Position numbers and translations under genes: made by a program
Origin: Escherichia phage vB_EcoP_PAS59
Sequence record: OQ921332.1
Length of the DNA: 64,000 nt
Reading direction: 5' to 3' (one strand)
Notes under the pieces: generated by a model
The model's database searches: none
Seen by the model: the letters and a program-made list of their open reading frames with translations, nothing else
What the model was told of the DNA's origin: nothing
Part shown: positions 1-64,000 of the stretch, in pieces
Position numbering within the stretch: the first letter of the stretch is position 1
Layout of the letters: each line of letters opens with the position of its first letter

Positions 1-120
1 ATGTATATCTAACCAGTGAATACATACCCGTATTTCTCTTACTCATGTTGAGAAGGGATGAAAGGCTAGACTCTGATGTACTGTACAGGCATACTGATAG
101 TGACTATAATAACTGACATA

Positions 121-205
121 ATAACCTATGATAACTAATGATAACCTATGTAAACTATATCAATCCTCACACTACCCCAAGTTTAATAGTGATAACCTAT
201 GTTAA
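121..205. repeat. direct repeats of ATAACCTATG (about 121-130, 141-150, 192-201; related copy 437-446)
   Basis: read from sequence; non-coding left end. Confidence 0.5.
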
Positions 206-393
206 TGTTTCATGAGTGGATTATTGATGTATGTATCATTAGACTGGTATTAGTTTCTTTTATCATTCTTTTAGGTCTGTTTCTTTTTCAGCGTGTCTTT
301 ATTCTTTTTCTTTTAGTTGTTTGAGTAAATTATTTGACTGGTAATTTACTACCGCATGGTCTGACCTGTTACCTGTAACTAACTTACATTATA

Positions 394-492
394 CCCTACC
401 CGTTTCCCCTTCCCCGTTAGGCTTCTTACCCATTGGCTAACCTATGCGGCACGTCTTACCCATCTATCTATCCCGTTGGTCTGCTACCCGTT
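394..492. repeat. iterated short motifs CCCGTT (x4) and TCTTACCCAT (x2)
   Basis: read from sequence; no ORF of 60 aa or more in bp 1-700. Confidence 0.4.
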
Positions 493-608
493 CTGTAAGT
501 GTTATAAAATTGTAAGCTGTATCTCTGAACAAGAAAGTTTAGTAAATTAAATTCTCTTTATATTCAGTGAGTTAGGATTATAAATCTAGATAGTTTGAAA
601 ATAAGTGG

Positions 609-636
609 TTGACATGTTTTTCCTTTAATGTATAGT
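609..636 (+). promoter_or_regulatory. sigma70-type promoter TTGACA-N16-TATAGT, overlapping a TAATGTATAG motif (626-635)
   Basis: consensus -35 at 609-614, -10 at 631-636. Confidence 0.45.
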
Positions 637-770
637 TGCAATCGTAGTTTGAATTATCGTTAATGAAGCAGTGATGTAAAGTAGTTAGCGGTGATAGTGA
701 GCAGTGAAGGTTGATCAGCCTAAGTAACTACACACGACAAACAATCTTTCATTTATCAGGAGTAGTAATA

Positions 771-1271
771 ATGGCTATCAAAGCAATGCAGGCTATCAAT
801 CTAGCGTCCTATGCACTGGTTGCAGCTATCGGTGTTAGTGCTATCGCTACCAATGTTCAGGCTAAAGATGATAAAGTGTTATCCGCTCCTACAGGTCTGC
901 AATCCTTTGTTAGCACGTTTAAGAATGCTCCTGATATGACTTGTCGTGACGTTGGTAGTGATGGTAATGATGCCTTCTGGCGTGTACACTTCAATGAAGT
1001 CACTACCGCTAATGTGCGTGTCACTCTTACCCCATTGGGCGAGAAATCTGGCACTCAGTCAGTCATTAAATTGAAACGTGCTGATAGTGATCATGACATG
1101 GTTACTTATTCTCTATATCAGAAGGTTGAGAAAGAAAAATTACAGTTTGTAACTAATCTCGTTAGTTATGGTGATGTGAGTGAAACCGTACTCGCTACTA
1201 CTGCATATCATGACGGTGTAGCAGTTTATACAACCTTTATTAACTTTGCTAATTGTGATATTGTTCAATGA
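771..1271 (+). CDS. secreted protein of unknown function
   Basis: ORF track 711..1271, start moved to ATG 771 behind AGGAG; N-terminal signal peptide MAIKAMQAINLASYALVAAIGVSAIATNVQA. Confidence 0.55.
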   Translation: MAIKAMQAINLASYALVAAIGVSAIATNVQAKDDKVLSAPTGLQSFVSTFKNAPDMTCRDVGSDGNDAFWRVHFNEVTTANVRVTLTPLGEKSGTQSVIKLKRADSDHDMVTYSLYQKVEKEKLQFVTNLVSYGDVSETVLATTAYHDGVAVYTTFINFANCDIVQ

Positions 1272-1364
1272 ATATGGTTTACCCTTTCTTGTTCTTTCTT
1301 GCAATCTTATTGTATGTTCGTAGTTGTATAGCCCTTGTTTCTCAAGCTATTAAGGATTAAACTA

Positions 1365-1613
1365 ATGAATGAGTCATACGCAACCGTAATAAATGCCTAT
1401 ATGTGCATTCAGCATGGTGATTTGGTTATCAGTGGTAAATATGGCCTTGTACTGATTCCTATCCGTGCTTTGGCTTCCTTGTCTTCAGCACATGCACGCA
1501 TGACTATTGCCCGATTGTCCGGCCTTGATCCGATGACCGCTAGCGAGTATCGCGATTTGCTGGTTAAGTCTGGTTTATCGCTGGAAGAACTGTTAACCGT
1601 CGAGGATAATTAA
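1365..1613 (+). CDS. hypothetical protein
   Basis: ORF track 1335..1613; internal ATG 1365 behind AAGGA. Confidence 0.45.
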   Translation: MNESYATVINAYMCIQHGDLVISGKYGLVLIPIRALASLSSAHARMTIARLSGLDPMTASEYRDLLVKSGLSLEELLTVEDN

Positions 1614-1615
1614 CG

Positions 1616-1888
1616 ATGGAAACTATTGCCATTATTGAAACACATAATTACGGCGTAGGCATTACACTGAATTATGACGCTATGGCTGACGTTGGTAATT
1701 TGTTATTGATCACCCCTAGCGATATGAAAATTATTGCCTTCACTGGTATTATGCTTATTGGTGCGGATTATCTTGAGCTGGCCCAATTCTTTGCCCGTAA
1801 TGGCCTACTATTGGACGTTGACGAGGTGCAAGCCATTTGTGAAACCTTTGATGACTATCTAGATAAGGTTGTAAGTGGTGATTCATAA
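1616..1888 (+). CDS. hypothetical protein
   Basis: ORF track; tightly packed after previous gene. Confidence 0.45.
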   Translation: METIAIIETHNYGVGITLNYDAMADVGNLLLITPSDMKIIAFTGIMLIGADYLELAQFFARNGLLLDVDEVQAICETFDDYLDKVVSGDS

Positions 1889-1980
1889 ATACTTCTTGCA
1901 TTGCCTGTTAGTAATTAGTATCATGTTATTTATCTATGACGTGATTTCTTATGTTGTTCGTTCCTTCTAAGGCTTGAATT

Positions 1981-2307
1981 ATGAAAATTAAATTAGCTGT
2001 ATGTGCTGCCTTGTTCGCTGTTTCTTCCGTGTCACATGCTGCCGTATTCAACGAGGCCAGTTTAGATGGTCTGCAATGCACCTATCTAATGGAAAACTAC
2101 GACACTGGCAAGAAGTCCAGCAAGGCAATATTGATTGACCTGAACGACTACGACAGCAAGATAGTTGATAGTAAGTCTGCAATGCTGGTCAATCAGACAA
2201 CAGGCAAGCAAATCACCATTGATCACATGATGCGATCTAGCATGACGTTGTTCGATGAGTCGATGAATGAAATAGCATCAGGTAACGGCACTTGCACCAA
2301 TCCGTAA
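1981..2307 (+). CDS. secreted protein of unknown function
   Basis: ORF track; signal peptide MKIKLAVCAALFAVSSVSHA. Confidence 0.55.
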   Translation: MKIKLAVCAALFAVSSVSHAAVFNEASLDGLQCTYLMENYDTGKKSSKAILIDLNDYDSKIVDSKSAMLVNQTTGKQITIDHMMRSSMTLFDESMNEIASGNGTCTNP

Positions 2308-2327
2308 CTAATCCGTAAGACTCTCTA

Positions 2328-2352
2328 AGCGCCCTTTTGAGGCGCTTTTTTC
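2328..2352 (+). terminator. rho-independent terminator
   Basis: AGCGCC-loop-GGCGCT stem followed by T-run. Confidence 0.6.
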
Positions 2353-2666
2353 ATTTCTAAGGTGATTGCACATCTTGCCCCTGTTTAGCTCGTTAGGATG
2401 CTTCCTATGTGCCTAGATTTCGATTATAGGGCTTGTTTTCTTCCTCCCTTGATGTTATTCGTGTGTGCGTTCCTTTATGCCTAAAAGAAAGTGAAATTAT
2501 TTTAGAAAAAGACTTGCAACGGTTTTAGGATAGTGTATATTGAATCTTGTCAGGACGTGATGCAGTAAGTTACCTCCTGATAGGCTAGATTCTTAGCCTT
2601 GCTCTTTAATAATTCGATTAGTGTATCTTGATAAACTCCCAACCATGCCATAATGAGGATTTATCA

Positions 2667-2867
2667 ATGAACGTGTATACCTTCTCAAGCAAAGACACGC
2701 AAATCACTTGCACTAGCATTAACGTTACTAACATGATTATGAGAATAGTCGGTAGTACATTACAGCAGGCAAAAGAGATGGTAGCCGATGCCGATAAAGG
2801 CAAAGCTATTGCGGTGTTATCGCTGGTAAGTACGGATAAAGATTTAACCTTTAAACGTATGAACTAA
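2667..2867 (+). CDS. hypothetical small protein
   Basis: ORF track 2628..2867; internal ATG 2667. Confidence 0.35.
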   Translation: MNVYTFSSKDTQITCTSINVTNMIMRIVGSTLQQAKEMVADADKGKAIAVLSLVSTDKDLTFKRMN

Positions 2868-2929
2868 GGTAAGGTTAGCGGCCTTAACGGTCGCTAGTTT
2901 ATCAAGATGCATTAATCGAAAAATAGTTG

Positions 2930-2957
2930 TTGACACATCGAATCATTATGATAAGAT
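2930..2957 (+). promoter_or_regulatory. sigma70-type early promoter (TTGACA ... TAAGAT)
   Basis: perfect -35 at 2930-2935; -10-like 2952-2957; GTTCAC follows as in the next promoter. Confidence 0.45.
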
Positions 2958-3003
2958 GTTCACACGGTCAGCGATGACATAAAACATCCGGCACTTAGTG
3001 CCC

Positions 3004-3023
3004 CGCTCTTTAACAATTTATCG
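3004..3023 (+). promoter_or_regulatory. boxA-like antitermination element CGCTCTTTAACAATTTATCG
   Basis: 18 of 20 nt identical to E. coli rrn boxA TGCTCTTTAACAATTTATCA as I recall it. Confidence 0.55.
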
Positions 3024-3089
3024 TCTTGCCCTTTCGCAAAGATTCACGCGAGATAAGGGAAGAGAATAAAAAGAAGACGATAAAAAGAG

Positions 3090-3117
3090 TTGACAAGGTG
3101 AAACGTTCTGATAGAAT
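3090..3117 (+). promoter_or_regulatory. sigma70-type early promoter TTGACA-N16-TAGAAT
   Basis: -35 at 3090-3095, -10 at 3112-3117. Confidence 0.55.
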
Positions 3118-3140
3118 GTTCACTAAGCAGTAAGAAACAC

Positions 3141-3156
3141 CGCTCTTTAAAAATAT
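3141..3156 (+). promoter_or_regulatory. degenerate boxA-like element CGCTCTTTAAAAATAT
   Basis: shares the GCTCTTTAA core with the 3004 and 3367 copies. Confidence 0.35.
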
Positions 3157-3256
3157 GAATCAGAAAGTTAAGCGCAACCGCTTACAATCTTGTTAATCCA
3201 ATGCGTGATTAACTGGTCATTCGAAAGAATAGACGAGAAAAAGATTAAAAAAGTGG

Positions 3257-3285
3257 TTGACACGCTAAACAGGATGATTCATAAT
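3257..3285 (+). promoter_or_regulatory. sigma70-type early promoter TTGACA-N17-CATAAT
   Basis: -35 at 3257-3262, -10 at 3280-3285. Confidence 0.55.
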
Positions 3286-3366
3286 GAGCACTCACTAGAC
3301 AACTAGTGAAACGCGAAACCACGGCGAACGGTGGCGGGAGGTGAGAAAGCACCTCGATAGATTTAC

Positions 3367-3386
3367 CGCTCTTTAACAATTTAAAC
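3367..3386 (+). promoter_or_regulatory. boxA-like antitermination element CGCTCTTTAACAATTTAAAC
   Basis: 17 of 20 nt identical to rrn boxA as recalled. Confidence 0.5.
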
Positions 3387-4198
3387 TTCTTCCTATATCG
3401 GTTGAACATGGCGAGCAATAATAACCATTGCAAGCTATGCCAGATAAAACGATGTAAGGCGCTCTAAAATATCAGAGGAAACCGCTTTATAATCCCTTAC
3501 TGGAAACGACACCACTGATAAATGAAGTTATTGAGTACATGCAAGGCTTAAGCTAATCGCCTACGGTTAAAGGGTAGCGGCGGCGGTGCTAGTAAAGTGC
3601 TACAATAATAGACGTTTATCGGGGTAGTCAAGTCCGACGAATTAACGCTCAATAGCGAGCGGCGGGAGGGGGTTAAAGAGTAGCAAATTGCTATTTAACA
3701 ATAAGGTTTAAGCGTGAGTATTTACTAAGTGAGTGTTTTGATACACATCAATAGCGATGTGAGTACATAAACATGTAGTGTAGTAAATCGTGAGAGAGAT
3801 AATCAAACGCCAAAGTATCAGGCGGTCAATGACTCTTTACCATATGCTTTCCCTTAGTAGGCGATAAGCAGGTTTAGAGAGTTGATATAAAAGGGTATCA
3901 CGAAGCGAAAGCAAAGTAGATAGTAATGCCATCGGCTAGAAATTTAGCTAATTAGAGATGGACGCGCTTGCCTTATTGTGATGATTGATCATCGCTGGCA
4001 AATCGGCTTTGTTTATAGCGATTAGTTGAATCCACCAGATGAAACATCACGGCAAGTTAGGCGGCAAGGTTAACTCCTGATAAGACCGCCTGATTTACCA
4101 CTGGTTACTAATGGTTAGTGATTAGTGTTAAGTCATAGTGACTTGAATAGCCCATAGAGGGCGGCGCATAGTGCGTTTATAATTGAAAGGTGAATATC

Positions 4199-5101
4199 AT
4201 GGCTAAAGTTTTTAATCTGGTTAACGAATCCGGCTTTAATGCACTGGCAAACAACATTCGTAGCAATAACGCGGCGATCAAACAAGATGTTTCTAACTTC
4301 CTGTTAGGGCATTTGCAGCACTTCCGCACCAACGGTAAGAAACTGGATGTATTGCAGGCGGCGGTTGATTTCTTGTTAACTGAACGTTATCGTGACTTAG
4401 ATGTGATTGCGGTTGCCATCTCTTTCTTAACTCCTATCAAATATAACACTGACGGGGCGAACGGTAAGAAGAAATGGATTAATCTGGAAGGTGAAGCGAA
4501 AGCTAAAGAAGATGCTAAACCGGAACAGGTTAAATCTAAAATGGAACAAAACCGCGCCCGCTGGTCGAATTCCTTTGAACGCTTTGCTAAAGGTGAAGAC
4601 GTGCAGGTTGATAACCCAGCATTCTACAAAGGTTGCAATGACAACGTTCCGGTAGCAAACCAGATCAACCAGAAGGTTAACGAAAACTTTAATCAGGATA
4701 TTTATGCACTGGTTGACCGTCTGGCTGCAATCCGTATTGAAGCGGCATTACTAGCAGATGAACGCAATGGCGCATCTTCTGATAACACTATCGCATTGAG
4801 TGAAGAAGTCGGCAAAGTTAAGAAAACTTTCGATTCACTCCTTAAGAAAGTGACCGCATCAACTGTATCTATCAGCGATGACTACCTGATTAATGCCTCG
4901 ACTAAAGAGCTTGAATCTCTGGACTCATACGCTGATGAAATGGAAAAAGCGATCAACGAAATGACTGAAAAATTGTCTAACCTTCGTGGTCGCATCTCAA
5001 ATGCTTCAACTATCAAAGCGAACGAGAAAGCTGCGCAGGAAGAAGAAGAAGTGTTGCGCAAAGCTGCCGAAATCATGGCAGCACGCCAACAAGCTGCATA
5101 A
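4199..5101 (+). CDS. early protein of unknown function (300 aa, acidic coiled-coil C-terminus)
   Basis: ORF track 4190..5101; ATG 4199; first long gene after the promoter and leader region. Confidence 0.6.
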   Translation: MAKVFNLVNESGFNALANNIRSNNAAIKQDVSNFLLGHLQHFRTNGKKLDVLQAAVDFLLTERYRDLDVIAVAISFLTPIKYNTDGANGKKKWINLEGEAKAKEDAKPEQVKSKMEQNRARWSNSFERFAKGEDVQVDNPAFYKGCNDNVPVANQINQKVNENFNQDIYALVDRLAAIRIEAALLADERNGASSDNTIALSEEVGKVKKTFDSLLKKVTASTVSISDDYLINASTKELESLDSYADEMEKAINEMTEKLSNLRGRISNASTIKANEKAAQEEEEVLRKAAEIMAARQQAA

Positions 5102-5120
5102 CCTATAATAAAACACATGA

Positions 5121-5154
5121 GGCGCTATTCGAAAGGGTAGCGCCTTTTTCTTTT
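5121..5154 (+). terminator. rho-independent terminator
   Basis: GGCGCTA-loop-TAGCGCC followed by TTTTTCTTTT. Confidence 0.6.
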
Positions 5155-5208
5155 ACTAGTGCATTGATTCAGTGTGCTAATCAAAGAAACTAAAAAGAGA
5201 TAAACACC

Positions 5209-5433
5209 ATGCCAAAACTGAAAACAGAAGTTAAGATGTATCGTAACATTCTCAACAACATGACCTATCGTAAAACCGATAAATACGGAATCGAATGCAA
5301 ATGCATTCTTACTGGCAAGTGGTATCCGTCGCCGATTCAAGAACAAGCATTGATTGAAAACTCTGTTACTTACACTATCACGCAGGAAACTAAGCTAGGC
5401 CGATTCCTTCGTAAGCTGGGGTTACGCAAATGA
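5209..5433 (+). CDS. hypothetical small protein
   Basis: ORF track. Confidence 0.45.
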   Translation: MPKLKTEVKMYRNILNNMTYRKTDKYGIECKCILTGKWYPSPIQEQALIENSVTYTITQETKLGRFLRKLGLRK

Positions 5434-5651
5434 TCTTAACTCAATCCCATTTGTGCCCTATCTGTAAGAAAGCACGTGCTAACAATAACCATCGCAAGTG
5501 TAGTAGAATCTTACAGCGTCGTCGTAATGATGCCGAGATGGATAAGATTCGAAAGAATCAGTATGAGCACGAAAGAAAACAAGCGGCGATTAGTGCATCT
5601 TCTGTAATGTATCGTCGTGTAAGAGCACTCCAATATAAAGAGGTTGTTTAA
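5430..5651 (+). CDS. small basic zinc-ribbon-like protein
   Basis: ORF track; CPICKK...HRKC; ATGA overlap with upstream gene. Confidence 0.45.
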   Translation: MILTQSHLCPICKKARANNNHRKCSRILQRRRNDAEMDKIRKNQYEHERKQAAISASSVMYRRVRALQYKEVV

Positions 5652-5861
5652 ATGACTAGTTTAAGCACGTTAGAGAAGAAAGCGACTCGACTGCTAGGAC
5701 GTCGTGTCCGCTACCACTACCTGAATAAAGGTAAGGCATTAACTGGACGTATTACCACGGTATCAAGTCGCTGCGGTAAACTAATCTCCGTAAGTGTTCT
5801 CTTTGATGGCGAACGTGTAGCAATTACACGTAGTTGGAAATCGTTTAGTTTAATTGATTAA
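5652..5861 (+). CDS. hypothetical small protein
   Basis: ORF track; abuts upstream stop. Confidence 0.45.
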   Translation: MTSLSTLEKKATRLLGRRVRYHYLNKGKALTGRITTVSSRCGKLISVSVLFDGERVAITRSWKSFSLID

Positions 5862-5931
5862 GTTATTTGGTTAAGCCTTGCTATGTGGTAAGGCTTGCAC
5901 GATATAATTTATCAGCGAAAGGAATAAAGCA

Positions 5932-6375
5932 ATGGCTAAATCTAAAATCAGCATGAAAGGCGGACGAGTGTTCTCTATGAGTGAGCTGGAAAAAGAAAAG
6001 CCAGCCGCTGTTAGTCATATTAGCAAACGTAGCCTTAAACGAAGAGCTATGAAACAGGCCGCTCAAGCACATAAAGAATCACCTGTACCAAAGGTGCTAG
6101 GTCGTCGTGTTCATCGTGCTGATGCGCTTCTTCTTGCTGATCACAAGCGTTCCTTGTTAACCAACGGGGCAGCAAAAACAGAACAAGAAAAACGTTTAGA
6201 AATCTTTTGTAATGGTCGCACTAAAGGTAAGCAGAAGAATAAAGGTAGCACTAAGCCACCGAAAGCATTTCCTACTACTAGTCAATGTGCACCGGATGTT
6301 TTCTACGCTGACAGTAAACACAAGTGGGGAGTTGAAAAATATATTGACCCAATCAAAACAGCAAGAGTTAAGTAA
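5932..6375 (+). CDS. highly basic (Lys/Arg-rich) protein, possibly nucleic-acid binding
   Basis: ORF track; composition only. Confidence 0.45.
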   Translation: MAKSKISMKGGRVFSMSELEKEKPAAVSHISKRSLKRRAMKQAAQAHKESPVPKVLGRRVHRADALLLADHKRSLLTNGAAKTEQEKRLEIFCNGRTKGKQKNKGSTKPPKAFPTTSQCAPDVFYADSKHKWGVEKYIDPIKTARVK

Positions 6376-6405
6376 GCCCCTTCTGTACCAGTGGTCAACT
6401 ACTAT

Positions 6406-6454
6406 GACGCTCTTCTTGAGCGTCTTTTGTCTGCCGCCTCTGTGCGGCTTTTTG
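6406..6454 (+). terminator. two tandem rho-independent terminators
   Basis: GACGCTC/GAGCGTC stem + T-run, then GCCGC/GCGGC stem + T-run. Confidence 0.55.
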
Positions 6455-6612
6455 CGTAGCTAGTGATGCCTAAAGGGAACTCCCTTTGTGAATCATTGGC
6501 ATGGTTCAATCCCTATTGGATGGTCATTTGACCGGGCCTTTAACGAGGCCGCTTTTTTAAGAGTCTTTGCGAGGATTTTTAAATGAGTGAGGTCATGTTC
6601 ACTTTTCAGGTC

Positions 6613-6639
6613 GCCCCGTCTTCGGATGGGGCTTTTTTA
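6613..6639 (+). terminator. rho-independent terminator
   Basis: GCCCCGTC-ttcg-GATGGGGC followed by TTTTTT. Confidence 0.55.
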
Positions 6640-6690
6640 TGCCCGTAAAACAGGGGGTAGTAAGTTCTGATAACGACAGCACAGCTACTT

Positions 6691-7077
6691 TTGACATTGA
6701 CTATTTATTATGAGGCAGGGAATCAGCCAACCGCTTGCAAAGCATTAGTAGCGGATACCGTAATAAACAGAATGTCACAACGAAAACTGACTGCCGAGCA
6801 GGTTATAAATCAACGAAACCAGTTCGAGTGGATACCCGTCCTATTAAAGAAGGAGAAACCTTTTAAGCGTTATGTAAAGCTGATTCGTGATGATAATCCT
6901 CTGACGAAGAAGTCAATCAGAGAGAGCGAGTGGCTTGCAAGGCGTGCACTGAAGAAAGGTTATGTGCCTTTGTACAGCGGTACATACTTTCAGAGTAAGA
7001 GCGAAGGGGTGCCAAAGTGGTATACCAATCCAATGTATTGTGGTGATTTAGTGTTCAATAATAGTGCCCGTGATTGA
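6691..7077 (+). CDS. possible SleB-like cell-wall hydrolase domain protein
   Basis: ORF track (TTG start, no clear RBS); EAGNQ...VADTVINR resembles the cell-wall hydrolase motif. Confidence 0.3.
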   Translation: MTLTIYYEAGNQPTACKALVADTVINRMSQRKLTAEQVINQRNQFEWIPVLLKKEKPFKRYVKLIRDDNPLTKKSIRESEWLARRALKKGYVPLYSGTYFQSKSEGVPKWYTNPMYCGDLVFNNSARD

Positions 7078-7278
7078 TTCATAGGTGCCAAGATTGACAA
7101 ACTAAATTTCCTTATAAATCACACACTTATGATTTTCTCTGCAAAAAGTGGAAGTGATTTGGGACCAGAGGTAATGACTGTATATAGACCTCTGAAAATT
7201 ATTGATAGAAATTAAGTTTAGAAATAATAAATTCTAAATAACATTTCTTATAATATCTTACTTTAAGAGGATAAAGAT

Positions 7279-7584
7279 ATGACTTTAGAGGTTTATAGAT
7301 TCCTTCTCGTACTCACCGTAACGATTTCTGTTCTAGGATTTATTGCGTTAAGTAATAAGTCAGCAAGCTGGAAGCGTCGTTATGAGTTCCTTCTTAAGCA
7401 AGAGGAAGTCTTTAATGCTGATGTTCGTTCCAAACTGCTCAAGATGCAGGAGCAAATTGAAGCACGTAATGATCGTTTGGCTTCTTTGGGTTGGGAGATT
7501 AAACGTATTCAAGATCTCAACAAGCAACTCGCTGAAGAAATTAAACGCCAGAATGAGGAAACAGAGGATGCGCTCAAAGGTTAA
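7279..7584 (+). CDS. membrane-anchored coiled-coil protein
   Basis: ORF track; N-terminal TM helix then charged helical region. Confidence 0.5.
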   Translation: MTLEVYRFLLVLTVTISVLGFIALSNKSASWKRRYEFLLKQEEVFNADVRSKLLKMQEQIEARNDRLASLGWEIKRIQDLNKQLAEEIKRQNEETEDALKG

Positions 7585-7744
7585 GTTTACCACTGGTAAC
7601 ACTGTTCGCCTTGTTGGCGGTACTCAAACAGGTGTTATTCGTCGGAGAACAACGATTGATGGTGTTCTCTGTTATCTTGTTCAGTGGAATGGTGAGTCTT
7701 CTCCTTCCTTCGAACGTCGTACTGATTTGGTGCTAGTCAAATGA
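7553..7744 (+). CDS. hypothetical small protein
   Basis: C-terminal part of ORF track 7382..7744; internal ATG 7553. Confidence 0.3.
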   Translation: MRKQRMRSKVKFTTGNTVRLVGGTQTGVIRRRTTIDGVLCYLVQWNGESSPSFERRTDLVLVK

Positions 7745-7974
7745 AGATAAACTTCGAAATCATCCCAAAGGTTAAAGAAAAGCAGCTAATCTTCAGTGAT
7801 CTCTCTAACGGGGATATTTTTAAATTTAAGAATGTTGATGCTGATACTTATCTTTGGATGAAAATTGACAAACGGTCTGCCATGAAGTTAAGTGACACTT
7901 CTGACATCACTGATGTATTTATCCATTCTGAAGTCTCTAAGTACAAATACAAAATTATCATTGAGGGTAAGTGA
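7741..7974 (+). CDS. small protein, GDxF paralog family
   Basis: ORF track; SNGDIFKF motif shared with 7974, 8735, 11249, 12306, 13948. Confidence 0.5.
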   Translation: MKINFEIIPKVKEKQLIFSDLSNGDIFKFKNVDADTYLWMKIDKRSAMKLSDTSDITDVFIHSEVSKYKYKIIIEGK

Positions 7975-8204
7975 TGAAAATTAATCTCTTCTCTGTAGTT
8001 GTTACTAAAAAGCTCAGTGAGTTACGTCCGGGCGATGTATTCCGTTTACCGACTAACTCTGAAAATGTCTACCTAAAGACAGACACTAGACTTAACGATA
8101 TGCATCGTGTGGTTGGTCTTAGTCAGGGGACACTGTTCCAATTACAGGAAGACCATGAAGTTATCCCTGTACCTGATGTTCAAGTAACTCATATCAATGG
8201 TTAA
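7974..8204 (+). CDS. small protein, GDxF paralog family
   Basis: ORF track 7971..8204; PGDVFR ... IPVP shared with 13948..14199. Confidence 0.5.
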   Translation: MKINLFSVVVTKKLSELRPGDVFRLPTNSENVYLKTDTRLNDMHRVVGLSQGTLFQLQEDHEVIPVPDVQVTHING

Positions 8205-8206
8205 GT

Positions 8207-8340
8207 AACATCGACTTATAGCCCTTGTGTTTATCAGAGGGCTATGTGAGGGTGTTCCTCAATTAACTATAATCTCAACGCCATATGGCTCACCGCTAGG
8301 GCGAGACTTGTCTCAAACATCCGGTGATAGACTAAAACCT
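8207..8340 (+). repeat. conserved intergenic element, copy 1 (perfect 8-bp hairpin 8218-8245 plus ~90 nt of conserved sequence)
   Basis: near-identical to 14201-14340, including ATAGCCCT-loop-AGGGCTATGTGAG and CTCAAACATCCG. Confidence 0.55.
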
Positions 8341-8510
8341 GTTAATTTTCGAACAGCTTTCCGATATGTAGGGGTATGTATCGGTTTGGGATAGAGAACA
8401 ATCTAGGGGTAGAGAGTTCTCGACAGTTAGTACAAGCGGAAGCCTTAACGTGTAGGGCTTCCCTTTATATTAACTGGCAAACCTGCCTCCACCAACAAAG
8501 AGAGAACGAT

Positions 8511-8651
8511 ATGAAGAAGACAACCAAACGTATGAACCGTCCTGAACGTATGGATGCAGTAGCAAATGGTGCTCTGAAGATTGAGTCTGCCATGCTTCGT
8601 CTGACAACTAACATCCGTAAGCGTCAAGGTGATTGGTTCTACGGTGGATAA
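8511..8651 (+). CDS. hypothetical small basic protein
   Basis: internal ATG of ORF track 8376..8651 behind AGAGAGAA. Confidence 0.3.
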   Translation: MKKTTKRMNRPERMDAVANGALKIESAMLRLTTNIRKRQGDWFYGG

Positions 8652-8734
8652 TTAATAATGGGCTGCCCTTCGGGGTGGCCTTTGTTGTTTTAATTAAGGG
8701 ACAACTCTTAATTAAACTAACAAGAGAGGTTGAT

Positions 8735-8986
8735 ATGTTCAATCGTTTATTTGACCGTAAAGGTCGCACTGACATACTGATACCCTCTATCGGTGTGCCA
8801 GCTAAGTTCGGTGAGATACGTGCTGGTGATTTCTTCATGGAATCAGGTCGTCTTCATCTGAAGATTAATCTTGAACACGCTGTAGAAATCCTCAGTGATG
8901 ATAAGCCAATCATTGGCACTTCGGTGTACAGTGCAAACCATACTGTATTTGTTGTCAACGTCCAGATTGAGATTAAAAAGCCATGA
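8735..8986 (+). CDS. small protein, GDxF paralog family
   Basis: ORF track 8633..8986, start moved to ATG 8735 behind AGAGAGG; AGDFF motif. Confidence 0.45.
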   Translation: MFNRLFDRKGRTDILIPSIGVPAKFGEIRAGDFFMESGRLHLKINLEHAVEILSDDKPIIGTSVYSANHTVFVVNVQIEIKKP

Positions 8987-9291
8987 CAATTTCATCTTCA
9001 ACTCGCTGCAATCCTAATGTAGATATCCGTGCTCAAATGTCTAAGATGCCCGGTGTTACTCATTTAGAGTTCACCTACAGTCACTCGCGGTATGAACCGG
9101 GCTTTACTGTGGTAATAAAATCTCCGTGGTTAACAATGACATTGTTCTCGGATGAAGTTGAGAAGGCGGTGAATGGTATTAAGTCAGGCGGACTTAAACT
9201 TTTATCCACTGAACTGGCTGATGAGTTCATGCCTCTTATCCGTAAAGGTGTGGCTAAAATGAACAAAATGATGGAGGCTGCAAAGCAATGA
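8983..9291 (+). CDS. hypothetical protein
   Basis: ORF track; ATGA overlap. Confidence 0.45.
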   Translation: MTISSSTRCNPNVDIRAQMSKMPGVTHLEFTYSHSRYEPGFTVVIKSPWLTMTLFSDEVEKAVNGIKSGGLKLLSTELADEFMPLIRKGVAKMNKMMEAAKQ

Positions 9292-9542
9292 CAAACTTCC
9301 GAGCAGCAGTTATTACGAAAGTAATAGCAGTTGGTGATGTAATGATGCAAGTTCCTCTGAACACTCGTTACATTGCCATTGACCGAATGGGTTATGTGTG
9401 GGCTTGGAAGTGGAAGCCTACTTACAATGAACTGTTCGACGAATACCAGTGCGCTGGGCCTTACATGCCAACGTTGGTTGGTGTGTATGAAGACGGTCCT
9501 TGTCGTACTCCTCAGTTAATTGAACTACCGGCGTGTGCTTAG
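9288..9542 (+). CDS. hypothetical protein
   Basis: ORF track. Confidence 0.45.
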   Translation: MTNFRAAVITKVIAVGDVMMQVPLNTRYIAIDRMGYVWAWKWKPTYNELFDEYQCAGPYMPTLVGVYEDGPCRTPQLIELPACA

Positions 9543-9543
9543 T

Positions 9544-9708
9544 ATGATTAAATGGTTCAAGCGTCTTGTGCATCTGCATGATTGGGTAATCCTTGAAAAA
9601 TATACGCTGAAGATTACTGACGATCACGGTGGGACAAAGCACAAAGGTCTTCGCTATATTATGCAGTGTAAAGTGTGTGGTCATGTTACCAAGCGTGACA
9701 TGATCTAA
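9544..9708 (+). CDS. small zinc-ribbon-like protein (tandem paralog 1 of 3)
   Basis: MIKWFKRL...CKVCGH; internal ATG of ORF track 9520..9708. Confidence 0.45.
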   Translation: MIKWFKRLVHLHDWVILEKYTLKITDDHGGTKHKGLRYIMQCKVCGHVTKRDMI

Positions 9709-9717
9709 GGGATCATT

Positions 9718-9882
9718 ATGATTAAATGGTTCAAGCGTCTCTTTCATTTCCATGAGTGGGAAGATCTTTCTACTTATGAATTGACGATCACAAATAAACT
9801 TACTGACAGAGAGCGACAAGGGTTGCGTATCTACTCTCGCTGTAAAGTGTGTGGTCTGCACAAGAAAACAGATTTGATCTAA
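9718..9882 (+). CDS. small zinc-ribbon-like protein (tandem paralog 2 of 3)
   Basis: 54-aa ORF below the track cutoff; MIKWFKRL...CKVCGL. Confidence 0.4.
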   Translation: MIKWFKRLFHFHEWEDLSTYELTITNKLTDRERQGLRIYSRCKVCGLHKKTDLI

Positions 9883-9890
9883 GGGGTGTT

Positions 9891-10100
9891 ATGTTCTTTC
9901 GTAAGAAAAAGCCCGAAGATTCTGGATGTAAACATGAATGGGTGGTCACTGAAAACTTACATATCACTCACGCTAAAGACACTCCAGTAGAGAGAAAAGA
10001 ATCTCGTGTATCTCGCATCTGTAAACACTGTTTGAAAATAGAACAGCATAAAGTTCCCGGTCATATCGGTCATGATGTGGCCTTGCGTATTTTCAGTTAA
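9891..10100 (+). CDS. small zinc-ribbon-like protein (tandem paralog 3 of 3)
   Basis: internal ATG of ORF track 9849..10100; H.W ... ICKHC. Confidence 0.4.
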   Translation: MFFRKKKPEDSGCKHEWVVTENLHITHAKDTPVERKESRVSRICKHCLKIEQHKVPGHIGHDVALRIFS

Positions 10101-10109
10101 ACAAATCCA

Positions 10110-10185
10110 GCACCCTTAGCTCAATGGACAGAGCAGCGACCTTCTAAGTCGTTGGTTACAGGTTCGAATCCTGTAGGGTGCACCA
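10110..10185 (+). tRNA. tRNA-Arg (anticodon TCT)
   Basis: hand-folded cloverleaf: acceptor GCACCCT/AGGGTGC, D-arm GCTC..GAGC, anticodon loop CTTCTAA, T-arm ACAGG-TTCGAATC-CTGT, encoded CCA. Confidence 0.85.
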
Positions 10186-10203
10186 ATCAACGTAGGAGGG
10201 TTT

Positions 10204-10344
10204 ATGACCCCTGAGTTTAATGAGTGGTTCGATGATATCTTTACTTCTCCTTTGTTCAGCGAAGAAGAAAGAGAAGAACTTAAAACCTACCTATGGATGG
10301 CTTGGCGAGATAGCCGCCGTAAGGCGCTTCAGGAGGGATCATGA
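10204..10344 (+). CDS. small protein (46 aa), paralog of 11879..12010
   Basis: EWF...EELKTY.W.AWRDSRRK shared; below the track cutoff. Confidence 0.4.
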   Translation: MTPEFNEWFDDIFTSPLFSEEEREELKTYLWMAWRDSRRKALQEGS

Positions 10345-10667
10345 GCTGGGGTGGTGTAATTACCTTAACCTGTATCTTTATCGCCTGTGTAGCTCTTACA
10401 GGCTGTGTACAGCATCGTCCTGATGGGTGGTGTGCATTATCTGTAGAAGGTGTCTGTGTTTCCCGTTGGCATAGTGGGGAGAAGGTTCCTAGCGGTGAAA
10501 TTGATATGCGTTATGCTGGCGCTTCTTGTTCTAATGGCGGTGCTGTTGACGAGAAAGCTTATGCAAAACGTGACATGGAAACACAAGGTGATTGGTCACG
10601 ATACGACTTCATCTCCCGTGGTGTACAGTGTAGTGGCTCTGTGACAACAACAGGTAAGGAGTGGTGA
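10341..10667 (+). CDS. Cys-rich secreted protein or lipoprotein
   Basis: ORF track; signal peptide with LTGC lipobox-like site. Confidence 0.4.
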   Translation: MSWGGVITLTCIFIACVALTGCVQHRPDGWCALSVEGVCVSRWHSGEKVPSGEIDMRYAGASCSNGGAVDEKAYAKRDMETQGDWSRYDFISRGVQCSGSVTTTGKEW

Positions 10668-10668
10668 T

Positions 10669-10923
10669 ATGTCTAGTCATTATTCTGATACGAAAGCTTT
10701 ACTGGAAACAGCGGCTCAGACTTCATGCCAACAGCAAGTAAAAATGTTGTTGGTTGATATTCGTAATCTGCGTTGGCTTATCAAAGAAGGTCATATCGGA
10801 AACGCTGCCTATTACAACGTTAAAGATATCCTTCGCCGCCAGCACTTTCTTATCCACGGAAACGTGGTCACTCGCAACTATCAGTGGAATGGTCAATGGT
10901 TACAGCAGCGTATGTCCTCCTGA
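10669..10923 (+). CDS. hypothetical protein
   Basis: ORF track. Confidence 0.4.
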   Translation: MSSHYSDTKALLETAAQTSCQQQVKMLLVDIRNLRWLIKEGHIGNAAYYNVKDILRRQHFLIHGNVVTRNYQWNGQWLQQRMSS

Positions 10924-11150
10924 TTTATGTTATTGGTTGGTGGTTAGCAGCCATCGTAGTTAAGTGGTGCTTCAAAACCAATACATTCTATAACTTCTTC
11001 CACAACCCGTGGAGTGGTAAGCCTGATGAATATTCTATCTGGATAGTAATATTCTTCTGGCCTATTTTGTTATTATTCCTCTTACTCATCCCTTTCATGC
11101 TCCTGTTAGGGTGGGTGTTGGACAAGATGACAATCTTTATTATACATTGA
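10896..11150 (+). CDS. small membrane protein (paralog of 11622..11870)
   Basis: two hydrophobic helices; shared F.WPI motif; internal ATG of ORF track 10884..11150. Confidence 0.4.
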   Translation: MVTAAYVLLIYVIGWWLAAIVVKWCFKTNTFYNFFHNPWSGKPDEYSIWIVIFFWPILLLFLLLIPFMLLLGWVLDKMTIFIIH

Positions 11151-11248
11151 AAGAAAGGATTAATAAAACCCACTTCATCATGTATGGTCGTACTAGAAGT
11201 TATATCAAGTATGACTTTTGGAACTCTTACTACGGTTAGGATGTTATT

Positions 11249-11470
11249 ATGAAACTGAATTCTAAACAGTGCCTTAAAACTGTTGAACTATCCTCCCTCT
11301 CTAATGGGGATGTTTTTGGGCACGATAAACATTTCTGGATTAAAACAGATTTCTTAAATGACGGGTACATCACCTGCGTCAATCTTTGGAATGGTTCGGT
11401 AGATGGTTATCGCCCTAGTGCACAAGTGGTTCCTCAGCCTGATGCAAAGGTTGTAGGTTTAGTCTACTAA
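11249..11470 (+). CDS. small protein, GDxF paralog family
   Basis: ORF track; SNGDVFGHDKHFWIKTD. Confidence 0.45.
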   Translation: MKLNSKQCLKTVELSSLSNGDVFGHDKHFWIKTDFLNDGYITCVNLWNGSVDGYRPSAQVVPQPDAKVVGLVY

Positions 11471-11479
11471 GGAATTCAT

Positions 11480-11653
11480 ATGGCTTGCTATGGTGGTGGT
11501 GAAGTGTGTGACGATGATGACATGGAATCCAACGGAGAGTGCCCTGACTGTGGGTGTGAGACGTGGAATGGTGTGTCAGTATATCCTGCCTGTAGTTATT
11601 CACCAGTGATTTGTAAAACATGTGGAGATCAACCTTGTGATCAGTCCTGTTAG
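11480..11653 (+). CDS. small Cys-rich protein (57 aa)
   Basis: ATG behind AAGGA; CPDCGC and CKTCGDQPCDQSC clusters; below the track cutoff. Confidence 0.4.
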   Translation: MACYGGGEVCDDDDMESNGECPDCGCETWNGVSVYPACSYSPVICKTCGDQPCDQSC

Positions 11654-11870
11654 TGTGTTAATAGTCTACCTGATAGGTATTGTGTTAACCTCAGCTCTGA
11701 TAAAATTCCTTGATGTAAAAGGTAGTGTCGAGTTCAGAGGATGGGGTAACGAACCAAACCTATCAAAGATAGCAATTATAGTTTTTCTATGGCCCATTGT
11801 TGCTGTGATGTTTATATCCCTTTGCTTGTGGGCAGGGCTGTGGGGTTTCATTCTTCCTAAAAAGGAGTAG
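11622..11870 (+). CDS. small membrane protein (paralog of 10896..11150); start uncertain
   Basis: ORF track; F.WPI motif. Confidence 0.4.
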   Translation: MEINLVISPVSVLIVYLIGIVLTSALIKFLDVKGSVEFRGWGNEPNLSKIAIIVFLWPIVAVMFISLCLWAGLWGFILPKKE

Positions 11871-11878
11871 GGGTATTT

Positions 11879-12010
11879 ATGACTAAAGAATTTTTAGAGT
11901 GGTTTGGAAATACCTTCAAAGAATATCTATTCTCTCCAGAAGACTTTGAAGAGCTGAAAACCTACACTTGGTTGGCTTGGAGAGATAGCCGACGAAAAAT
12001 GAATAAGTAA
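11879..12010 (+). CDS. small protein (43 aa), paralog of 10204..10344
   Basis: ATG behind AAAGGAG; EWF...EELKTYTWLAWRDSRRK. Confidence 0.4.
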   Translation: MTKEFLEWFGNTFKEYLFSPEDFEELKTYTWLAWRDSRRKMNK

Positions 12011-12305
12011 TATCGTGAAGGACTCTTACGAGAGTCCTTTGAGATAGGACTTCAGATCTTCTATCAAACTAACTTTCACGTAACTAGCCCATAAGGGCGT
12101 TACCCTTCAATAACCCAGCCCACTAAGGGGGCGGGAGTTTAGTGCTGGAAAAGCATAACGCTTATCCTACAAAGGCAACCGATTGTTAGATCTTACATGC
12201 AATATTAATTAATAGGATATGGGAGGATTCGTCCCCTCCCCCTATTTATGAAAGCATTCTCCCGAGAGTTCTCTCATAAATTGGTCCATAACTAAAGGTG
12301 GTAAA

Positions 12306-12560
12306 ATGAAAGTTAACAAACCAGCCAGTAAGAACGCAATACCACTCAGCGCTCTGCGTCTTGGGGATTGCTTCATGTACCCTAACAGTGAAGATGGTGA
12401 TTTGTATATCTTACTGTCTACAGAGTTCTCCACTCGTTTGTGCATTAAGGGTGCGGACGAGCACAGACTTGTAGCCTGTCTTAACACAGGCCGAGCGACA
12501 GCTCCTCGTAAAGATGTTGCTGTTATTCCTATTAAAGCTGAAGCAACTATTAAGGAGTAA
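12306..12560 (+). CDS. small protein, GDxF paralog family
   Basis: ORF track; LRLGDCFMYP. Confidence 0.45.
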   Translation: MKVNKPASKNAIPLSALRLGDCFMYPNSEDGDLYILLSTEFSTRLCIKGADEHRLVACLNTGRATAPRKDVAVIPIKAEATIKE

Positions 12561-12563
12561 GCA

Positions 12564-12827
12564 ATGGCTCTGACCATTAACAAAACTCGTATTGCGGATA
12601 TTCCTCTAATGGTGGCAGGTGTTTCTATCGGTTCTTTCTTTACTTTGAAAGAAGATAAAGAACAAACCATTTACATGAAAGTGAACAAAAGCTCTAATGG
12701 TTGTGAATACCACCGAGCTGTGTCTGTGCAGAGTGGATACGTTCGTAATATGGCATCCAATATGCCAGTTGGTGTTGTGTTTGAATCAGCAACTCTGGAT
12801 TTAGTGGAGAAGATCAGTGAAACATAA
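12564..12827 (+). CDS. small protein (divergent GDxF-family member?)
   Basis: ORF track. Confidence 0.4.
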   Translation: MALTINKTRIADIPLMVAGVSIGSFFTLKEDKEQTIYMKVNKSSNGCEYHRAVSVQSGYVRNMASNMPVGVVFESATLDLVEKISET

Positions 12828-13074
12828 AGACCATCCAAAGTATGTATCGCTATTGGATGCAGCCCTTCTCTGCACGTACTGGCTCCTTATTGTTATTGGG
12901 GTTGTGCTAATGATATGTGGTGTCGTACAGTTCTTTATGTATCTGCAAAGCGTGTTAGATACCACATTAGCTAACACTATAATCCTTGCAATTCTCGGTG
13001 TTATTGCTTTCTGTGTGATTGTCTTCTTCGTTTGGTTATCTATGAACGACGACTCTACACACACCTTCTATTGA
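12817..13074 (+). CDS. small membrane protein
   Basis: ORF track; two hydrophobic helices. Confidence 0.35.
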   Translation: MKHKDHPKYVSLLDAALLCTYWLLIVIGVVLMICGVVQFFMYLQSVLDTTLANTIILAILGVIAFCVIVFFVWLSMNDDSTHTFY

Positions 13075-13273
13075 CAGGAGAAAATCAGTGAGAAAACGTG
13101 CCTACTCTGAAGAAGAAATGGTTAACTTGAAAGGCTTCGGTCAACGACAGCCTGACGGTTCAGTTATCTGGTACATTAACGGACAGAAAAAGGCAAGTAA
13201 ATAAGCCCTCTTCTCTCCTCCTTTTAACTACTATGACGCCTCTCTTTTCGGCGCTGTTTTGGAGCTTCAAAAA

Positions 13274-13687
13274 ATGGCTGGGAAATTCCCCAACGTAAGC
13301 AAGAAATTGGCTTACCTCACGTATAAAGAAAACATTGATCTTCTGGTCAAGCTTTATCCGGCTTCATTCAACAAGCAATTCCCTCTTCCTTTGGAGCTTA
13401 ACATCCATAAGGAAATAGCCCGTAAGACCGGTTGGTCAGCGGAGAAAACAAGCATGGTGCTCAACATCTGGACTACTCGTATGGAGTATGTGATGATGGC
13501 CTGTAGCACTGGTAAACGCTTCAAGCTGCACTCTGTAGCTATGAAGATTCGTAGCCCTATCGACCCTGAGCCGATGGCTGGGTTCAGTAGCCGTTTGAAA
13601 TCTTTCCGTGATCGTGGTCGTGTAGTGAAATTCAAGCATGACTTCTCTTACAAGTTTGGATACGAAGCGTTCCAATTTGTTGTTTAA
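13274..13687 (+). CDS. ProQ/FinO-domain RNA-binding protein (putative)
   Basis: internal ATG of ORF track 13259..13687; pattern YPASFNKQFPLPLELNIHKEIARKTGWSAEKTSMVLNIWTTRMEYV aligns with the E. coli ProQ N-terminal domain as recalled. Confidence 0.45.
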   Translation: MAGKFPNVSKKLAYLTYKENIDLLVKLYPASFNKQFPLPLELNIHKEIARKTGWSAEKTSMVLNIWTTRMEYVMMACSTGKRFKLHSVAMKIRSPIDPEPMAGFSSRLKSFRDRGRVVKFKHDFSYKFGYEAFQFVV

Positions 13688-13714
13688 TCTCTCTTTAAAA
13701 TAAGGTAATAAAAC

Positions 13715-13948
13715 ATGTCTAAAGTTAGCGCAATTGATGCCATCCGTCAGCCGTTCCAGTTCCAGTCTAAATCAACTCAGACCCACAGCGAACCTAAACA
13801 GATTCGTCTGGGCGGTACAGAGAAGACTGTATTTGATATTGCGAAAAACAAAAGCGTAACCATCGTCGAAGGCGGCGAACTGGTTAATGTTTCCCACCGT
13901 ATTCGCACTGGCAAGACTGCCAAAGATCGTGCTAAGAAAGGTTTGTAA
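13715..13948 (+). CDS. hypothetical small protein
   Basis: ORF track; translation-initiation region AAGGTAATAAAnATGTCTAAAGT repeated at 34410. Confidence 0.45.
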   Translation: MSKVSAIDAIRQPFQFQSKSTQTHSEPKQIRLGGTEKTVFDIAKNKSVTIVEGGELVNVSHRIRTGKTAKDRAKKGL

Positions 13949-14199
13949 TGCAAATTTCCAATAAAACACCTCCTGAGCCTACTGTTCAAGTAAAAGATAT
14001 GACACCGGGAGATGTGTTTCGTTCGGTTGAATATCCGGGGGAATTCTTTATCCGAACCCCTTCTGCCTCTGTTGATGGTGTCACTAAGCCGGTAACAGCA
14101 GTTCAGTTGAGCACAGGTCATCTCTTCCGTTTAGAGCTTGACATGGCAGCTATTCCTGTTCCGACAGCAATCCTCCGCTTCGACGGAGACACAGAGTAA
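13948..14199 (+). CDS. small protein, GDxF paralog family
   Basis: ORF track; PGDVFR ... IPVP. Confidence 0.5.
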   Translation: MQISNKTPPEPTVQVKDMTPGDVFRSVEYPGEFFIRTPSASVDGVTKPVTAVQLSTGHLFRLELDMAAIPVPTAILRFDGDTE

Positions 14200-14200
14200 C

Positions 14201-14340
14201 ATCTATAGCCCTCGTGAGTATCAGAGGGCTATGTGAGCTATTCTGGCTCAACTAACCTAATCTTAATTTAATCTTACCCGTATGGGGCCGATGCTAGGGA
14301 GAGGAACAATCCTCAAACATCCGTCGGATAGAATATTTTA
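14201..14340 (+). repeat. conserved intergenic element, copy 2 (hairpin 14206-14231)
   Basis: near-identical to 8207-8340. Confidence 0.55.
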
Positions 14341-14604
14341 AGAGCAGGTTATCCACAGATATTGGGTGATATCTATTTAATTGGCCTTAAAGCTTGGCTC
14401 TCTTAGGAGAGTCCTTTTTTAAGTTCAAAGAAGAGGTTGTATGGATAATAAGTTGAAAGCTAAATTCTTATTGGCAGCAATCTTTATTTGCTTAGCCACT
14501 GTAGGGTTTGTCAGGATGTACTCTTTTGCATCTTGTGAATTAAGCAAGAATGATAGAGGGTCTTACAACTGGCTAACCAATCAATGTGACAAACAGGAGA
14601 AGTT

Positions 14605-14967
14605 ATGAACCTACGCCCCATTAAAGGCCATGTGAACCTGTCTACGCTTCATAAAGTAGCAAATGATTTAGGTGGTATGGATGAGAATGATTTGGAGCAG
14701 AATTTGCTCTGGATTGCTAATGGCATCAAGGCGGCAAAGGCCAAAATGGCTCGTGCACAAGGTAAACTAAAAGCGAATAAATATCTTATTCGTCGTCGTA
14801 ATGTCTTGCCTCAGGATGTGGTGAGTTTAGCTTTATCGGGATATAAAGCGGCAGAGTTAGAACTTCAGGAAGCTGAATTTGAAAAGATGCGCTTCCAAGA
14901 GAACTATCGAAACTTCCGTAGTATTGACTACATTCGCAAATCTCTGGGCCTTCTGGTATCAGAGTAA
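14605..14967 (+). CDS. hypothetical protein
   Basis: ORF track. Confidence 0.5.
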   Translation: MNLRPIKGHVNLSTLHKVANDLGGMDENDLEQNLLWIANGIKAAKAKMARAQGKLKANKYLIRRRNVLPQDVVSLALSGYKAAELELQEAEFEKMRFQENYRNFRSIDYIRKSLGLLVSE

Positions 14968-14977
14968 AGAGGTAAAA

Positions 14978-16195
14978 ATGTTCCCTGTAACACTTCAAAG
15001 CTGGAAAGAATCAGAAGACGTTGTAACTGTTTGGCCTCCTTGTTATGGTTTCCTGAAAGCAGGTTACTATCAGGGTGGTGATTATGATGAAGATGAAGAT
15101 GGTTATCCTGACTACTACAACGCATATGACAGCAATTTTGGCTGGAATATCCGTATTAAGGTGTGGAGTGAGGGTATGATGGTTCGTCAAGGCACTGCTG
15201 AAGAGAATGTTCTCGAAAACATGATGCCTATGTCCGAAATCAAGTACATCTGGAACTCTGGTACACACCTTCCCGCTTATGGTGTAAAACGTTATGGCGA
15301 TAAAGAGCCTATTACCACTCAGTATTTCCGCGAAGGGTTGGAGAATGGAGACCCTCGTCCTCCGTCTCATGTAGAAACATGGGCAGAAGAAAACAACCGT
15401 CCTGATATTACTGATCGCGCTGTAATGGAAACCTTTGAAGCATTCATGGATAAAGACCTCGATTCATGTCTGGTGTGGCATGAAGCAGGATTCATGGGTG
15501 TTTGTACTGATGGTTGTCCTGCTGATCGCGCTCTGTTCTATCTGATGCTGAATCGCACATTCTATACAGATGATGAAAAATCTGCTGTGTATGAAATGTT
15601 GAACAAGATGTATAAGAAGGGCTGGTCTCCTTTAGCCTCTCTTGCATTCAGCCGACTGATCAACTCTTCAGTGGATGTGTTCGGTAACGAACGTGTTGCT
15701 TTAACAGGGAATGATTACGATTCCTGTATCTTCCAAGCATCTCTGTATACAGTGGGTGTTGGCAGTACAATGGTTGAACCTCGCCAGACCAAGTGGCGAC
15801 AGTGTGAATACACCGAAGGTGAAGGGCATCTTCGTGATGAAGACTTCCCCAGTCTGCTCTACCGTAGTGAAGGTGTGCGAGACTGTCGAGTGAATAACTC
15901 AATGTTCTTACCAATCCTTCTTCCTCAGTATTGCAATCTGCCGAATGGTGAACGTCCGGTCATCACAGAGAAGTCACTCTTGGTTGAATTTATCCGAGAA
16001 GTAGCTGAATCTGAAACATCTTTTGATAAAATTGTGTTCGGTTATAACTGGAACAATGAAACAGCTTCAGCTCGAAGCTACAACACGTATAACATTATCA
16101 GTAGTATGTCCAATGGACTGACAGGTAGTAATTATACAGTACGTCCCTCAGAAGAGTGGGAAAACATTTTGGAAAAATTATTCTTCAATAAATAG
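14978..16195 (+). CDS. large acidic Trp/Tyr-rich protein of unknown function (first gene of the amide-ligase block)
   Basis: ORF track 14879..16195; ATG 14978 behind AAGAGG. Confidence 0.55.
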   Translation: MFPVTLQSWKESEDVVTVWPPCYGFLKAGYYQGGDYDEDEDGYPDYYNAYDSNFGWNIRIKVWSEGMMVRQGTAEENVLENMMPMSEIKYIWNSGTHLPAYGVKRYGDKEPITTQYFREGLENGDPRPPSHVETWAEENNRPDITDRAVMETFEAFMDKDLDSCLVWHEAGFMGVCTDGCPADRALFYLMLNRTFYTDDEKSAVYEMLNKMYKKGWSPLASLAFSRLINSSVDVFGNERVALTGNDYDSCIFQASLYTVGVGSTMVEPRQTKWRQCEYTEGEGHLRDEDFPSLLYRSEGVRDCRVNNSMFLPILLPQYCNLPNGERPVITEKSLLVEFIREVAESETSFDKIVFGYNWNNETASARSYNTYNIISSMSNGLTGSNYTVRPSEEWENILEKLFFNK

Positions 16196-16203
16196 AGGCG
16201 AAT

Positions 16204-17154
16204 ATGTCAATCTCCGCATCGATTGCTCCGGTAACACCGGCAGAGGATTTCGGTGAGTCAGTGTTTAAAGGAAGGGCTTGCTTTGGTACTTTTAACTGTA
16301 TGCACATGTACTCTGTTACAGACATTAATGGCGACAGTCTTAGACAAACAAACCTTCGTGATAGAACTTCAGAAATTGAAGTTATTAACTTCTGGCCTCA
16401 CAATTTTTATGGCGTACCGTCTAAAGATATCGAAAGAGCTTTAGTTGAAGCAACAGACATTTTTAACTCAATGTCTTGCTATAAAGATATGTTCTCTGTC
16501 ACTTCGGTGAACTCTATTGCCGTGAACCTTCGAAACCATCCAGCAGACAAGGTGTTTACTGGACTAATGACCATCCGTAGCTATTTGGATGGTGATTTTA
16601 ATGGAATGGAGTTCCTTCAGGAAGGCGTACAAGACAAGGAAGAGTTGCTTAAGCGACAACGAATCGGTTTAGCTCTACGCCTAGCTGGTTTAAGTCGTAA
16701 CTTCTTTGGTCGCTGGTGTTATAGTAATGACGTAGACTCAACTGATGAGTCAGCAGCGACTTATTTTGATGGTGACATGAGTGCAATTGCATTTCTGCCA
16801 CTAATTTGCACCACTGATGAATTTTCTGAAAACGTATGGGTTCAGAATGTGTTCGGTGTTGATGATAACCGAGATGGTTATGTACGAAACCATAATGATG
16901 GAGTTCTCCGTCGTATGGCACGTCGTCGTGACCAAGACCCTGACCATTATGAGAGTATGAGTGAGTGGTTGCGTCTCTGGTCAACTTGTGCAGGTCACAA
17001 GCGAGAAGTATTAGATCAGCGTATGGACAGAATTACTGTTCGCAGTTTTATTGAACGTCTGATGCAAGCAGTACCTTCCTCAATGACACCAGAAGAAGCT
17101 GGTGCCCGTGTTGTTTCCCTTTTTGATGAACTCGTGGAGTATTACAATGACTAA
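16204..17154 (+). CDS. protein of unknown function
   Basis: ORF track; stop overlaps next start. Confidence 0.55.
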   Translation: MSISASIAPVTPAEDFGESVFKGRACFGTFNCMHMYSVTDINGDSLRQTNLRDRTSEIEVINFWPHNFYGVPSKDIERALVEATDIFNSMSCYKDMFSVTSVNSIAVNLRNHPADKVFTGLMTIRSYLDGDFNGMEFLQEGVQDKEELLKRQRIGLALRLAGLSRNFFGRWCYSNDVDSTDESAATYFDGDMSAIAFLPLICTTDEFSENVWVQNVFGVDDNRDGYVRNHNDGVLRRMARRRDQDPDHYESMSEWLRLWSTCAGHKREVLDQRMDRITVRSFIERLMQAVPSSMTPEEAGARVVSLFDELVEYYND

Positions 17155-17953
17155 GCGCGCTTTCCTTATTGGCTCTGACCCTGAAATGTTTGTTCGTACT
17201 GCTTCCGGTATTATCACCTCTGTGGCTGGTAAGCTGGGCTGTTCTAAAGATAATAAAATTGATCTGGCTCCTGATGTTCGTCTTCAAGAAGACAACGTTC
17301 TGGCTGAATTCGATATTAACCCACAGAAAGGGTTTGAAGCGTTTGATGATAATATTCAGCGTGGTATTGATCTGACTAACAAAGTTCTCAATGAACGTGG
17401 CATGGAGGCAGCACTTGGGATTAGCTCTCATGTGTTCACTTCAGAAGAACTTGAATCATTCCACCCGTCAGCTTTTGTATTTGGCTGTACTCCTGATTTC
17501 AATGCCTTCACTGGACAAAAGAACCCTTCACCAGTCGCAACCGATAAGGGTTTGCGTACTGCTGGGGGTCATGTGCACCTTGGTGTCTCCGGGACTTTAG
17601 AGATTACTCGACAAACTCAAATGATGTTGGGTGTGTTATGTGATTACTTCCTGTCCTTGCCAGCTGTGATCATGGATAAAGACACTCGTCGTAAAGAGTT
17701 GTACGGAAAGGCTTCTGCCATTCGCTACAAAGATTACGGTATTGAATATCGTTCTCTTTCTAACTTCTGGATTGGTGATAAGTCCACTCGCAAGTTTGTT
17801 TACGAGCAAGTGGATAAGGTTGTTCAGGGTTGTGATATGGAAGTGTTGATGTCACTTCACTCTCGCCTTCCAATTGAAAAGCTTCATAACATCATCAACA
17901 GCAACGATGTTAAAGAAGCGGATAAATTCTCCTCTAAACTCCAGATTGTATAA
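17147..17953 (+). CDS. glutamine-synthetase/GCS-like carboxylate-amine ligase (amidoligase), putative
   Basis: internal ATG of ORF track 17102..17953; motifs GSDPEMF, GGHVHLG, GIEYRSL in the order of the E..E / H.H / E.R motifs of YbdK-type ligases. Confidence 0.4.
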   Translation: MTKRAFLIGSDPEMFVRTASGIITSVAGKLGCSKDNKIDLAPDVRLQEDNVLAEFDINPQKGFEAFDDNIQRGIDLTNKVLNERGMEAALGISSHVFTSEELESFHPSAFVFGCTPDFNAFTGQKNPSPVATDKGLRTAGGHVHLGVSGTLEITRQTQMMLGVLCDYFLSLPAVIMDKDTRRKELYGKASAIRYKDYGIEYRSLSNFWIGDKSTRKFVYEQVDKVVQGCDMEVLMSLHSRLPIEKLHNIINSNDVKEADKFSSKLQIV

Positions 17954-17962
17954 GGTGATATT

Positions 17963-18589
17963 GTGAGCTTGTTAAGAGATTTTCAACACTATTATTGTGG
18001 AACATGGATTGCTCAGCGATCACCTGATGGTAAAAACCTCCCTCTATATGTGCTTGATGTTCGTCAGCAAGGTAACTTTGATATCGACGACTACTCACAC
18101 GACGCTGAAAGGTCTTTAGTGTTTGAGGCGGAACGCTGGACTAAAAACTCTGAAGGTCAGTTTGAACGTCAGATTGTTAGTAATATCCCAGTGTTTGATC
18201 ACAGCCTCATTCTAGAGTCTCCAGATGTAGGATACCTTCAGCATGGTAATAACATGGTGAGCTGGACCCATATCAACCCTGTTCGTCAGCGAGCTAAAGG
18301 CTTGATGGGGAATAAACTTCGTGGTGCTGCACCTTCTCTCGGACGTTCGATTCCGGGTGATTTGGTGTACAACTTGTTTAATCCAGAGTTTGAAGGGTTG
18401 GTTACTCGTTTCATCTATATCAACCCTGTCGATGGAAAAGTGTATTACAAAGGGGCTTACGTTGGAAACGTGCTTCTTGAAGCTGGCTATGGCGACAACG
18501 GTCGCCAATCTTTAAACCTTCTGGAGAAGTTCAAGCACATTTCTTCAGACCTGTCATCATATAATGTAGAGTTGGTGGAATCACTATGA
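17963..18589 (+). CDS. protein of unknown function
   Basis: ORF track; RBS AAGGTGA. Confidence 0.5.
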   Translation: MSLLRDFQHYYCGTWIAQRSPDGKNLPLYVLDVRQQGNFDIDDYSHDAERSLVFEAERWTKNSEGQFERQIVSNIPVFDHSLILESPDVGYLQHGNNMVSWTHINPVRQRAKGLMGNKLRGAAPSLGRSIPGDLVYNLFNPEFEGLVTRFIYINPVDGKVYYKGAYVGNVLLEAGYGDNGRQSLNLLEKFKHISSDLSSYNVELVESL

Positions 18590-19686
18590 CAACCGTAGCA
18601 CAAGTTTTTGGATACCGTAACCCTCGCTTATCTGAACCGCATCCAAGCATTGCTTTTCAGTGTGGTGTTGGTATTGAGTTAGAAGTCGAAGGTACTACTG
18701 ACATTGACGTTGATATGTGGGTTTGTACTGAAGACGGCTCTCTTCGTGATGGTTGTGAGTTAGTGTGTTCACGACCTTACAACGGTGAAGAATTACTTCG
18801 TGCTATTAACAATCTGAGTGAAGCAGTACAGGATTCTGGAGCCGAGGGGACTTGGCGCTGCTCCACTCACGTTCATATGGATATGCGGGACGCTGATAGT
18901 AATATCCTTAAGAAAGTTATTCTTGGGTGGACGTTCTATGAAAAGATGATGTTCAAATGTTCTGGATATCATCGTTACCGTAGTAACTTCTGCCCAGCTT
19001 TTGCTGTTGTTCAAGCTCAAGTTATGAATGCTTCATCAGCGTTCAACCGAGATGGGGAAGATTTCTTCCGTACTCTTGTTAATAGCTGGGACAAGTATAC
19101 CTCCCTTAACCTGTTGCCTCTATCTCAGTTTGGTTCTGTTGAGTTTCGTATTTCAGAGCCGAAGTGGAAAAAGAGTCAGCTGCTAAATCTGGTCAATCGC
19201 TTCTTGGTTCTCAAGAAACTGGCTGTTGAATATGCAGATTTAGATAATGAAGCTTATGTTGAGAAGTTGAATGAGCTGCGCTTCGCTCCTATGATTCAAC
19301 ATCTACCTCTAGACTATACTCCAAGAGATAGCGATCTCACTGAAGGGTATCGTCTTGCCCGTGATATTCTGTTCTGTCGTGAGCAATCTGTAACTTTGGT
19401 TGGTCGTGTTCGTGTGCAACAGACTGGCCCTGATGGTGAAGTCCTTATCAACTTACGTGACATGAATGACTTCTATGGTTTCTTGGGATATGTGCGCGGT
19501 AATGCCAACACTGTCTATGAAGAGATCATGACCTACTACACCCCTCAGATTGAAAGCACTCGAATCGCAACGGTTCGTGAAATTCGTCACATGTTTGCAT
19601 TGATGCGTGAATCAGGTAGCAGTGATAATAACATCACTGATTACATTCCAGACCATCTGGAAATGCAATTAGAACGACTGCTGTAA
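18586..19686 (+). CDS. glutamine-synthetase/GCS-like carboxylate-amine ligase (amidoligase), putative
   Basis: ORF track; motifs GIELEVEG, CSTHVHMD, SVEFRISE. Confidence 0.45.
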   Translation: MTTVAQVFGYRNPRLSEPHPSIAFQCGVGIELEVEGTTDIDVDMWVCTEDGSLRDGCELVCSRPYNGEELLRAINNLSEAVQDSGAEGTWRCSTHVHMDMRDADSNILKKVILGWTFYEKMMFKCSGYHRYRSNFCPAFAVVQAQVMNASSAFNRDGEDFFRTLVNSWDKYTSLNLLPLSQFGSVEFRISEPKWKKSQLLNLVNRFLVLKKLAVEYADLDNEAYVEKLNELRFAPMIQHLPLDYTPRDSDLTEGYRLARDILFCREQSVTLVGRVRVQQTGPDGEVLINLRDMNDFYGFLGYVRGNANTVYEEIMTYYTPQIESTRIATVREIRHMFALMRESGSSDNNITDYIPDHLEMQLERLL

Positions 19687-19763
19687 CACAATGGGCGCTC
19701 TGATAAAGGGCGCATTTAAAGGTTAATTAGATGAAAGGGTTTACCCTTCAGGTGGATTAGAAA

Positions 19764-21797
19764 ATTTGTGGTATCGTATTAGCTGGCGGCAACATGACCT
19801 CAACAGATTTGGATATTTTCAACCAACTTCTGTATGCTGGTGTTTTCCGTGGACAGCACTCAACTGGTGTGTTTGGTCAGCGTAAAGGTGAAAAGCAAGT
19901 CTTCTCTTATAAAGAAGCTCTTCCTTCTTATGCTTTTATGCTCCAGACAGAATATACAAATATTACCAAAGGGCTTACGAACTACGTAGTTCCTCCTTCG
20001 TGGATTGTTGGTCACAGCCGACATGCCACTCGTGGGGCTGTCAATGCTCGAAATGCTCACCCATTTACTCACGGGGATATTACTCTGGTTCATAATGGAA
20101 CCCTGTTAGATCAAGATCTCCTTCCTGACAGTAAGCGTTTCGAAGTTGATAGTGAAAACATCTGCCACTCAATTAATACCATTGGAGCAGCAGAGACTAT
20201 CCAAAAACTGGATGGTGCATTCACTTTGATTTGGCATGATGCTAAAGACAACACGCTTCACATTATCCGTAATGATGAGCGTCCTTTCCACCTAGCCCGT
20301 TGTGGTTTAGATTGGTTTGGGGCTTCTGAAGAAGCTATGCTTATGTGGATTTTAGAGCGTTCTAAATCCCACAAGAACCGTATCAATGACCACTTCGAAT
20401 GTAAAGTGGGAACTGAGTATATCTTTGATGTGTCTAACAGTCGTATGACTCTGGTTCAAGAGGTGGAGCACAAGCTTCCGGTTTTTACGATAACGAGTCG
20501 CTGGGGCGGCTATTACTCGAACTCCTCTCTATATCAGAACCGACAGACAAACAAATCAAGCAGCAGCACAAGCGACATTTACGGAAACAAAGACGACAAG
20601 CCCGGCGTGACAAGCGGAGACATTCGTCGTCGTAAAGCGATTGAAGACCAGAACAAACTGGCTGCCGATCGTGGTCTTCCTTATCGTCGTGATGGTCGTG
20701 TGGATATTATTCCTCACGAGTTCCATGCTTATAACAACACAGATCGTGGTAAGATGGTTGGTTACATCTACGACGATAAAGCCCAAGAGTATGTCGAAGG
20801 GGATGTTCACAACGTAGCCAAAGATGAATATCTTAAGGCTCTTGAAAACCCAAAGGTAGTATATCGCGGGACGATTGCTTGTATCTCCGAAGTGGACAGT
20901 ATGATTCGCCTCGTACTAACTTCAGGGCTGTTTGTTGATGCTACAGATAAGGAGCCTCAAAGCACTACTGCTGATTTTGATGATGATATCCCTTTTGATG
21001 CAGAGGACTCCTTCATCACTAAAAATGGTGTAGAAGTCACTCGTAAGTTCTGGGAATCTCACTCTCATGGAGATTGTGGTGGCTGTGATAAGCACATTGA
21101 CTGGAAAGATGCTCGTAAGGCTGTGTTTGCTTACCAAGCGTACTGGCATCCAGAATGCTTCGAAGCGTTGTCTAAAACCTCTGAAGAGGAAGAAGACGTA
21201 CCTTTGGGTGTATGTGCTGTCTGTGGTGAAGTCAAGACTGATTTCGAGTTTGACAACGAAATGAGTAAACTTCGTGGTGAAGATATTTGTTATATCTGCT
21301 CCAAAGAAATCAAAGATAAAGTAAAAAATGTTACTCTGTCTGAAGGTTATATTTGGACTAAAGCAGTAGACACAACTAATCCGCGTCGTCCTGAAGTGGC
21401 TGTTCGTGTTGATGAACGTATGCTTAGCCGTATGATTGTAATGGTCAGCTCAGCAAAACGTTCAGGGGATATTACACTCGCAGATGTTCCTAACTCATAT
21501 TTGGAAAAACGTGGTGGCGATACTTATGCCATTTCCGTTTACGGTCCAAAGAATGCCCCAAAGGAGGTACCCGCTGAGAAAGCGGAGACATTTCCAGAAA
21601 AATCAACCTCTCTCCGAAAAACAGTTGTCAGTTATGACGGACAACGAACAGCTGAGTTCACAAAAGCCCTCTGGACTTCAATTGGGTTTTGTGCAGTCTG
21701 TTATAAACAAATTCCGTGGCGTGATGCAGAAACTTGCTCACTAAACAAAGAAAATAGAGTGATCTGTAATTCAGATTACTGTAAAGGTAAACACTAA
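19764..21797 (+). CDS. class-II (Ntn) glutamine amidotransferase with Cys-rich C-terminal extension; start proposed at ATT 19764
   Basis: ORF track gives 19794..21797, but the in-frame codons just upstream encode (I)CGIVLAGGN, the canonical N-terminal Cys of PurF/GlmS-type amidotransferases; RGQ motif; C-terminal CxxC clusters. Confidence 0.5.
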   Translation: MCGIVLAGGNMTSTDLDIFNQLLYAGVFRGQHSTGVFGQRKGEKQVFSYKEALPSYAFMLQTEYTNITKGLTNYVVPPSWIVGHSRHATRGAVNARNAHPFTHGDITLVHNGTLLDQDLLPDSKRFEVDSENICHSINTIGAAETIQKLDGAFTLIWHDAKDNTLHIIRNDERPFHLARCGLDWFGASEEAMLMWILERSKSHKNRINDHFECKVGTEYIFDVSNSRMTLVQEVEHKLPVFTITSRWGGYYSNSSLYQNRQTNKSSSSTSDIYGNKDDKPGVTSGDIRRRKAIEDQNKLAADRGLPYRRDGRVDIIPHEFHAYNNTDRGKMVGYIYDDKAQEYVEGDVHNVAKDEYLKALENPKVVYRGTIACISEVDSMIRLVLTSGLFVDATDKEPQSTTADFDDDIPFDAEDSFITKNGVEVTRKFWESHSHGDCGGCDKHIDWKDARKAVFAYQAYWHPECFEALSKTSEEEEDVPLGVCAVCGEVKTDFEFDNEMSKLRGEDICYICSKEIKDKVKNVTLSEGYIWTKAVDTTNPRRPEVAVRVDERMLSRMIVMVSSAKRSGDITLADVPNSYLEKRGGDTYAISVYGPKNAPKEVPAEKAETFPEKSTSLRKTVVSYDGQRTAEFTKALWTSIGFCAVCYKQIPWRDAETCSLNKENRVICNSDYCKGKH

Positions 21798-21808
21798 GAG
21801 GTATAGTT

Positions 21809-22042
21809 ATGGAAGTTCGTAAACTGATGTTGGATAACGTGGTAACTACCCGTCGTATTCCGATGACAAGCACAGGATGTGATAACCTCCGAGCAATTCA
21901 GAAGTGGATGCAAGAAGGTATTGGGAAGCTGGTTGACTCTCCAGTAGAAATCCCTTTTCCAACCGTTATCAATAACGTGTTGGCTGACTATGTTAAAATG
22001 AAGGGGATTAAAGTTGAGCCTCATGTCAAGCAAGGGAGCTAA
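21809..22042 (+). CDS. hypothetical small protein
   Basis: ORF track. Confidence 0.35.
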   Translation: MEVRKLMLDNVVTTRRIPMTSTGCDNLRAIQKWMQEGIGKLVDSPVEIPFPTVINNVLADYVKMKGIKVEPHVKQGS

Positions 22043-22244
22043 GCCTCACCTGACAATGCTGGAGTATCAACAACTCCGACTTCAACAACTGGTAACGGAG
22101 CAGCGAAAGCTGTATCCGTTTGCTTTTAACTTAATCGACTCTCCAAGTGATGCCCAAGAAGACGAAATGTTCGCCGAGTATTGGGCAATCGAAGCTAAAA
22201 TTCAATCCTGTCGTAACGAAATTCTTAAACTAAAAGGTATCTAA
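22014..22244 (+). CDS. hypothetical small protein
   Basis: ORF track. Confidence 0.3.
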   Translation: MSLMSSKGAKPHLTMLEYQQLRLQQLVTEQRKLYPFAFNLIDSPSDAQEDEMFAEYWAIEAKIQSCRNEILKLKGI

Positions 22245-22246
22245 AA

Positions 22247-23494
22247 ATGACTACTCGTATCCGTGTTCTTCCGTATGGCCCGTCTGATTCTGTTAACGCT
22301 CTGGTATCTGCTATCAGTGATACTATCCGTGATGAACGTATCAACGCTAACATAATGGGTCTTCTTTCAGAGAACAGTCGCTGGCGTTCTCGTGAGGATG
22401 ATGTGGTTGTGAACTACGGGAACCGTCGCTATCCTGAATCCTTCTTTGGTTCTGCAACTGTCCTTAACCGTACCGCAGCCTTACATATGGCAGCGAACAA
22501 ACGTCGTGCTTTCAGCGTGATGGACCAAGCAGGTGTTAAAACTGTTGAGTATACAGATGTTCAAGAGATTGCTCAGGAGTGGTCAAACTCTGGCAACATT
22601 GTGTATGAACGTCATGAACTGACTGGTCACTCTGGTTCGGGTATCGTTGTTGTTGAGCCTCGTGATTCAATTGGTCAAGCTGAACTGTACACCAAAGGTA
22701 TTCAAGGTCCACGTCGTGAATGGCGTGTCCATGTGTTCAAAGGTGTTATCACCTATGTTCAGAAGAAGATTCGTCGTAACGGCTATCGTGAAGACCCTAA
22801 CTATCGTGAAGATGTTCGTAACCATCACACTGGTTGGGTTTACTCAAGTTCCTTCACAGACGCTCCAAATGATGCATCTCTGATCAACGCAGTGAAGGCC
22901 GTTGAATCGATGGGTCTGGATTTTGGTGCAGTTGATATCATTACCAAAGGCCGAGAAGCATGGGTACTGGAAGTTAACACAGCACCGGGCCTGACTGGTA
23001 CAACTCTGGATATCTACCGTCACAACATCCTTGAGTTTGTTAAAGCTCAAAATCCTCTCTATACTCCTCAGTATAAAGTGGGTTACCAGACTCCTGTTGA
23101 AGCTCCAATCGAAGACGGAGATGGAGAGTTGGTAGATGACAGCGAAAGCGCTAATGATGAAAACTTTGCACTGGAAGGTCAGGTAGCACAGCCGGTTGAG
23201 TTGGTAGATGTAGTTCCTGAAGAGATGCAACTGGAAGGTCAGATGAATACTCAAACTATTCGTAATGCACCTACTGGTTACACTTTATCTCGTGGTTATT
23301 GGATTGCAGATATCCGTCATGTCCATAACAACCTGCAACCGAATGCAATGTCTTCCAATGTCATTTTGTTCTGTGATGGTCGTAACTTCTACCGTAGTGG
23401 CTGGAACGTTCCGGTCAATCCAGTCCAGATTCATAACCCTCGCAAGTTAGAATCTGTCAATGTTGAAGGTAGCGAAGTAGCAGTAACTCTGTAA
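22247..23494 (+). CDS. ATP-grasp ligase (RimK-like) with acidic C-terminal extension
   Basis: ORF track; ERHELTGHSGSGIVVVEP, EWRVHVFKG, DFGAVDII...WVLEVNTAPG. Confidence 0.55.
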   Translation: MTTRIRVLPYGPSDSVNALVSAISDTIRDERINANIMGLLSENSRWRSREDDVVVNYGNRRYPESFFGSATVLNRTAALHMAANKRRAFSVMDQAGVKTVEYTDVQEIAQEWSNSGNIVYERHELTGHSGSGIVVVEPRDSIGQAELYTKGIQGPRREWRVHVFKGVITYVQKKIRRNGYREDPNYREDVRNHHTGWVYSSSFTDAPNDASLINAVKAVESMGLDFGAVDIITKGREAWVLEVNTAPGLTGTTLDIYRHNILEFVKAQNPLYTPQYKVGYQTPVEAPIEDGDGELVDDSESANDENFALEGQVAQPVELVDVVPEEMQLEGQMNTQTIRNAPTGYTLSRGYWIADIRHVHNNLQPNAMSSNVILFCDGRNFYRSGWNVPVNPVQIHNPRKLESVNVEGSEVAVTL

Positions 23495-23520
23495 TTAAAT
23501 TAAACAAAAAGGAATTTGTA

Positions 23521-23763
23521 ATGTTGTCTATCGAAGATTTGATCAGCCGTGGAATGACCGAAGAAAAAGAGCCTCTGATTGTAGGCTCTCGTAAAGCTAT
23601 CAACCAACTCTGTGAAGAGTTCGGTATCACAAATAAGAGAATGATTGGTAATCAGTTCTCTGCAATCATCACCTTCCTCAAACGAGGTGATAAATATTCA
23701 ATGGAAAGTGCTGAGCGTATCATCGCAATTGCACAAGCAGATAAGGGAGTAACAAGTCTGTGA
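23521..23763 (+). CDS. hypothetical small protein
   Basis: ORF track. Confidence 0.4.
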   Translation: MLSIEDLISRGMTEEKEPLIVGSRKAINQLCEEFGITNKRMIGNQFSAIITFLKRGDKYSMESAERIIAIAQADKGVTSL

Positions 23764-23945
23764 ATAAATATACAATCATGTTTCGTACAGTAACATCAGA
23801 AGGGAATATTCAATCTCTGGATATTCAAGCAGACCGCTTTGAATCACTTGGAACAAATGTCAATTTCTTCCGAGGCGCAGAGCTAGTAGGTACGTTCCAA
23901 TCTGATGTATTAACTGGTGTGATCAAACACTTCGAAGTAGAATAA
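23760..23945 (+). CDS. hypothetical small protein
   Basis: ORF track; followed by hairpin AGCCTC...GAGGCT. Confidence 0.4.
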   Translation: MNKYTIMFRTVTSEGNIQSLDIQADRFESLGTNVNFFRGAELVGTFQSDVLTGVIKHFEVE

Positions 23946-24011
23946 TTTGCTTTAGCCTCTTCGAAAGAGGAGGCTAGTTCGAATTTAACTGAAACACTAA
24001 AAGGTAATATA

Positions 24012-24443
24012 ATGTCTGATAAAGTACTAGTTGCAACTTACGGAAGCTTGAGAAAAGGTCAACACAACCACGCTATCAATGCTCGTGCAGGTGGTGTGTC
24101 TATTGGTGAAGGGTGGACAGTAAACAACTGTAACCTGTATCAGTATTGCACAGCATACTTCCCAAGTGTATCTTTGGAGCATGACAGCAATGGTAAGCCT
24201 GTTCGTGTAGAAGTCTTTGAAACAACCCAAGCTGGTCTGGAAGGTCCGTATGACGGTCTGGAAGGTCATCGTGGTAATGATAACCCATACACCTTTTATA
24301 AGCGTACACTGATTCCAGTATTATTGGACAGCGGTGAAACTGTGGAAGCGTGGATTTATCACATCGACGAAGAACAAGATGTTCTGGTTGAATCGGGTGA
24401 CTGGACAGCATATCTGGCAGGTGAGAAGGATGACAGTAACTGA
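24012..24443 (+). CDS. gamma-glutamyl cyclotransferase-like (GGCT/AIG2 fold) protein
   Basis: ORF track; N-terminal YGSLRKG motif. Confidence 0.5.
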   Translation: MSDKVLVATYGSLRKGQHNHAINARAGGVSIGEGWTVNNCNLYQYCTAYFPSVSLEHDSNGKPVRVEVFETTQAGLEGPYDGLEGHRGNDNPYTFYKRTLIPVLLDSGETVEAWIYHIDEEQDVLVESGDWTAYLAGEKDDSN

Positions 24444-24636
24444 CAGGCAGAAGTTAAGAAAGCTTGAATCTGACTACTTAAAGATGCGGTGGAAGATTAA
24501 TCGCTATGAAAAGTTTGTCAGTATGCTCACACCTGATAAGCACTCTGAAGAGTTTATTCACAGAACAAAGCAAACCTTGCAGGGTTTTCGAAACTTGCAA
24601 GATGACGTGTGGGAAGAAATACGATCGTTTTATTAA
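24430..24636 (+). CDS. hypothetical small protein
   Basis: internal ATG of ORF track 24334..24636. Confidence 0.35.
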   Translation: MTVTDRQKLRKLESDYLKMRWKINRYEKFVSMLTPDKHSEEFIHRTKQTLQGFRNLQDDVWEEIRSFY

Positions 24637-24671
24637 GAAGATTGCTCAAGGAATTCCAAGGAGGATAGAGC

Positions 24672-26462
24672 ATGTCAAAGATCATTTTGGGAGACACAGG
24701 CTGTAAAGAGTGCATCTCTCATGGTCGTGATAAGACCCATAATCACATGATTCTCTTCCGAAATGAAGAGTCCGGTGAGGAGTGGGGTTCATGTAACAGA
24801 TGTGGTGCGTATGAAATCTTCGAGAAAGGAACGACGCCCACTCCTAATGAAAAGAAAGAGCTGTCCCCTGAAGAACTTCGAGAAGTCTTAGACGATTGCT
24901 TAGAGCTTCCTCAGGGAGAGTTGACTCGTCGCTTAATCCCTAAAGCTGTGTCTGAACGCTATGGATGCCGTATTGGTTTAAGTCAAACAGACGGTCAAAC
25001 TCCTGACAGCTACTTCTTCCCTCGTGAACGTGATGGGAATATTGTTGGATATGAAGTAAAACTTCTAGACAGCAAGAAATTCTATTATGTAGGTAATGTG
25101 AAAGAAGCCGACTTATTTGGTATGGCTCAAGCACAACGTGGTGACGTATACAACAAGAAACTCTTCATCTTTGAAGATCCTCTCTCTTGTATGTCTGGGT
25201 TCCACGTACTTACCGCGTTTACAAACGCAACTAACATCAAACCTGCTTGCGTCTCTCTTCCGTTCGGTGCAGGTTCAATCTCTTCTGTCTTATCAAGAAA
25301 CCGTGATTTTATTAATGGTTTCGAGGAGATTGTACTCTGCATGGACAATGATGATGCAGGTGAGATTGCTTTAACTAAGGGTCGTTCTCTGTACCCGCAT
25401 GTTAAGTTTTCAAGGATTCCAAAAGGTACGTTCACTTATAACGGACAAGAAAAGGAAATCAAAGATGCAAACGACATGTTACTGGCAGGGAGAGGTCAAG
25501 AGCTTTTCAATAATCTTAAGTATTCAGCTAAGCGGGAATCTCCTGCTGGAGCTGTTACAGTTTTTGATTGCCTCGAAGATGCTCTGAAGAAAGCGGAATG
25601 GGGTATTCCTTATCCGTGGAAAACTCTTAACGACATGACCTTTGGTATTCGTTGGGGAGAGATGGTTGCAATCGGCGGTGGTGTTGGTTCAGGTAAAACC
25701 TTAATCGCACACGAACTGGTAGCATGGCTTTGCCTTGAGCATGGTTTTAATGGTGGTGGCTTCTTCTTGGAAGAGAAGGTAGGCATGTCTGTTAAGAACA
25801 TTGCTGGTAAGTCTGCATCTGTTCCATTTCACCGACCAGATGTTGAGTATGAAGAAAGCCAGCTACGAGATGAAGCACTTCGATACGCTGATAAGTTTTT
25901 CTTATACGACAACTTTGGACAGAATGAGTGGGAAGACATTAAGCAGTGTATTCGCTTTTGGGTAGTTGAGAATCAATGTAAGTTTATCATCCTTGATAAC
26001 ATCACTGCATTGGTATCTCACTTAACTCCATCCGAAGTGAATACAGAAATCAGTAAGATTGCTTCAGAGCTTGCTGGTATGTGTAAGGAATTAGACTTCA
26101 CTGCTTTTGTGTTATCTCACTTGAATGCTCCGGCGGGCGGTGCCCCTCACGAAGAAGGTGGTCAGGTTAAAGAAGTACAGTTTACTGGCTCACGTTCATT
26201 AATGCGCTGGTGTCAATGTATTATCGGTTTCGAACGTAATAAACAAGCGGATGGGTTAGGTAAAAACTTGTCAATCATACGTCTGCTCAAAGAGCGTAAC
26301 TATGGACAGACGGGGGTTTGCTATACCAAATATATTAACGAAACAGGTCGTCTTGTAGAACGAGAAGATCATGAAGTTGATGAAGATAATCCGTTTACAG
26401 TCACCAACGGAGAAGATGCAGCTTCCTTACTCTCACAAGAAGGGGAGGCGCGTCCGTGGTAA
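24672..26462 (+). CDS. T7 gp4-like primase-helicase
   Basis: ORF track; RBS AGGAGG; zinc ribbon CKEC...CNRC; Walker [10 protein letters not shown]. Confidence 0.85.
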
Positions 26463-27004
26463 AGAAACTGTATGCGTTTGATATTGAAGGTGATAACCTC
26501 TATGACGGTATTCAGAATGTCTGGTGTATATGGATATTTGATGTACTGTCTGGAGAACGGTGGGGGTATCGCCCTCACCAAATTGAAGAAGCACTACACA
26601 AACTGAAAGAAGCTGATGTAGTAATAGGTCACAATATTATTGATTTTGACCTTCCTGCTTTGTTTAAATTCTATTCTCATGTGATACCTTTTCGTTTTAA
26701 TGTCTTTGATACTCTGTGCCTGAGTCGATACCTCAAGCCTGACCGTATTGGTGACAGTCCAGAATACCCCAAAGGCGACCCTAGACATGGCCCTCGCGGT
26801 CATGGCCTCAAGCAATGGGGTGAATTTCTGGGAGAGCTGAAGGGTGATTATGGTGAACAGGAAGAAGCATGGGACGCATTCACTGAAGACATGTTCACAT
26901 ATTGTGAGCAAGACGTTAACTTGACAGTTAAGGTTTACATGTGTCTTTGCCAAATGGCAGGATTTGATTATAAGAATCCCCCATCTCTCAACTGGAAAAT
27001 GTAG
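26456..27004 (+). CDS. family-A DNA polymerase, N-terminal 3'-5' exonuclease domain (separate ORF)
   Basis: ORF track; Exo I motif FDIEG; [38 protein letters not shown] align with T7 gp5 residues ~1-190 as recalled; ends at a stop. Confidence 0.8.
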
Positions 27005-27006
27005 AA

Positions 27007-28479
27007 ATGATTAAGATTCCATTATCTGAATTGAACCTTCAAGAAGGAGAAGCCCTCAGTGTAGGGCTTGACCTGATTCGTAATTTGATCAGAGATAACG
27101 TAGTCCCTGATGGCATCTATCCTGTTATTGCAGGTGGTGCTATCCGTGATACGTTCTTTCAAAATAGAACTCCGAATGATGTTGATATCTTCCTAGTTCA
27201 AGGAGGATTACGTTGGAACGCTCGTCAGGAAAATAGCCCTGCTAACGTAGGTAATGCTGCACTTTTCCTTGACAACTTCTTATCTTGGACAGAAAGTAAA
27301 GGGCTTCAGGTTACATCTCGACTAATTCAGCCTGTTAACGGGACAACCTATGCTGAAGCGCTTTTCACTTTCCAAGAGATTCTGGAAATCGAGATTGATC
27401 AAGTTAAAATCCAGATGATGATTAATCTACCTTTGGATATGGATACTTTAAGCCGTCGCTTCCCTATGATCTGTCAAGGGTTTATGACTCTTGGTAATCT
27501 GTATGTGTCAAACGAAGGTTTGTTTGCAATGTCATACACTCGTGACATTCCTGTGGTGTCCAGTCGTGAAATGAAGTATGTTCACAAGAAGTGGCCTGAA
27601 GCAACTGTTGCAGTTTATAGCAGTTCTACCGAATATATGCACCTTGCAATGGGAGCTTTCGGTGAGCCAGAAGTTCACCTGATTAGTGATTTAGTTGGAC
27701 CTATGGCTGGTGTAAATTTATATCAGAATCAGCGTCGTCATTATACCCTGAAGATGATGGAAACTACATTAAACATTCCTCAGGAAAGGGGTCGTAGTTA
27801 TCTGGACGAGGAAGTTAACCTACAGACAGAATGGTCTAGTGGATTAACCACTATAGGTGCTGAAGCAATTACACGACCTTGGACTCCGGGAACTAACAGA
27901 CGAGATCTTCAAGCTTTTAATGAAGAAACTTCTCGAACTGTTCGAGGAGGTGTTGTAGGGTATAACGTACAACCTCATGAAAGACCTCGTGATACTTTCA
28001 CTGGTAGTTTTGGTAGTGCACACTCTTCTGGAATGGATACTCGTACATGGCATGTCCAAGGAGGAACTGCTCGTCCTATTCCCTCTCCGTCAATGGATGA
28101 TTTGCAGCGTTCTCGTCGTTCATGGGAAACAGTAAGCTCTGTTGTTCAGGGTCTACGTGCTAGTGATATTGAACGTGTAGAAGTTGGTGATTTGCCAACC
28201 TCTACAGAAGATCGAGTATCAGCTATAGCGGCTCGTGAAGCTGCTCATATTGGTTTTGCATCATTAGCTAATGACGCTAACGAAGCTCCTCGACCTGTTG
28301 GTCGTCGTAATGGTCTAGCTCACTCTGACACTGCACTTGGTGCAGAACTACGAGCAGCAGCTCGTGAGCTATCTGGTGAGCTTCACAACAACCTGGCAGG
28401 TGTTACACTATCTCGTGAAACAGCTCGTAATATGATTAATAATTTGGCATCATCTGTACAAGGAAACAGAAACTCATGA
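27007..28479 (+). CDS. Pol-beta superfamily nucleotidyltransferase (CCA-adding/poly(A) polymerase-like head) with low-complexity C-terminal half
   Basis: ORF track; GGAIRDTFFQNRTPNDVDIF matches the GGxVRD...DxD signature. Confidence 0.5.
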   Translation: MIKIPLSELNLQEGEALSVGLDLIRNLIRDNVVPDGIYPVIAGGAIRDTFFQNRTPNDVDIFLVQGGLRWNARQENSPANVGNAALFLDNFLSWTESKGLQVTSRLIQPVNGTTYAEALFTFQEILEIEIDQVKIQMMINLPLDMDTLSRRFPMICQGFMTLGNLYVSNEGLFAMSYTRDIPVVSSREMKYVHKKWPEATVAVYSSSTEYMHLAMGAFGEPEVHLISDLVGPMAGVNLYQNQRRHYTLKMMETTLNIPQERGRSYLDEEVNLQTEWSSGLTTIGAEAITRPWTPGTNRRDLQAFNEETSRTVRGGVVGYNVQPHERPRDTFTGSFGSAHSSGMDTRTWHVQGGTARPIPSPSMDDLQRSRRSWETVSSVVQGLRASDIERVEVGDLPTSTEDRVSAIAAREAAHIGFASLANDANEAPRPVGRRNGLAHSDTALGAELRAAARELSGELHNNLAGVTLSRETARNMINNLASSVQGNRNS

Positions 28480-29009
28480 GTCTTTTAGGTTCTCAAGAAT
28501 TACACAGCGTTATTGATAATGGCTTTTTAGATGCGGAGCATAAATATGTTAACGCTGCTAGTGTGGATATCCGTATTGGTGATACTATCCTTGTTGAAGA
28601 GCAGGCTGATGGTATTGTTGACATTGATGCTAAAGAAAACCTCAAGTGGAAAGAAGTAAAAATCCCTGAAGATGGTATCGTTATCACTCCGGGACAGTTC
28701 TTCTTAGCTCACTCAATGGAAGAGTTTAACCTTCCAGACAATATTTCAAGTCTGTTTGTACTCCGCTCCTCAATGGCTCGTTGTGGTTTAAACCATCTCC
28801 ATGCTGGTTGGGCTGATGCAGGGTTTAATAACAGTAAGCTGACCTTTGAGTTCCATAACGTTACTCACAATCACAGCTTACGAGTTCGTGCTGGGATGCG
28901 TGTCGGTCAAATGGTTATGTTTGAACACTCTCACGCTGGTGATGATTCCTATGCAGTGAAGGGTCGTTATAACAACTCCGATGGGGTTGTTGCTTCTAAA
29001 GGTGTATAA
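28476..29009 (+). CDS. dcd: dCTP deaminase / dUTPase-superfamily protein
   Basis: ORF track; AASVDIRIGD and RSSMARCGL resemble Dcd motifs. Confidence 0.6.
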   Translation: MSLLGSQELHSVIDNGFLDAEHKYVNAASVDIRIGDTILVEEQADGIVDIDAKENLKWKEVKIPEDGIVITPGQFFLAHSMEEFNLPDNISSLFVLRSSMARCGLNHLHAGWADAGFNNSKLTFEFHNVTHNHSLRVRAGMRVGQMVMFEHSHAGDDSYAVKGRYNNSDGVVASKGV

Positions 29010-29027
29010 CTGATGGAGTTTGGAACA

Positions 29028-29225
29028 ATGAAAAGACGTTGGGTTGTTCGTGTTCACTGGAGCAGTGGTACAGAATCAATGGGTATCAGAAACACTCGTC
29101 AAGAAGCTCGCGCTCATAAGAAGTTCCTATTAAGCTGCGAAAGTACTATTGACAAGATCACTATCCACAAAGCTCAGGACTTTAAATCAGGTCGTTTCTA
29201 TATCAGCGGAAAGGTACATTACTAA
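29028..29225 (+). CDS. small protein (tandem paralog 1, ends KVHY)
   Basis: internal ATG of ORF track 29013..29225; W.VRV.W...TRQEAR shared with next gene. Confidence 0.4.
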   Translation: MKRRWVVRVHWSSGTESMGIRNTRQEARAHKKFLLSCESTIDKITIHKAQDFKSGRFYISGKVHY

Positions 29226-29431
29226 TGGCTAAATTATGGGCAGTTCGTGTTAAATGGGCTAACAAAGATCTCGGTGGTGACTGTCTTAAATTATTCGACA
29301 CACGACAAGAAGCTCGTCTTGCTAAGAAAGCTACAAAAGCTTTAGGACTCGCTGAAAAAGTGGATATTCATCGCTGGTTTCAAAATGATAATAACAGTGC
29401 TGGGTCCTTGACTAGCAAGGTCCACTACTAG
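29225..29431 (+). CDS. small protein (tandem paralog 2, ends KVHY)
   Basis: ORF track. Confidence 0.4.
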   Translation: MAKLWAVRVKWANKDLGGDCLKLFDTRQEARLAKKATKALGLAEKVDIHRWFQNDNNSAGSLTSKVHY

Positions 29432-29501
29432 TTGGTAGTAGATATGATAACTCTCAAATGTATATACAGTATAAGAATATTGTATGAAACAGGAGAGAGT
29501 T

Positions 29502-29831
29502 ATGTTAGATTTGAGTAAAGTGGCCCCGCCATCTGAAGAGATTAGCAAAGCTAAAGTTATGCAGCAGTTCTATCATCGTGACATGCTTGGTCGTTATATC
29601 AAGAATCGTGATGTTGTTGCATGGTCTATTGGAAACCAAGGCTATCTTCTCAAAGTGTTGCAAGTTACTGGCTCAACAGCCAAGCGAGTCAAAGTCTATG
29701 ACCCTGAGATGGGGCGTTCTAAATCGGTAGACCCACAGAATTGCATTGTTATTACACAGCAGGTCATGGATAACATTGCTCGTAATGTAGCTAATTCAAC
29801 TAACTTAGAAGGGGATGCACCTAATGCATAA
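29502..29831 (+). CDS. hypothetical protein
   Basis: internal ATG of ORF track 29484..29831 behind AGGAGAGAG. Confidence 0.4.
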   Translation: MLDLSKVAPPSEEISKAKVMQQFYHRDMLGRYIKNRDVVAWSIGNQGYLLKVLQVTGSTAKRVKVYDPEMGRSKSVDPQNCIVITQQVMDNIARNVANSTNLEGDAPNA

Positions 29832-29919
29832 TAATGTCTTCGACTTACCAGAACTAACAAGAGTGGGTTCTAGTAATCCATTCTCTACTACTGATTCTTC
29901 TATCTCTCGTCTTGAGGGA

Positions 29920-30390
29920 ATGAATAAACTGATTAGCAGTAACAGCCTAGAGCACATTCTTTGTGGTGTGCAGGCTAACCTTGAACTTCTACACATCAAA
30001 GCAAAGAACTACCACTGGAACGTCTCTGGAGCTGGTTTCCAAGGTGTTCATGGGATGTTCGATGAGTTAGAAGATTATGCTCGTGAGGCAGGCGACCGAA
30101 TAGCAGAGCGTATGCGCTTCCATTGTGTTAAGGTGGATGCCACTGCTAGTAACTATTTAGGTCACGCTTGGTTCCGAGAAGGTAACGCTGATCTCGACAT
30201 GGACGGTATGCTTTCCGACATGTGCATGACTCTTATGTGTATCATTGAGAAGATGGACGAGTTTGATTCAGACTTGTGCACCTATCCAGTTGATCAGAGT
30301 ATGCTTCAAGAAATTAATGAAGGTCTTGGCAAGTTCTGTTACTTTGTCAAGAGCAACATGTCCCACTCTGGTGGTGATGTGTCTTACTAA
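29920..30390 (+). CDS. Dps-like ferritin-fold protein (start could be as early as 29815)
   Basis: ORF track 29815..30390; HIKAKNYHWNVSGAGFQGVHGMFDE...DRIAERMRF aligns with the Dps ferroxidase region. Confidence 0.5.
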   Translation: MNKLISSNSLEHILCGVQANLELLHIKAKNYHWNVSGAGFQGVHGMFDELEDYAREAGDRIAERMRFHCVKVDATASNYLGHAWFREGNADLDMDGMLSDMCMTLMCIIEKMDEFDSDLCTYPVDQSMLQEINEGLGKFCYFVKSNMSHSGGDVSY

Positions 30391-30453
30391 TCAAACCTCC
30401 GCCCTGTCTCGTTTGTTCAAGAGGTGGGGCGAACTTTTTATAAGGATGTGAAT

Positions 30454-30633
30454 ATGTTTTCAGCAATCGTATGGTCTGTGTGGGCAATTCTTGTTGGCGG
30501 TATCGTTTATCTGGCTCAGAAGCAGATGCTTAAAGAGAATCCGAATGATGCCAAACCTATTAAACATGGTAGCATTGCTCTGGTAGTTTTCTCTGTTGTC
30601 ATTCCTTTCCTTCTCCACCTGTTGACTGCATAA
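30454..30633 (+). CDS. small membrane protein (tandem paralog 1)
   Basis: internal ATG of ORF track 30424..30633; IVW.VW.I.VG.VIY...KENP. Confidence 0.4.
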   Translation: MFSAIVWSVWAILVGGIVYLAQKQMLKENPNDAKPIKHGSIALVVFSVVIPFLLHLLTA

Positions 30634-30642
30634 GGGTTTGAT

Positions 30643-30828
30643 ATGATTTCACTGATTGTGTGGGCCGTGTGGTCGTTAATAGTTGGTACTGTTATATATA
30701 AAGCTCGAAATTTAGCAATTAAAGAAAACCCAGCAGAAGAGGATGTTAAAGCTATCAAGCTAGGTAGTGTTGTTCTGGTACATTTTGCTATAACACTACC
30801 TCTTGTTATTATTCTTTGTATGCTATAA
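30643..30828 (+). CDS. small membrane protein (tandem paralog 2)
   Basis: ORF track. Confidence 0.4.
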   Translation: MISLIVWAVWSLIVGTVIYKARNLAIKENPAEEDVKAIKLGSVVLVHFAITLPLVIILCML

Positions 30829-31018
30829 GGAACCCAAAGAGTGAAACTAAACCTACCTGAAGAATTACAAGCACATGCCATTATCGTTAGTGGCTGTGTG
30901 ATGGGTCTTGGTCAGACAAAGAAGATTGCTCATGACTTAGCAAAAGGTCAGTATAAATCTTTTATTGTTGTTCCTGCTACCCAGCGTCATATCAATCTGT
31001 TTATTAACAAGGAATAGA

Positions 31019-31294
31019 ATGAGTAAAGTAATTAAGTTTTATAGTGATCAGTGTGCTCCATGTAAAGCAATGGCTCCTACCTTTGAGAAGGTTGTTAAGG
31101 AGTTTGATGTAGAAGTGGAAGAGATTAACATCCTTGAAGGTGATGGTCGTGAACAAGCTGTTAAGTATGGTGTACGAAGTATCCCTGCTTTCGTTGTGCC
31201 TGACCGTAACAGTGGTGCACACTACAGCCTCTCCGGTATGCAGACTGAAGCAAACCTGAAAGCATTTTTGGATACAGCTCTAGGCAATAAATAA
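31019..31294 (+). CDS. thioredoxin
   Basis: internal ATG of ORF track 30965..31294 behind AAGGA; CAPCK active site; YGVRSIPAFVV and LKAFLDTALG align with E. coli TrxA. Confidence 0.75.
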   Translation: MSKVIKFYSDQCAPCKAMAPTFEKVVKEFDVEVEEINILEGDGREQAVKYGVRSIPAFVVPDRNSGAHYSLSGMQTEANLKAFLDTALGNK

Positions 31295-31309
31295 TAAGGG
31301 TATTCACGG

Positions 31310-31801
31310 ATGAATAATATTGACCCGTCAATAAAAGAAGCTCTTGATTACGACCCTTTGACTGGAGATTTCCGATGGGTTAAAACTTATGGAAAAGGAC
31401 ACAAAGGGTCTATAGCTGGTTCTGTAAATACCAATGGGTATTTGAGAATCGTTTATAAAGGTGCTAGATACTACGCTCATCGACTTGCTTACTGGTGGGA
31501 CACTGGATTGCTTCCTGAAGAAGTAGATCACATAGACCGCAACAGGATAAACAACAAAAGAGAGAATCTTAGGGGGACTACTAGATCAGGAAATGGCCTA
31601 AACAAAGTAGCTCAGAGTAATAATTTATCAACCGGAGTGATTGGAGTGACTGTCCATAGAAGGAAAAGTGGCTCTATTGCTTACCGGGCGGTATTTAAAT
31701 CTAAGCACATAGGACTCTTCTCAACCATAGAAGAAGCCTCTAGGGAATATAATAAAGTCAAGGAGACTTACATAAATGACAATCAAAGCTTCATTAATTG
31801 A
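31310..31801 (+). CDS. HNH homing endonuclease (HNH + AP2-like)
   Basis: ORF track; AHRLAYWWDTGLLPEEVDHIDRNRINNKRENLR; paralogous to 42242, 45226, 46618; overlaps ThyX start. Confidence 0.7.
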   Translation: MNNIDPSIKEALDYDPLTGDFRWVKTYGKGHKGSIAGSVNTNGYLRIVYKGARYYAHRLAYWWDTGLLPEEVDHIDRNRINNKRENLRGTTRSGNGLNKVAQSNNLSTGVIGVTVHRRKSGSIAYRAVFKSKHIGLFSTIEEASREYNKVKETYINDNQSFIN

Positions 31802-32423
31802 TAACTTCGGTTCAGATCTTACAGTAGTCAATGCTGCTCGTGTAACTATGGGGGTAGAAAGGGAAGAATTAAAAGAAAGTGACACTCGTCTAATAAATTT
31901 TCTAGCTCGGGAACGGCACGTAAGTCCTTTTCGTCACCCACAAGCGAGCTTCAGATGCGAAGCTCCTATAGCAATTGCACGACAGTTACAGAAGCATCAA
32001 GTTGGTTTTTCTTGGAACGAGATGAGTCGTAGATATAAAGATGGAGCAGTGGATATTTTCATACCTAAAGAAATCTTCTCCCGTCCAGATGATCTACATT
32101 CTGGTTCTGGAATACTTCTTGAAGGGGAGGAAGAGGCAAAAGCTTTAGCTTTGTTTAACTCTGCGTACGAGGCATCTCTTGCTAGTTATGACGAATTGAT
32201 TAAGTTCGTAGCTCCTGAACAAGCTAGATTTGTTTTACCTCAAGGTATGGTAACTACTTGGTACTGGACTGGTAGCTTGTATGGCTGGTTTGAATTGTGT
32301 CGTCAACGACTATCATCCCATGCTCAATATGAAGTTCGACTATTTGCTCAGTCATTAGATGAAGAGATGGCTAAACTCTATCCAATCTCATGGGCAGCTT
32401 TGAAGAAAACTTTGGAGAGTTAA
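31776..32423 (+). CDS. thyX: flavin-dependent thymidylate synthase (ThyX-like)
   Basis: ORF track; RBS AAGGAGA; RHPQASFR and RLSSHAQYEVR motifs. Confidence 0.6.
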   Translation: MTIKASLIDNFGSDLTVVNAARVTMGVEREELKESDTRLINFLARERHVSPFRHPQASFRCEAPIAIARQLQKHQVGFSWNEMSRRYKDGAVDIFIPKEIFSRPDDLHSGSGILLEGEEEAKALALFNSAYEASLASYDELIKFVAPEQARFVLPQGMVTTWYWTGSLYGWFELCRQRLSSHAQYEVRLFAQSLDEEMAKLYPISWAALKKTLES

Positions 32424-32568
32424 TTTTGGAAGAAAACGATGATGATGTTTTCTGTACACGGTGCGGTATGACAGTTGATGATGCTTACGACCCTACAGTA
32501 GAGATTTGTCCTTGCTGCGGAGTTTGTGAGTATTGTTGTAGTCACAATTCAGATGAATAGGTAAAACT

Positions 32569-32754
32569 GTGGACTTATACAAAACATGTAGCTTCTGTCA
32601 AAAGCAGAAGCTTCTTATCAACTTCAAGCTGAACGAGGAAACAGGTTTGGGTCATGCTTTTTGTCATGATTGCAGACACTACCTTGAACAGAAACAATAT
32701 ATAAACTGGTTGCATTATTTCAACCCCAGCATCTACGAGCACAAGGTTATCTAA
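32569..32754 (+). CDS. small Cys/His zinc-finger-like protein
   Basis: ORF track. Confidence 0.35.
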   Translation: MDLYKTCSFCQKQKLLINFKLNEETGLGHAFCHDCRHYLEQKQYINWLHYFNPSIYEHKVI

Positions 32755-33075
32755 ATGATCAACGATAGTACATTTAGGACTGGTAACGGAAATGAAATCA
32801 GTCCTGCTGAAGTGATTAAACGACACAGAACACAGATGCTTATCCACTCCTATTTGTATTATTGGTTGGATGACCCAATCTGGTCTGACGATAAGTGGCA
32901 ACAAGTGGCTGATGACTTAACCACCTTGCAAGAGATGTATCCTGAGCCTATTGGATTCTTCGATTCAGAGTTCAATGGATGGAATGGCTCCACTGGTATG
33001 CATCTTCCTCATGACGAGCGTATAGCTTGTATGGCTACTGAAGTATACCGTTTACATAAGGACAAATCAATCTGA
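32755..33075 (+). CDS. hypothetical protein
   Basis: ORF track. Confidence 0.45.
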   Translation: MINDSTFRTGNGNEISPAEVIKRHRTQMLIHSYLYYWLDDPIWSDDKWQQVADDLTTLQEMYPEPIGFFDSEFNGWNGSTGMHLPHDERIACMATEVYRLHKDKSI

Positions 33076-33257
33076 AATGTTTTAAATGTGAATCAACTCT
33101 TCTCCATTTGGACTCGAAAGTAATACGGGAGCTTGCCAAAGGCTCCCCGACTAAAGGGAAGAATAAGAAGTTTGTCGAAATTAAGGTTATAGGTATCCAT
33201 TGCTCAGAGTGTAAATCCTGTAGCTTCTTATATGAAGAACACGGAGGTAGGAAATGA
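33072..33257 (+). CDS. candidate zinc-ribbon protein with no canonical start codon (CTG 33072 or ATC 33066 proposed)
   Basis: open frame 33060-33257 encodes CFKC...CSECKSC; stop overlaps the PhoH ATG; AAGGA 9 nt upstream of CTG. Confidence 0.3.
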   Translation: MKCFKCESTLLHLDSKVIRELAKGSPTKGKNKKFVEIKVIGIHCSECKSCSFLYEEHGGRK

Positions 33258-33991
33258 GTCGTAGAGAATCTCGGAAAGCATCACGGAGAGAATTACGTCG
33301 TGAAGCTCTCGTCACCAAGAAAGGAAAGCGGGAATTTGAAGAAGTAGTTCTTGCTAAGCCGGTAGTACCTCAGAACCAATTCCAGAGTGAGCTGCTTGAT
33401 GCAATTAAAACCAAACAGGTTGTATTCACAGATGCTCCTGCTGGCTGTGGTAAGACATTCGTAATCACTTCTACAGTGATCGATGCTCTGAAGAGTGGGA
33501 AGATTGAGAAGATTATCCTAAGCCGACCTGCTGTTGGTATGGGTAACAGTCTAGGATTACTTCCCGGTGGGCTTCGTGAGAAATTTGAACCATACCTGAT
33601 GCCAATTGTTGATGTTATCACTCAGCGTTATGGTAAAGGCTTCTATGAGTGTCAAATTGGTAATGGTAACATTGAGTTTGTACCTCTGGAATACCTCCGT
33701 GGCCGTTCATTCAACGATGCTATTGTGATTGTTGATGAGTTCCAGAATACCACTCCTGATGAAGCATATTCAATTATGACTCGTCTTGGTGAAACCTCTC
33801 AGATGTTCTGTATGGGGGACACCAATCAGCACGATATGCGTGGTGAGAGTGGTCTAGATTGGGCTACTGATTTCATATACCGTCACAAATTGTTTGAATT
33901 TGCCGCTCTAGTAGATGGTGAATCGGATGATATTGTTCGTTCAGGTTTCTGTAAAGCTATTGTCAAAGCAATGGAATCTGAAAAATCATAA
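33254..33991 (+). CDS. phoH: PhoH-like ATPase
   Basis: ORF track; Walker A AGCGKTF; Walker B VIVDEFQN. Confidence 0.8.
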   Translation: MSRRESRKASRRELRREALVTKKGKREFEEVVLAKPVVPQNQFQSELLDAIKTKQVVFTDAPAGCGKTFVITSTVIDALKSGKIEKIILSRPAVGMGNSLGLLPGGLREKFEPYLMPIVDVITQRYGKGFYECQIGNGNIEFVPLEYLRGRSFNDAIVIVDEFQNTTPDEAYSIMTRLGETSQMFCMGDTNQHDMRGESGLDWATDFIYRHKLFEFAALVDGESDDIVRSGFCKAIVKAMESEKS

Positions 33992-33993
33992 AC

Positions 33994-34004
33994 ATAATGT
34001 ATAC
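33994..34004 (+). promoter_or_regulatory. candidate phage-sigma promoter motif ATAATGTATAC
   Basis: member of the recurring TAATGTATA motif set; ~32 nt upstream of ATG 34036. Confidence 0.4.
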
Positions 34005-34035
34005 TCCTTAGTGTACACTGATATATTAAGGAGTT

Positions 34036-34353
34036 ATGATGACCGATAAGGCGAAAAGAGATTATGCACAAGAACGAAGAACTGCAATCAAACGTGGGGA
34101 GACAGGTGTTGGTAGCAAGAGCGGAGATGCTCAGCGCCACCGTGCACGTCGCATCGTTGAAAAACGCGATGGAAAAGCTGCTGTCCGAGGTAAAGATGTT
34201 GGACACAAACGATCAATCAAGTCGGGAGGTTCTAATGCGTCAAGTAACTTACGTGTTGAATCAGTCTCTCGAAATCGCTCGAACGGCGGCAAAAGTGGAG
34301 ATCGTGCTGGAAAATCAGCAGGCGGTCGCAAAGGAGCTTTAAGCTCAAGCTAA
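34036..34353 (+). CDS. highly basic Lys/Arg/Gly/Ser-rich protein (an alternative helical ORF exists in another frame, 34064..34342)
   Basis: ORF track; RBS AAGGAG before ATG 34036. Confidence 0.4.
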   Translation: MMTDKAKRDYAQERRTAIKRGETGVGSKSGDAQRHRARRIVEKRDGKAAVRGKDVGHKRSIKSGGSNASSNLRVESVSRNRSNGGKSGDRAGKSAGGRKGALSSS

Positions 34354-34357
34354 TATA

Positions 34358-34388
34358 AGGCTACCCATTTCGGGTGGCCTTTTCTTTT
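34358..34388 (+). terminator. rho-independent terminator
   Basis: AGGCTACCC-loop-GGGTGGCCT followed by TTTTCTTTT. Confidence 0.6.
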
Positions 34389-34409
34389 ATGTAACCTAAG
34401 GTAATAAAT

Positions 34410-34661
34410 ATGTCTAAAGTAACTTATATCACTGTAACTGATTTCCTTCCTTCTCTGAACACAACTGAGAGTTATACTTTTCCTGTAGAAAATGTTACAA
34501 GCTCTGTTGAGATGATTCAGTTTAACAAAACAACAGCTCGTACTAATGTAACCCTTCGTGGCCCTGATGGCAAGTTCATCTCCTTCCGTGATAAGGGTGT
34601 TCCTAAGCGTATTGCTAAATCTATTGAAAATCTGAAACCTTTCCCCAACTTTGGTGCATAA
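34410..34661 (+). CDS. small protein (tandem paralog 1; KTARTNV...NLKPFP family)
   Basis: ORF track. Confidence 0.45.
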   Translation: MSKVTYITVTDFLPSLNTTESYTFPVENVTSSVEMIQFNKTTARTNVTLRGPDGKFISFRDKGVPKRIAKSIENLKPFPNFGA

Positions 34662-34662
34662 T

Positions 34663-34920
34663 ATGAAGATTAGCTTAATCCAAATTCGTGATCATCTCTT
34701 TAATGGTGACGCTCAGACTCATGACTACAAGGTTAATCAAGGACAACACCCTACCAATCACCTGATTGGAGGGATTTCTTTATTGCCTAATAAAACAGCA
34801 CGGACTAATGTAATGATTCGTGGTAAGGATGGTAAATTCCTCTCTTATCGTGACCCTGAAATCTGTGCTATTGTTCGTACAGCCATGAACAACCTAAAAC
34901 CATTCCCGACAGTGGAGTAA
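34663..34920 (+). CDS. small protein (tandem paralog 2)
   Basis: internal ATG of ORF track 34651..34920. Confidence 0.45.
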   Translation: MKISLIQIRDHLFNGDAQTHDYKVNQGQHPTNHLIGGISLLPNKTARTNVMIRGKDGKFLSYRDPEICAIVRTAMNNLKPFPTVE

Positions 34921-34923
34921 GTT

Positions 34924-35274
34924 ATGCCAGTACCTCAACGCCTAGAACGTCACTGCGTTCTCAAATGGGACAATATTCATGACAACCTCTCTAGTCAAGA
35001 GTTTCGTCAGTTTATTGAATTGACAGCGAAGATTAACCGAAACCGACCAGCTCGAAATTATGTGGTGGTTAGTGACAAGTATCCAGAGCTGTATGAGCAG
35101 GTGTGGGGTATGAAACTTGCACAAGTTCAGAGGAACAGTAACGAACGGAGAGAAGCTCGTAGACAGAGAGCAGAAGATATTCCAGCAGTCTTTTATGTGG
35201 ATGAAGCGGAATCCTACGAACAGTTAGATATTGTTGAGGATAACCAAGCGTTCACTGATTTAATATACCGATAA
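34924..35274 (+). CDS. hypothetical protein
   Basis: ORF track. Confidence 0.45.
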   Translation: MPVPQRLERHCVLKWDNIHDNLSSQEFRQFIELTAKINRNRPARNYVVVSDKYPELYEQVWGMKLAQVQRNSNERREARRQRAEDIPAVFYVDEAESYEQLDIVEDNQAFTDLIYR

Positions 35275-35290
35275 CTATAAGGAGTGGGTG

Positions 35291-37012
35291 ATGGATAACC
35301 CTGATAAGTTACCTTTCATAACGGAGATGACAGTCGCTGATATAATCTCAAAACAGGCGAAGCATGGAGTCAACTTCAACAGAAGAAACGCTCGGTGGTT
35401 TGTTCATCTTCTCAAAGAGATTATTGTCAATATTGATAAAGAACTGATTCCTCTCCTCCCCAAAATGCGGGTGGATGGTTCAACTTATTCTAAACCTTTT
35501 AAGAAATCAGGTGCTTTACAGAAGTGGCCTCAGCTCTATTGCGATAGGGTTGGTCTTAAAAGAGAAGATATCGGTGGGGCGTTTACTTGCGTTGAGTATG
35601 TAGATTTTGACCCATCAAAAGATGCACGTATTAAAGAAGCCTTGATGGATGAAGGTTTTATACCTCCAGAGTGGAATTATTCTAAGAAACCTTGGAATAC
35701 TTTTGAAATTCGTAAAGCTATGAAGAAGTATGGTACATACTCTGCATGGTATTCTGCTTGGATTCGAGGTAACGCTAAAGAGAAACAGACAGCAGAGATG
35801 ATAGATGCTGATATCCGAAGGTTTTTGGATAAGCACTTCCGTTATCACACTGTCAATTATATGAAAGCCTATGTCAGCGGTTTAGGTCTTAACCCTAACA
35901 GGAAGAAGCCTGTAACCTTTGATGAAATCAAAAAAGCTTTGGCTACATCAAACAAGTGGCCTACAGCCCCTACAAACCTTGAGGAGACTCTTGAAGAGGG
36001 GCTTGGGGGTGAACTAGGGGGTGTAGGAAGTTTGCTTAAGAGACGCGTTGTAGCGGCTCACAGGCTAGGTTTGATTAGCGGGCTTATCGACAAGGAACGT
36101 AAAGATGGTAAACTGTCCGCCGAAGCTAATAGCTGCGCTACTCCGACATTTCGTTTTAAACATCGCATTGTTGTTAATATTCCTTCTCGCGGTTTGTTTG
36201 GTCACGAGTGCCGCAGTCTTTTTCAATCTGACTATTCCTCAGACGATAGTCATAACCATCCTTTCATCATTACCAACCATATCCCTGATGGGTGTTACGT
36301 ACGAAAGGGTACTAACATTATCTACGAAATGGGAAAACCGGGCAAGAAAGACAAACCAATAGGTGCTTATAAATTTTATGTACCTGCTGGTCGTGAAGTC
36401 TTCTTAGGTTATGATGGCTCTGGTCTTGAGCTGAGGATGCTTGCTCATTACCTTATCAAAGAGTGTCGTGAGATGCTCGCTGAAGCAGAGCGGGAAAACA
36501 ACCCAGCTAAGAAACGGGAAGCTGAACGCGGTCTAGCTTCTGCTGTTATGTACAGAGATATTCTTTTAGAAGGGGATATTCACTCACATAACCAAAAACT
36601 TGCTGGCCTTCCTACTCGTGATAATGCTAAAACGTTTATCTACGCATTCAACTACGGAGCTGGTGACGCTAAGTTAGGAAGCATCGTAGGTGGTGGCTCT
36701 GATGAAGGGGCTGTCATGAGGGCAAGATTCTTAGCAGAGAATCCTTGTATTGCAATTCTTATTGAACGTATGACAGAGAAAGCACAAAGTGGATACATCT
36801 ACGGTGTGGATGGACGTCGTATTACAATGAGGAGGGATGCAACTGGAAAGGTTATGGTTCATAAAGCCTTAAACACCCTCTTACAGAGCGCTGGGGCGAT
36901 TGTTATGAAGTATGCAATGCTATTCCTTAATAAATGGATTGAGCGTGATGGTGTTCGTTGTGCGAAGGTTATTGACATGCATAAACTTCATTGTGCATGT
37001 AAAAGTTGGTGA
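35291..37012 (+). CDS. family-A DNA polymerase, polymerase domain (separate ORF, ~8.3 kb downstream of the exonuclease ORF)
   Basis: ORF track 35288..37012; motif A GYDGSGLELRMLAHY; motif B RDNAKTFIYAFNYGAG; NTLLQSAGA; collinear with T7 gp5 from about residue 200. Confidence 0.85.
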   Translation: MDNPDKLPFITEMTVADIISKQAKHGVNFNRRNARWFVHLLKEIIVNIDKELIPLLPKMRVDGSTYSKPFKKSGALQKWPQLYCDRVGLKREDIGGAFTCVEYVDFDPSKDARIKEALMDEGFIPPEWNYSKKPWNTFEIRKAMKKYGTYSAWYSAWIRGNAKEKQTAEMIDADIRRFLDKHFRYHTVNYMKAYVSGLGLNPNRKKPVTFDEIKKALATSNKWPTAPTNLEETLEEGLGGELGGVGSLLKRRVVAAHRLGLISGLIDKERKDGKLSAEANSCATPTFRFKHRIVVNIPSRGLFGHECRSLFQSDYSSDDSHNHPFIITNHIPDGCYVRKGTNIIYEMGKPGKKDKPIGAYKFYVPAGREVFLGYDGSGLELRMLAHYLIKECREMLAEAERENNPAKKREAERGLASAVMYRDILLEGDIHSHNQKLAGLPTRDNAKTFIYAFNYGAGDAKLGSIVGGGSDEGAVMRARFLAENPCIAILIERMTEKAQSGYIYGVDGRRITMRRDATGKVMVHKALNTLLQSAGAIVMKYAMLFLNKWIERDGVRCAKVIDMHKLHCACKSW

Positions 37013-37073
37013 ACTCGGTGAAACCCGACCATTAAGTTGAGGGCAATACCGAGCTAAGCTATTAGGAGGTGAT

Positions 37074-37469
37074 ATGGCTAAGAAAGATCTAGTGTTAGAA
37101 ACTACTGACACAGGATGTATCATCCCTATCTCACACAAACTTAATAAAGATGGTTACTTCAGAAAGGTAATAGATGGCAAATGGGTCATGTATCACCGAT
37201 ACGTCATGGAAGAAAAGTTTGGAAAGATTCCTGATGGGTTTGAAGTAAACCATAAATGCAAGAACAGAGCTTGCTGTAACACAGACCACCTAGAGATTCT
37301 ATGGGGGAGTGCTCATGCAATAGAATCCAATACAGGTAGAAACAGAGAAAGACAGGAAGCTGCTAAAGAATTCTGGCTTAATAATGAATGTACCGGTGTT
37401 GCTCTTGCGGAAAGATTTGGTGTGAGCTTTGGAATCGCTTGTAGATGGATTCGAAAGTGGAAAGTGTAG
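37074..37469 (+). CDS. HNH homing endonuclease inserted in the DNA polymerase gene
   Basis: ORF track; RBS AGGAGG; EVNHKCKNRACCNTDHLEILWGSAHAIESNTG. Confidence 0.75.
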   Translation: MAKKDLVLETTDTGCIIPISHKLNKDGYFRKVIDGKWVMYHRYVMEEKFGKIPDGFEVNHKCKNRACCNTDHLEILWGSAHAIESNTGRNRERQEAAKEFWLNNECTGVALAERFGVSFGIACRWIRKWKV

Positions 37470-37586
37470 AGACTATCCTTTGGGAGTAGGGGGTTAACAG
37501 GGAAACCCTCGAAGCGCCAACAACAGCAAATTAGCTATGCTGTTATGATATAGTCCGATACCCGAAGTAATTTGGGAATAACATAA

Positions 37587-37742
37587 ATGGATGAAGGTCA
37601 GTTCACTGTACATCGTGATGATGTTAACAAACTTCGTACCCTCACTGAAGAGTGTGTTCGTAAAGCAGGAGAGTACCTCAAGATGGAATGTCCTCTGGCA
37701 TCTGATTGCAAAATTGGATTAAACTGGAATCACACCCACTAA
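37587..37742 (+). CDS. DNA polymerase C-terminal segment (51 codons), separate mini-ORF or 3' exon
   Basis: translation MDEGQFTVHRDDVNKLRTLTEE...CKIGLNWNHTH aligns with the T7 gp5 C-terminus (...GKMGPNWAICH); in-frame TAA immediately precedes the ATG. Confidence 0.5.
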   Translation: MDEGQFTVHRDDVNKLRTLTEECVRKAGEYLKMECPLASDCKIGLNWNHTH

Positions 37743-37759
37743 TTTGTAGTGGAGGAATA

Positions 37760-37951
37760 ATGACTAGACATGTACATGAAACATGGGCCATTACGGGAGC
37801 AAAAGATGCAATTGTTTGCTGTAATGGACATTTCTGCATCTATAACACAGAAAGAAAAGCTATTCAAGAAGCGGCTGAGTTAATGGAAGAGTTTCCTGAT
37901 AAAGATTTCTCCATTAAGAATTTAACCATCAATCTCCCGTGGAAGAGCTGA
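37760..37951 (+). CDS. hypothetical small protein
   Basis: internal ATG of ORF track 37706..37951 behind GGAGG. Confidence 0.35.
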   Translation: MTRHVHETWAITGAKDAIVCCNGHFCIYNTERKAIQEAAELMEEFPDKDFSIKNLTINLPWKS

Positions 37952-38306
37952 ATCGTATTACGAAATGAACTAGTCTTATTGATTAGTTCTTTTTAAGGAG
38001 ACAAGGAAGTGGAAGAAGTAAAAAGTTCTGAATGGTGCTTGAAGCAACAAAAACTCGCACAGGAAGAAGGACGTTTTGATGATGCCAAAGTGTATGGGGA
38101 GCTTTTCCGTACATGGGTTGAACGAGAGGAGAAAGATCAATGATGGATTTGATTCGTAAACCTGCTCCAAAATGGAATGTATATTTCCAAGATGCTACAG
38201 GAAAATTTCACAACCAACTGGTTTATTCTGACGAAGAACGCGATGAAGTCGCTGCTCAGATTAAAGCAGGCGGTGGTACAGTTCTCAAAATTTATGAAAG
38301 GGAGTA

Positions 38307-38552
38307 ATGATGACTTTAACATCTAAAGAATTAAAAGAGACTTTGGAAACAACTGAAGGTAAGCAATTCTTTGTTGCACAGATTCATTCTATGGGCAAAG
38401 ATTCACTACGTCAGGCTTTGTATGAACTAACTACTGCGGTTCTTCAAACAGAAGCTGACGCTGAAGAAGCTCTAATTAAGCTAGAAGCCGCTCAGGCTGA
38501 AATTAATGGTTTGAAAGTTCGTATCAGTGAACTGGAAACACAGAATAAATAA
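38307..38552 (+). CDS. hypothetical helical protein
   Basis: ORF track. Confidence 0.4.
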   Translation: MMTLTSKELKETLETTEGKQFFVAQIHSMGKDSLRQALYELTTAVLQTEADAEEALIKLEAAQAEINGLKVRISELETQNK

Positions 38553-38576
38553 GCTACCTTCGGGTGGCTTTTCTTG
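38552..38576 (+). terminator. rho-independent terminator
   Basis: AGCTACC-ttcg-GGTGGCT followed by TTTTCTT. Confidence 0.55.
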
Positions 38577-38590
38577 TCTAAGAGGCTAGT

Positions 38591-38983
38591 ATGAATATTG
38601 GTTTAGATTATGATGATACTTTTACAGTGGACAAGGAGATGTGGACCCACATTGTAGGTCTTATGAAATCTCGTGGACATGATGTTCGTATCGTCACTTA
38701 TCGTTTTGCTCAGCCCAATGGGTATTCAAATGAAGAGCTTCTAGCAGATGCAGCAAGTCTAGATATTCCTGTTATCTTTTGCAACGGTGTTCAGAAGGAT
38801 TCTGTCACTCAGAGCTTGGGTTTCTTTGTGGATGTTTGGATTGATGACTTCCCTGTCGGTATCCCTAAAATGGACCACCTAGATGGAATGCTAAAGGGTG
38901 TAAGACTTAATGACCTTAAAGCAGCACCTCCGGTAGAAATAGCCTCTCCTGTGTACTCTGAAGAGCCTCTGGTGATACGATGA
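38591..38983 (+). CDS. HAD-superfamily hydrolase-like protein (possible nucleotidase)
   Basis: ORF track; motif I GLDYDDT; later VWIDDF. Confidence 0.4.
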   Translation: MNIGLDYDDTFTVDKEMWTHIVGLMKSRGHDVRIVTYRFAQPNGYSNEELLADAASLDIPVIFCNGVQKDSVTQSLGFFVDVWIDDFPVGIPKMDHLDGMLKGVRLNDLKAAPPVEIASPVYSEEPLVIR

Positions 38984-39155
38984 AGAAGTTTCTAATCTGG
39001 TCTATTGTAATTGCTCTGTTTCTTTGGGTGATGGATGCTCTTGGAGATTATAGCAAAGAAGACTGTGAGACTCGAATCTCTCAAGAGTTTAAATCAGAGA
39101 CCAAGTGGGTTGATGGTCGCTGTTACATCAAGGATTGGGGAAGGGTCTTATCAAG

Positions 39156-39335
39156 ATGAAGAAATACAGCGTGTGGTTCAATGAGGTAGAAGAGGGTTTT
39201 GATGAAGTTGGTGGTTGGGTTAATATCCTAAACACAGACGACATAGAAGAGGCCGAGAAATGCGCCCTAAACTACAACTCTGGATATTATGAAAGAAATT
39301 GGGAGCACGATGAAATACTACAAAGTAGTTTATAA
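39156..39335 (+). CDS. small acidic protein (paralog of 39903..40070)
   Basis: internal ATG of ORF track 39135..39335; Y.VW..E...GW..IL.TDD.EEAE. Confidence 0.4.
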   Translation: MKKYSVWFNEVEEGFDEVGGWVNILNTDDIEEAEKCALNYNSGYYERNWEHDEILQSSL

Positions 39336-39495
39336 GTTAAATTTATACCTTCGTGGAACAGGCAGTCTTGAAGTGTCAGGGTGTAAAGTTGTAGAAGAAG
39401 AAAACCCTATTAAAGCTGTTGAGAAGGTTAAAGAGACTATTAAGCTTGAAGAAATAGGAAGTTTTGAATTAGTTGATATTGAGGAAGTTAAATGA
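39310..39495 (+). CDS. hypothetical small protein
   Basis: internal ATG of ORF track 39289..39495. Confidence 0.35.
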   Translation: MKYYKVVYKLNLYLRGTGSLEVSGCKVVEEENPIKAVEKVKETIKLEEIGSFELVDIEEVK

Positions 39496-39716
39496 TTTGG
39501 GTTCATACTTATAAGATTGGAAAGAAAATAGTTGACCGAATTCACTATGATGAAGCAGAAGCTCAGGCTTCTCTGGCAGTTCTTGGTGGTAAGGTGAGGA
39601 ATTATGTAGAGGCTGGTAAGCCAGTTAACAATCCACCTGTTCTAGAGTATCTCGGAACAAACAATCCAATCACAGCAATGTCAATCATCAACAATAAACA
39701 AAGGGAGTTGTTATAA
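39492..39716 (+). CDS. hypothetical small protein
   Basis: ORF track. Confidence 0.4.
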   Translation: MIWVHTYKIGKKIVDRIHYDEAEAQASLAVLGGKVRNYVEAGKPVNNPPVLEYLGTNNPITAMSIINNKQRELL

Positions 39717-39919
39717 TGACTAATGAATATATTATTAAAAATGATGCGACAGGTTTGTTTCAATTCATCACAGATGCGACAGACTATGGACAACTTATCA
39801 ATTTCGTAGAACTTGCAAAGCTCAAGGAAGAAATTGATGCTCTATATGCCGACGAGCAATCTAAACTCCTACAAGAGTCTCTAAGTGGAGATTACATCTG
39901 TGATGGTTGCACAATCTAA
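39716..39919 (+). CDS. hypothetical small protein
   Basis: ORF track. Confidence 0.4.
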   Translation: MTNEYIIKNDATGLFQFITDATDYGQLINFVELAKLKEEIDALYADEQSKLLQESLSGDYICDGCTI

Positions 39920-40070
39920 ACGATATAAAGTCTGGCTAGATGAAGGAGCTGAGTATCCTGAAGGTTTTGGCTGGAAAGTTATTCTGGAAACAGATGATAT
40001 GGAGGAGGCTGAAACGAAAGCTGAATCTTTCAACTACTCATATTATGAGGACACATACGAGAATGGCTGA
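39903..40070 (+). CDS. small acidic protein (paralog of 39156..39335)
   Basis: internal ATG of ORF track 39885..40070. Confidence 0.4.
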   Translation: MVAQSKRYKVWLDEGAEYPEGFGWKVILETDDMEEAETKAESFNYSYYEDTYENG

Positions 40071-40569
40071 AGTTTATTTTGCAGGTGATGGTCACCTAGG
40101 CCATCGTAATATTTGTAACTTTAGAAAGAAGTTTAGTAGTATTGAAGAGCATGACAAAGCTATCTTAGCAGCGTTTGATCATGTTACTAAACGTGATAAA
40201 ACTTTCTTTACAGGTGACTGGGTGTTTGAGAAGTATGCACTTGATATTATCGCTGAAGTAAAAGGAGAGAAGCATCTTGTCTTAGGGAACCATGACAGAT
40301 TAGAACTTCTCCCTGATATGATGAAAGTCTTTAGACACATCAGTGGTGATTATAAGTACAAAGAGTTTTGGGTAACTCATATTCCTATTCACTCTGATGA
40401 AATGAGAGGAAAGTATAATATCTATGCTCATACTCATAATCATGTGATTGATGATTGGAGATACTTCTGTACTTCGATGGAACAAATCAACTTTAAAGCT
40501 GTATCTCTGCAAGAGATTAGGAAGACCTTTGATGAAAGAAGAAAAGAACAAAGTATCATCACTATTTAA
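40063..40569 (+). CDS. calcineurin-like metallophosphatase
   Basis: internal ATG of ORF track 39940..40569; motifs GDGHLGH, LGNHD, AHTHNH. Confidence 0.6.
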   Translation: MAEVYFAGDGHLGHRNICNFRKKFSSIEEHDKAILAAFDHVTKRDKTFFTGDWVFEKYALDIIAEVKGEKHLVLGNHDRLELLPDMMKVFRHISGDYKYKEFWVTHIPIHSDEMRGKYNIYAHTHNHVIDDWRYFCTSMEQINFKAVSLQEIRKTFDERRKEQSIITI

Positions 40570-41045
40570 ACCACCTGTTGTTTATAAAGATAGTCTCAGA
40601 GATCAATACAGTAAGATGTTAAAAGATCAAGCTGAATCTAACTTACTTTATCAGCGAATAGTAGAAGAATCTAGATTAAAAGGAATGATGGAGTGGTAAC
40701 TTATGTTCTTTACTTCTTAGCTTTCTTAGGAATAATCTTTTTATCTATTATTATTGAATTTGGTTTAAGTAAGTTAGTTAACTATTTAGGTAGTAAGTAA
40801 TTAATATTCTTTTAAATAGAGAATCAAAGTCCCTAGGAGTCCCCACAACCTAAATCAAGGATTCCTTAATTCTCTATTTTTATCTCGCAGGTGTCTCCTG
40901 CCCTTCGGTACTTGCAAGGGTTACAATGATTGCCCAATATACAAGCCTGCAATAGCTTTACTAGCTATACCATATATACATTACTACTTGTCATTATCTA
41001 CTACCAAAAAGGTTATAGTATAATAGAACCTTATCTGTATAGGTG

Positions 41046-41057
41046 TAATGTATATAG
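41046..41057 (+). promoter_or_regulatory. candidate phage-sigma promoter motif TAATGTATATAG
   Basis: ~57 nt upstream of the SSB-like gene; same motif on the minus strand upstream of the 1481-aa gene. Confidence 0.45.
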
Positions 41058-41113
41058 TATACAAACCGCTCAAAGAGAGCAACAATCTTAAATCTATATA
41101 AGGAAATATTAAT

Positions 41114-41854
41114 ATGTCTATGATCCCTGAACTGTCTGTATCCCGTAAATCCAACTACGATGTAATCCCTGATGGTGAGTACGAAGCACGTATTGTTCGT
41201 GTTGTAGGTTTGGGTGTTCACAATCGTGACCCTTGGATTGACCCTAAGACCAAAGCAGTTACCCCTAAGAACCCAGCTTTCCGTATGGACTTAGCTTTTG
41301 AGCTGATTGGCGTAGATGCAACAGGGACTGATAATGAAGGCAAACCTCTGGACCCTCGTCCTGCTTGCCAGTTTAAATCTTTCGATGTAAACCCACGAGC
41401 TAAGAACTCTGGTATTCTAAATCTGATTAAAATGATCGACCCAAGTGTTCAAGCACTGAAAGGTGATTTGGGTTGGTTTAAAGATATGCTGTTAGGTCAG
41501 CCTGTTAACATTCTGGTTAACTCTTACACCAATAAAGCTGGTGAGAAGAAAAACTCCATTAAAAGCATCACTCCAATCCCGACTAAATATCGTGACGCGG
41601 TAGGTGCTCCTCGTAGTGAGTTGATCTTCTTCGAACCGTATGCTGAGACTGACGCTAACTTAGCTGCTTATCAAGCAATCTTCCCATTCCAACGTAACCT
41701 CTTGACTCAAGCTAACGATGCTAAGAATATCCCTCTGGCTGGTCGTGAAGTTACTAAAGCTTCTGATACTGAACAGAAAGATGCTACTCCAAGCATCCCT
41801 ACCATTAATGAAGAGCCGCAATCAACCTTTGAAGAGGATGATTCGCCTTTCTAA
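41114..41854 (+). CDS. single-stranded DNA-binding protein (T7 gp2.5-like), putative
   Basis: ORF track; acidic C-terminal tail ending FEEDDSPF; position in the replication module. Confidence 0.45.
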   Translation: MSMIPELSVSRKSNYDVIPDGEYEARIVRVVGLGVHNRDPWIDPKTKAVTPKNPAFRMDLAFELIGVDATGTDNEGKPLDPRPACQFKSFDVNPRAKNSGILNLIKMIDPSVQALKGDLGWFKDMLLGQPVNILVNSYTNKAGEKKNSIKSITPIPTKYRDAVGAPRSELIFFEPYAETDANLAAYQAIFPFQRNLLTQANDAKNIPLAGREVTKASDTEQKDATPSIPTINEEPQSTFEEDDSPF

Positions 41855-41876
41855 GAATCTCTCCTTGTAACAGCTT

Positions 41877-41900
41877 AGCCACCTTCGGGTGGCTTTTTTC
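41877..41900 (+). terminator. rho-independent terminator (overlaps the GTG/ATG region of the next gene)
   Basis: AGCCACC-ttcg-GGTGGCT followed by TTTTTTC. Confidence 0.5.
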
Positions 41901-41912
41901 GTTGGAGTTAAA

Positions 41913-42254
41913 ATGGAAAAGCTTCAAAACAATATAGGTTTTTTAATCTTCACAGCTCTGGTTTTCTTTGGTGGTGTCAAGTTTGAGCAATACAGAAGTG
42001 ATAGTAATGCTCTTGACCATGAGAAGAAACAGCAAGAGATTGAGGTTGAGAGAGCTAAGGCTGCTGATGAAGTGGCTCAGAAAGTTCTGACTGGTTTATC
42101 TAACTGGAAGAAGAACACGGAAACTATTTACAAAGAGATGCATTATGAAAAGACTAAGCCAGTTTTTTACAATGTGTGTGCTAGTGATGAGTATGTAGGA
42201 CTTTTCAATGAACGACAGCAACAAGCAGCGGAGGCACTGAAATTAAAGAATTAG
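41913..42254 (+). CDS. i-spanin-like protein (N-terminal TM helix plus periplasmic coiled coil), putative
   Basis: internal ATG of ORF track 41889..42254; its C-terminal GLFNERQQQAA is repeated at protein level at 42743-42775. Confidence 0.4.
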   Translation: MEKLQNNIGFLIFTALVFFGGVKFEQYRSDSNALDHEKKQQEIEVERAKAADEVAQKVLTGLSNWKKNTETIYKEMHYEKTKPVFYNVCASDEYVGLFNERQQQAAEALKLKN

Positions 42255-42736
42255 TTAAATATCTATCTTACAATGAGGTTTCTGGTCTTCTCTGCTGGAA
42301 ACAGTCTGAGGATAAGAGCGCTCAGTGGAATTCAAGATTCGCTGGAAAGGTGGCAGGTTGTAAAGCCACAGATGGCTATACAGTGATTACCTATCAATAT
42401 AAACAGTACAAAGCTCATAGAATTGCTTGGTATATCAAAACTGGAGAGATTCCTGATTTTCAAATAGACCATAAAGATTTAGACAAATCTAATAATTCTT
42501 GGAGCAATCTAAGAAGAGCAACACCTGTCCTTAATAATGCCAACAAAATAGTTCAAAAGAACTCTTTAACTGGAATAAAAGGTGTAGGGTACAGGTCGGA
42601 TATTAACAAATGGAGTGCTCGCATCGGATATCAAAACAAAGTAATTTGGCTTGGTTATCACAGCACTCAAGATGGTGCAGAAAATGCTTACAAAGAAAAA
42701 GCAAAAGAGTTGTTTGGTGATTTTTCTCGCTTCTAG
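42242..42736 (+). CDS. HNH homing endonuclease; start proposed at ATT 42242
   Basis: ORF track gives 42350..42736, but the conserved N-terminal region (KELVKYLSYNEVSGLLCWK, aligning with LKRLLKYDPNSGQFTWK of 45226) lies upstream in frame with no ATG/GTG/TTG; GGAGG 7 nt before the ATT. Confidence 0.55.
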   Translation: MKELVKYLSYNEVSGLLCWKQSEDKSAQWNSRFAGKVAGCKATDGYTVITYQYKQYKAHRIAWYIKTGEIPDFQIDHKDLDKSNNSWSNLRRATPVLNNANKIVQKNSLTGIKGVGYRSDINKWSARIGYQNKVIWLGYHSTQDGAENAYKEKAKELFGDFSRF

Positions 42737-42950
42737 TTTGATGGCTTGTTCAACGAGCGACAACAGCAGGCAGCTAATGCCCTTACCAACAAACCTAAAA
42801 GCTGAATGTGATGTAGACCTCCCTTTACTTCAGAGTGGACAGGGAGTAGCACTTGCAACAACACTCGAGTGGTATCAGGACAATTATACAACCTGTGCCG
42901 CTAACCACAACGGTTTGCTTAAAGCTCTCAAGGAGAGAGGAATACAATGA
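42672..42950 (+). CDS. o-spanin-like lipoprotein, putative
   Basis: internal ATG of ORF track 42651..42950; KKKQK n-region, hydrophobic core, LMAC lipobox-like site; overlaps the remnant i-spanin 3' end in another frame. Confidence 0.4.
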   Translation: MVQKMLTKKKQKSCLVIFLASSLMACSTSDNSRQLMPLPTNLKAECDVDLPLLQSGQGVALATTLEWYQDNYTTCAANHNGLLKALKERGIQ

Positions 42951-43171
42951 TCAGAGCGGAACTTACAATACCAGAAGGTGTTACTCAGTTTCATGCAGTA
43001 TGGGAACACAATAACCAAATCTTTGGTTGTACCTTCAAGTTCTTTATTAATGAAAATGGGTCTTATTGGGCTTATTATGTCCCTGAAGATGATATATGGT
43101 CTCGGATTGGGCATCCAAGTCAACACATTCCTTGCCCTGAAACAGCAATGTATTTATTCTGCGTAGTTTAA
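42947..43171 (+). CDS. hypothetical protein
   Basis: ORF track. Confidence 0.4.
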   Translation: MIRAELTIPEGVTQFHAVWEHNNQIFGCTFKFFINENGSYWAYYVPEDDIWSRIGHPSQHIPCPETAMYLFCVV

Positions 43172-43195
43172 TATAAAGTAAGTTAAGGATGACTT

Positions 43196-43846
43196 ATGAA
43201 GAAAAAGACAACACCCACACGCTATCGTATTCATGGCATACCTATTAAATACTACCCAACCTTCGATGAATTCTATCGAGAGAATTGGAAAGTTGTGCAT
43301 AAGTATTTTATGTACGACATTAAAGATTATCACGAAGCAGAGGATGTTGCTCAGGAAGTGTTACTGAACTCTTGGCGTTTTGTATTTGCAAAGCAAGAAG
43401 AACTGCTGCTTACCGATGAAAAAGATATTGAACACATGACTTATCGTGTGAAGAATATCATCTGGTCGATTCGTTCTAATCGACAGACAGTTGGAGACAG
43501 ACGTATCTATTCTATTCCAGAGGCTGATATGTTTAGACCTCCCGAGATGAATTCATGGGAAAGTCCTTTAGAGATTGCTATGGATAAGCATGATTCTACT
43601 GGAGACCCATTCTTGGAATCTAGAATCTTTTTCTTCTTCCAAGACCTAAGTGATATTATGGAAAACCGCAAGATGGCAAGTATGTTCTCAATGCTCTTCC
43701 TCGGTATTCCTCATGATCACATCCAACAAGAGCTGGGAATTTCACACGGAACCTTCTATCGCCGTTATTCGGAGAATCGTGATCTGTATGAAGCGGTAGT
43801 AGAGAAGCACTTTGATAAAGAAGATCTTCAAGGGATGATTCAATAA
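43196..43846 (+). CDS. ECF-like sigma factor (phage-encoded), putative
   Basis: ORF track; region-2-like [15 protein letters not shown]; C-terminal HTH-like [19 protein letters not shown]. Confidence 0.5.
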
Positions 43847-44442
43847 TGAGTAAACCTTTAGTAGTAATCCTAAATGGACCTCCGGGTTGTGGTAAAGATA
43901 CAATCGCTAATGCTTGGTTAGAGAAGACAGCTGGTAACACTGAGTTTAGACCGCATGTAAAGGCTTTTAAGGAGCCTATGTATCGGGTGGCTGCTGCTGC
44001 ATTAGGTCTCCCTCTTTATGAGTTCATGGAGCTGTACAACGACCGTGAGTGGAAAGAACTTGTCCGTCCTGAATGGGGAGGTAAGTCAGTTCGAGATTTG
44101 ATGATTGCAACTAGCGAGAATTATCTGAAGCCTATGTTTGGTGAGACCTGCATGGGTAAACTTGCTGTTAGCAGTATCCAACAACATATCCCATCACAGA
44201 ATGATGTTATCGTCTTCTCTGATGGTGGTTTTAGAGCAGAAGTTGAAGAACTAGAGAGACACTTCCATGTTCGAGTAGTTCAGGTTCTCCGCGATGGCTG
44301 CTCCTTTGAAGGAGACTCCCGTTCTTATATTGAAGGAACAAACCTACCAACCTACCTCCTCTTTAATGACCGTTCTGTAGAAGAGGCAGTTGAGGATTTA
44401 GAGTGGATTATTGAAGGGACACGGAGAGATCTCTATGTCTGA
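43846..44442 (+). CDS. P-loop nucleotide kinase (dNMP kinase-like)
   Basis: ORF track; Walker A ILNGPPGCGKDT. Confidence 0.55.
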   Translation: MSKPLVVILNGPPGCGKDTIANAWLEKTAGNTEFRPHVKAFKEPMYRVAAAALGLPLYEFMELYNDREWKELVRPEWGGKSVRDLMIATSENYLKPMFGETCMGKLAVSSIQQHIPSQNDVIVFSDGGFRAEVEELERHFHVRVVQVLRDGCSFEGDSRSYIEGTNLPTYLLFNDRSVEEAVEDLEWIIEGTRRDLYV

Positions 44443-45253
44443 TGTAATCTATCCTGAAGTGGCAATTGTGGATGCAGATGTTCTACGATATGAAGTCGGT
44501 GCTCTTACACAAGAGCATCCTTTTCTAGACACAGGTCGTGTTCCAGTTGATTATGGATTCTTGATTGAACGACTTCAACATAAAATAGATGTAATCATTG
44601 CAAGGTCTGGTTGCGAGAAAACAATCTTTTACTTCAGCGAAGGTGGTAATTTTCGGTTTGATATTGCTAAGCAGCAAGGCTATAAAGCTAATCGACCACC
44701 GGGAGAAAGACCTCACCACTGGCAAAATGTCAGTGATTACATTAAAGAGAATTACGAATACGTAGAAGTTTTTGGGAGAGAGGCGGATGATGCCCTAGCT
44801 GAAAGACAGAGACGTGATAAGAACACTATCATTTGCACCCGTGATAAAGATTTGTTAATCACTCCCGGATGGCATTACCGTTGGGCTTGCGGGGAGAGAC
44901 AGAAAGAAGTACCTCCTCACTATGTATCAGAGGAAGTAGCATGGCAGAACTTCTTCTACCAGATGCTGATCGGGGATAGCACAGATAACATTCCCGGATG
45001 CGGTGAGAAGGTTGAAATGATGTGGGGTGGCAATCTAGTAATGCGTCGTAAAGGCATTGGTAGTAAGGCTGCAATCAAACTTATTGAGAAGGTATTCGAT
45101 AAGTGGACTCTTTATCATATTATACGAATGGAATACTATAAAAGGTTCGAGGAAGAAGCAGAAGCTAAGATGTTAGAAAATGCTCGATTGCTCTTCGTTG
45201 GACAAGCTGAAGGTGACCTCTTTGATTGGTCATGGTTAAACAAGGAATGGTGA
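44435..45253 (+). CDS. 5'-3' exonuclease (T7 gp6-like)
   Basis: internal ATG of ORF track 44411..45253; GYKANRP, CTRDKDLL, IGDSTDNIPG align with T7 gp6 motifs as recalled. Confidence 0.65.
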   Translation: MSDVIYPEVAIVDADVLRYEVGALTQEHPFLDTGRVPVDYGFLIERLQHKIDVIIARSGCEKTIFYFSEGGNFRFDIAKQQGYKANRPPGERPHHWQNVSDYIKENYEYVEVFGREADDALAERQRRDKNTIICTRDKDLLITPGWHYRWACGERQKEVPPHYVSEEVAWQNFFYQMLIGDSTDNIPGCGEKVEMMWGGNLVMRRKGIGSKAAIKLIEKVFDKWTLYHIIRMEYYKRFEEEAEAKMLENARLLFVGQAEGDLFDWSWLNKEW

Positions 45254-45741
45254 TCTTGGATAGAGAAGAGTTAAAAAGGCTTCTCAAGTATGATCCAAAT
45301 AGTGGTCAGTTTACTTGGAAAGTTAAGAAAGGTAGGAAGAATGTTGGAGATGCGGCTGGATGCTTTTATGGAAAACATAGATACCGCTGCATCAAGTTAA
45401 ATCAAATATTGTATCAATCTCATAGACTTGCATACCTTTACATGGAAGGTTACATTCCTGATTGTGTAGACCACATAGACGGAGACCCTTCTAATAACAA
45501 GTGGTGCAATCTAAGAGAAGCAACTTTAAGTCAGAATCAGTGGAACAGAAAGATCTCTATAAACTGCACTTCCGGAATCAAGGGAGTCTCTTTCCATAAA
45601 AGAGCTAATAAGTGGAGAGCTATTATTGGAGTGTCTGGGAAATCTATCCATCTAGGGTATTATGCAACTAAAGAAGAGGCTGAAGAAGCCCTGAGACTGA
45701 AAAGAGAAGACCTACACTTAGGCTTTCATCGTCACAAATAA
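45226..45741 (+). CDS. HNH homing endonuclease (HNH + AP2-like)
   Basis: ORF track; SHRLAYLYMEGYIPDCVDHIDGDPSNNKWCNLR. Confidence 0.7.
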   Translation: MVMVKQGMVILDREELKRLLKYDPNSGQFTWKVKKGRKNVGDAAGCFYGKHRYRCIKLNQILYQSHRLAYLYMEGYIPDCVDHIDGDPSNNKWCNLREATLSQNQWNRKISINCTSGIKGVSFHKRANKWRAIIGVSGKSIHLGYYATKEEAEEALRLKREDLHLGFHRHK

Positions 45742-45764
45742 AACTTGGGAATAAGGATATTATA

Positions 45765-45956
45765 ATGGGTAAATTTGACTATCGTTCGTATGATGAAAAC
45801 TTCTCTACTCGCGAATCTCGTAAAGATCAAAAGATTAAGCACCAAGCATTTGATCGTCGCACAGGTCGTATCCCTCGTGCTGATAAAGAATCACACCGAG
45901 TCAATAAACGCATTTGGGAAGACGCTGATATGGATGTAGGTTATGGCGAAAGCTGA
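45765..45956 (+). CDS. hypothetical small protein
   Basis: ORF track. Confidence 0.4.
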   Translation: MGKFDYRSYDENFSTRESRKDQKIKHQAFDRRTGRIPRADKESHRVNKRIWEDADMDVGYGES

Positions 45957-46347
45957 GAAGACAAGATGCTCTGGTCAGTGGACTGAAGCACGTTATAACT
46001 CCTTCATTAAGTCAGGGATTCGTTCTCTGACTAGGAAATGGAAACCTATGTTTGATTCTCTCAAAGAGGCTCAGACAGAACGTAAAATCAACCCTAAAAC
46101 TGGCAAACTGGCAATGCACTATAAGTGTGCTATGTGTGGTAATGATTCTCCTCTTAAAGACGTAGCAGTAGACCATATAGAGCCTATTGTTCCAGTGGAC
46201 CATGAAGCTACTTGGGATGAAATCATCGAGAGGGCTTTAGTTGAGAAAGATGGTTTTCAAGTCTTATGCAAAGAGCCTTGCCATAAGATAAAAACTAAGG
46301 AAGAGAATGATGCAAGACGTGAATTTAAAAAATCTAGAGACTCCTGA
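45943..46347 (+). CDS. HNH-family nuclease, putative
   Basis: ORF track; CAMCGNDSPLKDVAVDHIEPIV ... LCKEPCH. Confidence 0.5.
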   Translation: MAKAEKTRCSGQWTEARYNSFIKSGIRSLTRKWKPMFDSLKEAQTERKINPKTGKLAMHYKCAMCGNDSPLKDVAVDHIEPIVPVDHEATWDEIIERALVEKDGFQVLCKEPCHKIKTKEENDARREFKKSRDS

Positions 46348-46609
46348 AGAAAAGGAAGTCTTTGAATCCATGAACAAGGAAAGCACAAATGATCAAGTAT
46401 CTACGAAACAAGTTCTTCGCTTTAGCTATCGTAATTGGAGAGGCGAGATTGCAGACCGCTCCGTTATTCCTATACGAACCTCAGTTGCTTCTTCCCGTTA
46501 TCATAATGGGGGCAAACCTTGTTGGATAATGACCGCTTGGGACAATGACAAGAATGACATTCGAGAGTTTAAGCTCTCTGATATTATTAAGTATTATGAT
46601 TTAATCTAG
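46307..46609 (+). CDS. hypothetical protein (start uncertain)
   Basis: ORF track. Confidence 0.35.
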   Translation: MMQDVNLKNLETPEEKEVFESMNKESTNDQVSTKQVLRFSYRNWRGEIADRSVIPIRTSVASSRYHNGGKPCWIMTAWDNDKNDIREFKLSDIIKYYDLI

Positions 46610-46617
46610 GAGGTCTT

Positions 46618-47121
46618 ATGAATGAAGAGAAGTGGACCCATTTTCTATACTCCTCTGAATCTCCTTCTGGATTTCTCTGGAGGAGTAAACCAGCCCCTTT
46701 TGTAAAAATAGGAAGCGTGGTAGGTACGAAAAACAAGAAAGGTTATTGGGAAATCAACACCAAAAACTCTGGAAGAATTAAAGCTCATCGGTTGGTTTGG
46801 GAGTACCATAATGGACCTATCCCAGAAGGGTTTTTGGTAGACCACATAGATAATAACCTAGACAACAATACAATAGAAAATCTTAGACTTTGTAATGCGA
46901 AGGAAAGTGCTAGGAATACTAGAGGTTGGAGCAGTAAAAGAGATTCTTTACCTAAAGGTATTCATGACAACTCTCATGGAGGAAAGAATCCGGGATACTA
47001 CCAAGCTCGAATTTACATATCAGGTAAATCTTACACGAAATCTTCATACGATATCTTATATTTACACAGATGGCTTAAGAGTAAAAGAGAGGAACATCAT
47101 GGAGAGTTTAAAAAAGATTGA
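46618..47121 (+). CDS. HNH homing endonuclease
   Basis: ORF track; AHRLVWEYHNGPIPEGFLVDHIDNNLDNNTIENLR. Confidence 0.65.
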   Translation: MNEEKWTHFLYSSESPSGFLWRSKPAPFVKIGSVVGTKNKKGYWEINTKNSGRIKAHRLVWEYHNGPIPEGFLVDHIDNNLDNNTIENLRLCNAKESARNTRGWSSKRDSLPKGIHDNSHGGKNPGYYQARIYISGKSYTKSSYDILYLHRWLKSKREEHHGEFKKD

Positions 47122-47155
47122 TGAATTCGATGGATTCTAACATCTAGAAATAAAG

Positions 47156-47190
47156 AAGCCCCCTTCCTTTTCAGGTTGGGGGCTTTTCTC
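47156..47190. terminator. bidirectional rho-independent terminator between convergent transcription units
   Basis: AAGCCCCC-loop-GGGGGCTT with T-rich tracts on both strands. Confidence 0.6.
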
Positions 47191-47193
47191 GTT

Positions 47194-50100
47194 TTACTCC
47201 TTAGCTCGAACTCTAACACGGAGTTTAGCTTGACGCTTACTTCTCTCCAACTTGTCAGACAGAGAACCACGTTTGACTTTCAACTCTCCCTCGTCATTAT
47301 ACTTCTCCAAGAACTGTAAATACTCTTGTCGAGTAGTTGTCTTGTAAGAAGGAATCTTAGCATTAGGATTCGCTTCAATCACACGTCTAATCTTAGCTAC
47401 ATCATCCCTCCCTAAAAGTTTCCCTTTAGCTTGTTCTGCTGTAGAACCAAAGATCTTCTCAAGTGCTCGAGATTTGTTACCACCTGCCGAAGCAGCACCA
47501 AGTTTCGCAATAGCAGAATAATCATCAGCACTAAACCAAGCCACTGGATTATCTCCATAACGTTTCTTGTTCTCAGCAGCAGTCTGTAGAGCACGCACAA
47601 ATCGACGGTTGTTACCAGCCTTATCTGCACCATGAACCCTATCTAGAACCTCTGCAACACTCGCCAACTCCTGCAAGTCTTTCCCTTCAATAAAAGCTTT
47701 CTCTGCTTTGTTAGCAAAGTCGTCTTCCTGCTTCTTAATACTTTCAAGAATATCAGAGTTAGCCTGAGATCTTTCATCCTCAGGTAGAGCCGAACGAATC
47801 TTCTCCATTTCTTTCTCTTCATCTAAAAGTTTCTTAAAGTCAGAATCAACTTTACGAGCATCTTCGATAGCTTTTGATGTTTCTGCATCAAGGTCAGAAG
47901 TTTTCCCATCTGCATCACCAGTTGCCTTAGCAATCTCTCTTTCGATTGGAGTAGCTGTTTCATACTTCTTAACAAACTTCTCTACGTCAGATTCGATACG
48001 AGCACGAGCATTCTGATGTTCCACTGGAGTCATAGGTTTCTCTAACAAAGCATACCGATTGTCCATATAAGAACCAGCATACGCTTCAGCATCCTCCCTA
48101 GAAACCCCCTTCTCTTCCAAAGTGTTGACTAAACGCTTATGAATGTCGTCACGTTGACGTTGAACTGCCATTAGGTCATTCTCTCGTTCCTGAGCTTCTT
48201 TCAGAGCCTTATCTCTCTTCACTCTAGAATCAATATCAAACCTACGGTTCATTTCCTCAGCCTGTTCATACATCCTATTCCACTTAGCCTCACGAGCATC
48301 TTCCTCTGCTTCGGTCAAACGACGTTTGCGATCGAGGTAATCACTCTCAGCGTTGTGAATACGTTCAATAATACTACGGAAACGCTCTGGTGGTACTGGA
48401 GAGTTTTTATCATGGTGAGCAGCAAGCTGCTTCAAAGTACGACCTTCCTGAGCTTCTCTGACACTTTCAGGCAATTCTTTGAACATCTTCTCCATCTCGG
48501 ACTTCTGAGCCGCTATAGCTTCCAAGGACTGCTTTTCAGCTTCCATAGCTGCCTTGGCATCATTACGAGCCTTAGCTCTGTTACGGAGCGTCTCAAGACG
48601 TTCTTGACGTGCTTGCAAGTGTTTAGCCGCTGCTTCGTATTGAGAGTTCTTGTTAGCCTTGTTGAACATGTTAACTTCTCGGTTATATGTATTGATAAAC
48701 CCATCCCACACATCCTTCATTTGACCAACTTCCAAAGCCTCAACCCTTCCAGCTTTCTCTGAAGATTTAAACTTACTCTCCACGAAGTCTTCCATAATCC
48801 TACGCATAGCATCTTTCTGAGCAGGACGTAACGGTTCTGCATCAAGCAGTGTACCAATTTCATCCTGAAGCTCTTTCTTCTGATCTACCAGTTTAGGAGC
48901 ATCTTTCTTGTCAAAAGCTTTATTCTCTTCCAGAGCCTCTCGATAGAGACGGTCAAATTCATCATCTCTCTGTTTCTGATATAAACGCTCAGCTCTTCGT
49001 TTCAGTGAGTCTAGACTTGTGACGTTTCCACCCAAACCCTTCTCTTCAGCACGTAAAGCCTTAGTAGCAATATCAGAAGGCAACCCACGCTCTTTTACCC
49101 AATCAGCAAAAGAAGAACGAACATGTTGAGACTTAGCAGAAGCAATACCTTGCTGTGAAGCTAGCTGGTTTCTAGCCATCTCTTCATGACGCTGTGTGTT
49201 GTTTGCTTGGTCTTCCTGACGGATACGACGCATAAGCTCTTTAGGGTCTCCTTTATAAGAAAGGAAGTTTTCCGCAGTAGCTTTGGCTTTAGCAGCAGCC
49301 GAATACAAAGAACGAGCAAATCGGTCAGCACGATCTTTTGTTGCCTGACGGGCAGCAGTTGACATAGAAGCCAGACGCTCTACACCGAGTGATGGTTTAA
49401 CAGGCTCAGGAGCCTTCTCAGGAGCTTTGGGCGCACGAGCAGGTAATGGCTCAGGTTTCTCTTGAGGTTCCTCTACGGTCTTCTCAGGAGCTTCTTTAGC
49501 ACGTTCTGCTTCCTCTGCTTCTTGACGTTTCTTCGCTTCTGCTACAGCTCTGCGCTGAGCTACTAGTTCTCTTGCTGTCAGTGCTTCTTGCTGTGGTTCA
49601 GGTTCTGGAGTAGTGCTTTCTTGAGCCTGAGCAGCTTCCGCTTCTTGACGTCTAAGTTCTGCTTGTTGTAGAGCACGTCTTTGAGCAACTAAATCTCTTG
49701 CCGTAAGAGGTGTTTCAGTAGGAGCTGGAGAGGAAGGAATTTCTTCCGTCACAGTAGTAGCAGAAGGCTCCTCACGAACCGGTTCGGAAGGGGCATCATT
49801 TTGGGTACGGAATTTGATGTCTTCTGTGGTTGGTTCTTCTTCCATTTTTGCTCTTGCTTCTTCGGCTTGAGTTCTAGCTCGTTGTACTTCTAAATCCGCT
49901 CTAGCCAAAGAACGAATAGCTTCACTATTAGCTGACTGTTGTTTCTCTCGTTGAGCACGAGCACGATCAGAAGTGAAACGATTAAGTACATACTTAGCCG
50001 CACCAAGAGGATTCTTAACCAAGACAGGAGCTGGAGCTTCACGGAAACCATCATCAGTCAGAGAGGTCCAACCGCGATCTTGGTTGCTCATGAACTTAGC

Positions 50101-51639
50101 CGTGTTATTTAAAGTGAAAGCATCTTGAATAGGATTAAACCCTTCAGGCATACCTTTCAGTTTCTTCAACCCACCAATAGCCTTCTTCATCTCTGGAGAA
50201 ACATTATCAGAGAGCTTCTGCAACTGAGTAGCTTTCTCAATGAAGTTATTTAGATCTTCGCCATCACGAGCTTTGAAACGATTTGCTTCGCTGTAGAAGG
50301 TCTTGTAGGCATCAATAAAGTCACGGTCAGCTTGTGTACGGTTCTTAATGTCAATAGCACTACCAGTAAAGTCACCACTCGCTCGGAGAGCTACTAACTC
50401 TCGGTCTAGGTTGTCTAGAACATCAGTAAGAGCCTTGGTGTTGTCTTTAGTGTAGTCAGCCATCGCATCTTTCATTGCTACAGCTTGTTTCTGGTTATAC
50501 TCATTGTCAGCAAAAGCTTTACCTTGAGTCTTCTTAGGAGAAGCTAAAGGATTGAGACCGGGAACGTTAGAACTGTCTTTCTGAACAGTAGCAGCCTTCT
50601 CTGCACGACTTTGGTCTGTATTTAAGATGCGCTGAACAGCAGGAGAATCCATAGCAACTGCATCAGTGATACGGAAACCATTTTCATCTAGAAGATTTAA
50701 AGCAGAAGCAGCATTAGCATTCTCAGCTTTAGAGTAGGCTTCACGAAGTTCATCAGCATTAGCAGCTTTACGAATAGCTTCATCTTCAGCAGCAATATCA
50801 GTTTTAACATGCTCAGGAGTACGGTCAAATACTTGAGGGCTAGAACGACTTATCAATCCATGAACCCCACCAATTGCCCCACCATAAGCAGCACCAAGTG
50901 CACCCTCTTCAATAGCCCCTTCTAAGACATTAGCGAGAGTAGTATCATCCCCATATTTGTTCTGAGCTTCAGCAGCACCTACAATAGCACCACCCTTAGC
51001 ACCCGCAACTGCGTTGGAAGCTACGCTCTGTCCTACACGACCAAGAGTCGTAGAAGCTGTACCAGTCATACCCGGAAGGATTTTCTGAGCAGCGTAGTTA
51101 GCACCACCAACAAGAGCAGCATCCAGAACTGACTTGTCTTCGTCTTCTTTTGGAGTTTGGTCAGCATATGCACGACCTGTTTCACGAGCCGCAATAACAG
51201 CAGCAGCAACAGCAGGGTTTGCAACTGTCAAACCAATATCAGCAGCAACTCCAGCATACTGACCAGCTGTTTTACCAAAACCATCTTCTATTTTAGATAA
51301 GCGCTCTTCTAACAATTGCTTGGAGTTCTCTTGAATACGCTTACCGTAGCTTGTTTCTGAACCAGTTAAGTTTTCACCAATCTCTACCAGCCCACCTATA
51401 CCCCTAGCAGCACTAGCTGCAATGTTAGCACCACCAGATTGAAGAGCGTTAGACACACCTTGAGCAAACTCCCCAATAGCACCTCGTTCTTCTTGTTGTG
51501 GTTGCTCTTGTGGTTGAGTCTCAGGAATAGTGCCCCCTGCTGCCTTGTATTGTTCTCTCATTTGAGCCTGTTGCTCTGGAGAGGCATTCAGATACGCAGG
51601 AGCTTTGGAAGCTTCTTCCCACGATTTTAAATTAGCCAT
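47194..51639 (-). CDS. large virion protein (1481 aa; Ala/Glu/Lys/Gln-rich, long helical regions)
   Basis: ORF track; RBS AAGGAG on the minus strand; function inferred from size, composition and position. Confidence 0.55.
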   Translation of the reverse strand: MANLKSWEEASKAPAYLNASPEQQAQMREQYKAAGGTIPETQPQEQPQQEERGAIGEFAQGVSNALQSGGANIAASAARGIGGLVEIGENLTGSETSYGKRIQENSKQLLEERLSKIEDGFGKTAGQYAGVAADIGLTVANPAVAAAVIAARETGRAYADQTPKEDEDKSVLDAALVGGANYAAQKILPGMTGTASTTLGRVGQSVASNAVAGAKGGAIVGAAEAQNKYGDDTTLANVLEGAIEEGALGAAYGGAIGGVHGLISRSSPQVFDRTPEHVKTDIAAEDEAIRKAANADELREAYSKAENANAASALNLLDENGFRITDAVAMDSPAVQRILNTDQSRAEKAATVQKDSSNVPGLNPLASPKKTQGKAFADNEYNQKQAVAMKDAMADYTKDNTKALTDVLDNLDRELVALRASGDFTGSAIDIKNRTQADRDFIDAYKTFYSEANRFKARDGEDLNNFIEKATQLQKLSDNVSPEMKKAIGGLKKLKGMPEGFNPIQDAFTLNNTAKFMSNQDRGWTSLTDDGFREAPAPVLVKNPLGAAKYVLNRFTSDRARAQREKQQSANSEAIRSLARADLEVQRARTQAEEARAKMEEEPTTEDIKFRTQNDAPSEPVREEPSATTVTEEIPSSPAPTETPLTARDLVAQRRALQQAELRRQEAEAAQAQESTTPEPEPQQEALTARELVAQRRAVAEAKKRQEAEEAERAKEAPEKTVEEPQEKPEPLPARAPKAPEKAPEPVKPSLGVERLASMSTAARQATKDRADRFARSLYSAAAKAKATAENFLSYKGDPKELMRRIRQEDQANNTQRHEEMARNQLASQQGIASAKSQHVRSSFADWVKERGLPSDIATKALRAEEKGLGGNVTSLDSLKRRAERLYQKQRDDEFDRLYREALEENKAFDKKDAPKLVDQKKELQDEIGTLLDAEPLRPAQKDAMRRIMEDFVESKFKSSEKAGRVEALEVGQMKDVWDGFINTYNREVNMFNKANKNSQYEAAAKHLQARQERLETLRNRAKARNDAKAAMEAEKQSLEAIAAQKSEMEKMFKELPESVREAQEGRTLKQLAAHHDKNSPVPPERFRSIIERIHNAESDYLDRKRRLTEAEEDAREAKWNRMYEQAEEMNRRFDIDSRVKRDKALKEAQERENDLMAVQRQRDDIHKRLVNTLEEKGVSREDAEAYAGSYMDNRYALLEKPMTPVEHQNARARIESDVEKFVKKYETATPIEREIAKATGDADGKTSDLDAETSKAIEDARKVDSDFKKLLDEEKEMEKIRSALPEDERSQANSDILESIKKQEDDFANKAEKAFIEGKDLQELASVAEVLDRVHGADKAGNNRRFVRALQTAAENKKRYGDNPVAWFSADDYSAIAKLGAASAGGNKSRALEKIFGSTAEQAKGKLLGRDDVAKIRRVIEANPNAKIPSYKTTTRQEYLQFLEKYNDEGELKVKRGSLSDKLERSKRQAKLRVRVRAKE

Positions 51640-51672
51640 AACGTCTCCTTATAAATAAAAATGTCCTACCTC

Positions 51673-51684
51673 CTATATACATTA
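51673..51684 (-). promoter_or_regulatory. candidate phage-sigma promoter motif TAATGTATATAG (minus strand)
   Basis: reverse complement of plus-strand CTATATACATTA, ~35 nt upstream of ATG 51639. Confidence 0.45.
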
Positions 51685-51709
51685 TAAGAGATAGGACTTA
51701 GGTCTTAGA

Positions 51710-53377
51710 TTACTGTAACATCCAACTTGTGTCCGCTGGAGCAGAAGAAAGAGCACCTGTTAATCGAGGATTTGTAGCATCCCCACCAACAGCTGCTTCA
51801 GCTTCACTCTCAAACGTACCGAATGGGTCATAGAAACCAGCAGAAGGAATAGCACGGTTGACAAGAGCTGTCGCTCGTTTCTTATCCATACCAGAGCCAA
51901 TATACGCTTCGATCGTTGCTTTCTTAGCATCCTTAACACCCTTCTCAGCGGAAGTAGCACCAACAGTTGCCTGCTTACGAGCATATGACAGAGCAGCATC
52001 AGAGGGACGATAACCTGCTTTAAGTGACCATGTATTACCCAACTTAACAAAGATGGACGGGTCTTCTGCAAAGTGGGCTAAGTCATCAGCTTGGAGAGAA
52101 CGGTTAGCACCGATTTCTGCCCTTGCGGAGTTCATAATAGCCTGCATGTAAGCAGAACGAGCAGTTTGGTAATCCTTATCCTTAACAGCTTTGTCTGCCA
52201 AATCCAAGTCCTTATGAGACTGGTTGAACAGACCTGCTTTCTCTGCCCACTGCTTAGCAACTGTACCTTCTGCTGTGTTCTGAGCCAGACGAACTTCTTT
52301 CGGATTGAAAGTAAAGCTCTGAGCAGCTTTCTCTGCACGATCTGCTTTAACTTGATCACGATATCCAATAAGTTCTTTCTGTTTCTCAAACTGAGCATTA
52401 GCACGTTCTTCAGCAGCACGGCGAGTTTCAGCAGCACGCTCCCGCATAGAGTTCTCTTGAATCTGCTGACGTCTATCCCATTCACGGTTAGCACGTTCTT
52501 CATCTTGAGCAGCAAGAGCCATTTTCTCCTGAGGACTAATTTGACGCATTTTAAGAAGAGAAGGATCTCCTGAAGCAATTGCAGCAGCAACCGAGTCTTG
52601 AGAGTAGCCTTGCTCTAACAGAGCGTCACGATTAGCTTCTAACTGTTGTTTAGTTTCATCCTGAGCAGCCAAACCAGAGCCAATCTGGAAAGCTTCAATA
52701 GGGGACTTACCAGACATAATAGAAAGACCAACACCCATCAACCCTGTATAGAAACTAGACTTCTGATAGAAAGGTTGTTTTTGAAGTTCATTCCAAGCTT
52801 GAGCTGGGTCTTTGGCTTTAGCAACTTCCATAATATCATTATTGATACGCTCTTGATCTTTAGCACGGGTAGCACCAGCCATACCTTCAGGAGCAGGATT
52901 ACTATTAGCTAGAGTATTAATAACGTTCTGAGCCTGTTCCACCTGAACTGGAGAAAACTCTTTATCTGTTTCTTCCAGAGGTTTACGAGGGGGGGTAACA
53001 GGAAGAGGATCACTAGGCATTAATCCAGCAGCCTGTAAACCTTCATCAGAGGAAAGATCTGGATTAGCCACAGCAGGAGCTGGTTCACCGATATCAATAC
53101 CCTGAAGGCTCGTAGGGGTTCCTTGATTCTCTGATTCCAGAAGTCTCTGTCTGAATCCTGGGTTTAACATAGCCTCTTGATCTTCCTGAGCAGTAGCAAC
53201 AAGAGAAGATAAACCTACAGGAGAGGCAGGAGGTCTCTGACTATACATTGAAACATCAGCAGCTGGGTAAGCAGGTCTTGCCATGTATGGAGAGGCCGAA
53301 GCGGCCCCTTGTTTAACACCATAAATCTGATTTCTTGGGTCTTGACTGCGAAGATACGCATAAGAAGTTTGTTGCAT
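51710..53377 (-). CDS. virion-associated protein of unknown function (555 aa)
   Basis: ORF track; position in the structural operon. Confidence 0.55.
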   Translation of the reverse strand: MQQTSYAYLRSQDPRNQIYGVKQGAASASPYMARPAYPAADVSMYSQRPPASPVGLSSLVATAQEDQEAMLNPGFRQRLLESENQGTPTSLQGIDIGEPAPAVANPDLSSDEGLQAAGLMPSDPLPVTPPRKPLEETDKEFSPVQVEQAQNVINTLANSNPAPEGMAGATRAKDQERINNDIMEVAKAKDPAQAWNELQKQPFYQKSSFYTGLMGVGLSIMSGKSPIEAFQIGSGLAAQDETKQQLEANRDALLEQGYSQDSVAAAIASGDPSLLKMRQISPQEKMALAAQDEERANREWDRRQQIQENSMRERAAETRRAAEERANAQFEKQKELIGYRDQVKADRAEKAAQSFTFNPKEVRLAQNTAEGTVAKQWAEKAGLFNQSHKDLDLADKAVKDKDYQTARSAYMQAIMNSARAEIGANRSLQADDLAHFAEDPSIFVKLGNTWSLKAGYRPSDAALSYARKQATVGATSAEKGVKDAKKATIEAYIGSGMDKKRATALVNRAIPSAGFYDPFGTFESEAEAAVGGDATNPRLTGALSSAPADTSWMLQ

Positions 53378-53391
53378 AATTATTCTCCTAA

Positions 53392-54363
53392 TTAAGAGCT
53401 AGCTAAGCCACCGATAACACCGCCAGCTAAAGCACCCCAAGGGCCAAAAGCTGAACCAGCAGCAGCACCACTCGCAGCACCGCCTAGGAAGCCTCCACTA
53501 CCACCAGATGTTTTAGTAGTTGTGGTTGTTCCCAAAGCCCCGTTAAGAACCCCGGCAGCACCTAGTTGATTGTTAATATCCTGCCAACCCCAATTAGCAG
53601 CATTCTGAGCATTCTCATAAGCATTGTTCAAATCAGACTGCTGTTGTTGCTGCTGTTGCAGTCCTGCATTCCACTGATTCATCATTTGCTGTTGTGATAG
53701 CTGACCAGCTTGGTTTCCTAGATTAGCAAGGTTGGAGCCAATGTTAGATAAACCACCTAAAGCAGATGCTTGTGTTTGTCTATTACCAGAAAGAATGTTC
53801 TGTGCTTGAGTTAGAGCAGAGTCATAGGCACTATTAGTAATATTAGTTGCTGTGTTCTGCATCTGGTTCAGAGCATCACCCTGAGCAAAAGATTTAGCCA
53901 TACGTGCACCAGAACCTTGCTGACCAGCAAACTGCTGAGAGATTTGAGGAAGTGCATTCCTAGCCAAACTCTGTTGGGTTTGTTCATTATTCGCTGCAAT
54001 AGCTGCTTGCACAGCCTCGTCGTCATAGAGCTGGCCTGCAAGAGCCCCAATCTGTTCTCCAGTGATTTGACCAGAGTTTGCAAGGTTGTTATATCCAGAG
54101 TATGTGTTATCTAGATACCCTAAACCAGATTGAGCAGCATCCATGTATTGAGAAGAAAGTGCACCTAATGCACCAGATTGTGATAGGTTGTTCAGAGCCT
54201 CTTGCTGGTTTTGATTAAGTCCAACATTTTCTCGATACACATAATCGCCTGAACTAGTGTTATTAACCTGATTGACCAGCTGATCAATATAGGATTGAAT
54301 GTAGTCAGGTCTTGTCATTTTAGAAGTAGTCTTGCTACTCCCACCACCAAATAAACCTGCCAT
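53392..54363 (-). CDS. Gln/Asn/Gly-rich structural protein (paralog of 54822..55874)
   Basis: ORF track; shared LFG..S.KTT N-terminus and Q/N-rich repeats. Confidence 0.5.
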   Translation of the reverse strand: MAGLFGGGSSKTTSKMTRPDYIQSYIDQLVNQVNNTSSGDYVYRENVGLNQNQQEALNNLSQSGALGALSSQYMDAAQSGLGYLDNTYSGYNNLANSGQITGEQIGALAGQLYDDEAVQAAIAANNEQTQQSLARNALPQISQQFAGQQGSGARMAKSFAQGDALNQMQNTATNITNSAYDSALTQAQNILSGNRQTQASALGGLSNIGSNLANLGNQAGQLSQQQMMNQWNAGLQQQQQQQSDLNNAYENAQNAANWGWQDINNQLGAAGVLNGALGTTTTTKTSGGSGGFLGGAASGAAAGSAFGPWGALAGGVIGGLASS

Positions 54364-54812
54364 TATTTACCTCCTCGCAGATATTTAATTGCATTTTCTA
54401 GGTTTTCTGGTGAATCTTTAAAAAGACCTAAACCAGTGTTACAACTAGAACACAGCAAACCTCTAATGTGAAGACCTTCATGACAATGATCGACAGCAAG
54501 TCTCTTAACAACCCCTTTCAGGGTTGCTGTCTCTGGTTGACCACAGATTGCACAAAGTCCTTCTTGCTTTTCAAACAGTGCATCATATTCTGCAAGAGTT
54601 ATTCCATAAAGTCTTCTCAGGTTTCGGTCTGTTATATTCTCAACAGGTTCACCATAGAGTTTTTTATAGTATGACGGACTGGTTGTTTCTAAACCAGAGC
54701 TTTTGAGTTTTCTTTTTTCTTTCTCTCTCTGGCGGCTAGCCAGATATTTAGATACATCCCTATAACCTTTCTTACGAGCAGCAGCTATAGTGGATTCTGA
54801 GTATTCTTCCAT
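54363..54812 (-). CDS. HNH endonuclease (endonuclease VII-like) between two paralogous structural genes
   Basis: ORF track; CAICGQPE...LAVDHCHEGLHIRGLLCSSCNTGLGLF. Confidence 0.7.
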   Translation of the reverse strand: MEEYSESTIAAARKKGYRDVSKYLASRQREKEKRKLKSSGLETTSPSYYKKLYGEPVENITDRNLRRLYGITLAEYDALFEKQEGLCAICGQPETATLKGVVKRLAVDHCHEGLHIRGLLCSSCNTGLGLFKDSPENLENAIKYLRGGK

Positions 54813-54821
54813 AGCTCCTCC

Positions 54822-55874
54822 TTAATTTGCTCCAAAGGCTCCTAGAACACCACCTAAGATATTACTCCCTGCGGTAGATAGCCAGTTGCTCTGACCGTTC
54901 TGTTGAGACAGGTTTGAGCCACCAATCATAGGACCAGCCATCCCAGCTTGACCTCCAGAAGCATTGTACGAATTCCAAGCATTAGTAGTTTGCTGGTTAG
55001 GGGTAAAAGCACCTAGACGACCAGCAATACCAAGACCAGTAATCCCAGCACCAAGGATTTGTTGTGAAGCATTAGGGGCAGCACCTCTATTAGTAATAGT
55101 GTACCCAGCCATTGGACTTACTGAGTTTAATACATTAAGCTGATTGTTAAGCTGATTCCAACCATACTGCTGACTACCAATAGCATTCTCCCAATTGTTG
55201 TTAGCTTGGAGTTGATCTTGCTGCTGTTGAAGGTTTCCAGCAATGAGCTGATTCTGTATTGCCTGTTGACCAGCTTGTACTCCAGCAGCACCTAGATTCA
55301 AGTTCTGACCTGCTAAACCAGATTGAGCATTTAGCAAACCTTGCTGATAAGAGTTGTTATTCAGAAGATTACTAACACCCATATTTTTACCCTGAATAGA
55401 GCGAGAGAGGTTAGTATTCGCTGAAGAAAGAGCAGCACCTTGGGCAGCAGCACGTCTCAGAGAACCTGAGTCAGATCCATTGCCAAGGGATACATTAGCA
55501 GCAGCTTTACCTGTAGACTTAGCTAGTGCAGAATTATTCAATCCAGAACTAAAGTTATTAACATCCTGAGCAGAGATACCACCTTTATTAACTAGGTTTT
55601 GGTATTTCTGAGCCAACTCATTCATCTGGTCTAGCCCTTGTTGAGTTCGAGGAGTATACATCTGACTAAGTTGGTTAAGTGTATTAGAGTTTGCTAAATT
55701 AGAAAGAGCTGCCGTTTGGCCTTCATTAAAGCCCGCTATATTACGACTGATGAACCCTTGGTCATTTTGATTCATAGCTTGGGCATTGGCTACAATCTGT
55801 TTCAGAAGAGCATCAACCTGAGAAGACGGAGCTACCGTAGTCTTAGATTTAGGAGCAGAACCGAAAAGAGACAT
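54822..55874 (-). CDS. Gln/Asn/Gly-rich structural protein (paralog of 53392..54363)
   Basis: ORF track. Confidence 0.5.
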   Translation of the reverse strand: MSLFGSAPKSKTTVAPSSQVDALLKQIVANAQAMNQNDQGFISRNIAGFNEGQTAALSNLANSNTLNQLSQMYTPRTQQGLDQMNELAQKYQNLVNKGGISAQDVNNFSSGLNNSALAKSTGKAAANVSLGNGSDSGSLRRAAAQGAALSSANTNLSRSIQGKNMGVSNLLNNNSYQQGLLNAQSGLAGQNLNLGAAGVQAGQQAIQNQLIAGNLQQQQDQLQANNNWENAIGSQQYGWNQLNNQLNVLNSVSPMAGYTITNRGAAPNASQQILGAGITGLGIAGRLGAFTPNQQTTNAWNSYNASGGQAGMAGPMIGGSNLSQQNGQSNWLSTAGSNILGGVLGAFGAN

Positions 55875-55883
55875 ATGTCCTCC

Positions 55884-56681
55884 TTATCTGTAAATGTCAG
55901 TGCCTATGCTAGACAGACGTCTAAGCACGGCTTGTGTTTGTGGACTATATCGAGAACCTGCCTGAGTGGGAGCATGTGCTCTTTGCACAGTTTGAGAGTT
56001 AGGTTGCTTTCCTGCAAGCATAGAGGCAGCTGCCAATACAGCATTACCAAAATTCTGTTGAGGTTTTTGATCCTCTCCGGAAGATTGTTCGTCAGAGTAA
56101 AACTCTACAGGACTACCACCTAAAGCTCCAGCCTTACTTGCAGCTATCTCTGCCTGAGTTGGAGCATTAGCAGCTCCTTCTTTAGTAAGTGTGTTAGAGC
56201 CGAATTGGTCTACAGGTTGTGCTGCTTTCAAAGCACCGACAGGGTTAGCCACTTGAGATGCTGCTGTATTCTTATCAAAGAATGGTAGGAACAGTTTGTT
56301 ATTCATCGAATCCAAAGCCTGAGGCGTAAACCCCTTCTTACCAGAGAACATCTGTTTAGCACCGCCAGTCCCTTCTGAATATCCCACCAAAGCCTTCCTC
56401 ACATCGCCATCAAAAGCTTTTAGATTATCTCTTAAATATCTAGCACCCATGTCAATATTCTTTGCAGGGTCTAGCCTATCTTCAAGTTTGTACCCATAAT
56501 CTTTAGCCAACCCCTTACTAATTTGCATTAAACCTACTGGCCCTGTACCTGATGCAACAGAGGGTCTACCACTAGACTCCCTCTGGATAACTGCATGGAT
56601 AAGAGCAGCAGGAATGCCGTACTTCTTAGAAGCTTGCTGGACCATAGGATCTAGCTCAGACACTCCCATTCTTATTGTCAT
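55884..56681 (-). CDS. lytic transglycosylase (SLT-domain) virion protein
   Basis: ORF track; QRESSGRP...GLMQI motif. Confidence 0.7.
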   Translation of the reverse strand: MTIRMGVSELDPMVQQASKKYGIPAALIHAVIQRESSGRPSVASGTGPVGLMQISKGLAKDYGYKLEDRLDPAKNIDMGARYLRDNLKAFDGDVRKALVGYSEGTGGAKQMFSGKKGFTPQALDSMNNKLFLPFFDKNTAASQVANPVGALKAAQPVDQFGSNTLTKEGAANAPTQAEIAASKAGALGGSPVEFYSDEQSSGEDQKPQQNFGNAVLAAASMLAGKQPNSQTVQRAHAPTQAGSRYSPQTQAVLRRLSSIGTDIYR

Positions 56682-56693
56682 ACGTCCTCCTTG

Positions 56694-57728
56694 TTATATA
56701 CTTGCAAAAACTTTAGTTGCATCTAATACAGGAACGGAGATCCCTATAGTTGAGTTAGAGCCTAGGTCGTAGGAGTTATCCCACTGGAACATATACCTCC
56801 CATACCCTGTACCAAAAGAAGAACCATTCATAGTGTGTGACCTAGCATGTTGGAAATACCAACCACTACCACTACCTCGGATAGCACCTACACCAGAAGA
56901 TAAAGGTATCATTGGGTATGAGATTCCTGTATTCCCACCACTATAAGGCATGAAATTGTGAATCATCATTGGTGTTCTGTAAGTAGAGAATACACACTGA
57001 GAGCCGTTAGGAGAATAAATGTTTAGTCCTCCATTGTGAGTAGGGACACTACCACCATCACAGAATACTGCAACCCTAACTGTTCCAATGTTACCACCTG
57101 CGTTGTTGTTTCCGTTATTGTAAGATCTGTTCTGATACACACGGATAGTTCTATCACCAGCTGTGTAGAGAAGACCTGCACCACTATTTGACCAGTTAGC
57201 AAATACCATGTATCTATTTGAGTCAAACCCGCTAATTGCTGGTATTTGCATAGAGCCGTTGATTGTTCCCTCCCAAGCATAGATACACTGACCAACTGTA
57301 CCACTATCAGAGATGGAGAAATAGTCAGCTGTGTTTGAAAAAGTAATACCGTAATTTCTATTAGCTCTAGGCCAAATCTGATATACGTTAAACCCACAAT
57401 CAAACAAAGGGTTGCTTCCGGGGTTTTGATTGATACTGACCCTAAAGGTAGAATTGTTAACCACAGATATTCCGGTGACACAATAAACATCAGGAACCAA
57501 GTTAGGAGGGACTTCCCATTGCCAACACAAACTACCAATCGGAGCAATAACAATCTGACCTGAACCATCCCAGCCAGATATAGGAAAATCTCTACTCCCA
57601 CCATTGAAGTTGTAATTACCACTTACTCTGTTCTTAAACTGAGGGAATGTTGAATCGCTATCAATATATAAGTCAGCTGGAGAAGCTGGTCCCGGACCTA
57701 CCGGAGTTGTCCAAATCCCATATGCCAT
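56694..57728 (-). CDS. tail fibre distal / receptor-binding protein, putative
   Basis: ORF track; Gly/Asn/Ser-rich; start 1 nt after the stop of 57730..58743. Confidence 0.45.
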   Translation of the reverse strand: MAYGIWTTPVGPGPASPADLYIDSDSTFPQFKNRVSGNYNFNGGSRDFPISGWDGSGQIVIAPIGSLCWQWEVPPNLVPDVYCVTGISVVNNSTFRVSINQNPGSNPLFDCGFNVYQIWPRANRNYGITFSNTADYFSISDSGTVGQCIYAWEGTINGSMQIPAISGFDSNRYMVFANWSNSGAGLLYTAGDRTIRVYQNRSYNNGNNNAGGNIGTVRVAVFCDGGSVPTHNGGLNIYSPNGSQCVFSTYRTPMMIHNFMPYSGGNTGISYPMIPLSSGVGAIRGSGSGWYFQHARSHTMNGSSFGTGYGRYMFQWDNSYDLGSNSTIGISVPVLDATKVFASI

Positions 57729-57729
57729 A

Positions 57730-58743
57730 TTACCATGTCCCTATTCTGATTCTCAAAACACCATTACCGTCATAGAAATCTATACGGCTTCCATTCATCC
57801 ACAGCCTGTTACCACCAGAGCTTGGACCTAGTTGGAAATCTCCACCAACTGTAAGTCTCCAGTTAGTTCCGCTCATTGCACCAGCAGTGATTTTATTAGC
57901 TGCCAAGTTTTGAATCTGAGCATTACTAACAGACACATTATCAATTTGTGCCCATTGGATTCTAGCATTTGCTATCATTGCTGTCGTTATATTGACATTC
58001 TTGATGTCCGCAAATTCCATCCTAGCTCGACCGTTCTCAAAAACAAAAGGAGTGTTACCTGTTGTTCCGTTACCAACTATAAACTTGTTAGCAGTAACTT
58101 GAAATTGGCTATTAGTTCCGTTGTTGGTCAGCTTAACACCAGCATACTGACCGTTGACAGAAGAGTTGACACCCCAAGTAGCCTCATATGAAGAAAGTTT
58201 CATATATTGAGATAAAGAGTTCTGAACTGTAGTAACTTTACCATCTACCGTTGCTATCTGTTGACCTTGAGCGGTAAGCTCTGTTTGAACTAAAGCAATC
58301 TCTTGACCTTGGTCATTTACAATACCTTCTACCGTTTGAATCTTAAGATTAGCCCCTTCAATAGAGGTCTTGAAGCCTGCTACCGTCCCATCTAGTTTGG
58401 TAGGAGGAACAGTTGAGTTATCCCAAATATCTTCAGTGGACAGATTACCCATTTGTGTCTGGATATCAGCAATAGCTGTTTCAATCTCTGTAGTAATTCT
58501 ATTCTCAAGTTCGTCAAATTGAAGATTCATTGCATTAAGAGCTTTGATTCGAACATCAATCTCATCATGTATCTCATCAATTGCTTGGAACATTTGGTTT
58601 GTAGCGGTGCTGACTTTCTGGAGTTCATCATAAACCGCAACGTTGTATTTATCCGTATCCTCTACATTGTTGAGAAAGCCAACGTTGTAGGGAAGCGTGG
58701 TGTTGTTTCTTCCAGTATTCTTACGAAAACCTCCAGCACCCAT
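57730..58743 (-). CDS. tail fibre protein (N-terminal coiled coil)
   Basis: ORF track; helical N-terminus then beta-rich C-terminus. Confidence 0.5.
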   Translation of the reverse strand: MGAGGFRKNTGRNNTTLPYNVGFLNNVEDTDKYNVAVYDELQKVSTATNQMFQAIDEIHDEIDVRIKALNAMNLQFDELENRITTEIETAIADIQTQMGNLSTEDIWDNSTVPPTKLDGTVAGFKTSIEGANLKIQTVEGIVNDQGQEIALVQTELTAQGQQIATVDGKVTTVQNSLSQYMKLSSYEATWGVNSSVNGQYAGVKLTNNGTNSQFQVTANKFIVGNGTTGNTPFVFENGRARMEFADIKNVNITTAMIANARIQWAQIDNVSVSNAQIQNLAANKITAGAMSGTNWRLTVGGDFQLGPSSGGNRLWMNGSRIDFYDGNGVLRIRIGTW

Positions 58744-58790
58744 AAGTACCTCCCATTATAAACAATAAAAGGGGCCGAAGCCCCTTGTCG

Positions 58791-61790
58791 TTACCTTCGA
58801 CCGCCAACAGCAAACTCTATAGTGAGTCCATTCATAGAGGCATTACTATTAACATCATTATCTATAACATTATAGAATAGGTATGGATGGTTCAATCTGA
58901 CCGATACGTGACGATCTACACCAACCCTAAACTCTTTAGTTGAGTGATTATGTCCATACTCATTAGAGAATTGACTTCCACCTGCTTCGAACACATAAGT
59001 ACCTGTTCCAGTTACTTGTGGTCTAAACTTGTTGATGTGTTTTTGATTCCATTCATTAGTGACATTATCAAAGTCAATACCAGTCCTCTCTAGCCTCATT
59101 TCTAAAGGCCTTTCTATAACTGTATCATTTGATCTGTCATAAAAATAATCTAAAGCACCAACATCTACTTGATAGAACCCTCTCAAGAAAGAACCTACTA
59201 TTGTAACCCTCTGACGGAAGTTTGTTGCATCCTTTCTCCAGACAAGTTTGTCAATAGATGGATCATCCCAAGTGACTTCTTGAAAGTCTGCCCAAATAGG
59301 ACCACGCTCAAGAACAGGAGGATCAACCAAACCAATACAGTAAGAGTATGGAATAGTACGGAAAGACCAAGTATCAAATTCGTAGTTCCAAACAGCAGCT
59401 TTGGTACAAGCGAAACTCTCTTTTGGCTCTCCCGGTCCTACATATAGAATCCAAACTTCTTTCTTATCTTGATGTAGATGGACTTTGGTAGCTATAGGAT
59501 TTACTAGGCATATTTCATTGATTAGCATATTCTTAACACGGTTAGAAGCAATAGACTTCTTAGATGCCCCATTATGAAGAATAACATCGTTCTGAGTAAC
59601 TACAAAATGACCACCCTCTACTTCCACAACACATTCGGGAGCAAGAATTCCTGAATCGTTAAACAACTTCTTAAACATCAGAGGTTGATATGTGTTATTA
59701 GTGGGTGACCCAATGTATGTCTCAAATTCAGTGTAAACAAACAAATAGTCCTTCAGAGGTAACACTTCTATAAGACTACCGTTCGAATCTGCAAGATCAA
59801 TATACCCTGCATACCCATTCTCAAGAGCTTCAGTCTGTCCGACAATATTAGCAGCAAGATCAGAGCTGACAGCCCTATCATATGCATAATCATCCCACAG
59901 CTCTGGAGCCTTGTTCTCTTCTGCAAAATTAGACCAACGAAGACGCAACGGGTAATGTGTTGTAACGCCAGAAGCATTAGATTCTCTCATATTCAGAGCA
60001 AACAATCTGTTGTTAAATGCACGAATGCGCTCACACTTCCAGTTATACTTCTTAACAGAAGGGTTCCCTGATGCATCTACTACTGTCTGTTCACCCCATC
60101 CCGGCAAGTCAACAAAGTATTCAGAATCAAACTCTTTAACTTGAGGAGTTTCATAATGGGTGGTTGCAACTGCACAGTTAGAGATGATAGTATGATACCA
60201 CGGGTAATCTTCAAAAGCATCGTAGTCTTTTTGAACCATCTGACTTACAGTGCAGGTAACTTTCACTTCACCCTTACGGAGAGCTGTGAGCTTGAGAGTA
60301 GGACTACTGGTGTTGGTAGTAGACACATAACCACTCTTATCTACGGTCCATTTATAGGAATAGTTACCAGTCGGAGAAGCTGTTGCTGTCAATACAATCT
60401 CTTCACCAACATCCAGAGAGGCATCTATAATATCCAAAGTCACGCCACTTAAAGGAGGATCATTAGCTAGAAGAGCAGCTCTGCCAAAACCTTCAAGGTC
60501 CATTACGTTAGAGTAGTCATAGAAATTGTTACCTTCTGCCATACCTGTTGTATCAATTCCAGTGTTCTCTGATGCAAAATATACCACATCTTCTTTCTCA
60601 ATCACAGGCTCTTCTACCGGAGCTTCAGGAGTAATAGAGTAAGACAAAGAACGAGCCATTCTAGAAGCCAAACCAACTTGAACTTCACAAGTAGCGGTAC
60701 GATTACCTTCTACAGTTGTTGCTGTAATTTGAGTATACCCCGCTACTAAACCAGTAATAGTTGCTTCTGTACTAGAACCACTAACAGTAGCAATGTTGGG
60801 GTTAGAACTTGTCCAAGTGATTGCTTTGTTAGGGGCATTGGCTGGATTAACCGTAGCTGTTAGTATGTACTGAGTCCCTCTATTCATTGTTACATTCTCT
60901 TGACTTAGAGAGATGCTATCAATCTGAGGAATTGCAGAAACTACACAAGATGCAGTTTTTGTCCCATTATCAGCTGTAATGGTTACGTTACCTTCTCCTG
61001 AAGCCCTCAATACTGCGGTTAAAGAGTTTGAGTTAGGTGTGACTGACACAATACTTGGGTTAGAGCTTGTCCAAGTGACGCTTGGTTTTCCTGTAATAGC
61101 AGTAAGTGTTGAAGTTCCTCCTTTTCTCACTGTCAATGTATCCTGACTTAAGAAGATTCCAGAATCTCCATCAATAATGTTAACAGCAATCTGAGTGGAC
61201 ACAGATTCATCTGCTGTTCGAACTGTAACTACTAGATTTCCTTCAACAGCTTTAGAAGTAAGTGTTGCTTTTTTGGAATCTGTAGGGTCAACAACAATGC
61301 TACCATATGCTGAATTACTTACTGACCAAACTAGATTAGTATTCTGTGCATCTTCCGGGGTTATACTGACTTCTAAAACCTTTGTCTTGTTGAAAGTCAT
61401 TGAGACAGAAGACTCTTTAGGGGTAATAGAAGATACAACCGGATAGATCTTGAGTGTCGCTGTTGCTTTCTTAGTTGCCGTAGCAACCTTGCGGCTGATA
61501 TCAGTAAGCCCTTCATCAGTTAATTTGTACAACTTCTTGTCTGTACCAACTACAAGGAAACTATTGCCAGCACTGTAATAATCAAAAGGCATAGAGATAA
61601 AAGAAAGAGGGGTTAGGTCTTTATCTTCATCAACGTAAGAAAGAGGGGCATTGCCCCCCGTCTTAAATACCCTCTGCTCTACAAAGCGAGCATTAATAGC
61701 GTTAGTGAAAGCATTTGGTGCTAAGTCAGTAGGTGCTTGGTCAGCGATAACCCCAACTGCCCCTAATGATTTTATTGGATATAAAGCCAT
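58791..61790 (-). CDS. large structural protein with tandem bacterial Ig-like (Big_2) domains
   Basis: ORF track; three or four ~80-aa repeats of the type ...TSSNP.IATVS... between residues ~130 and 370. Confidence 0.55.
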   Translation of the reverse strand: MALYPIKSLGAVGVIADQAPTDLAPNAFTNAINARFVEQRVFKTGGNAPLSYVDEDKDLTPLSFISMPFDYYSAGNSFLVVGTDKKLYKLTDEGLTDISRKVATATKKATATLKIYPVVSSITPKESSVSMTFNKTKVLEVSITPEDAQNTNLVWSVSNSAYGSIVVDPTDSKKATLTSKAVEGNLVVTVRTADESVSTQIAVNIIDGDSGIFLSQDTLTVRKGGTSTLTAITGKPSVTWTSSNPSIVSVTPNSNSLTAVLRASGEGNVTITADNGTKTASCVVSAIPQIDSISLSQENVTMNRGTQYILTATVNPANAPNKAITWTSSNPNIATVSGSSTEATITGLVAGYTQITATTVEGNRTATCEVQVGLASRMARSLSYSITPEAPVEEPVIEKEDVVYFASENTGIDTTGMAEGNNFYDYSNVMDLEGFGRAALLANDPPLSGVTLDIIDASLDVGEEIVLTATASPTGNYSYKWTVDKSGYVSTTNTSSPTLKLTALRKGEVKVTCTVSQMVQKDYDAFEDYPWYHTIISNCAVATTHYETPQVKEFDSEYFVDLPGWGEQTVVDASGNPSVKKYNWKCERIRAFNNRLFALNMRESNASGVTTHYPLRLRWSNFAEENKAPELWDDYAYDRAVSSDLAANIVGQTEALENGYAGYIDLADSNGSLIEVLPLKDYLFVYTEFETYIGSPTNNTYQPLMFKKLFNDSGILAPECVVEVEGGHFVVTQNDVILHNGASKKSIASNRVKNMLINEICLVNPIATKVHLHQDKKEVWILYVGPGEPKESFACTKAAVWNYEFDTWSFRTIPYSYCIGLVDPPVLERGPIWADFQEVTWDDPSIDKLVWRKDATNFRQRVTIVGSFLRGFYQVDVGALDYFYDRSNDTVIERPLEMRLERTGIDFDNVTNEWNQKHINKFRPQVTGTGTYVFEAGGSQFSNEYGHNHSTKEFRVGVDRHVSVRLNHPYLFYNVIDNDVNSNASMNGLTIEFAVGGRR

Positions 61791-61801
61791 TATAGCCCTC
61801 C

Positions 61802-62605
61802 TTAGCTAATACGTCTCCAAATGTGTGCTGCTCGGAACGGCGGCAATGTGTTAATAGGTTGGCGAGATGTATCATCACGACCAAAACTAACAGAACCTGT
61901 GATTGTGTGTGAGTGAGTATTAGTGTCAGTCACCTGAGTGTAACCACTACCCGGACTATACCAGTTAGGGCTGCTGTTATGACCACTTGCATCACCTCGT
62001 CCCATTCTGATATTGTGTGAGTGGGAATAAGAACTAACTTGGAAGCTAGAGCCATTGATTGTGGTTAGAGGTATGTTATCAGCACGAATCGTATTGAATA
62101 CGCGACCACCTGTACCACCTGCTTGAAATTCTACACGTTGGGCGTTAGGAACAGACCCATCAGGGTTAACAACACCAGTACCCATAATAACACCTGTTAC
62201 TTTAGCCCAAGAGCCAAAACCAAGAGATGCAGAATCACCGGGGTTAATATCTTCTTCAGTGATGTAATAAGAACCAATACGGTACAACTTATTCTGCATC
62301 CAGTTCAACATGAAAGCTTCCATCTGACCTTTTGTTACAGCATCCCTATCCCCGGTTCCCGGAGTAAGGTTCTTAATCATGAGATTACCAACATCCATAG
62401 CATCACCAGTAAAAGTGATCTTCTCTGATAGAGCTTTAAAAGATTCAGAAGAAAGGTTTACTGGTTCTGTAATATTTGGGAATGTGTTAATCAAAACCTG
62501 CTTAATAAGGCGGAGTTGAGCCGCCCCTTCATAAATGTAATCTCTGTCTCTAGGGTACAGAGGGTTTAAATCGGTAGTCACTACCGCAGTTGTTTCGATA
62601 GCCAA
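61802..62605 (-). CDS. tail/virion protein of unknown function
   Basis: ORF track; position between the Big_2 protein and the endolysin. Confidence 0.45.
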   Translation of the reverse strand: MAIETTAVVTTDLNPLYPRDRDYIYEGAAQLRLIKQVLINTFPNITEPVNLSSESFKALSEKITFTGDAMDVGNLMIKNLTPGTGDRDAVTKGQMEAFMLNWMQNKLYRIGSYYITEEDINPGDSASLGFGSWAKVTGVIMGTGVVNPDGSVPNAQRVEFQAGGTGGRVFNTIRADNIPLTTINGSSFQVSSYSHSHNIRMGRGDASGHNSSPNWYSPGSGYTQVTDTNTHSHTITGSVSFGRDDTSRQPINTLPPFRAAHIWRRIS

Positions 62606-62617
62606 AAGGCACCTCCA

Positions 62618-63142
62618 TTAATATTTTCCTGTGGTGTATAGGTCTGCTTCTGCAACCCTACGATTGTGAAGTCCCGGACTCTGTTGTTTTACACCCTTAA
62701 CAGTTATCTTATCCCAACGCAAGAATTCTGAATAAACATCACCCTTTACGTCCCCGTTAATCACTTTCCTAAGTTTTGAGGTTGATAGAGCACCACCACC
62801 AACATTAAAGTTGAACGAGGTGACAGCATCAAACTCATGAGCTAACATAGGAACTCTTATGTTTTTCTGAGTAGCACGAACAGAGTCTTGTGTGTCTCTA
62901 TCTAGCAGAGCTAGACAATCCTCTATAGAATACGTTAATCCTTGTCTTACTGGATACCCATTCATATCGCGCGTAGCCCCTACACATATTGTCCAGATTC
63001 CAGCGGAGTCTTTATAGGCTTTAGTTCTCATGCCTTCATGTTTCATGATAAACTCCATACCGTCCGGACTCAGGCTCATTTGTACAGGTGGCAATGCGAT
63101 AGCGTCCATCTTGACCTCCTTTTTGTTATTATGATAGGTCAA
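62618..63142 (-). CDS. endolysin, GH24 (T4-lysozyme-like) muramidase
   Basis: ORF track; catalytic-region pattern HEG...YKDSAGIWTICVG. Confidence 0.75.
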   Translation of the reverse strand: MTYHNNKKEVKMDAIALPPVQMSLSPDGMEFIMKHEGMRTKAYKDSAGIWTICVGATRDMNGYPVRQGLTYSIEDCLALLDRDTQDSVRATQKNIRVPMLAHEFDAVTSFNFNVGGGALSTSKLRKVINGDVKGDVYSEFLRWDKITVKGVKQQSPGLHNRRVAEADLYTTGKY

Positions 63143-63361
63143 TTAAGGAAGAATTTTTCTCAGAGCTGAAGATTGAGCATCTGGGCAAATAACAACCAAA
63201 TTATTTTGAATGGTCCTTTGTTTACATTGAGAACTAAGCTTCTCTACGGGAGCTTCTATAACAGAATGAGAGCTTACCGCATTTACAGGCACTGCCGTAG
63301 AAATCACAAAACCAGTCCCTAAGCAAGCAAGACCATAAGTTACTTGTTTCATCATTTTCAT
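63143..63361 (-). CDS. small secreted or membrane protein next to the endolysin (possible lysis accessory)
   Basis: ORF track; N-terminal signal or anchor MKMMKQVTYGLACLGTGFVISTAVPVNA. Confidence 0.35.
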   Translation of the reverse strand: MKMMKQVTYGLACLGTGFVISTAVPVNAVSSHSVIEAPVEKLSSQCKQRTIQNNLVVICPDAQSSALRKILP

Positions 63362-63452
63362 TTTCTTCTCCTTTTCGTTTTCCTTTTGGATATAATAGTT
63401 TCATTACTTATTCATCAGTTTCACTCCTAAAAGCCCCCGAAGGGGCTGTTAA

Positions 63453-64000
63453 TCATTTAGCAGCTTTCAGCGTAGCAACCTCCTTCTTCAACTCATCAAC
63501 CTGCTTCATCAACTCTAAAATAGCTTCATGATGAAGTGCCGCAGCAACACCATAAGTGTCTACAGACTTTGTATCTTTAACAATCGAACCATCTTGAAGC
63601 TCTGTATCCCCGGTAACTTTGACAGCATCAGGGAAGATTTTTTCCACATCTTGTGCAATAAACCCATAACCCACTTTATCACCGGATGTTTTAAGTTTCC
63701 AAGAAACACCTTTTATCTCTTTCATCTTGTCCAAAGGTTTTTCTATTCTAGAAATATCATCTTTTATTCTTTCATCAGAATCAGTGCTCCAACCACCCGG
63801 GCAAACAGCTCTTCCATCCTTGAGAAATTGAAAATGTTTTAGATTAGTTCCGGCTGTAGATGTTGATATGGTAACGTCACCATCACGCTCTGTGTAAAGT
63901 CTTCCATATATAGCAGTGTTAGCGCTGTTTTTAAATTCAATGAAAGATTGATTATTGTTGTTACCTACAAAAGTTGCTTTACCTTCACGAGAAATTAACT
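63453..64000 (-). CDS. tail fibre/spike C-terminal part with intramolecular-chaperone (peptidase S74-like) domain; 5' end lies beyond the window
   Basis: minus-strand frame open from 64000 to the stop at 63453; ...GWSTDSDERIKDDISRIE... and GFIAQDVEKIFPDAV match the autoproteolytic chaperone motif. Confidence 0.55.
   Translation of the reverse strand, partial: LISREGKATFVGNNNNQSFIEFKNSANTAIYGRLYTERDGDVTISTSTAGTNLKHFQFLKDGRAVCPGGWSTDSDERIKDDISRIEKPLDKMKEIKGVSWKLKTSGDKVGYGFIAQDVEKIFPDAVKVTGDTELQDGSIVKDTKSVDTYGVAAALHHEAILELMKQVDELKKEVATLKAAK

Follow-up and report, generated by a model that had tools for sequence, protein, structure and literature searches.

The dps locus

The window (the whole 64,000-nucleotide stretch analysed here, from Escherichia phage vB_EcoP_PAS59, record OQ921332.1) carries a gene for a Dps-type mini-ferritin that begins within the last codons of a small upstream gene. 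At the DNA level the region 29000-31500 matches 98 phage records in a megablast search, nearly all of them Escherichia or Shigella phages, the best being Bas86 (94.2%) and vB_EcoP_SU7 (93.3%; genus Suseptimavirus, subfamily Gordonclarkvirinae). These matches identify the window as a phiEco32-like (Kuravirus/Suseptimavirus) prolate podophage of E. coli. The following features were recognised at the locus:

29502..29831 (+), homologue of gp68, an ORF of 109 aa (PHROG 10984, 'unknown function') whose stop overlaps the dps start
29808..29815 (+), Shine-Dalgarno-like GAAGGGGA, read from the sequence, 8 nt upstream of ATG 29824
29824..30390 (+), Dps-family CDS, 188 aa plus stop (ORF list, start context, annotated homologues)
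29824..29937 (+), N-terminal extension, aa 1-38, present only in the Kuravirus-like clade (alignment, pLDDT, charge)
29938..30354 (+), Dps core, aa 39-177 (AlphaFold, Foldseek, HMM alignment)
30400..30439 (+), possible intrinsic terminator (pattern scan; 11-bp stem at 30400-30431 followed by a UUUUU run)

The peptide that had drawn attention to this locus, HIKAKNYHWNVSGAGFQGVHGMFDE...DRIAERMRF, is encoded at nucleotides 29992-30120 within the ORF 29815..30390 (+). The first-pass annotation had started the gene at 29920 (MNKL...), which turns out to be an internal methionine of the longer CDS 29824..30390, since two motifs encoded upstream of it (NxFDLP and S/G-R-L-D/E) are kept in homologues. 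ATG 29824 overlaps the stop of the upstream ORF (ATGCATAA) and is the start annotated in SU7, whose record also has a ribosome-binding site at the matching place; the phiEco32 CDS is of matching length. In Bas86 the start is placed at ATG 29815, which leaves no spacer after the Shine-Dalgarno-like site. Shine-Dalgarno spacing, annotated starts and the conserved upstream motifs thus together favour ATG 29824 over 29920. The resulting product has 188 aa, a mass of 21.1 kDa, a pI of 4.8, a net charge of -14 and six cysteines. Between its stop and the next ORF (ATG 30454) lies a 63-nt gap that holds the terminator candidate, a hairpin with a folding energy of -16.2 kcal/mol but a z-score of only -1.9, which makes it statistically weak.

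Family membership and predicted fold

Sequence searches, fold prediction and active-site residues agree that the gene encodes a Dps-type mini-ferritin (PF00210; IPR002177). The protein matches the Pfam Ferritin family (PF00210) with 32.9 bits against a cut-off of 24.5 (E=7e-8) and PHROG 3636, labelled 'DNA binding protein', at E=5e-53. About 60 PDB chains were matched by the single sequence (phmmer), nearly all of them Dps (50+), with the best E-value of 1e-9 for Mycobacterium smegmatis Dps2. A profile of 19 homologues matched solved Dps structures more strongly (best E=3e-19, Bacillus anthracis Dlp-2), in alignments that span profile positions 40-177 and so cover the entire four-helix core, indicating that the whole core is homologous to Dps, beyond the ferroxidase stretch alone. 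The earlier proposal of a Dps-like ferritin-fold protein is therefore borne out by an above-threshold Pfam match and by Dps matches in the PDB, and the structure prediction agrees.

The fold prediction that had been proposed as a check was carried out as an AlphaFold2 monomer model built from the 19-sequence alignment, a prediction and not an experimental structure. The model has a mean pLDDT of 82.5, with values of 89-97 in the core, and predicts core helices A (42-66), B (72-99), C (126-146) and D (155-177) together with a short helix in the BC loop (108-113) that is specific to Dps; a fifth, C-terminal (E) helix is absent. The best 50 Foldseek matches in the PDB are all Dps proteins with rmsd values of 1.2-2.5 A, including M. 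smegmatis Dps2 (8hwz, 1.2 A over 137 columns, TM 0.88-0.90) and Dlp-2 (1jig, 1.2 A).

Two other assignments were considered and rejected. A 24-mer ferritin or bacterioferritin, or a DPSL protein with an intrasubunit di-iron site, is incompatible with the lack of an ExxH motif on helix B or D and of a fifth helix; the sole ExxH in the protein (E54-H57) lies on helix A, and its histidine is not conserved, being tyrosine in most homologues. No ferritin or bacterioferritin chain occurred among the PDB matches of the single-sequence and profile searches. A host-derived copy of E. coli Dps was rejected on the basis of 19% identity and a score of 34.9 bits against the E. coli Dps equivalog model (NCBIfam NF006975), far below its cut-off of 114, which together speak against a recent capture of the host gene.

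The ferroxidase centre

The residues that bind iron in characterised Dps proteins can be located in the window as follows:

30013..30018 (+), H64 (ferroxidase ligand; equivalent to E. coli Dps H51) and W65 (equivalent to W52), codons cac tgg
30049..30051 (+), H76 (ferroxidase ligand; equivalent to H63), codon cat
30061..30063 (+), D80 (equivalent to D67; second-shell or ligand position), codon gat
30094..30096 (+), D91 (partner-subunit ferroxidase ligand; equivalent to D78), codon gac
30106..30108 (+), E95 (partner-subunit ferroxidase ligand; equivalent to E82), codon gag

All six residues are invariant in an alignment of 19 homologues from metagenomes and phages, the most distant of which is 39% identical. 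H64, W65, H76, D91 and E95 remain invariant when homologues from Grimontviridae, Lahexavirus and cyanophages and E. coli Dps itself are added to the alignment; D80 is not kept in the cyanophage homologue. The ligand spacing, H-x11-H-x14-D-x3-E, is that of E. coli Dps H51/H63/D78/E82 and also that of Dlp-2. The first-pass annotation had aligned this segment with the ferroxidase region of Dps and had named missing ligands among the results that would count against its proposal; H64, W65, H76, D91 and E95 match the E. coli residues, and the four metal ligands among them (H64, H76, D91 and E95) are present throughout. Their strict invariance argues for selection on catalysis. In the model the ligands lie on helices A and B, an arrangement that would fit a site at the two-fold interface between subunits. 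Conservation is uneven among the acidic residues of the presumed iron-entry pore (some homologues have serine in place of D157), in a region where the alignment is uncertain.

Relatives, existing annotation and selection

The Dps-family identity of this protein is already known, as phiEco32 and many relatives carry the annotation, which dates back to 2008. In RefSeq, phiEco32 gp67 (YP_001671812.1) is described as "DNA binding protein" and "member of the Dps family". Along with SU10 CDS67, SU7_66 and Bas86_0061 from other Kuravirus and Suseptimavirus phages, it is an orthologue of the window protein, which is 83% identical to phiEco32 gp67 over the full length and 98-99% identical to the proteins of SU7, MLP3 and IME267. 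The orthologues are 187-188 aa long and occupy the same slot as in the window, between gp68 and the small membrane ORFs with thioredoxin. Many GenBank records of the homologue (e.g., IME267, ES17, MLP3 and 172-1) call it an 'integrase', a label that is wrong. The literature searched contains no functional study of any phage-encoded Dps.

By tblastn the protein is found in 133 of 50,697 phage records and in essentially every sequenced relative: about 97 records are Kuravirus-like, 32 belong to Grimontviridae or Lahexavirus (phages of Aeromonas, Proteus, Salmonella and Cronobacter) and 2 are Synechococcus phages. These matches make the gene a signature of the prolate (C3) podophages, and its presence in all C3 phages was already noted in the study of SU10 (PMC4281155). 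A single-sequence search of 1.84 billion representative proteins returned only 12 at E<1e-10 and 566 at E<1e-3, and by sequence the phage clade is both small and distant from cellular Dps (at most ~43% identity).

Differences between the window protein and its phiEco32 orthologue amount to sequence drift, mostly in the N-terminal extension, which evolves much faster than the core (pN 0.33 vs 0.064). With synonymous sites saturated (pS 0.72), the core still gives a dN/dS of ~0.03 in this comparison. The Dps core is under strong purifying selection.

The N-terminal extension and surface charge

The first 38 residues distinguish the Kuravirus-like clade, having no counterpart in the aligned homologues from Grimontviridae, Lahexavirus and cyanophages. 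Two motifs are conserved within them, NxFDLP (aa 3-9) and S/G-R-L-D/E (aa 27-30), and AlphaFold models the segment at pLDDT 42-61 with a low-confidence helix at 26-38. A six-frame scan of the window for [FYILV]DLP or NxFDLP at an N-terminus found it only in the Dps ORF, and thus gave no sign of a common capsid-targeting peptide.

Charge is distributed in the window protein as -1 in the 41-aa N-tail, -12 in the core and -1 in the C-tail. The pattern holds for the clade: including ~17-18 further homologues that bear the extension (24-48 aa), N-tails have a net charge of -2 to +1, C-tails of -3 to 0 and cores of -4 to -13. The N-tails of the Grimontviridae and Lahexavirus homologues carry +2 to +3, and that of E. 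coli Dps +3. The window protein thus lacks the basic Lys/Arg-rich tail or positive surface that characterises the DNA-binding subset of Dps proteins, a trait that does not define the Dps family as a whole. Without a basic tail and with an acidic core, canonical tail-mediated DNA binding is not predicted for the Kuravirus-like clade.

Genomic neighbourhood and the upstream gene gp68

The placement of the gene in a phage replication module, as the first-pass annotation had it, agrees with both flanks. Upstream lie a primase/helicase, a DNA polymerase exonuclease subunit, a nucleotidyltransferase, a dCTP deaminase, several small ORFs and gp68; downstream lie two small membrane ORFs, thioredoxin, an HNH endonuclease, ThyX, a protein with a ligase Ia domain and PhoH. 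An equivalent module surrounds dps in Privateer, SE131, ECO319P1, LAh_9 and a 101-kb metagenomic phage, and dCTP deaminase, thioredoxin, ThyX and replication genes were always found around dps in the relatives inspected. In ECO319P1, LAh_9 and the 101-kb metagenomic phage, a set that includes Lahexavirus and Crifsvirus, dps also stands beside genes for NrdD and/or NrdG. These components of the anaerobic ribonucleotide reductase are oxygen sensitive and depend on Fe-S clusters, and their proximity in several relatives speaks for the role proposed below. Neither was found in the window among the annotated ORFs or the ORFs of at least 150 aa that were scanned. That NrdD and NrdG accompany dps in relatives yet were not found in this phage is an observation that counts against a role of the protein in antioxidant iron chemistry.

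The gp68 homologue, whose stop overlaps the dps start, was detected in 130 phage records, whose hosts are those of the Dps records except that the two cyanophages are missing. In Privateer, ECO319P1, LAh_9 and the metagenomic phage L010 a homologue with 29-38% identity immediately precedes dps; SE131 and 7-11 have theirs ~1.3 kb away from dps, beside thioredoxin. The protein is more conserved than Dps (mean column identity 82% vs 57%). It has no Pfam or NCBIfam match, and a profile search of the PDB gave only spurious matches. Its AlphaFold model is of low confidence (pLDDT 64) and comprises a small beta-barrel with flanking helices, for which Foldseek retrieved only generic SH3/Tudor-like barrels at nonsignificant E-values above 0.02; the model suggests a small beta-barrel as the fold class.

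The recurrent overlap of stop and start hints at translational coupling and makes gp68 a candidate functional partner of Dps. Both are core genes of the lineage, and their co-occurrence alone is consequently weak evidence of a partnership. Neither the conserved N-terminal motifs nor the overlapping gp68 is explained by a plain ferroxidase role. One speculative possibility, to which we give little weight, is that Dps, in place of being a solitary cytoplasmic antioxidant, forms a two-protein unit with the translationally coupled gp68 beta-barrel in the prolate C3 podophages, and that in the Kuravirus-like phages the extension with its NxFDLP and GRLD motifs is a docking element that targets the iron cage. 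Such an element would have replaced the ancestral DNA-binding tail in these phages, and its candidate target sites would be the replisome, the procapsid or the virion. Docking to the virion, if true, would explain why a Dps homologue co-purifies with CsCl-banded particles (see below).

Proposed role and alternatives

We propose, with a probability of roughly 60%, that the protein acts as a dodecameric mini-ferritin that would oxidise Fe2+ with H2O2, store the iron and so suppress Fenton damage during phage DNA synthesis. That the protein is a dodecamer, has ferroxidase activity and benefits the phage is what we infer by analogy with characterised Dps proteins. The gene belongs to the middle-gene module for replication and nucleotide metabolism of a lytic phage, and its product would assemble as a hollow shell of twelve subunits. 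Two Fe2+ would be bound wherever two subunits meet at a two-fold interface, by H64 and H76 (with D80) from one and D91 and E95 from the other; H2O2 would be the preferred oxidant, and the Fe3+ mineral would be kept inside the shell. Both reactants of the Fenton reaction would in this way be removed while phage DNA and dNTPs are produced at a high rate, in a host no longer capable of mounting its own OxyR/Dps response. Since the short basic tail has been exchanged for a neutral-to-acidic extension in a protein of net charge -14, chemical protection and iron sequestration would be expected of it and not DNA coating.

The database name implies the opposite emphasis, a nucleoid-associated protein that coats or condenses phage DNA against nucleases and oxidants, or compacts the host nucleoid, iron chemistry taking second place. 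Sequence-independent DNA binding is indeed known for many Dps proteins, and M. smegmatis Dps2, the nearest solved relative in sequence, is a DNA-compacting protein; the Grimontviridae and Lahexavirus homologues have kept their short basic N-tails, and both GenBank and PHROG use the name 'DNA binding protein'. For the Kuravirus-like clade, however, this label is a transferred name and not a result, unsupported by the charges of tails and cores given above or by the pI of 4.8, and the four metal ligands, being strictly invariant, argue for selection on catalysis. We consider a primarily DNA-binding role unlikely.

Reports from phage preparations raise the question of whether the protein travels with the virion, either packaged in the prolate HK97-fold head (cf. 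the ferritin-like cargo of encapsulins) or bound to the particle, where it might guard packaged DNA or act on entry. Mass spectrometry found the Privateer homologue in CsCl-purified virions alongside ten structural proteins, in a paper that calls the function of the protein unverified (PMC7881722), a finding that a purely cytoplasmic enzyme does not predict. In SU10, CDS67 is a middle gene whose product was abundant in the phage preparation (6 peptides, 35.8% coverage; PMC4281155), so that expression at the protein level is established for this phage. That sample was, however, PEG-precipitated and not CsCl-purified, and it also contained DNA polymerase, thioredoxin and terminase (PMC4281155); a cryo-EM study of SU10 with mass spectrometry of gel bands identified gp20-24 as the ejection proteins inside the head and does not mention gp67. 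The signature status of the gene throughout the prolate lineage would suit a virion function, but it is a middle gene located in the replication module and outside the late structural module, and its N-terminal motif is shared with no other ORF of the window. Iron-loaded or DNA-bound dodecamers of 250 kDa could, moreover, plausibly co-band with phage. Taken together, we regard a virion-associated role as improbable. We are similarly disinclined to see in the protein chiefly an iron store or chaperone, handing host iron to iron-dependent phage nucleotide synthesis or to progeny components instead of serving as an antioxidant. It is suggestive that the gene has NrdD and/or the Fe-S activase NrdG as neighbours in Lahexavirus, Crifsvirus and the 101-kb metagenomic relative, and that thioredoxin is nearby in the relatives inspected. 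Kuravirus-like phages nevertheless keep dps with neither NrdD nor NrdG among the ORFs covered above, ThyX and dCTP deaminase need no iron, and a latent period lasting tens of minutes is short for storing iron and then releasing it. Least credible of all is interference with host Dps, through poisoning of its assembly or as a decoy in a host stress or defence pathway. Nothing bears it out directly beyond the general observation that diverged copies of host proteins frequently serve phages as inhibitors; the distance from E. coli Dps (19% identity, 34.9 vs 114 bits) makes mixed dodecamers unlikely, and an inhibitor would need no invariant catalytic ligands.

Comparison with characterised Dps proteins

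The mini-ferritin proposed here can be set against several solved relatives. The best single-sequence PDB matches, M. smegmatis Dps2 (2z90, 8hwz) and Dps1 (1uvh), at E ~1e-9, share ~25% identity with the phage protein and have identical ferroxidase ligands. The mycobacterial proteins bind DNA and compact it by means of their charged tails; in the phage protein the N-terminal extension is non-basic and the surface acidic. The best profile match is B. anthracis Dlp-2 (1jig; E=3e-19 over positions 40-170), with which the phage protein shares the ligand spacing. Dlp-2 and Listeria innocua Dps/Fri (1qgh) are iron-only mini-ferritins that do not bind DNA, and the lack of a basic tail suggests, by analogy, that the phage protein operates in the same mode of chemical protection only. 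Unlike these two, it contains six cysteines and begins with 38 extra residues that include conserved motifs, and it is encoded by a lytic-phage gene whose start overlaps the gp68 stop. E. coli Dps (1dps) belongs to the same fold family, with H51/W52/H63/D78/E82 aligned to H64/W65/H76/D91/E95, but the identity is 19% and its Lys-rich N-tail is missing from the phage protein. The E. coli sequence in our alignment agrees with the HMM matches to 1dps and 1f30.

Among phages, the Grimontviridae and Lahexavirus homologues (Privateer gp068, SE131 gp090, ECO319P1_00054 and LAh9_86) are 30-39% identical to the window protein and have the same ligands. They share with it the module of dCTP deaminase, thioredoxin, ThyX and the gp68 homologue, and differ in being only 146-156 aa long and in having a short basic N-tail (+2 to +3) where the clade represented in the window has its long neutral-to-acidic extension.

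As a discovery the gene matters little, given that the Dps family was recognised in phiEco32 and noted in the SU10 and Privateer papers. Its interest lies in a mini-ferritin with an intact active site, maintained under strong purifying selection across a deep lineage of lytic phages, which makes an easy target for genetics and biochemistry. The overlap with gp68 and the report from virion preparations lead to concrete hypotheses beyond simple antioxidant defence. The 'integrase' mislabel has a practical side as well, as it could lead automated safety screens to treat therapeutic kuraviruses as temperate.

Genomic Neighborhood of Dps

The gene for the phage Dps-type mini-ferritin (Dps) has tandem small ORF pairs on either side of it, and the features of this neighborhood are as follows:

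29013..29225 and 29225..29431, + strand: small ORF pair, tandem paralogues of 70 and 68 aa (33% identity, E=1e-9)
29502..29831, + strand: gp68 homologue, 109 aa (phiEco32 gp68, PHROG 10984)
30400..30439, + strand: hairpin in the gap 3' of the Dps stop codon, with an 11-bp stem containing G-U pairs, then UUUUU
30454..30633 and 30643..30828, + strand: small hydrophobic ORF pair, tandem paralogues of 59 and 61 aa (45% identity, E=2e-17)

The gp68 ORF overlaps the Dps start codon in the window, and its homologue also lies immediately 5' of Dps in Kuravirus, Privateervirus, Crifsvirus, Lahexavirus, and one metagenomic phage. The gp68 protein is better conserved than Dps itself, and its predicted fold is, with low confidence, an SH3/Tudor-like small barrel. 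Both members of the upstream pair carry the pattern W-VRV-W...TRQEAR-KK...KVHY; the phiEco32 annotation has three small ORFs here. The hydrophobic pair directly 3' of Dps probably encodes membrane proteins and is represented by one copy in phiEco32. The intervening hairpin, whose stability barely exceeds that of shuffled sequence (z = -1.9), may terminate a middle transcription unit.

In Lahexavirus, Crifsvirus, and the 101-kb metagenomic relative, Dps is found near anaerobic ribonucleotide reductase genes, comprising NrdD in all three and, in Lahexavirus, also NrdG; Lahexavirus has an ATP-cone ORF nearby as well. In the loci compared around the Dps homologue, these regions are:

L007: 1-1942 and 2929-3201
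L008: 2956-5079
L010 (the metagenomic phage): 8084-10207

An NrdD-like fragment of 98 aa directly follows Dps in the prolate podophage Privateer. The proximity of Dps to NrdD and NrdG may mean that Dps is tied to dNTP synthesis through redox chemistry or iron.

Annotation of Dps Homologues and Other ORFs

Many deposited Kuravirus genomes with GenBank matches to 29824..30390, including IME267, ES17, MLP3, 172-1, and KBNP1711, name the Dps homologue "integrase." The protein lacks integrase features, and the name looks like a propagated annotation error, one that could falsely mark lytic Kuravirus therapy candidates as temperate. Elsewhere in the window, the following ORFs were considered:

18586..23494, + strand: large-ORF cluster with matches to Amidoligase_2, class-II glutamine amidotransferase, and RimK-like ATP-grasp
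27007..28479, + strand: "nucleotidyltransferase" of the relatives' annotation, 490 aa
31310..31801, + strand: HNH_3 endonuclease ORF, 163 aa, between thioredoxin and thyX
32755..33075, + strand: "DNA ligase" of the relatives' annotation, 106 aa (PF22745, E=1e-33)

In the "DNA ligase," the match is confined to the Ia domain, the N-terminal NAD+-binding part of NAD-dependent ligases; given this restricted match and its short length, the ORF is a stand-alone Ia domain rather than a ligase. The "nucleotidyltransferase," which has no Pfam match and an apparently low-complexity C-terminal third, is of equal length in SU7 but only 437 aa in phiEco32. For the large-ORF cluster, the combination of domains, of which the RimK-like ATP-grasp match is weak, points to a system that modifies peptides or small molecules. 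The HNH_3 ORF overlaps the start of thyX and is shared at this place by SU7 and Bas86 but not by phiEco32; a mobile homing endonuclease has probably inserted here. Its name in the SU7 GenBank record, "baseplate wedge subunit," looks wrong.

Follow-up and report, generated by a model that had tools for sequence, protein, structure and literature searches.

Does a phage that carries a thioredoxin gene between the two parts of a T7-like DNA polymerase use the product to hold that polymerase on DNA, or as an ordinary redox enzyme? In T7 gp5, thioredoxin is bound by 76 residues that are inserted at the thumb tip between helices H and H1. The question is raised by a locus of Escherichia phage vB_EcoP_PAS59 (OQ921332.1), of which a 64,000-nucleotide stretch, here called the window, was analysed. 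The original prediction placed a thioredoxin gene at 31019-31294 and proposed that its product is the phage's own processivity subunit or redox factor. Its coordinates, its reading frame, its CAPC rather than CGPC motif and its thioredoxin identity were all right, as judged from the ORF, Pfam, the alignment to TrxA and an AF2 model. As set out below, the evidence leans slightly to an ordinary redox role in DNA-precursor supply over a role as processivity subunit.

The trx ORF runs on the + strand from an ATG at 31019 to a TAA at 31292-31294, with the ATG 1 nt past the stop of the preceding small ORF and an AAGGA Shine-Dalgarno sequence 9 nt upstream. The product has 91 aa, begins MSKVIKFYSDQCAPCKAMAP and carries CAPC at residues 12-15. 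It matched Pfam PF00085 (Thioredoxin) with E=2.2e-13 and 50.6 bits, against a curated cut-off of 23.5, and phrog_22 ('thioredoxin domain') with E=1e-12. With phmmer, residues 4-88 aligned to E. coli TrxA 24-107 at ~30% identity, and a search of the PDB returned 173 thioredoxin-fold sequences at E<=0.01. The AF2 model (pLDDT 91.8) has the four strands (residues 3-8, 32-37, 57-61 and 68-72) and three helices (13-28, 43-49 and 77-89) of the minimal Trx fold, and its best Foldseek matches were E. coli TrxA structures (TM 0.8, rmsd ~1.7 A). The canonical thioredoxin redox site is WCGPC at the N-terminus of a helix. In the phage protein C12-A-P-C15 is the counterpart of TrxA C32-G-P-C35, and S54-I55-P56 that of G74-I75-P76, while the ~20 residues that form the opening strand and helix in bacterial thioredoxins are absent, the chain starting at the equivalent of TrxA residue 21-24. 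The protein thus has the PF00085 family match, the fold, the CxxC and the cis-Pro of a thioredoxin, and lacks the bacterial N-terminal beta1-alpha1 and the buried Asp26 (Table 1).

Table 1. Features of the locus in the window, and residues of the phage thioredoxin (Trx) that correspond to those of E. coli TrxA
Feature	Position	Strand	Basis or remark
DNA polymerase 3'-5' exonuclease subunit	26456..27004	+	Pfam DNA_pol_A_exo1 E=3e-5; aligns to T7 gp5 1-~190; 'DNA polymerase exonuclease subunit' in Bas86
dCTP deaminase	28476..29009	+	Pfam DCD E=1e-34
Dps/ferritin-like protein, upstream neighbour of trx in C3-type phages	29815..30390	+	Pfam Ferritin E=7e-8; phrog_3636; synteny in Privateer, 7-11 and L016
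Thioredoxin	31019..31294	+	ORF, Pfam PF00085, TrxA match, AF2/Foldseek; C12-A-P-C15, cis-Pro56; no N-terminal beta1-alpha1
HNH endonuclease ORF between Trx and ThyX	31310..31801	+	Pfam HNH_3 E=3e-10
ThyX, flavin-dependent thymidylate synthase, conserved downstream neighbour of trx	31776..32423	+	Pfam Thy1 E=5e-43
DNA polymerase subunit, exon 1 (thumb, palm, fingers to motif C His564)	35288..36982	+	phmmer, hhalign, AF2, blastn against Bas86
Thumb-tip insertion, Pol residues 57-111, homologous to the T7 thioredoxin-binding domain	35456..35620	+	alignments, model
607-bp insertion in polymerase motif C	36983..37589	+	absent from Bas86 (blastn); HNH ORF 37074-37469
DNA polymerase, exon 2 (DEGQF... 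to C-terminal His)	37590..37742	+	blastn against Bas86 and protein alignment
Equivalent of TrxA W31	Trx Q11
Equivalent of TrxA G33	Trx A13		hence CAPC
Equivalent of TrxA D26	Trx K6
Equivalent of TrxA G74	Trx S54
Equivalent of TrxA K90	Trx L71
Equivalents of TrxA C32 and C35	Trx C12 and C15		kept
Equivalent of TrxA P34	Trx P14		kept
Equivalent of TrxA R73	Trx R53		kept
Equivalents of TrxA I75 and cis-P76	Trx I55 and P56		kept
Equivalent of TrxA G92	Trx G73		kept

The gene is small, and this is the one point that speaks for a chance ORF or a decaying remnant without function. That reading is effectively ruled out by the Pfam match above the curated cut-off, the confident Trx-fold model, the conservation of trx in 128 phage records (tblastn; usually annotated thioredoxin), a dN/dS of 0.13 against the SU7 allele, indicative of purifying selection, and the peptides of the SU10 orthologue (gp65, CDS65), of which mass spectrometry covered 52.8% (PMC4281155). 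We conclude that the window gene is a genuine, functional phage thioredoxin gene. The tblastn matches took in all phiEco32-like phages and the more distant C3-type phages 7-11, GAP52 and Privateer, and the SU10 orthologue has been listed among the few genes common to all sequenced C3 phages (PMC4281155). Further matches lay outside the C3-type phages, in N4-like Achromobacter phages, one crAss-like phage and one jumbo phage. The phiEco32 gp65-type 'thiol-disulfide isomerase and thioredoxin' proteins (SU10 CDS65, SU7 gp063, Bas86_0057) are orthologues of the same length with 76-100% identity, encoded at the same position in the middle-gene block, and differ from the window protein only as alleles do.

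The missing N-terminus is shared with other phage thioredoxins. An exhaustive HMMER search over 1.8 billion representatives returned mostly multi-domain PDI-like proteins, among which a clade of short thioredoxins was still visible; the nearest single-domain relatives were short thioredoxins of 81-99 aa that aligned from their own residue 1-4. A separate search for homologous proteins found 15 close relatives. The short relatives agree with the truncated phage clade described in a recent preprint on cyanophage Syn5, according to which the N-terminal ~20 residues are missing from most phage thioredoxins (10.1101/2025.10.05.680603), and the window protein has the features of that clade: it is phage-encoded, falls within ~80-100 aa, lacks ~20 N-terminal residues and keeps CxPC. 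C-x-P-C and the cis-Pro were invariant in every Trx homologue examined, and CxPC, the cis-Pro loop and the substrate-groove residues R53/G73 were invariant down to ~35-50% identity, including in Privateer and 7-11.

The 12-kb stretch around trx matched phiEco32-like E. coli podophages of the C3 morphotype (Gordonclarkvirinae) in 98 phage records, most closely Bas86 (95.9% identity) and then ECBP2, SU7 and EK010, and the gene order is the same in the window, Bas86 and SU7. Between the two polymerase genes stands a block that encodes a nucleotidyltransferase, dCTP deaminase, the Dps/ferritin-like protein, small membrane proteins, Trx, an HNH protein, ThyX, the N-terminal domain of an NAD-ligase and PhoH; a dNMP kinase gene lies elsewhere, outside this block. 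At 29484-30390, a 115-aa protein (phrog_10984) and the 191-aa Dps/ferritin-like protein, which matches Pfam Ferritin over residues 59-102 alone, form a pair that is conserved beside trx in C3-type phages and is also kept in relatives without Trx. Between the Dps-like gene and trx, at 30424-30828, are tandem paralogous genes for small membrane proteins (69 and 61 aa, both phrog_9296) followed by a 58-aa ORF. The product of 32755-33075, a stand-alone protein of 106 aa, matches a single part of NAD-dependent DNA ligase, its N-terminal Ia (NAD+-binding) domain (Pfam Nlig-Ia, E=1e-33), and has neither adenylation nor OB domain.

Directly downstream of trx is the HNH ORF, which overlaps the start of ThyX by 26 nt. 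No HNH gene separates Trx from ThyX in contig L016, where the Dps-like, Trx and ThyX genes follow one another directly, or in crAss-like phage cr128_1, where Trx is directly upstream of ThyX. Because trx and ThyX adjoin in both, the HNH ORF looks like the insertion of a free-standing homing endonuclease.

The original prediction called the polymerase T7-like, and this was borne out. The polymerase subunit matched T7 gp5 with phmmer (E=1e-29) and, over gp5 residues 213-704, with hhalign (probability 100%, E=5e-54), and T7 gp5 was the top Foldseek match (E=1e-16) of its AF2 model (pLDDT 89). The window polymerase is a T7-type family A enzyme with T7 gp5 as its closest solved relative. The description of trx as next to this polymerase holds in that the gene lies between the exonuclease and polymerase genes, which are 8.3 kb apart, but it is not their immediate neighbour, standing 4.0 kb after the one and 4.0 kb before the other. 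Likewise, the 8.3-kb block that contains trx had been taken to interrupt the polymerase. The same split between exonuclease and polymerase occurs in Privateer, 7-11, Aeromonas phage 4_4572, the LUZ24-like Pseudomonas phage Teru and metagenomic relatives, and since it is shared with relatives that include LUZ24-like phages, it dates far back in the clade and is not a recent insertion particular to this phage. The replicase is presumably a non-covalent heterodimer of the exonuclease and polymerase proteins. Relative to T7 gp5 the polymerase subunit has three further large insertions (residues ~136-250, 320-370 and 390-420, encoded within 35288-37012). The first, of ~100 residues, follows helix H1, and the other two stand before (~45 residues) and after (~25) motif A; all are modelled confidently, and the first is the least conserved (0.38).

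The polymerase gene is itself interrupted by a 607-bp element whose insertion point in catalytic motif C falls precisely between His564 and Asp565; comparison by blastn with Bas86, where the gene is uninterrupted, fixed the end of exon 1. Rfam Intron_gpI matched at 37470-37577 with 30.9 bits (E=8.5e-6), below the gathering score, and SU7 has the same interrupted layout, annotated as three separate CDS. Going by its sequence, the element is probably a self-splicing group I intron that carries an HNH homing endonuclease ORF.

The key evidence on whether the polymerase could accept a thioredoxin comes from its thumb. An insertion is present at the same thumb position as the T7 domain and is modelled with strands at 60-67 and 99-105 and a helix at 79-88 (pLDDT ~90); it is ~25-30 residues shorter than the T7 domain, and the basic K300/K302/K304 loop is absent. 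The candidate docking strand G97-A98-F99-T100-C-V102-E103 corresponds by alignment to T7 G323-E330. Molecular dynamics of the T7 complex identified Y265, E319, P325, T327, V329 and E330 as thioredoxin contacts of gp5 (PMC5984650), and these align to Pol Y67, E93, A98, T100, V102 and E103. Over 94 homologues no other part of the thumb is as well conserved as this strand, whose mean is 0.69 where the remainder of the insertion has 0.52. Gly stands at column 97 in 93/94, Pro at 98 in 88/94, Phe at 99 in 94/94 and Thr or Ser at 100 in 89/94; the window polymerase has Ala at 98. Taken together, these observations make it plausible that the polymerase has retained a docking site for thioredoxin.

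This site is the strongest point for the idea that the phage Trx binds the shortened thumb domain of the split polymerase and, replacing or supplementing host TrxA, provides processivity independently of redox chemistry. The gene and this clamp hypothesis are both already published, the 2021 genome paper on Privateer having suggested that processivity may be improved by a coupling of the phage thioredoxin to the T7-like polymerase (PMC7881722), and the hypothesis is a reasonable one. The kinship of the polymerase with T7 gp5, the structured insertion at the same thumb position and the aligned contact residues all favour it, as does the phage Trx itself, which keeps the equivalents of R73, I75, P76 and G92, and the presence of Trx in all C3-morphotype phages examined in the literature, with or without RNR. 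The known T7 partnership (E. coli TrxA as processivity factor of gp5; PDB 1T7P) resembles the window system in the fold of the thioredoxin (rmsd 1.7 A), in R73, I75, cis-Pro76 and G92 and in a T7-like polymerase with a homologous thumb insertion. It differs in that the window Trx lacks TrxA residues 1-20 and carries W31Q, D26K, G33A, G74S and K90L, and in that the window polymerase has the shorter insertion, no basic loop, and exonuclease and polymerase domains in separate genes.

Several of these differences, and the distribution of the docking strand, argue against a processivity role. An HMM scan for Trx among six-frame ORFs in 10-14 kb on each side of the polymerase gene found none in five lineages that have the same docking strand, namely LUZ24-like Teru, Aeromonas 4_4572 and contigs L010, L014 and L015; within these flanks the polymerase type therefore does not co-occur with a phage Trx. 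The polymerase of L014 is 69% identical to that of the window. The ORFs at the syntenic trx position in L014 and L015 were translated and proved unrelated to Trx. The docking strand is equally conserved in polymerases with and without a flanking Trx gene, and since lineages without Trx share it, its partner, if a thioredoxin, can be a host protein. Both the missing stretch of the insertion and the missing lysine loop weigh in the same direction. K90, which is the salt-bridge partner of gp5 E319, is Leu71 in the phage Trx, so that the bridge would be lost with the phage protein and kept with host TrxA.

The alleles of trx provide another line of evidence. The window Trx is of the phiEco32 type (98.9% identity) and only 80% identical to that of SU7, from which it differs at 18/91 residues, including D10N, Q11S and K16A around the active site, whereas the N-terminal 330 residues of the two polymerases (35288-36280) differ at 1/330 (99.7% identity). 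Synonymous divergence between the window and SU7 is 1.05 for trx and 0.18 for the polymerase region. Whereas the trx allele is phiEco32-type, the DNA that surrounds it is closest to Bas86 and SU7. This mismatch indicates mosaicism, in which Trx alleles appear to reassort against a nearly identical polymerase thumb, and Trx proteins with 80% identity paired with thumbs that are 99.7% identical count against a processivity role. So does the strict conservation of CxPC, as T7 processivity does not need the thioredoxin cysteines (as stated in preprint 10.1101/2025.10.05.680603). On this evidence we consider a processivity role possible but on balance unlikely. Its most specific version, in which the short Trx of phiEco32-like phages has replaced host TrxA as the dedicated third subunit of an exonuclease, polymerase and Trx replicase, strikes us as doubtful. 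Were it true, replication would be independent of host trxA, and a Trx without beta1-alpha1, acting on a thumb without the basic TBD loops, would be enough for processivity. A search of the literature on host trxA dependence of Kuravirus/Gordonclarkvirinae phages found nothing relevant.

The explanation that we favour, with a probability of roughly 0.45, is that the product of trx is a redox-active phage thioredoxin and contributes to dNTP supply and replication. A Trx of the truncated phage type, expressed with the middle genes for replication and nucleotide metabolism, would reduce disulfides and thereby sustain the supply of deoxynucleotides for phage DNA replication. Because the annotation of Bas86, the most similar complete genome, contains no RNR at all, we infer that the client would be a host enzyme (NrdAB, the class Ia reductase, and maybe further thiol enzymes) and that the phage Trx would be recycled by host thioredoxin reductase (TrxB). 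A redox function is supported by the strict conservation of CxPC, the cis-Pro and R53/G73, by the dN/dS of trx and its short thioredoxin relatives, and by homologues in unrelated phage families, which show that the gene is not confined to C3-type phages. The genomic context points the same way: trx lies within a nucleotide-metabolism block (dCTP deaminase, Dps-like, Trx, ThyX), it adjoins ThyX in L016 and in the unrelated crAss-like phage, and Privateer has Trx together with nrdA/nrdB. In one related contig with a split polymerase, a glutaredoxin occupies the equivalent position, with class I RNR genes directly downstream.

Against a redox role, Asp26 is replaced by Lys6 and the Trp before CxxC by Gln11. 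In E. coli TrxA both of these residues aid catalysis. E. coli also already has Trx1, Trx2 and Grx1 for the host enzyme. Across relatives, moreover, the presence of Trx does not follow that of RNR in any clean pattern: Trx occurs without RNR in Bas86 and with it in Privateer, RNR occurs without Trx in the fetched loci of 4_4572, L010, L014 and L015, and the fetched part of Teru has neither. The lack of an annotated RNR in Bas86 and the lack of Trx/RNR tracking make the redox reading somewhat weaker.

Two phage systems offer comparisons for a redox enzyme. T4 NrdC is a glutaredoxin-like protein (CVYC) that reduces the phage-encoded NrdAB. Like the window protein it is a small phage CxxC redoxin with a minimal Trx fold and a nucleotide-metabolism context; unlike NrdC, the window protein resembles thioredoxins in sequence (PF00085), and the annotation of Bas86 contains no phage RNR. 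The Trx of cyanophage Syn5, likened here by its description, shares with the window protein a length of ~85-95 aa, the absence of the first strand and helix, CxPC, a place in a replication cluster and a T7-like polymerase, and the same two candidate mechanisms apply to both phages. It differs in having CGPC and an RNR of its own, against CAPC and no RNR annotated in Bas86. Redox activity was found for the Syn5 Trx, which also increased genome replication; with AlphaFold3 it was host thioredoxins, and not the phage Trx, that docked on the polymerase, and the authors favoured reduction of RNR by the phage protein (preprint 10.1101/2025.10.05.680603). As the one tested precedent, Syn5 is thus the opposite of what a processivity role would predict.

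The redox-active Syn5 Trx is also toxic to its host, which is consistent with some other redox or host-takeover role, as a general thiol reductant or redox modulator. Such a protein might be a partner of the Dps-like protein or ThyX, might buffer the effects of GGCT and amidoligase enzymes on glutathione-type thiols, or might perturb redox-regulated host proteins. The Dps-like gene and a gene for a 111-115-aa protein are syntenic with Trx across C3-type phages, and Trx adjoins ThyX in two unrelated lineages. However, lineages without Trx still carry the Dps-like gene and the small gene paired with it, and we know of no biochemical need of ThyX or Dps for thioredoxin. At 50931-58717, Bas86 has a gamma-glutamyl cyclotransferase-like (GGCT-like) gene together with ATP-grasp, amidoligase, COOH-NH2 ligase and glutamine amidotransferase genes; these peptide-ligase genes are expected in the window as well, upstream of 24672. 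They are what invites the link to GGCT, which is pure speculation. We judge a role of this general kind improbable as the main function of the gene, though the redox, processivity and other roles are not mutually exclusive.

Under either of the two principal readings, neither the gene nor the hypothesis is new to the literature. If the phage Trx clamps its own polymerase, this would be the first virus-encoded version of the T7-thioredoxin processivity partnership, and it would provide a minimal binding module usable in polymerase engineering. If it is instead a redox enzyme, which is somewhat more likely, trx would be one more widespread phage auxiliary gene that boosts nucleotide supply.

Follow-up and report, generated by a model that had tools for sequence, protein, structure and literature searches.

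The 64,000-nt stretch of Escherichia phage vB_EcoP_PAS59 DNA analysed here (OQ921332.1; "the window") is from a Gordonclarkvirinae podovirus of E. coli (Suseptimavirus/Kuravirus-like, phiEco32/Kuravirus group), with Bas86 (96.7%) and SU7 as its nearest relatives. Taken as a whole, it is probably best explained as a genome that has gathered six mobile His-Me-finger nuclease elements in addition to one core HNH gene. The elements belong to already known kinds, and the window would be a clear but ordinary case of homing endonucleases turning related phage genomes mosaic.

Nuclease Genes and Their Distribution Among Relatives

A sequence-only reading of the window had listed seven HNH endonuclease genes, and all seven ORFs are found there, named here by their leftmost positions. 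As that reading had placed them, 31310 overlaps the start of thyX by 26 nt, 37074 is within PolA, 42242 is between the i- and o-spanin genes, 45226, 45943 and 46618 are 3' of the exonuclease gene, and 54363 separates two paralogous genes. The classification needs amending: five are HNH_3 (PF13392) and 45943 is probably a divergent classical HNH, but 54363 is Endonuclease VII-type, of the same His-Me superfamily as the HNH proteins and of a separate family. The description of several sites as conserved targets fits only the polymerase, whose insertion interrupts motif C (H|DE), a catalytic target under strong conservation; elsewhere the cassettes sit at gene boundaries, namely at the 5' end of one gene, the 3' end of another, in an overlap and at an operon end.

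The endonuclease-free alleles that had been suggested as a check are provided by approximately 100 sequenced relatives, with base-exact junctions, for six of the seven genes. These six are accessory cassettes, present or absent at fixed sites; among close relatives, each of the five HNH_3 genes is present or absent at one fixed genomic site. The pattern is reciprocal, Bas86 having endonuclease genes that are missing from the window. Because the six cassettes coincide with synteny breaks and local identity anomalies, the genome is mosaic around them, as had been proposed.

Families and Catalytic Residues

The HNH_3 domain is matched by 31310, 37074, 42242, 45226 and 46618 at 40.1-66.4 bits (Pfam; cut-off 24.8). 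The proposal that four of these (31310, 42242, 45226, 46618) are paralogs is borne out by phmmer E-values of 1e-8 to 1e-27 and by phrog_99 as the best PHROG match of each; no further members of the seven genes' families were found within the window. Their description as an "HNH-AP2-like family" holds for HNH_3 in all four and, more loosely, for AP2 in two: 42242 (25.1 bits) and 45226 (30.5 bits) fall below the Pfam cut-off of 33.3 bits for AP2 (PF00847), and 31310 and 46618 have no match to it. A weak precomputed AP2 match is also present in a 99% identical homologue of 45226, and the AP2 resemblance of 42242 and 45226 is real, if sub-threshold.

Loss of the HNH catalytic residues had been named as what would count against the sequence-only reading. 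All five HNH_3 proteins retain the catalytic His (D/N-H) without exception, and every nuclease ORF is full length against its own family profile. The metal-binding Asn/His at +9 after NL (HL in 37074) is kept by 31310, 37074, 42242 and 45226; 46618 has Ser in place of the metal-binding Asn at this position, that of I-HmuI N96. The structural position is Asn in the HNH_3 proteins, but His in 37074.

A Group I Intron Within the Gene for DNA Polymerase

The "HNH inside the DNA polymerase" is where it was said to be, not as a bare gene insertion but as an ORF carried by a group I intron between the H and D of the PolA motif C "HDE". PolA exon 1 (35288..36982, plus strand, as are all intron features below) ends ...VIDMH with last base T, which in Bas86, Bas87, EK010 and SU10 joins 37590 onward without a gap; exon 2 (37590..37742) begins DEGQF... 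by comparison with uninterrupted alleles. The intervening 607 nt (36983..37589; Rfam, fold, covariation) are IA2-like, with the ORF in the P6 region. Excision of 36983-37589 would yield ...VIDMH|DEGQF..., the same as Bas86, with the reading frame restored.

Expected features are present: P1 with its U.G pair (exon 36975-36982 with IGS 36993-37000), P10 (36986-36991 with 37591-37596), a P3-P9 core in which P3 and P7 form a pseudoknot, and a G as the last base (omega-G, 37589). The core comprises P3 (37005-37011 with 37515-37521), P4 (37014-37019 with 37048-37053), P5 (37024-37026 with 37041-37043), P7 (37471-37475 with 37551-37555), P7.1 (37476-37485), P7.2 (37499-37509), P8 (37523-37543) and P9 (37561-37576). 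A local search matched Rfam Intron_gpI (RF00028) at 30.9 bits (E=5.9e-6), including the GAUAUAGUCC core; this is below the gathering score of 50, and the whole-window gathering search gave no match. The core is split by a 396-nt ORF. The MFE fold recovers P1, P3, P4, P5, P8 and P9.

Covariation was assessed in seven sequences of four lineages, the Kuravirus-like, T7-like, Vibrio and Edwardsiella phage introns; the core being invariant within the Kuravirus-like introns, the covariation comes from no more than these four. P1, P10 and P3 covary, the latter two with exon sequences: 94.5% of cells are paired with 14 compensatory pairs, matched by none of 500 shuffles; the P1 U.G pair at the 5' splice site is invariant (7/7 sequences); and P3 is 100% paired, with compensatory changes in five of its seven pairs. 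Conservation is 96-100% in the non-coding intron parts, 77-88% in the ORF and 71-95% in the exons, and the intron and exon similarity patterns conflict, a sign of recent transfer. The intron was found in 10 of 35 matching records.

The intron-encoded HNH_3 endonuclease (37074..37469; Pfam, tblastn) has an HTH-like C-terminal tail. Over all 131 aa it is 55-60% identical (tblastn) to ORFs in the "DNA polymerase I (join)" of 13a and Bas102-104, and it is a full-length homologue of the intron ORFs in T7-like phage gene 5. In the proposed model, the intron would splice from the mRNA, restoring the polymerase, and in a co-infection the I-TslI-like HNH protein would make nicks or cuts in polymerase alleles that lack the intron, with repair copying the intron in.

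Separation of the Spanin Genes

The HNH_3-AP2 gene at 42242..42736 (Pfam, PHROG; all features of this locus are on the plus strand) lies between Rz and Rz1 and is free-standing, having turned overlapping Rz/Rz1 into separate genes. The architecture is two-component and separated, with an i-spanin bearing an N-terminal TMD and an o-spanin bearing a lipobox Cys encoded by separate genes. Separation came about through a duplicated and recoded Rz 3' end and a newly supplied o-spanin signal peptide. The i-spanin gene (Rz, 41913..42254) closes with a recoded copy of its ancestral 3' end, which takes up the last ~17 codons (from 42204); within the upstream copy (42204..42237; junction comparison), LFNERQQQAAEA is kept in the Rz frame and the Rz1 frame is destroyed. 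EK010 has a similar Rz C-terminal peptide in different codons. The original copy lies downstream (42749..42782; junction comparison), and is now coding sequence of Rz1 only. The o-spanin gene (Rz1, 42684..42950; lipobox LMAC) begins with a new signal peptide, MLTKKKQKSCLVIFLASSLMAC, for which the 3' end of the HNH gene is read in a different frame; from the lipobox Cys on, the mature part is ancestral and nearly identical to that of ECBP2. The SU7 spanin locus is annotated with the same o-spanin arrangement.

The 42242 ORF lacks a canonical start codon (ATT), the first ATG, GTG or TTG being a GTG at 42350; it may start at the AUU, 7 nt past GGAGG. The gene is present in 8 of 98 matching records. 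A further sign of recent transfer is that it is 99% identical to its SU7 counterpart but 88% to that of Bas86, though Bas86 is otherwise closer.

Cassettes at the thyX and Exonuclease Genes

At the 5' end of thyX, a free-standing "type A" HNH_3 gene (31310..31801, plus strand; Pfam, PHROG matches) with an AP2-like C-terminus starts on the RBS, ATG and second codon that are thyX's in the empty allele (junction with SU10). The thyX gene itself, allele A (31776..32423, plus strand; junction comparison with SU10), has a new RBS (AAGGAG) and ATG within the 3' end of the HNH gene, and the two occur together in 8 of 95 matching records. The three thyX alleles have 52-98% nt identity per 60-nt window in genomes otherwise >90% identical, and the site has been used recurrently, by two HNH types that are 41% identical.

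The 3' end of the 5'-3' exonuclease gene (44411..45253, plus strand; junction comparison) contains the free-standing HNH_3-AP2 gene at 45226..45741 (plus strand; Pfam, junction), the insert spanning 45239-45737. The last five exonuclease codons (45239-45253, NKEW*) are a recoded replacement of DKTW*, and a remnant of the original 3' end persists at 45737-45751. The nuclease gene probably starts at ATG 45232 or 45247 rather than at 45226. It is absent from this site in all 104 matching phage records; a metagenome contig encodes a 99% identical protein at the same site. Metagenome contig L023 has a 45226-type gene without 46618, which suggests independent assortment of the two.

The 46618 cassette (46618..47121, plus strand; Pfam, junction) is at the end of the rightward operon, just 5' of a GC-rich hairpin between convergent operons (47156..47187), annotated as a bidirectional terminator in SU7. 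It was found only in Bas89 (1 of 28 matching records), to which it is 98-100% identical at the nt level with flanks at 72-89%. This identity island shows very recent lateral transfer of at least one element.

Between these two cassettes, 45943 (45943..46347, plus strand; phrog_3106, family profile) is a core-genome protein, probably a classical HNH (CxxC...DH...CxxxCH). The protein itself has no Pfam match at E<=0.1, including to classical HNH PF01844, a domain present in many homologues; its PHROG match is phrog_3106 "HNH endonuclease" (2e-37), and its family profile matches the solved GVE2 phage HNH 5H0M (E=1.9e-5). C62, C65, D77, H78, C109, C113 and H114 are invariant, and the structural Asn is replaced by Gly in its clade. 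Its inclusion among mobile homing genes does not stand: the gene is at its site in all seven relatives examined (six fetched relatives and Bas89) and its identity tracks that of its flanks, and it is therefore a vertically inherited core gene. By analogy with terminase-associated HNH proteins, its function may be related to packaging or DNA processing; the label "terminase small subunit" in some records is doubted (PMC9965538).

An Endonuclease VII-Type Gene Between Ejection Protein Genes

The minus-strand gene at 54363..54812 (Pfam Endonuclease_7, junction) matches Endonuclease_7 PF02945 at 87.6 bits (Pfam; cut-off 23.6). It keeps D-H-x-H...R...N, and VDHCH...RGLLCSSCN aligns to Hpy99I and T4 endo VII; the motif takes up residues 63-146 of 149, in the C-terminal half. 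Among solved structures, the restriction enzyme Hpy99I matches best (3e-9), with T4 endo VII at 0.19; among phage genes, those of gp13.5 type in T7-like phages are closest. Two ejection/internal virion protein paralogues with 30% identity (E=3e-12) flank it on the same strand, at 53392..54363 (downstream; junction, paralogue comparison) and 54822..55874 (upstream; paralogue comparison). The nuclease gene starts on the RBS and ATG that had served the downstream gene, for which it provides replacements, the downstream start being remodelled at the insertion (MAGLFGG vs MALFGG). At the DNA level it is absent from all 27 matching records and from six fetched genomes, and is thus dispensable for growth. 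A metagenome contig encodes an identical protein at the same site, and myPSH1131 has a 45% identical homologue at the same ejection-gene junction: two Endo VII types at one site.

A Proposed Homing Model

In the model proposed here, 31310, 42242, 45226 and 46618 (HNH_3(-AP2)) and 54363 (Endo VII-type) would be free-standing homing cassettes that sit at gene boundaries and fit into the host operon by taking the RBS/start of the downstream gene or overlapping the upstream stop. They would re-supply what they displaced, be it the RBS and ATG, the C-terminus (in recoded form) or the signal peptide of the lipoprotein, so that neighbouring genes could stay functional while the sequence beside the insertion departs from that of the empty allele. 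This change may make the carrier immune to its own nuclease, as the T4 seg and mob genes suggest by analogy. Spread would occur when the nuclease cuts the empty allele of a relative infecting the same cell and the break is mended by recombination, co-converting the flanks and producing mosaic blocks. Active homing, which the sequence-only reading had taken the density of these genes to imply, is an inference from sequence, and 46618 lacks the canonical metal-binding Asn. No co-conversion tract is visible at 45226 or 54363, because their flanks are 97-99% identical to empty alleles; these two could have arrived by ordinary recombination.

Alternative Explanations

The polymerase and spanin insertions can each be read the other way around. 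The polymerase might be truly split, with no splicing and with a 574-aa N-fragment and a 50-aa C-fragment (MDEGQF...) assembling into an enzyme: the SU7 and ECBP2 records show it so, each with a pair of "DNA polymerase" CDS, the SU7 record also gives the C-fragment an RBS, an in-frame stop occurs 30 nt past the junction, and all five Kuravirus-type copies compared keep an ATG whose end falls exactly on the 3' junction. Petrov and Karam have reportedly described T4-like phages with split PolB genes that work as two subunits. The chance of this is nevertheless slight: the break would fall between residues of the catalytic HDE triad, conservation is lacking in the peptide that follows exon 1, which a 1-nt indel shifts to another frame in SU7 and ECBP2, and the non-coding segments, better conserved than ORF or exons, form a complete group I core with P1, P10 and P3 covarying with exon sequence; the records of 13a and Bas102 treat their homologous element as lying in a joined gene. 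Conversely, the spanin insertion might be an intron in Rz, as the Bas86 and Bas87 records imply by annotating Rz as a two-piece join around the HNH gene; joining the downstream copy (42749-42805) would restore the ancestral C-terminus ...NALTNKPKS. This is very unlikely, since a 700-nt search found no group I signal at the insertion even at E<=10, the upstream copy is in frame with its own stop and keeps the Rz peptide by synonymous recoding (in EK010 likewise, with other codons), and the downstream copy is required as o-spanin coding sequence with the new signal peptide. In T5-like phages, moreover, overlapped spanins have been separated by a free-standing homing endonuclease gene (PMC6139136).

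Other alternatives concern what the cassettes do. If they were relics or domesticated genes that no longer home, their patchiness arising from ordinary recombination and loss, they would be kept for some present function, e.g., keeping out competing phages, repairing DNA or breaking down the host's DNA. The missing metal-binding Asn of 46618, the missing canonical start of 42242 and the unseen co-conversion tracts around 45226 and 54363 fit this, and 45943 shows that an HNH gene can be fixed in the clade. It is unlikely, however, given full-length ORFs with intact catalytic His residues, an identity island that coincides exactly with one cassette and links otherwise divergent genomes, cassette similarities at odds with genome similarity, and divergent alleles occupying the same sites. 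For 54363 alone, a role as a Holliday-junction resolvase or debranching enzyme like T4 gp49, accessory to replication or packaging, is improbable. Endo VII-family proteins can be junction resolvases too, and both the Pfam match and the catalytic D-H-H-R-N in common with T4 endo VII would suit one; its absence from so many relatives, its precise gene-junction placement with a homologue at the same junction in myPSH1131, its closer match to Hpy99I and its gp13.5-type kin all argue against such a role. The C-terminal motif is also the arrangement of the "endonuclease clade" of Endo VII-motif homing endonucleases, as opposed to the resolvase clade (PMC6083498).

Comparison with Known Systems

The HNH_3 core of the window proteins (DH...N...N) is that of I-HmuI/I-HmuII/I-BasI of the Bacillus phage SPO1 group and of free-standing HNH-AP2 endonucleases (PHROG 99), with a predicted AP2-like C-terminal DNA-binding module in 42242 and 45226 as in the latter; 46618 aligns to the I-HmuI structure 1U3E (E=6e-4), with Ser at the Asn96 position. 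I-HmuI is encoded in an intron at another PolA site (674) and has NUMOD/HTH modules, whereas four of the five window HNH_3 genes are free-standing at gene boundaries. The core gene 45943 has CxxC...DH...CxxCH in common with the zinc-ribbon HNH terminase partners GVE2 HNHE (PDB 5H0M) and HK97 gp74 and, like them, is fixed and non-mobile; unlike them, it is not adjacent to terminase genes and its clade has Gly for the structural Asn.

"Intronless homing" by T4 seg and mob products (SegF, SegG, MobE) was reportedly described by Belle et al. in 2002 and Liu et al. in 2003. As in that system, the window has free-standing endonuclease genes that lie at the ends of conserved genes or between them and vary in presence from relative to relative, with local sequence differences adjoining the insertions. 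The T4 seg genes encode GIY-YIG and the mob genes HNH enzymes of another subfamily, and thus differ in nuclease type from the window cassettes.

For the polymerase intron, Bonocora and Shub are said to have described, in 2004, group I (IA2) introns with HNH ORFs (I-TslI) in the PolA genes of PhiI and W31. These introns, also annotated in 13a and Bas102-104, are inserted as in the window between the motif C H and D (site 881 in E. coli Pol I numbering; PMC3428280), and have an ORF in the P6 region of 131 aa, 55-60% identical to the window's, within a homologous ribozyme core that includes GAUAUAGUCC, P7.1/P7.2 and P9 with an AGUAAU loop. The window intron differs in that its polymerase belongs to another phage family, Gordonclarkvirinae, its IGS, P10 and P3 have been adjusted to match the exon sequence around them, and it has a shorter P7.2 and a longer P5. 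Annotation differs as well, with two polymerase fragments in Kuravirus-type relatives and an intron or joined gene in 13a and Bas102-104.

The F-CphI/"DHHRN" Endo VII-motif homing endonucleases resemble 54363 in being free-standing and in having a C-terminal motif with D, H, H, R and N (PMC6083498); 54363 differs from these systems in having no intron link and an activity that is predicted only. Its location among internal-virion/ejection protein genes is like that of phiYeO3-12 gene 13.5, although it is only 43-54% identical to T7-like gp13.5-type genes and lies in a different host gene cluster.

The closest parallel for the spanin locus is in the T5-like phages Shivani and phiR201, where the Rz/Rz1 overlap is split by a GIY-YIG endonuclease gene (Kongari et al., 2018; PMC6139136). 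There as here, change in the i-spanin is confined to the very C-terminus and, in the o-spanin, to the signal sequence of the lipoprotein; the window nuclease, unlike theirs, is HNH_3-AP2, and in the window the duplicated, recoded 34-nt segment and the second-frame signal peptide are resolved at base level.

Seven Nuclease Genes among Otherwise Collinear Relatives

All seven nuclease ORFs listed in the sequence-only reading of the vB_EcoP_PAS59 window were found, and protein searches across the window recovered no further members of these families. The description of all seven as HNH genes needs amending: five of the proteins (encoded at 31310, 37074, 42242, 45226, and 46618) match HNH_3 (PF13392, 40-66 bits), but the minus-strand gene at 54363 encodes an Endonuclease_7 protein (87.6 bits). 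None of the seven had a useful NCBIfam match. The proposed paralogy of 31310, 42242, 45226, and 46618 was borne out by mutual matches (E 1e-8 to 1e-27), and 42242 and 45226 have sub-threshold AP2 matches. The catalytic His is retained in every HNH_3 protein, but in 46618 (46618-47121) residue ~93 is Ser, versus the metal-binding Asn of the family and of I-HmuI (N96). The Endo VII-type protein retains D-H-x-H...R...N; its motif occupies residues 63-146 of 149, and its best solved match is Hpy99I.

Megablast of window positions 31000-48000 against 50,697 phage records gave 98 matching records, nearly all from Escherichia and Shigella phages in Gordonclarkvirinae (phiEco32/Kuravirus group), the nearest over this interval being Bas86 (96.7% identity, 86% coverage), SU7 (94.1%), and Bas87. 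Annotated stretches of Bas86, SU7, Bas87, EK010, ECBP2, and SU10 were compared with the window, which is collinear with all six save for short insertions and replacements. Blocks without a Bas86 counterpart (7752-7973, 8987-9289, 11143-12003, 12822-13076, and 39093-39489) are filled by small early genes with no HNH similarity, and the one tRNA gene (10110-10182, 73 bits) has a tRNA-Arg as its Bas86 equivalent.

Endonuclease-free alleles, the comparison suggested earlier, do exist in these relatives, with sharp BLAST breakpoints and base-level junctions yielding six empty/occupied site pairs. The earlier reading of this density as active homing is partly supported: six of the genes belong to apparent mobile elements, one of these being an intron, and the seventh, 45943, is a core gene. 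Only one of the several conserved targets that had been proposed, the polymerase site, is clearly conserved.

Site occupancy was counted by megablast of each element with ~400-nt flanks, as occupied over matching records; the counts are slightly inflated by RefSeq and GenBank duplicates. The polymerase intron is present in 10/35 records, the type A HNH gene at thyX in 8/95, the spanin HNH gene in 8/98, 46618 in 1/28 (Bas89), and 45226 and the Endo VII gene in 0/104 and 0/27, respectively. The pattern is reciprocal: Bas86 has two HNH genes that are missing in the window, one following PhoH and one within a “COOH.NH2 ligase” gene. The former lies at 15068-15448 of the fetched Bas86 stretch L001, and the window equivalent (~33992-34039) lacks it; the ligase gene is annotated as a join (1110-2418 of stretch L020), and window 17162-17176 is the empty site. 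Since a local Rfam search of the ligase insertion gave no group I signal, it may also be a free-standing cassette that was wrongly annotated as an intron.

Metagenomic sequences extend the record. An identical Endo VII protein occupies the same site in a metagenome assembly, on a contig 97.2% identical overall. Homology searching also reached a 45226-type protein, 99% identical and at the same site in the exonuclease gene, on a metagenome contig without 46618; the cassettes therefore assort independently. Exact-sequence look-ups gave no match for 45226 (two candidate starts) or 46618.

A Group I Intron That Interrupts the DNA Polymerase Gene

The insertion containing the ORF at 37074 (36983-37589, 607 nt) is missing from Bas86, Bas87, EK010, and SU10, where ...ATTGACATGCAT|GATGAAGG... 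is uninterrupted. It falls between the His and Asp of “VIDMH|DEGQF” in PolA motif C. In PhiI and W31 the introns occupy site 881 (E. coli numbering), with ORFs in P6a (PMC3428280); the comparison of site and structure rests on that paper and on the 13a and Bas102 sequences, among others. Run over the whole window with gathering scores, Rfam returned the tRNA only, and the intron surfaced solely in a local E-value search, as an Intron_gpI match at 37470-37577 with a GAUAUAGUCC core (30.9 bits, E=5.9e-6, below the gathering score).

The last base of exon 1 is U and the last base of the insert is G. In P1, exon ACAUGCAU pairs with GUGCAUGU, which lies 10 nt into the insert, leaving U.G at the splice site, and in P10 the CUUCAU just upstream of GUGCAUGU pairs with exon 2 AUGAAG. 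Folding of the ORF-deleted intron recovered P1, P3 (GUUGGUG/CGCCAAC), P4, P5, P8, and P9, and P7 (GACUA/UAGUC) crosses P3 as in the canonical pseudoknot. When seven ORF-deleted introns from four lineages were aligned, the proposed structure had 94.5% standard pairs, versus 29-50% with partners slid, and compensatory changes in 14 pairs, a level reached by 0/500 shuffles; P3 is fully paired with 5/7 pairs covarying, and P1 and P10 track the exon sequence of each host. P8 was excluded from the pair counts because MAFFT misaligned that of the mini-introns; by inspection, every lineage forms it. Across five Kuravirus-type copies, non-coding sequence is near-invariant, the ORF is variable, and a 1-nt indel shifts the reading frame after exon 1. 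Judged by its pairing and covariation, the polymerase insertion is a group I intron, and one that presumably splices.

Against Kuravirus phages 1-6af and N1203, identity is 98-100% in the ribozyme parts of the intron and only 71-80% in the exons; against SU7 and ECBP2, it is 96-97% and 90-95%, respectively. The ORF is 88% identical to that of the first pair and 77-79% to that of the second. Farther afield, the ORF is 55-60% identical over its full length to ORFs in the joined gene 5 of 13a and Bas102-104, a homology extending to many other T7-like phages, and it also matches an ORF adjoining the polymerase of Vibrio phage Vp_R1.

In several related Kuravirus-type records the polymerase is entered as two fragments, and a literature text search found no paper joining “Gordonclarkvirinae” with “intron”; recognition of the intron in this group is thus apparently new. 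What SU7, ECBP2, and similar records give as a “split DNA polymerase” would be more accurately annotated as an intron-containing gene. The KBNP1711 PolA gene is interrupted at a second, different site (381-1121 of stretch L009) by an element with a 150-aa ORF and its own Intron_gpI match (Rfam, 48.1 bits, E=1.6e-10), so Gordonclarkvirinae polymerases host at least two distinct group I introns.

Free-Standing Cassettes and Their Landing Sites

Local Rfam searches found no intron-like RNA around the thyX cassette or in the exonuclease/45943/46618 region. SU10 has thyX directly after the thioredoxin gene; the window HNH gene at 31310 starts with the RBS, ATG, and second codon that belong to thyX in SU10, and thyX has a replacement AAGGAG and ATG within the HNH 3' end. 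Three thyX alleles, 52-98% identical per 60-nt window, occur in otherwise very similar genomes, one with HNH type A, one with HNH type B (41% identical), and one with no HNH gene. At the thyX (31776-32423) 5' end, by the HNH site, each cross-allele comparison gives 52-59% in the first 60-nt window.

The Endo VII insert (54356-54808) behaves similarly, appropriating AAGGAGG and ATG from the ejection-protein gene downstream, to which it re-supplies GGAGG and ATG, so that the ejection protein starts MAGLFGG instead of MALFGG. The flanking genes are indeed paralogous, as had been noted (30% identical, E=3e-12). An intact, unannotated Endo VII-type ORF in the Kuravirus myPSH1131 (2486-2869 of stretch L022, 45% identical) lies between the same two paralogues, with the same RBS take-over and re-supply. 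Proteins with a C-terminal Endo VII motif fall in an endonuclease (homing/restriction) clade (PMC6083498).

At the exonuclease gene, the 45226 insert (45239-45737) begins 15 nt ahead of the stop and brings a recoded gene end, AACAAGGAATGGTGA (NKEW*), replacing GATAAAACTTGGTAA (DKTW*), of which a remnant persists at 45737-45751. Among the best phage matches to 45226 (43-47% aa) are FelixO1-like HNH genes, which likewise start within an exonuclease gene's 3' end; that exonuclease is only distantly related to the one in the window (24% identity, E=3e-4). With 44840-46140 as query, covering the exonuclease 3' end, the 45226 HNH gene, and the start of the core HNH gene, megablast gave weak matches in seven Vibrio phage records. 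The 46618 cassette sits between a conserved RBS and a conserved pre-terminator segment, a site holding an 88-aa gene in Bas86 and neither gene in SU7. Between the window and Bas89, 46618 shows 98-100% nt identity against 72-89% in the flanks, and the identity island coincides with the ORF; the gene is thus near-identical in two divergent phages despite the Ser at its metal-binding position.

The gene between these two cassettes, 45943, differs from them in its history. It has no Pfam match, but PHROG 3106 (“HNH endonuclease”) matches at 2e-37, and many homologues carry PF01844. A single-sequence PDB search found nothing; the family profile was needed to match the solved phage HNH protein 5H0M (E=1.9e-5). 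The structural Asn is replaced by Gly in the 45943 clade. The gene is in place in 6/6 fetched relatives, and its identity tracks that of its flanks, from 77% to 100%, in 7/7 relatives examined there; it is a core gene. The “terminase small subunit” label for this type of gene was doubted in a Kuravirus review (PMC9965538), and on sequence grounds the product at this position would be renamed a core HNH protein.

At the spanin locus, Rz1 (MKRLSQFFTMCVLAMNLSAC|STSDN...) in ECBP2 and SU10 lies within the 3' part of Rz, and in the window that part is present twice, on either side of the HNH gene at 42242. In the upstream copy (42204-42237), synonymous changes preserve LFNERQQQAAEA, the Rz peptide, which ends at a stop of its own, and the Rz1 frame is broken. 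The downstream copy (42749-42782), ancestral in sequence, codes for the mature o-spanin, for which a new signal peptide, MLTKKKQKSCLVIFLASSLMAC, is read from a second frame of the HNH 3' end. The SU7 annotation agrees with this arrangement, and a diverged EK010 version follows the same logic. Bas86 and Bas87 are annotated instead with a “joined” Rz, in which the nuclease gene would be removed as an intervening sequence. The recoded upstream copy, the repurposed downstream copy, and the lack of any group I signal in a local Rfam search make it more likely that these are two intact spanin genes around a nuclease gene, and the spanin insertion itself is best described as a free-standing gene. The spanin HNH gene is 99% identical to the SU7 copy and 88% to that of Bas86, although Bas86 is otherwise closer.

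The 42242 ORF has no canonical start codon. The 36 codons preceding GTG 42350 are conserved at the protein level and homologous to the N-termini of the paralogues, and an ATT at 42242 (ATC in EK010) follows GGAGG, a strong Shine-Dalgarno sequence, by 7 nt and precedes the Rz stop by 10 nt, an arrangement kept in five genomes. Near-cognate initiation at this AUU/AUC is probable. A programmed frameshift from Rz into the ORF was also considered; no slippery heptamer was seen by eye.

Nuclease Lineages, Host Genes, and Precedents

A more speculative and rather improbable possibility is that nuclease lineages track host-gene classes across unrelated phage families, with the free-standing cassettes bringing “repair kits”: a recoded end for the gene, a fresh RBS and ATG, and a replacement lipoprotein signal peptide in a second frame. 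In this view the conserved AUU/AUC start codon may throttle one cassette. PolA motif C holds an intron with an HNH gene in Autographiviridae, Gordonclarkvirinae, and one Vibrio phage; the nearest 45226 relatives (45% aa), in FelixO1-like phages, lie in the same host-gene class, at a distantly homologous exonuclease 3' end; and Endo VII-type genes occur among internal-virion or ejection protein genes in T7-like phages and here, the best matches to the 54363 protein being gp13.5-type genes between internal virion protein genes of T7-like phages. If true, each of these elements would act as a portable module, specific to one class of gene, that immunises its landing site as well as repairing it.

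Kuravirus-like phages are under development for therapy, and nuclease cassettes are the main source of gene-content differences among their otherwise collinear isolates. The six elements have base-exact empty/occupied pairs in growable phages (BASEL collection), and homing, marker exclusion, and target-site immunity are therefore directly testable.

Each component has precedents, and what appears new is the recognition of the intron in Gordonclarkvirinae, extending a known family. The seg and mob genes of T4 are free-standing endonuclease genes at gene boundaries; HNH-AP2 proteins, Endo VII-motif homing endonucleases, and PolA introns with HNH ORFs in PhiI, W31, SPO1, and Pf-WMP3 are also familiar. 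Within the group itself, homing endonuclease insertions were already described as exceptions to Gordonclarkvirinae synteny in the BASEL paper (PMC11990801), and four HNH domains were listed for phage YF01 (PMC9965538). The closest parallel for the spanin cassette is in T5-like phages, where overlapped spanin genes were likewise converted to separated ones, there by a GIY-YIG gene (PMC6139136) and here by the HNH gene at 42242.

Follow-up and report, generated by a model that had tools for sequence, protein, structure and literature searches.

A putative CTG-initiated zinc-ribbon gene in the gap upstream of phoH in Escherichia phage vB_EcoP_PAS59

We consider it probable that the apparent gap between the Nlig-Ia gene and phoH in Escherichia phage vB_EcoP_PAS59 is a gene in its own right, one that encodes a 61-residue zinc ribbon with four cysteines, starts at the CTG codon at position 33072, and would be helped to start by a Shine-Dalgarno (SD) element and by reinitiation of ribosomes that have just finished the gene upstream. 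The gap is coding, and its start position is homologous to that of the corresponding gene in related phages; that the CTG itself is decoded as the start is something we infer from the sequence comparisons set out below. The window, that is, the whole 64,000-nucleotide stretch analysed here (record OQ921332.1), belongs to a phiEco32-like podophage of the Gordonclarkvirinae. Over positions 32400-33700 it is 97.8% identical to Escherichia phage OliverMaurmann_Bas86 (Bas86 below), 95-97% identical to ECBP2, EK010, 4E8, NC-B, IME267 and others, ∼88% identical to Bas88, TH42, TH43 and TH34, and ∼74% identical to phiEco32, SU7, SU10 and NJ01. The features of the locus are as follows.

31776-32423, + strand: thyX
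32390-32560, + strand: first small Cys-rich ORF, 56 aa, CxxC...CPCCGVCEYCC, PHROG 16989 ("membrane protein")
32569-32754, + strand: second small Cys-rich ORF, 61 aa, CxxC...CxxC, PHROG 15951
32755-33075, + strand: Nlig-Ia gene, 106 aa, Pfam PF22745 (E 1e-33), PHROG 6466, TGA at 33073-75
33050-33093, + strand: predicted local hairpin, ∼-9 kcal/mol, in which the SD region pairs with 33078-33083 and the CTG lies in the loop
33057-33062, + strand: Shine-Dalgarno-like TAAGGA, 9 nt 5' of the CTG and within the upstream gene
33072-33074, + strand: inferred initiation codon CTG, aligned with the ATG or GTG start of all other lineages
33073-33075, + strand: TGA stop of the Nlig-Ia gene, in a 4-nt CTGA overlap (33072-33075) with the CTG
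33072-33257, + strand: zinc-ribbon gene, 61 codons plus stop, product (M)KCFKCESTLL...EEHGGRK
33254-33991, + strand: phoH-like ATPase gene, with PF02562 matches on homologous products

The genes on either side are well preserved, with dN/dS values against Bas88 of 0.01 for the Nlig-Ia gene and 0.08 for phoH. The Nlig-Ia product consists of a stand-alone DNA-ligase-like N-terminal NAD+-binding domain and has no adenylation domain; it is nevertheless labelled "DNA ligase" in databases. The 61-aa ORF at 32569-32754 gives weak Elf1/Lar-like zinc-ribbon matches, and together with the ORF at 32390-32560 and the gene described here it makes three small zinc-binding proteins within ∼900 bp. A promoter and terminator scan of 31000-35000 returned nothing beyond shuffled expectation except a terminator-like hairpin at 34357-34381, which sits 3' of the gene downstream of phoH. 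A search of 32000-34500 against Rfam (E <= 1) gave two chance-level matches outside the zinc-ribbon ORF and nothing else.

The first-pass annotation had described a 178-bp gap before phoH that is entirely open in one frame, and we find the same. The upstream gene ends with the TGA at 33073-75, phoH begins with the ATG at 33254, and the frame 33060-33257 is open behind a TAA at 33057-59, with the translation GQINLKCFKCESTLLHLDSKVIRELAKGSPTKGKNKKFVEIKVIGIHCSECKSCSFLYEEHGGRK running up to its stop. The TGA of this frame (33255-57) overlaps the phoH ATG (33254-56) as ATGA (33254-57), so that the two genes are tightly packed, again as first described. phoH has its own GGAGG 6 nt 5' of its ATG at 33254 and hence need not depend on translation of the zinc ribbon. 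An open frame of 66 codons is expected by chance at the local base composition with P ∼0.015; much more telling is the conservation of the frame in 106 phage records, which were recovered by tblastn with the 65-residue translation at identities from 100% down to 44%, the lowest being those of Salmonella phages 7-11, SE131 and PKM.Hi.22.6.

The protein matches the PHROG 14369 profile with E 6.1e-25 over its full length (residues 1-61 of a 61-position profile) and phrog_34669 with E 5e-16. The gene is the orthologue of phiEco32 phi32_61 (gp61; YP_001671806.1; PHROG 14369/34669, "hypothetical protein"), whose product is likewise 61 aa long and 57-59% identical. The family consists of small zinc-ribbon proteins from phiEco32-like and 7-11-like phages. 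The two share the four cysteines, the ELAKGSPTKGKNK loop, and a site just 5' of phoH with an ATGA overlap. They differ at the other end, where phi32_61 begins with ATG in a 14-nt, +1 overlap with the Nlig-Ia gene and the window gene has CTG as its putative start, in a 4-nt CTGA overlap in the +2 relation. Homologues drawn from a 5.8-billion-protein database fall into 16 cluster representatives, all of them stand-alone proteins of 55-69 aa, a range into which the window protein falls, at 61 aa, if CTG 33072 is its start. C3, C6, C44, C47, E20, L21, S25, P26, G29, K30 and Y54 are invariant in the 16 representatives. The loop ELxKGSPxxGKNK is also invariant in the family, and the window protein has both this loop and the four invariant cysteines (CxxC...CxxC). 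Because the first CxxC is invariant, it must be translated. The zinc ribbon that had been proposed from the cysteine spacing is thus a real coding sequence with four family-wide cysteines; CFKC...CSEC, with C3, C6, C44 and C47, is kept in the relatives, but the last cysteine of the proposed CSECKSC, C50, is not conserved.

Searches for a function gave little. A profile search of 1.84 billion representatives yielded only five proteins, one of them a spurious Sushi-repeat protein, and since it adds almost nothing, the family is confined to these phages and offers no functional lead. Pfam has no family for the protein (best match, Zn-ribbon_GIR1, E 0.96), and Foldseek returned no match better than E 0.85. 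The AlphaFold2 model, built from the 16-sequence alignment, is confident (pLDDT 84.8) and predicts an antiparallel sheet of three strands (11-21, 34-44 and 50-56). The two CxxC knuckles come together in it, and a long hairpin carries the invariant basic loop KGSPxxGKNK at its tip. In the model the zinc-ribbon fold bears a weak resemblance to NrdR, ZPR1 and TFIIS. Unlike those proteins and Rpb9, the window protein has no ATP-cone or other additional domain and no sequence relationship with them, the likeness being one of fold. The predicted fold, with an invariant basic loop at the tip of a β-hairpin, suggests a nucleic-acid- or protein-binding module.

The pattern of substitution is that expected of a translated gene. 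Between the window and Bas88, both of which carry the CTG, there are 11.8 synonymous and 6.2 nonsynonymous differences over 39 and 144 sites, giving a dN/dS of 0.11 (Fisher P = 1.4e-5); the two remaining frames of this DNA give ratios of 1.55 and 0.85. The two comparisons that the first-pass annotation had put forward, conservation of the frame in relatives and its dN/dS, are both in keeping with a gene. Six distinct alleles occur in the CTG clade. Eighteen of their codons vary, 10 of the 18 only synonymously, and the amino acid replacements fall where the family also varies. Within codons 1-13 all three variable codons (Ser8, Thr9 and Leu13) vary synonymously, through four changes, and purifying selection thus covers the part of the frame upstream of TTG 33108 as well. 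These data bear on the view that the start codon was recently lost and that the frame is an untranslated relic with its decay still ahead, for which one could cite the great weakness of CTG as a start and the annotations of ECBP2, EK010 and Bas88, which leave the gap empty. We regard such a relic as highly improbable, given that the constraint (P ∼1e-5) is seen between two sublineages that both already have the CTG, that the six alleles contain no stops or indels, and that replacements are restricted to positions that vary in the family.

The position of the start is conserved even where the codon is not. Homologues in every other lineage begin M/V-(K/R/A)-C-x-x-C, and in a survey of 43 loci the codon aligned with CTG 33072 is ATG in phiEco32, SU7, 7-11, the Logan contig L020, L033 and two soil/plant metagenome contigs, and GTG in KBNP1711, the NJ01/Paul-type phages, PKM.Hi.22.6 and L031. 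The start thus keeps its place, with ATG, GTG or CTG at a single aligned codon, and what varies is the first base alone (A, G or C). A sequencing error can be discounted, since 16 phage records, which come from laboratories in Korea, China, Iran, Germany, Switzerland and the USA, share the 61-nt junction 33050-33110 with 100% identity. CTG also occurs in Bas88, TH42, TH43 and TH34, as well as in an assembly contig of Shigella sonnei and in three contigs from metagenomes. Counting phages alone, at least 16 independent isolates carry it, and the sublineage concerned comprises an ECBP2/Bas86 group and a Bas88/TH43 group. Scans of IMG/VR and metagenomes gave few further sequences of the CTG clade, and a pattern scan of genome contigs gave none.

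The frame had been said to lack any ATG, GTG or TTG. This is not correct as it stands, for the frame does have a TTG at 33108, from which an ORF of 49 aa runs. The narrower statement, that a full-length zinc ribbon has no canonical start, does hold: the TTG lies 3' of the first CxxC, and no canonical start preserves the conserved N-terminus of the window protein. A protein of 49 residues that begins at this TTG and dispenses with the first CxxC would have the merit of a canonical start codon, and the ORF 33108-33257 is what is annotated in Bas86. We nevertheless find this start very unlikely. TTG 33108-33110 (Leu13) is CTG in Bas88, TH42, TH43 and TH34 and CTA in two metagenome contigs, so that the codon is replaced in two sublineages while the leucine is always kept, and it aligns with an internal Leu or Ile of the family. 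Moreover, the sequence 5' of it (CTTCTCCAT) contains no SD, its product would be without two of the four invariant zinc ligands, and codons 1-13, which make up the 5' part of the frame, change only synonymously. TTG 33108 cannot be the conserved start, although a minor truncated product may be made from it in this phage.

The frame of Bas88 narrows the choice further. It contains no ATG, GTG or TTG anywhere, so that translation must enter 5' of codon 8, in a stretch with just two near-cognate codons, CTG 33072 and ATC 33066. Both had been named as candidate starts, with the AAGGA at 33058-62 placed exactly 9 nt 5' of the CTG, and these positions are as described. The two candidates have fared differently. 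The CTG aligns codon for codon with the ATG or GTG of the homologues. The ATC, in frame and conserved in the clade, would add two residues (M-N-L-KCFKC), but it lies only 3 nt 3' of the SD, and the Nlig codons AAA TCA, which overlap it, account for its conservation. In addition, the codon that follows it is the site of the only substitution in the stretch 5' of the CTG, an A>T at 33069 in Bas88 that is synonymous in the Nlig frame and replaces Asn by Tyr in the zinc-ribbon frame, and homologues in most lineages have no residues at the added positions. Taken together, these points make initiation at the ATC extremely unlikely. Translation most likely starts at CTG 33072, and the N-terminal peptide would then be (f)MKCFKCESTLLHLDSK, or KCFK... 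after removal of the Met.

The zinc-ribbon frame is in the -1 (+2) relation to the upstream gene, as originally noted ((33072-32755) mod 3 = 2), and it is open from 13 nt before the upstream stop. Together with the hairpin predicted around the junction, this makes it conceivable that ribosomes undergo a programmed -1 frameshift shortly before they finish the Nlig-Ia gene, with a fusion protein of ∼165 residues as its product. We give this alternative almost no credence. The upstream gene contains no slippery heptamer (X XXY YYZ) over its whole length, 33058-33075 (AAG GAC AAA TCA ATC TGA) is not slippery, and the predicted hairpin surrounds the site of the would-be shift instead of lying 3' of it. 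The relation between the two genes is also not a fixed one: phiEco32 has them overlapping by 14 nt in the +1 relation, and the gene 5' of the zinc ribbon is unrelated in Paul, 7-11, PKM and L020, where the zinc-ribbon gene has a start of its own. No database homologue (all 55-69 aa) is fused, and the substitution at 33069 is nonsynonymous in the zinc-ribbon frame.

Immediately after the CTG, the zinc-ribbon codons AAA TGT TTT AAA TGT GAA contain two out-of-frame mini-ORFs (ATG TTT TAA and ATG TGA; 33077-33091, + strand), which are probably incidental. The first of them invites another route into the frame, in which ribosomes start at the out-of-frame ATG 33077 and make a prfB-like +1 shift on UUU-UAA (33080-85) to yield MFKCESTLL...; on ATG TTT TAA A, tRNA-Phe can indeed re-pair on UUU at +1 before the stop and so enter the zinc-ribbon frame. 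Such a product would lose the invariant Cys3, however. The SD lies 14 nt from ATG 33077, no SD-like element occurs in 33070-33079, ∼3 nt before the shift site, and homologues with ordinary starts carry no prfB-like device. ATG 33077 simply arises where the Lys and Cys codons AAA TGT meet, as it does in 7-11, and we hold the shift to be exceedingly improbable.

For initiation at the CTG, the surroundings are favorable. The duplex of TAAGGA with the anti-SD has a predicted energy of -5.9 kcal/mol, the second strongest among the 10 junction types of the family. In every lineage the zinc-ribbon gene is packed against the gene 5' of it, whatever that gene may be. The junction is a GTGA overlap in KBNP1711, equivalent to the CTGA of the window, a 1-nt TAATG overlap in L020 and a 14-nt overlap in phiEco32; in 7-11 and PKM there is a spacer of 3-8 nt. 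Termination-reinitiation at 4-nt overlaps has been demonstrated in E. coli (Huber et al. 2019, PMC6728339), and like the ATGA and GTGA pairs of that study, the window pair shares its TG with the upstream TGA, has its SD inside the upstream gene, and belongs to a co-directional operon. It departs from them in its CTGA overlap, which makes the restart codon a non-canonical one. The TAAGGA and the CTGA overlap are what favor termination-reinitiation here.

The codon itself is a poor initiator, CUG in E. coli reporters reaching 1-2% of AUG (Hecht et al., bioRxiv 10.1101/063800), and output of the zinc ribbon could therefore be very low. That survey of 64 codons has CUG in one class with AUU, AUC and AUA. 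By analogy with those reporters, the expected effect of the CTG is strongly reduced initiation. The only tRNA gene in the window, a tRNA-Arg(TCT) at 10110-10185 (+ strand) that is also present in other phiEco32-like phages, leaves the phage with no tRNA of its own able to decode CUG as an initiator. Near-cognate AUU starts are found in the infC and pcnB genes of E. coli. The CTG resembles these in being one base from AUG where relatives are canonical and in having a good SD 5' of it, but unlike infC, the gene shows no evident autoregulatory logic of the kind seen in IF3 control.

We propose that an ancestral ATG or GTG start became CTG at 33072 in this phiEco32-like sublineage. The initiator tRNA would still begin at the CUG, giving an N-terminal Met, and the weak start would be helped by the TAAGGA 9 nt 5' of it, which would anchor ribosomes at the junction. 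The Nlig-Ia gene is the likely donor of terminating ribosomes; those that end it on the overlapping UGA would reinitiate on the spot and would form the main supply for the CUG. Zinc-ribbon output would accordingly be low and dependent on the upstream gene, while phoH would retain its own strong SD. Both the contribution of reinitiation and the low level of expression are suggested by the arrangement of the sequence. Ribosomes finishing the upstream gene might also open the hairpin at 33050-33093, although any part of this structure in coupling is conjectural: its z-score is only -1.8, and its stems are invariant among relatives and so provide no covariation.

A second ORF in the window may start in a comparable way. 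An HNH/AP2-type homing-endonuclease ORF is open over 42212-42736 (+ strand), and its first canonical start, GTG 42350, comes 46 codons in, with the conserved N-terminal part of the protein (IKELVKYLSY...) lying 5' of it. An ATT at 42242 is situated 7 nt 3' of a GGAGG (42230-34), and at this position the EK010 copy, which is 73% identical, carries an ATC preceded by AGAGGG. Against Bas86, dN/dS is 0.17 over 42245-42349, and the annotations of SU7, Bas86 and EK010 put the start at three separate internal codons. A second near-cognate start (AUU/AUC) in this phage is the probable reading. On either side of the endonuclease stands a copy of the end of the i-spanin (Rz-like) gene (41889-42254 and ∼42737-42805, + strand), with the ends GLFNERQQQAAEALKLKN on the 5' side and GLFNERQQQAANALTNKPKS on the 3' side, each followed by a stop, and GLFNERQQQAA present on both sides. 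In Bas86 the spanin is annotated as two joined pieces with the endonuclease between them, and many relatives, among them 101114UKE3, 4E8 and Bas88, do not have the insertion. It would seem that a free-standing homing endonuclease inserted here and took the place of the 3' end of the gene it targets.

Both near-cognate initiation and stop/start coupling are well established, and no new mechanism is indicated; weak starts such as this CTG are uncommon, but the kind is known. The literature searched makes no mention of the zinc-ribbon gene or of CTGA overlaps. Two records are already annotated from the CTG, phage 4E8 (WJJ57341.1) and S. sonnei (GE321_00610), both as 61-aa proteins beginning MKCFKC... 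with exactly the limits 33072-33257. Other records leave the gap empty (ECBP2, EK010 and Bas88) or carry the 49-aa ORF from the TTG (Bas86).

One may ask whether the CTG is itself a selected setting, which would tie synthesis strictly to termination of the Nlig-Ia gene at low stoichiometry and would represent a recurring expression-limiting device in this phage group. We regard this extension as doubtful, though worth stating. A single C>A or C>T at 33072 would yield ATG or TTG without altering the product of the upstream gene, and neither has occurred, an absence that is not statistically meaningful at this divergence; the CTG clade is shallow (dS 0.3-0.7) and its junction invariant, so that selection on the C of the CTG is indistinguishable from a lack of time. 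If the idea is right, the CTG would fix the ratio of zinc ribbon to Nlig-Ia at a low value, and the ATT at 42242 of the HNH ORF would be a second candidate device of this kind.

More immediately, the finding amounts to a correction of annotation, as most genomes of the group leave the gap empty or call the truncated 49-aa ORF. It also brings to light a natural series of ATG, GTG and CTG at one start site in related coliphages with a tractable host, which can serve as a test case for CUG initiation over an overlapping upstream stop and for the strength of an SD set against a weak codon.
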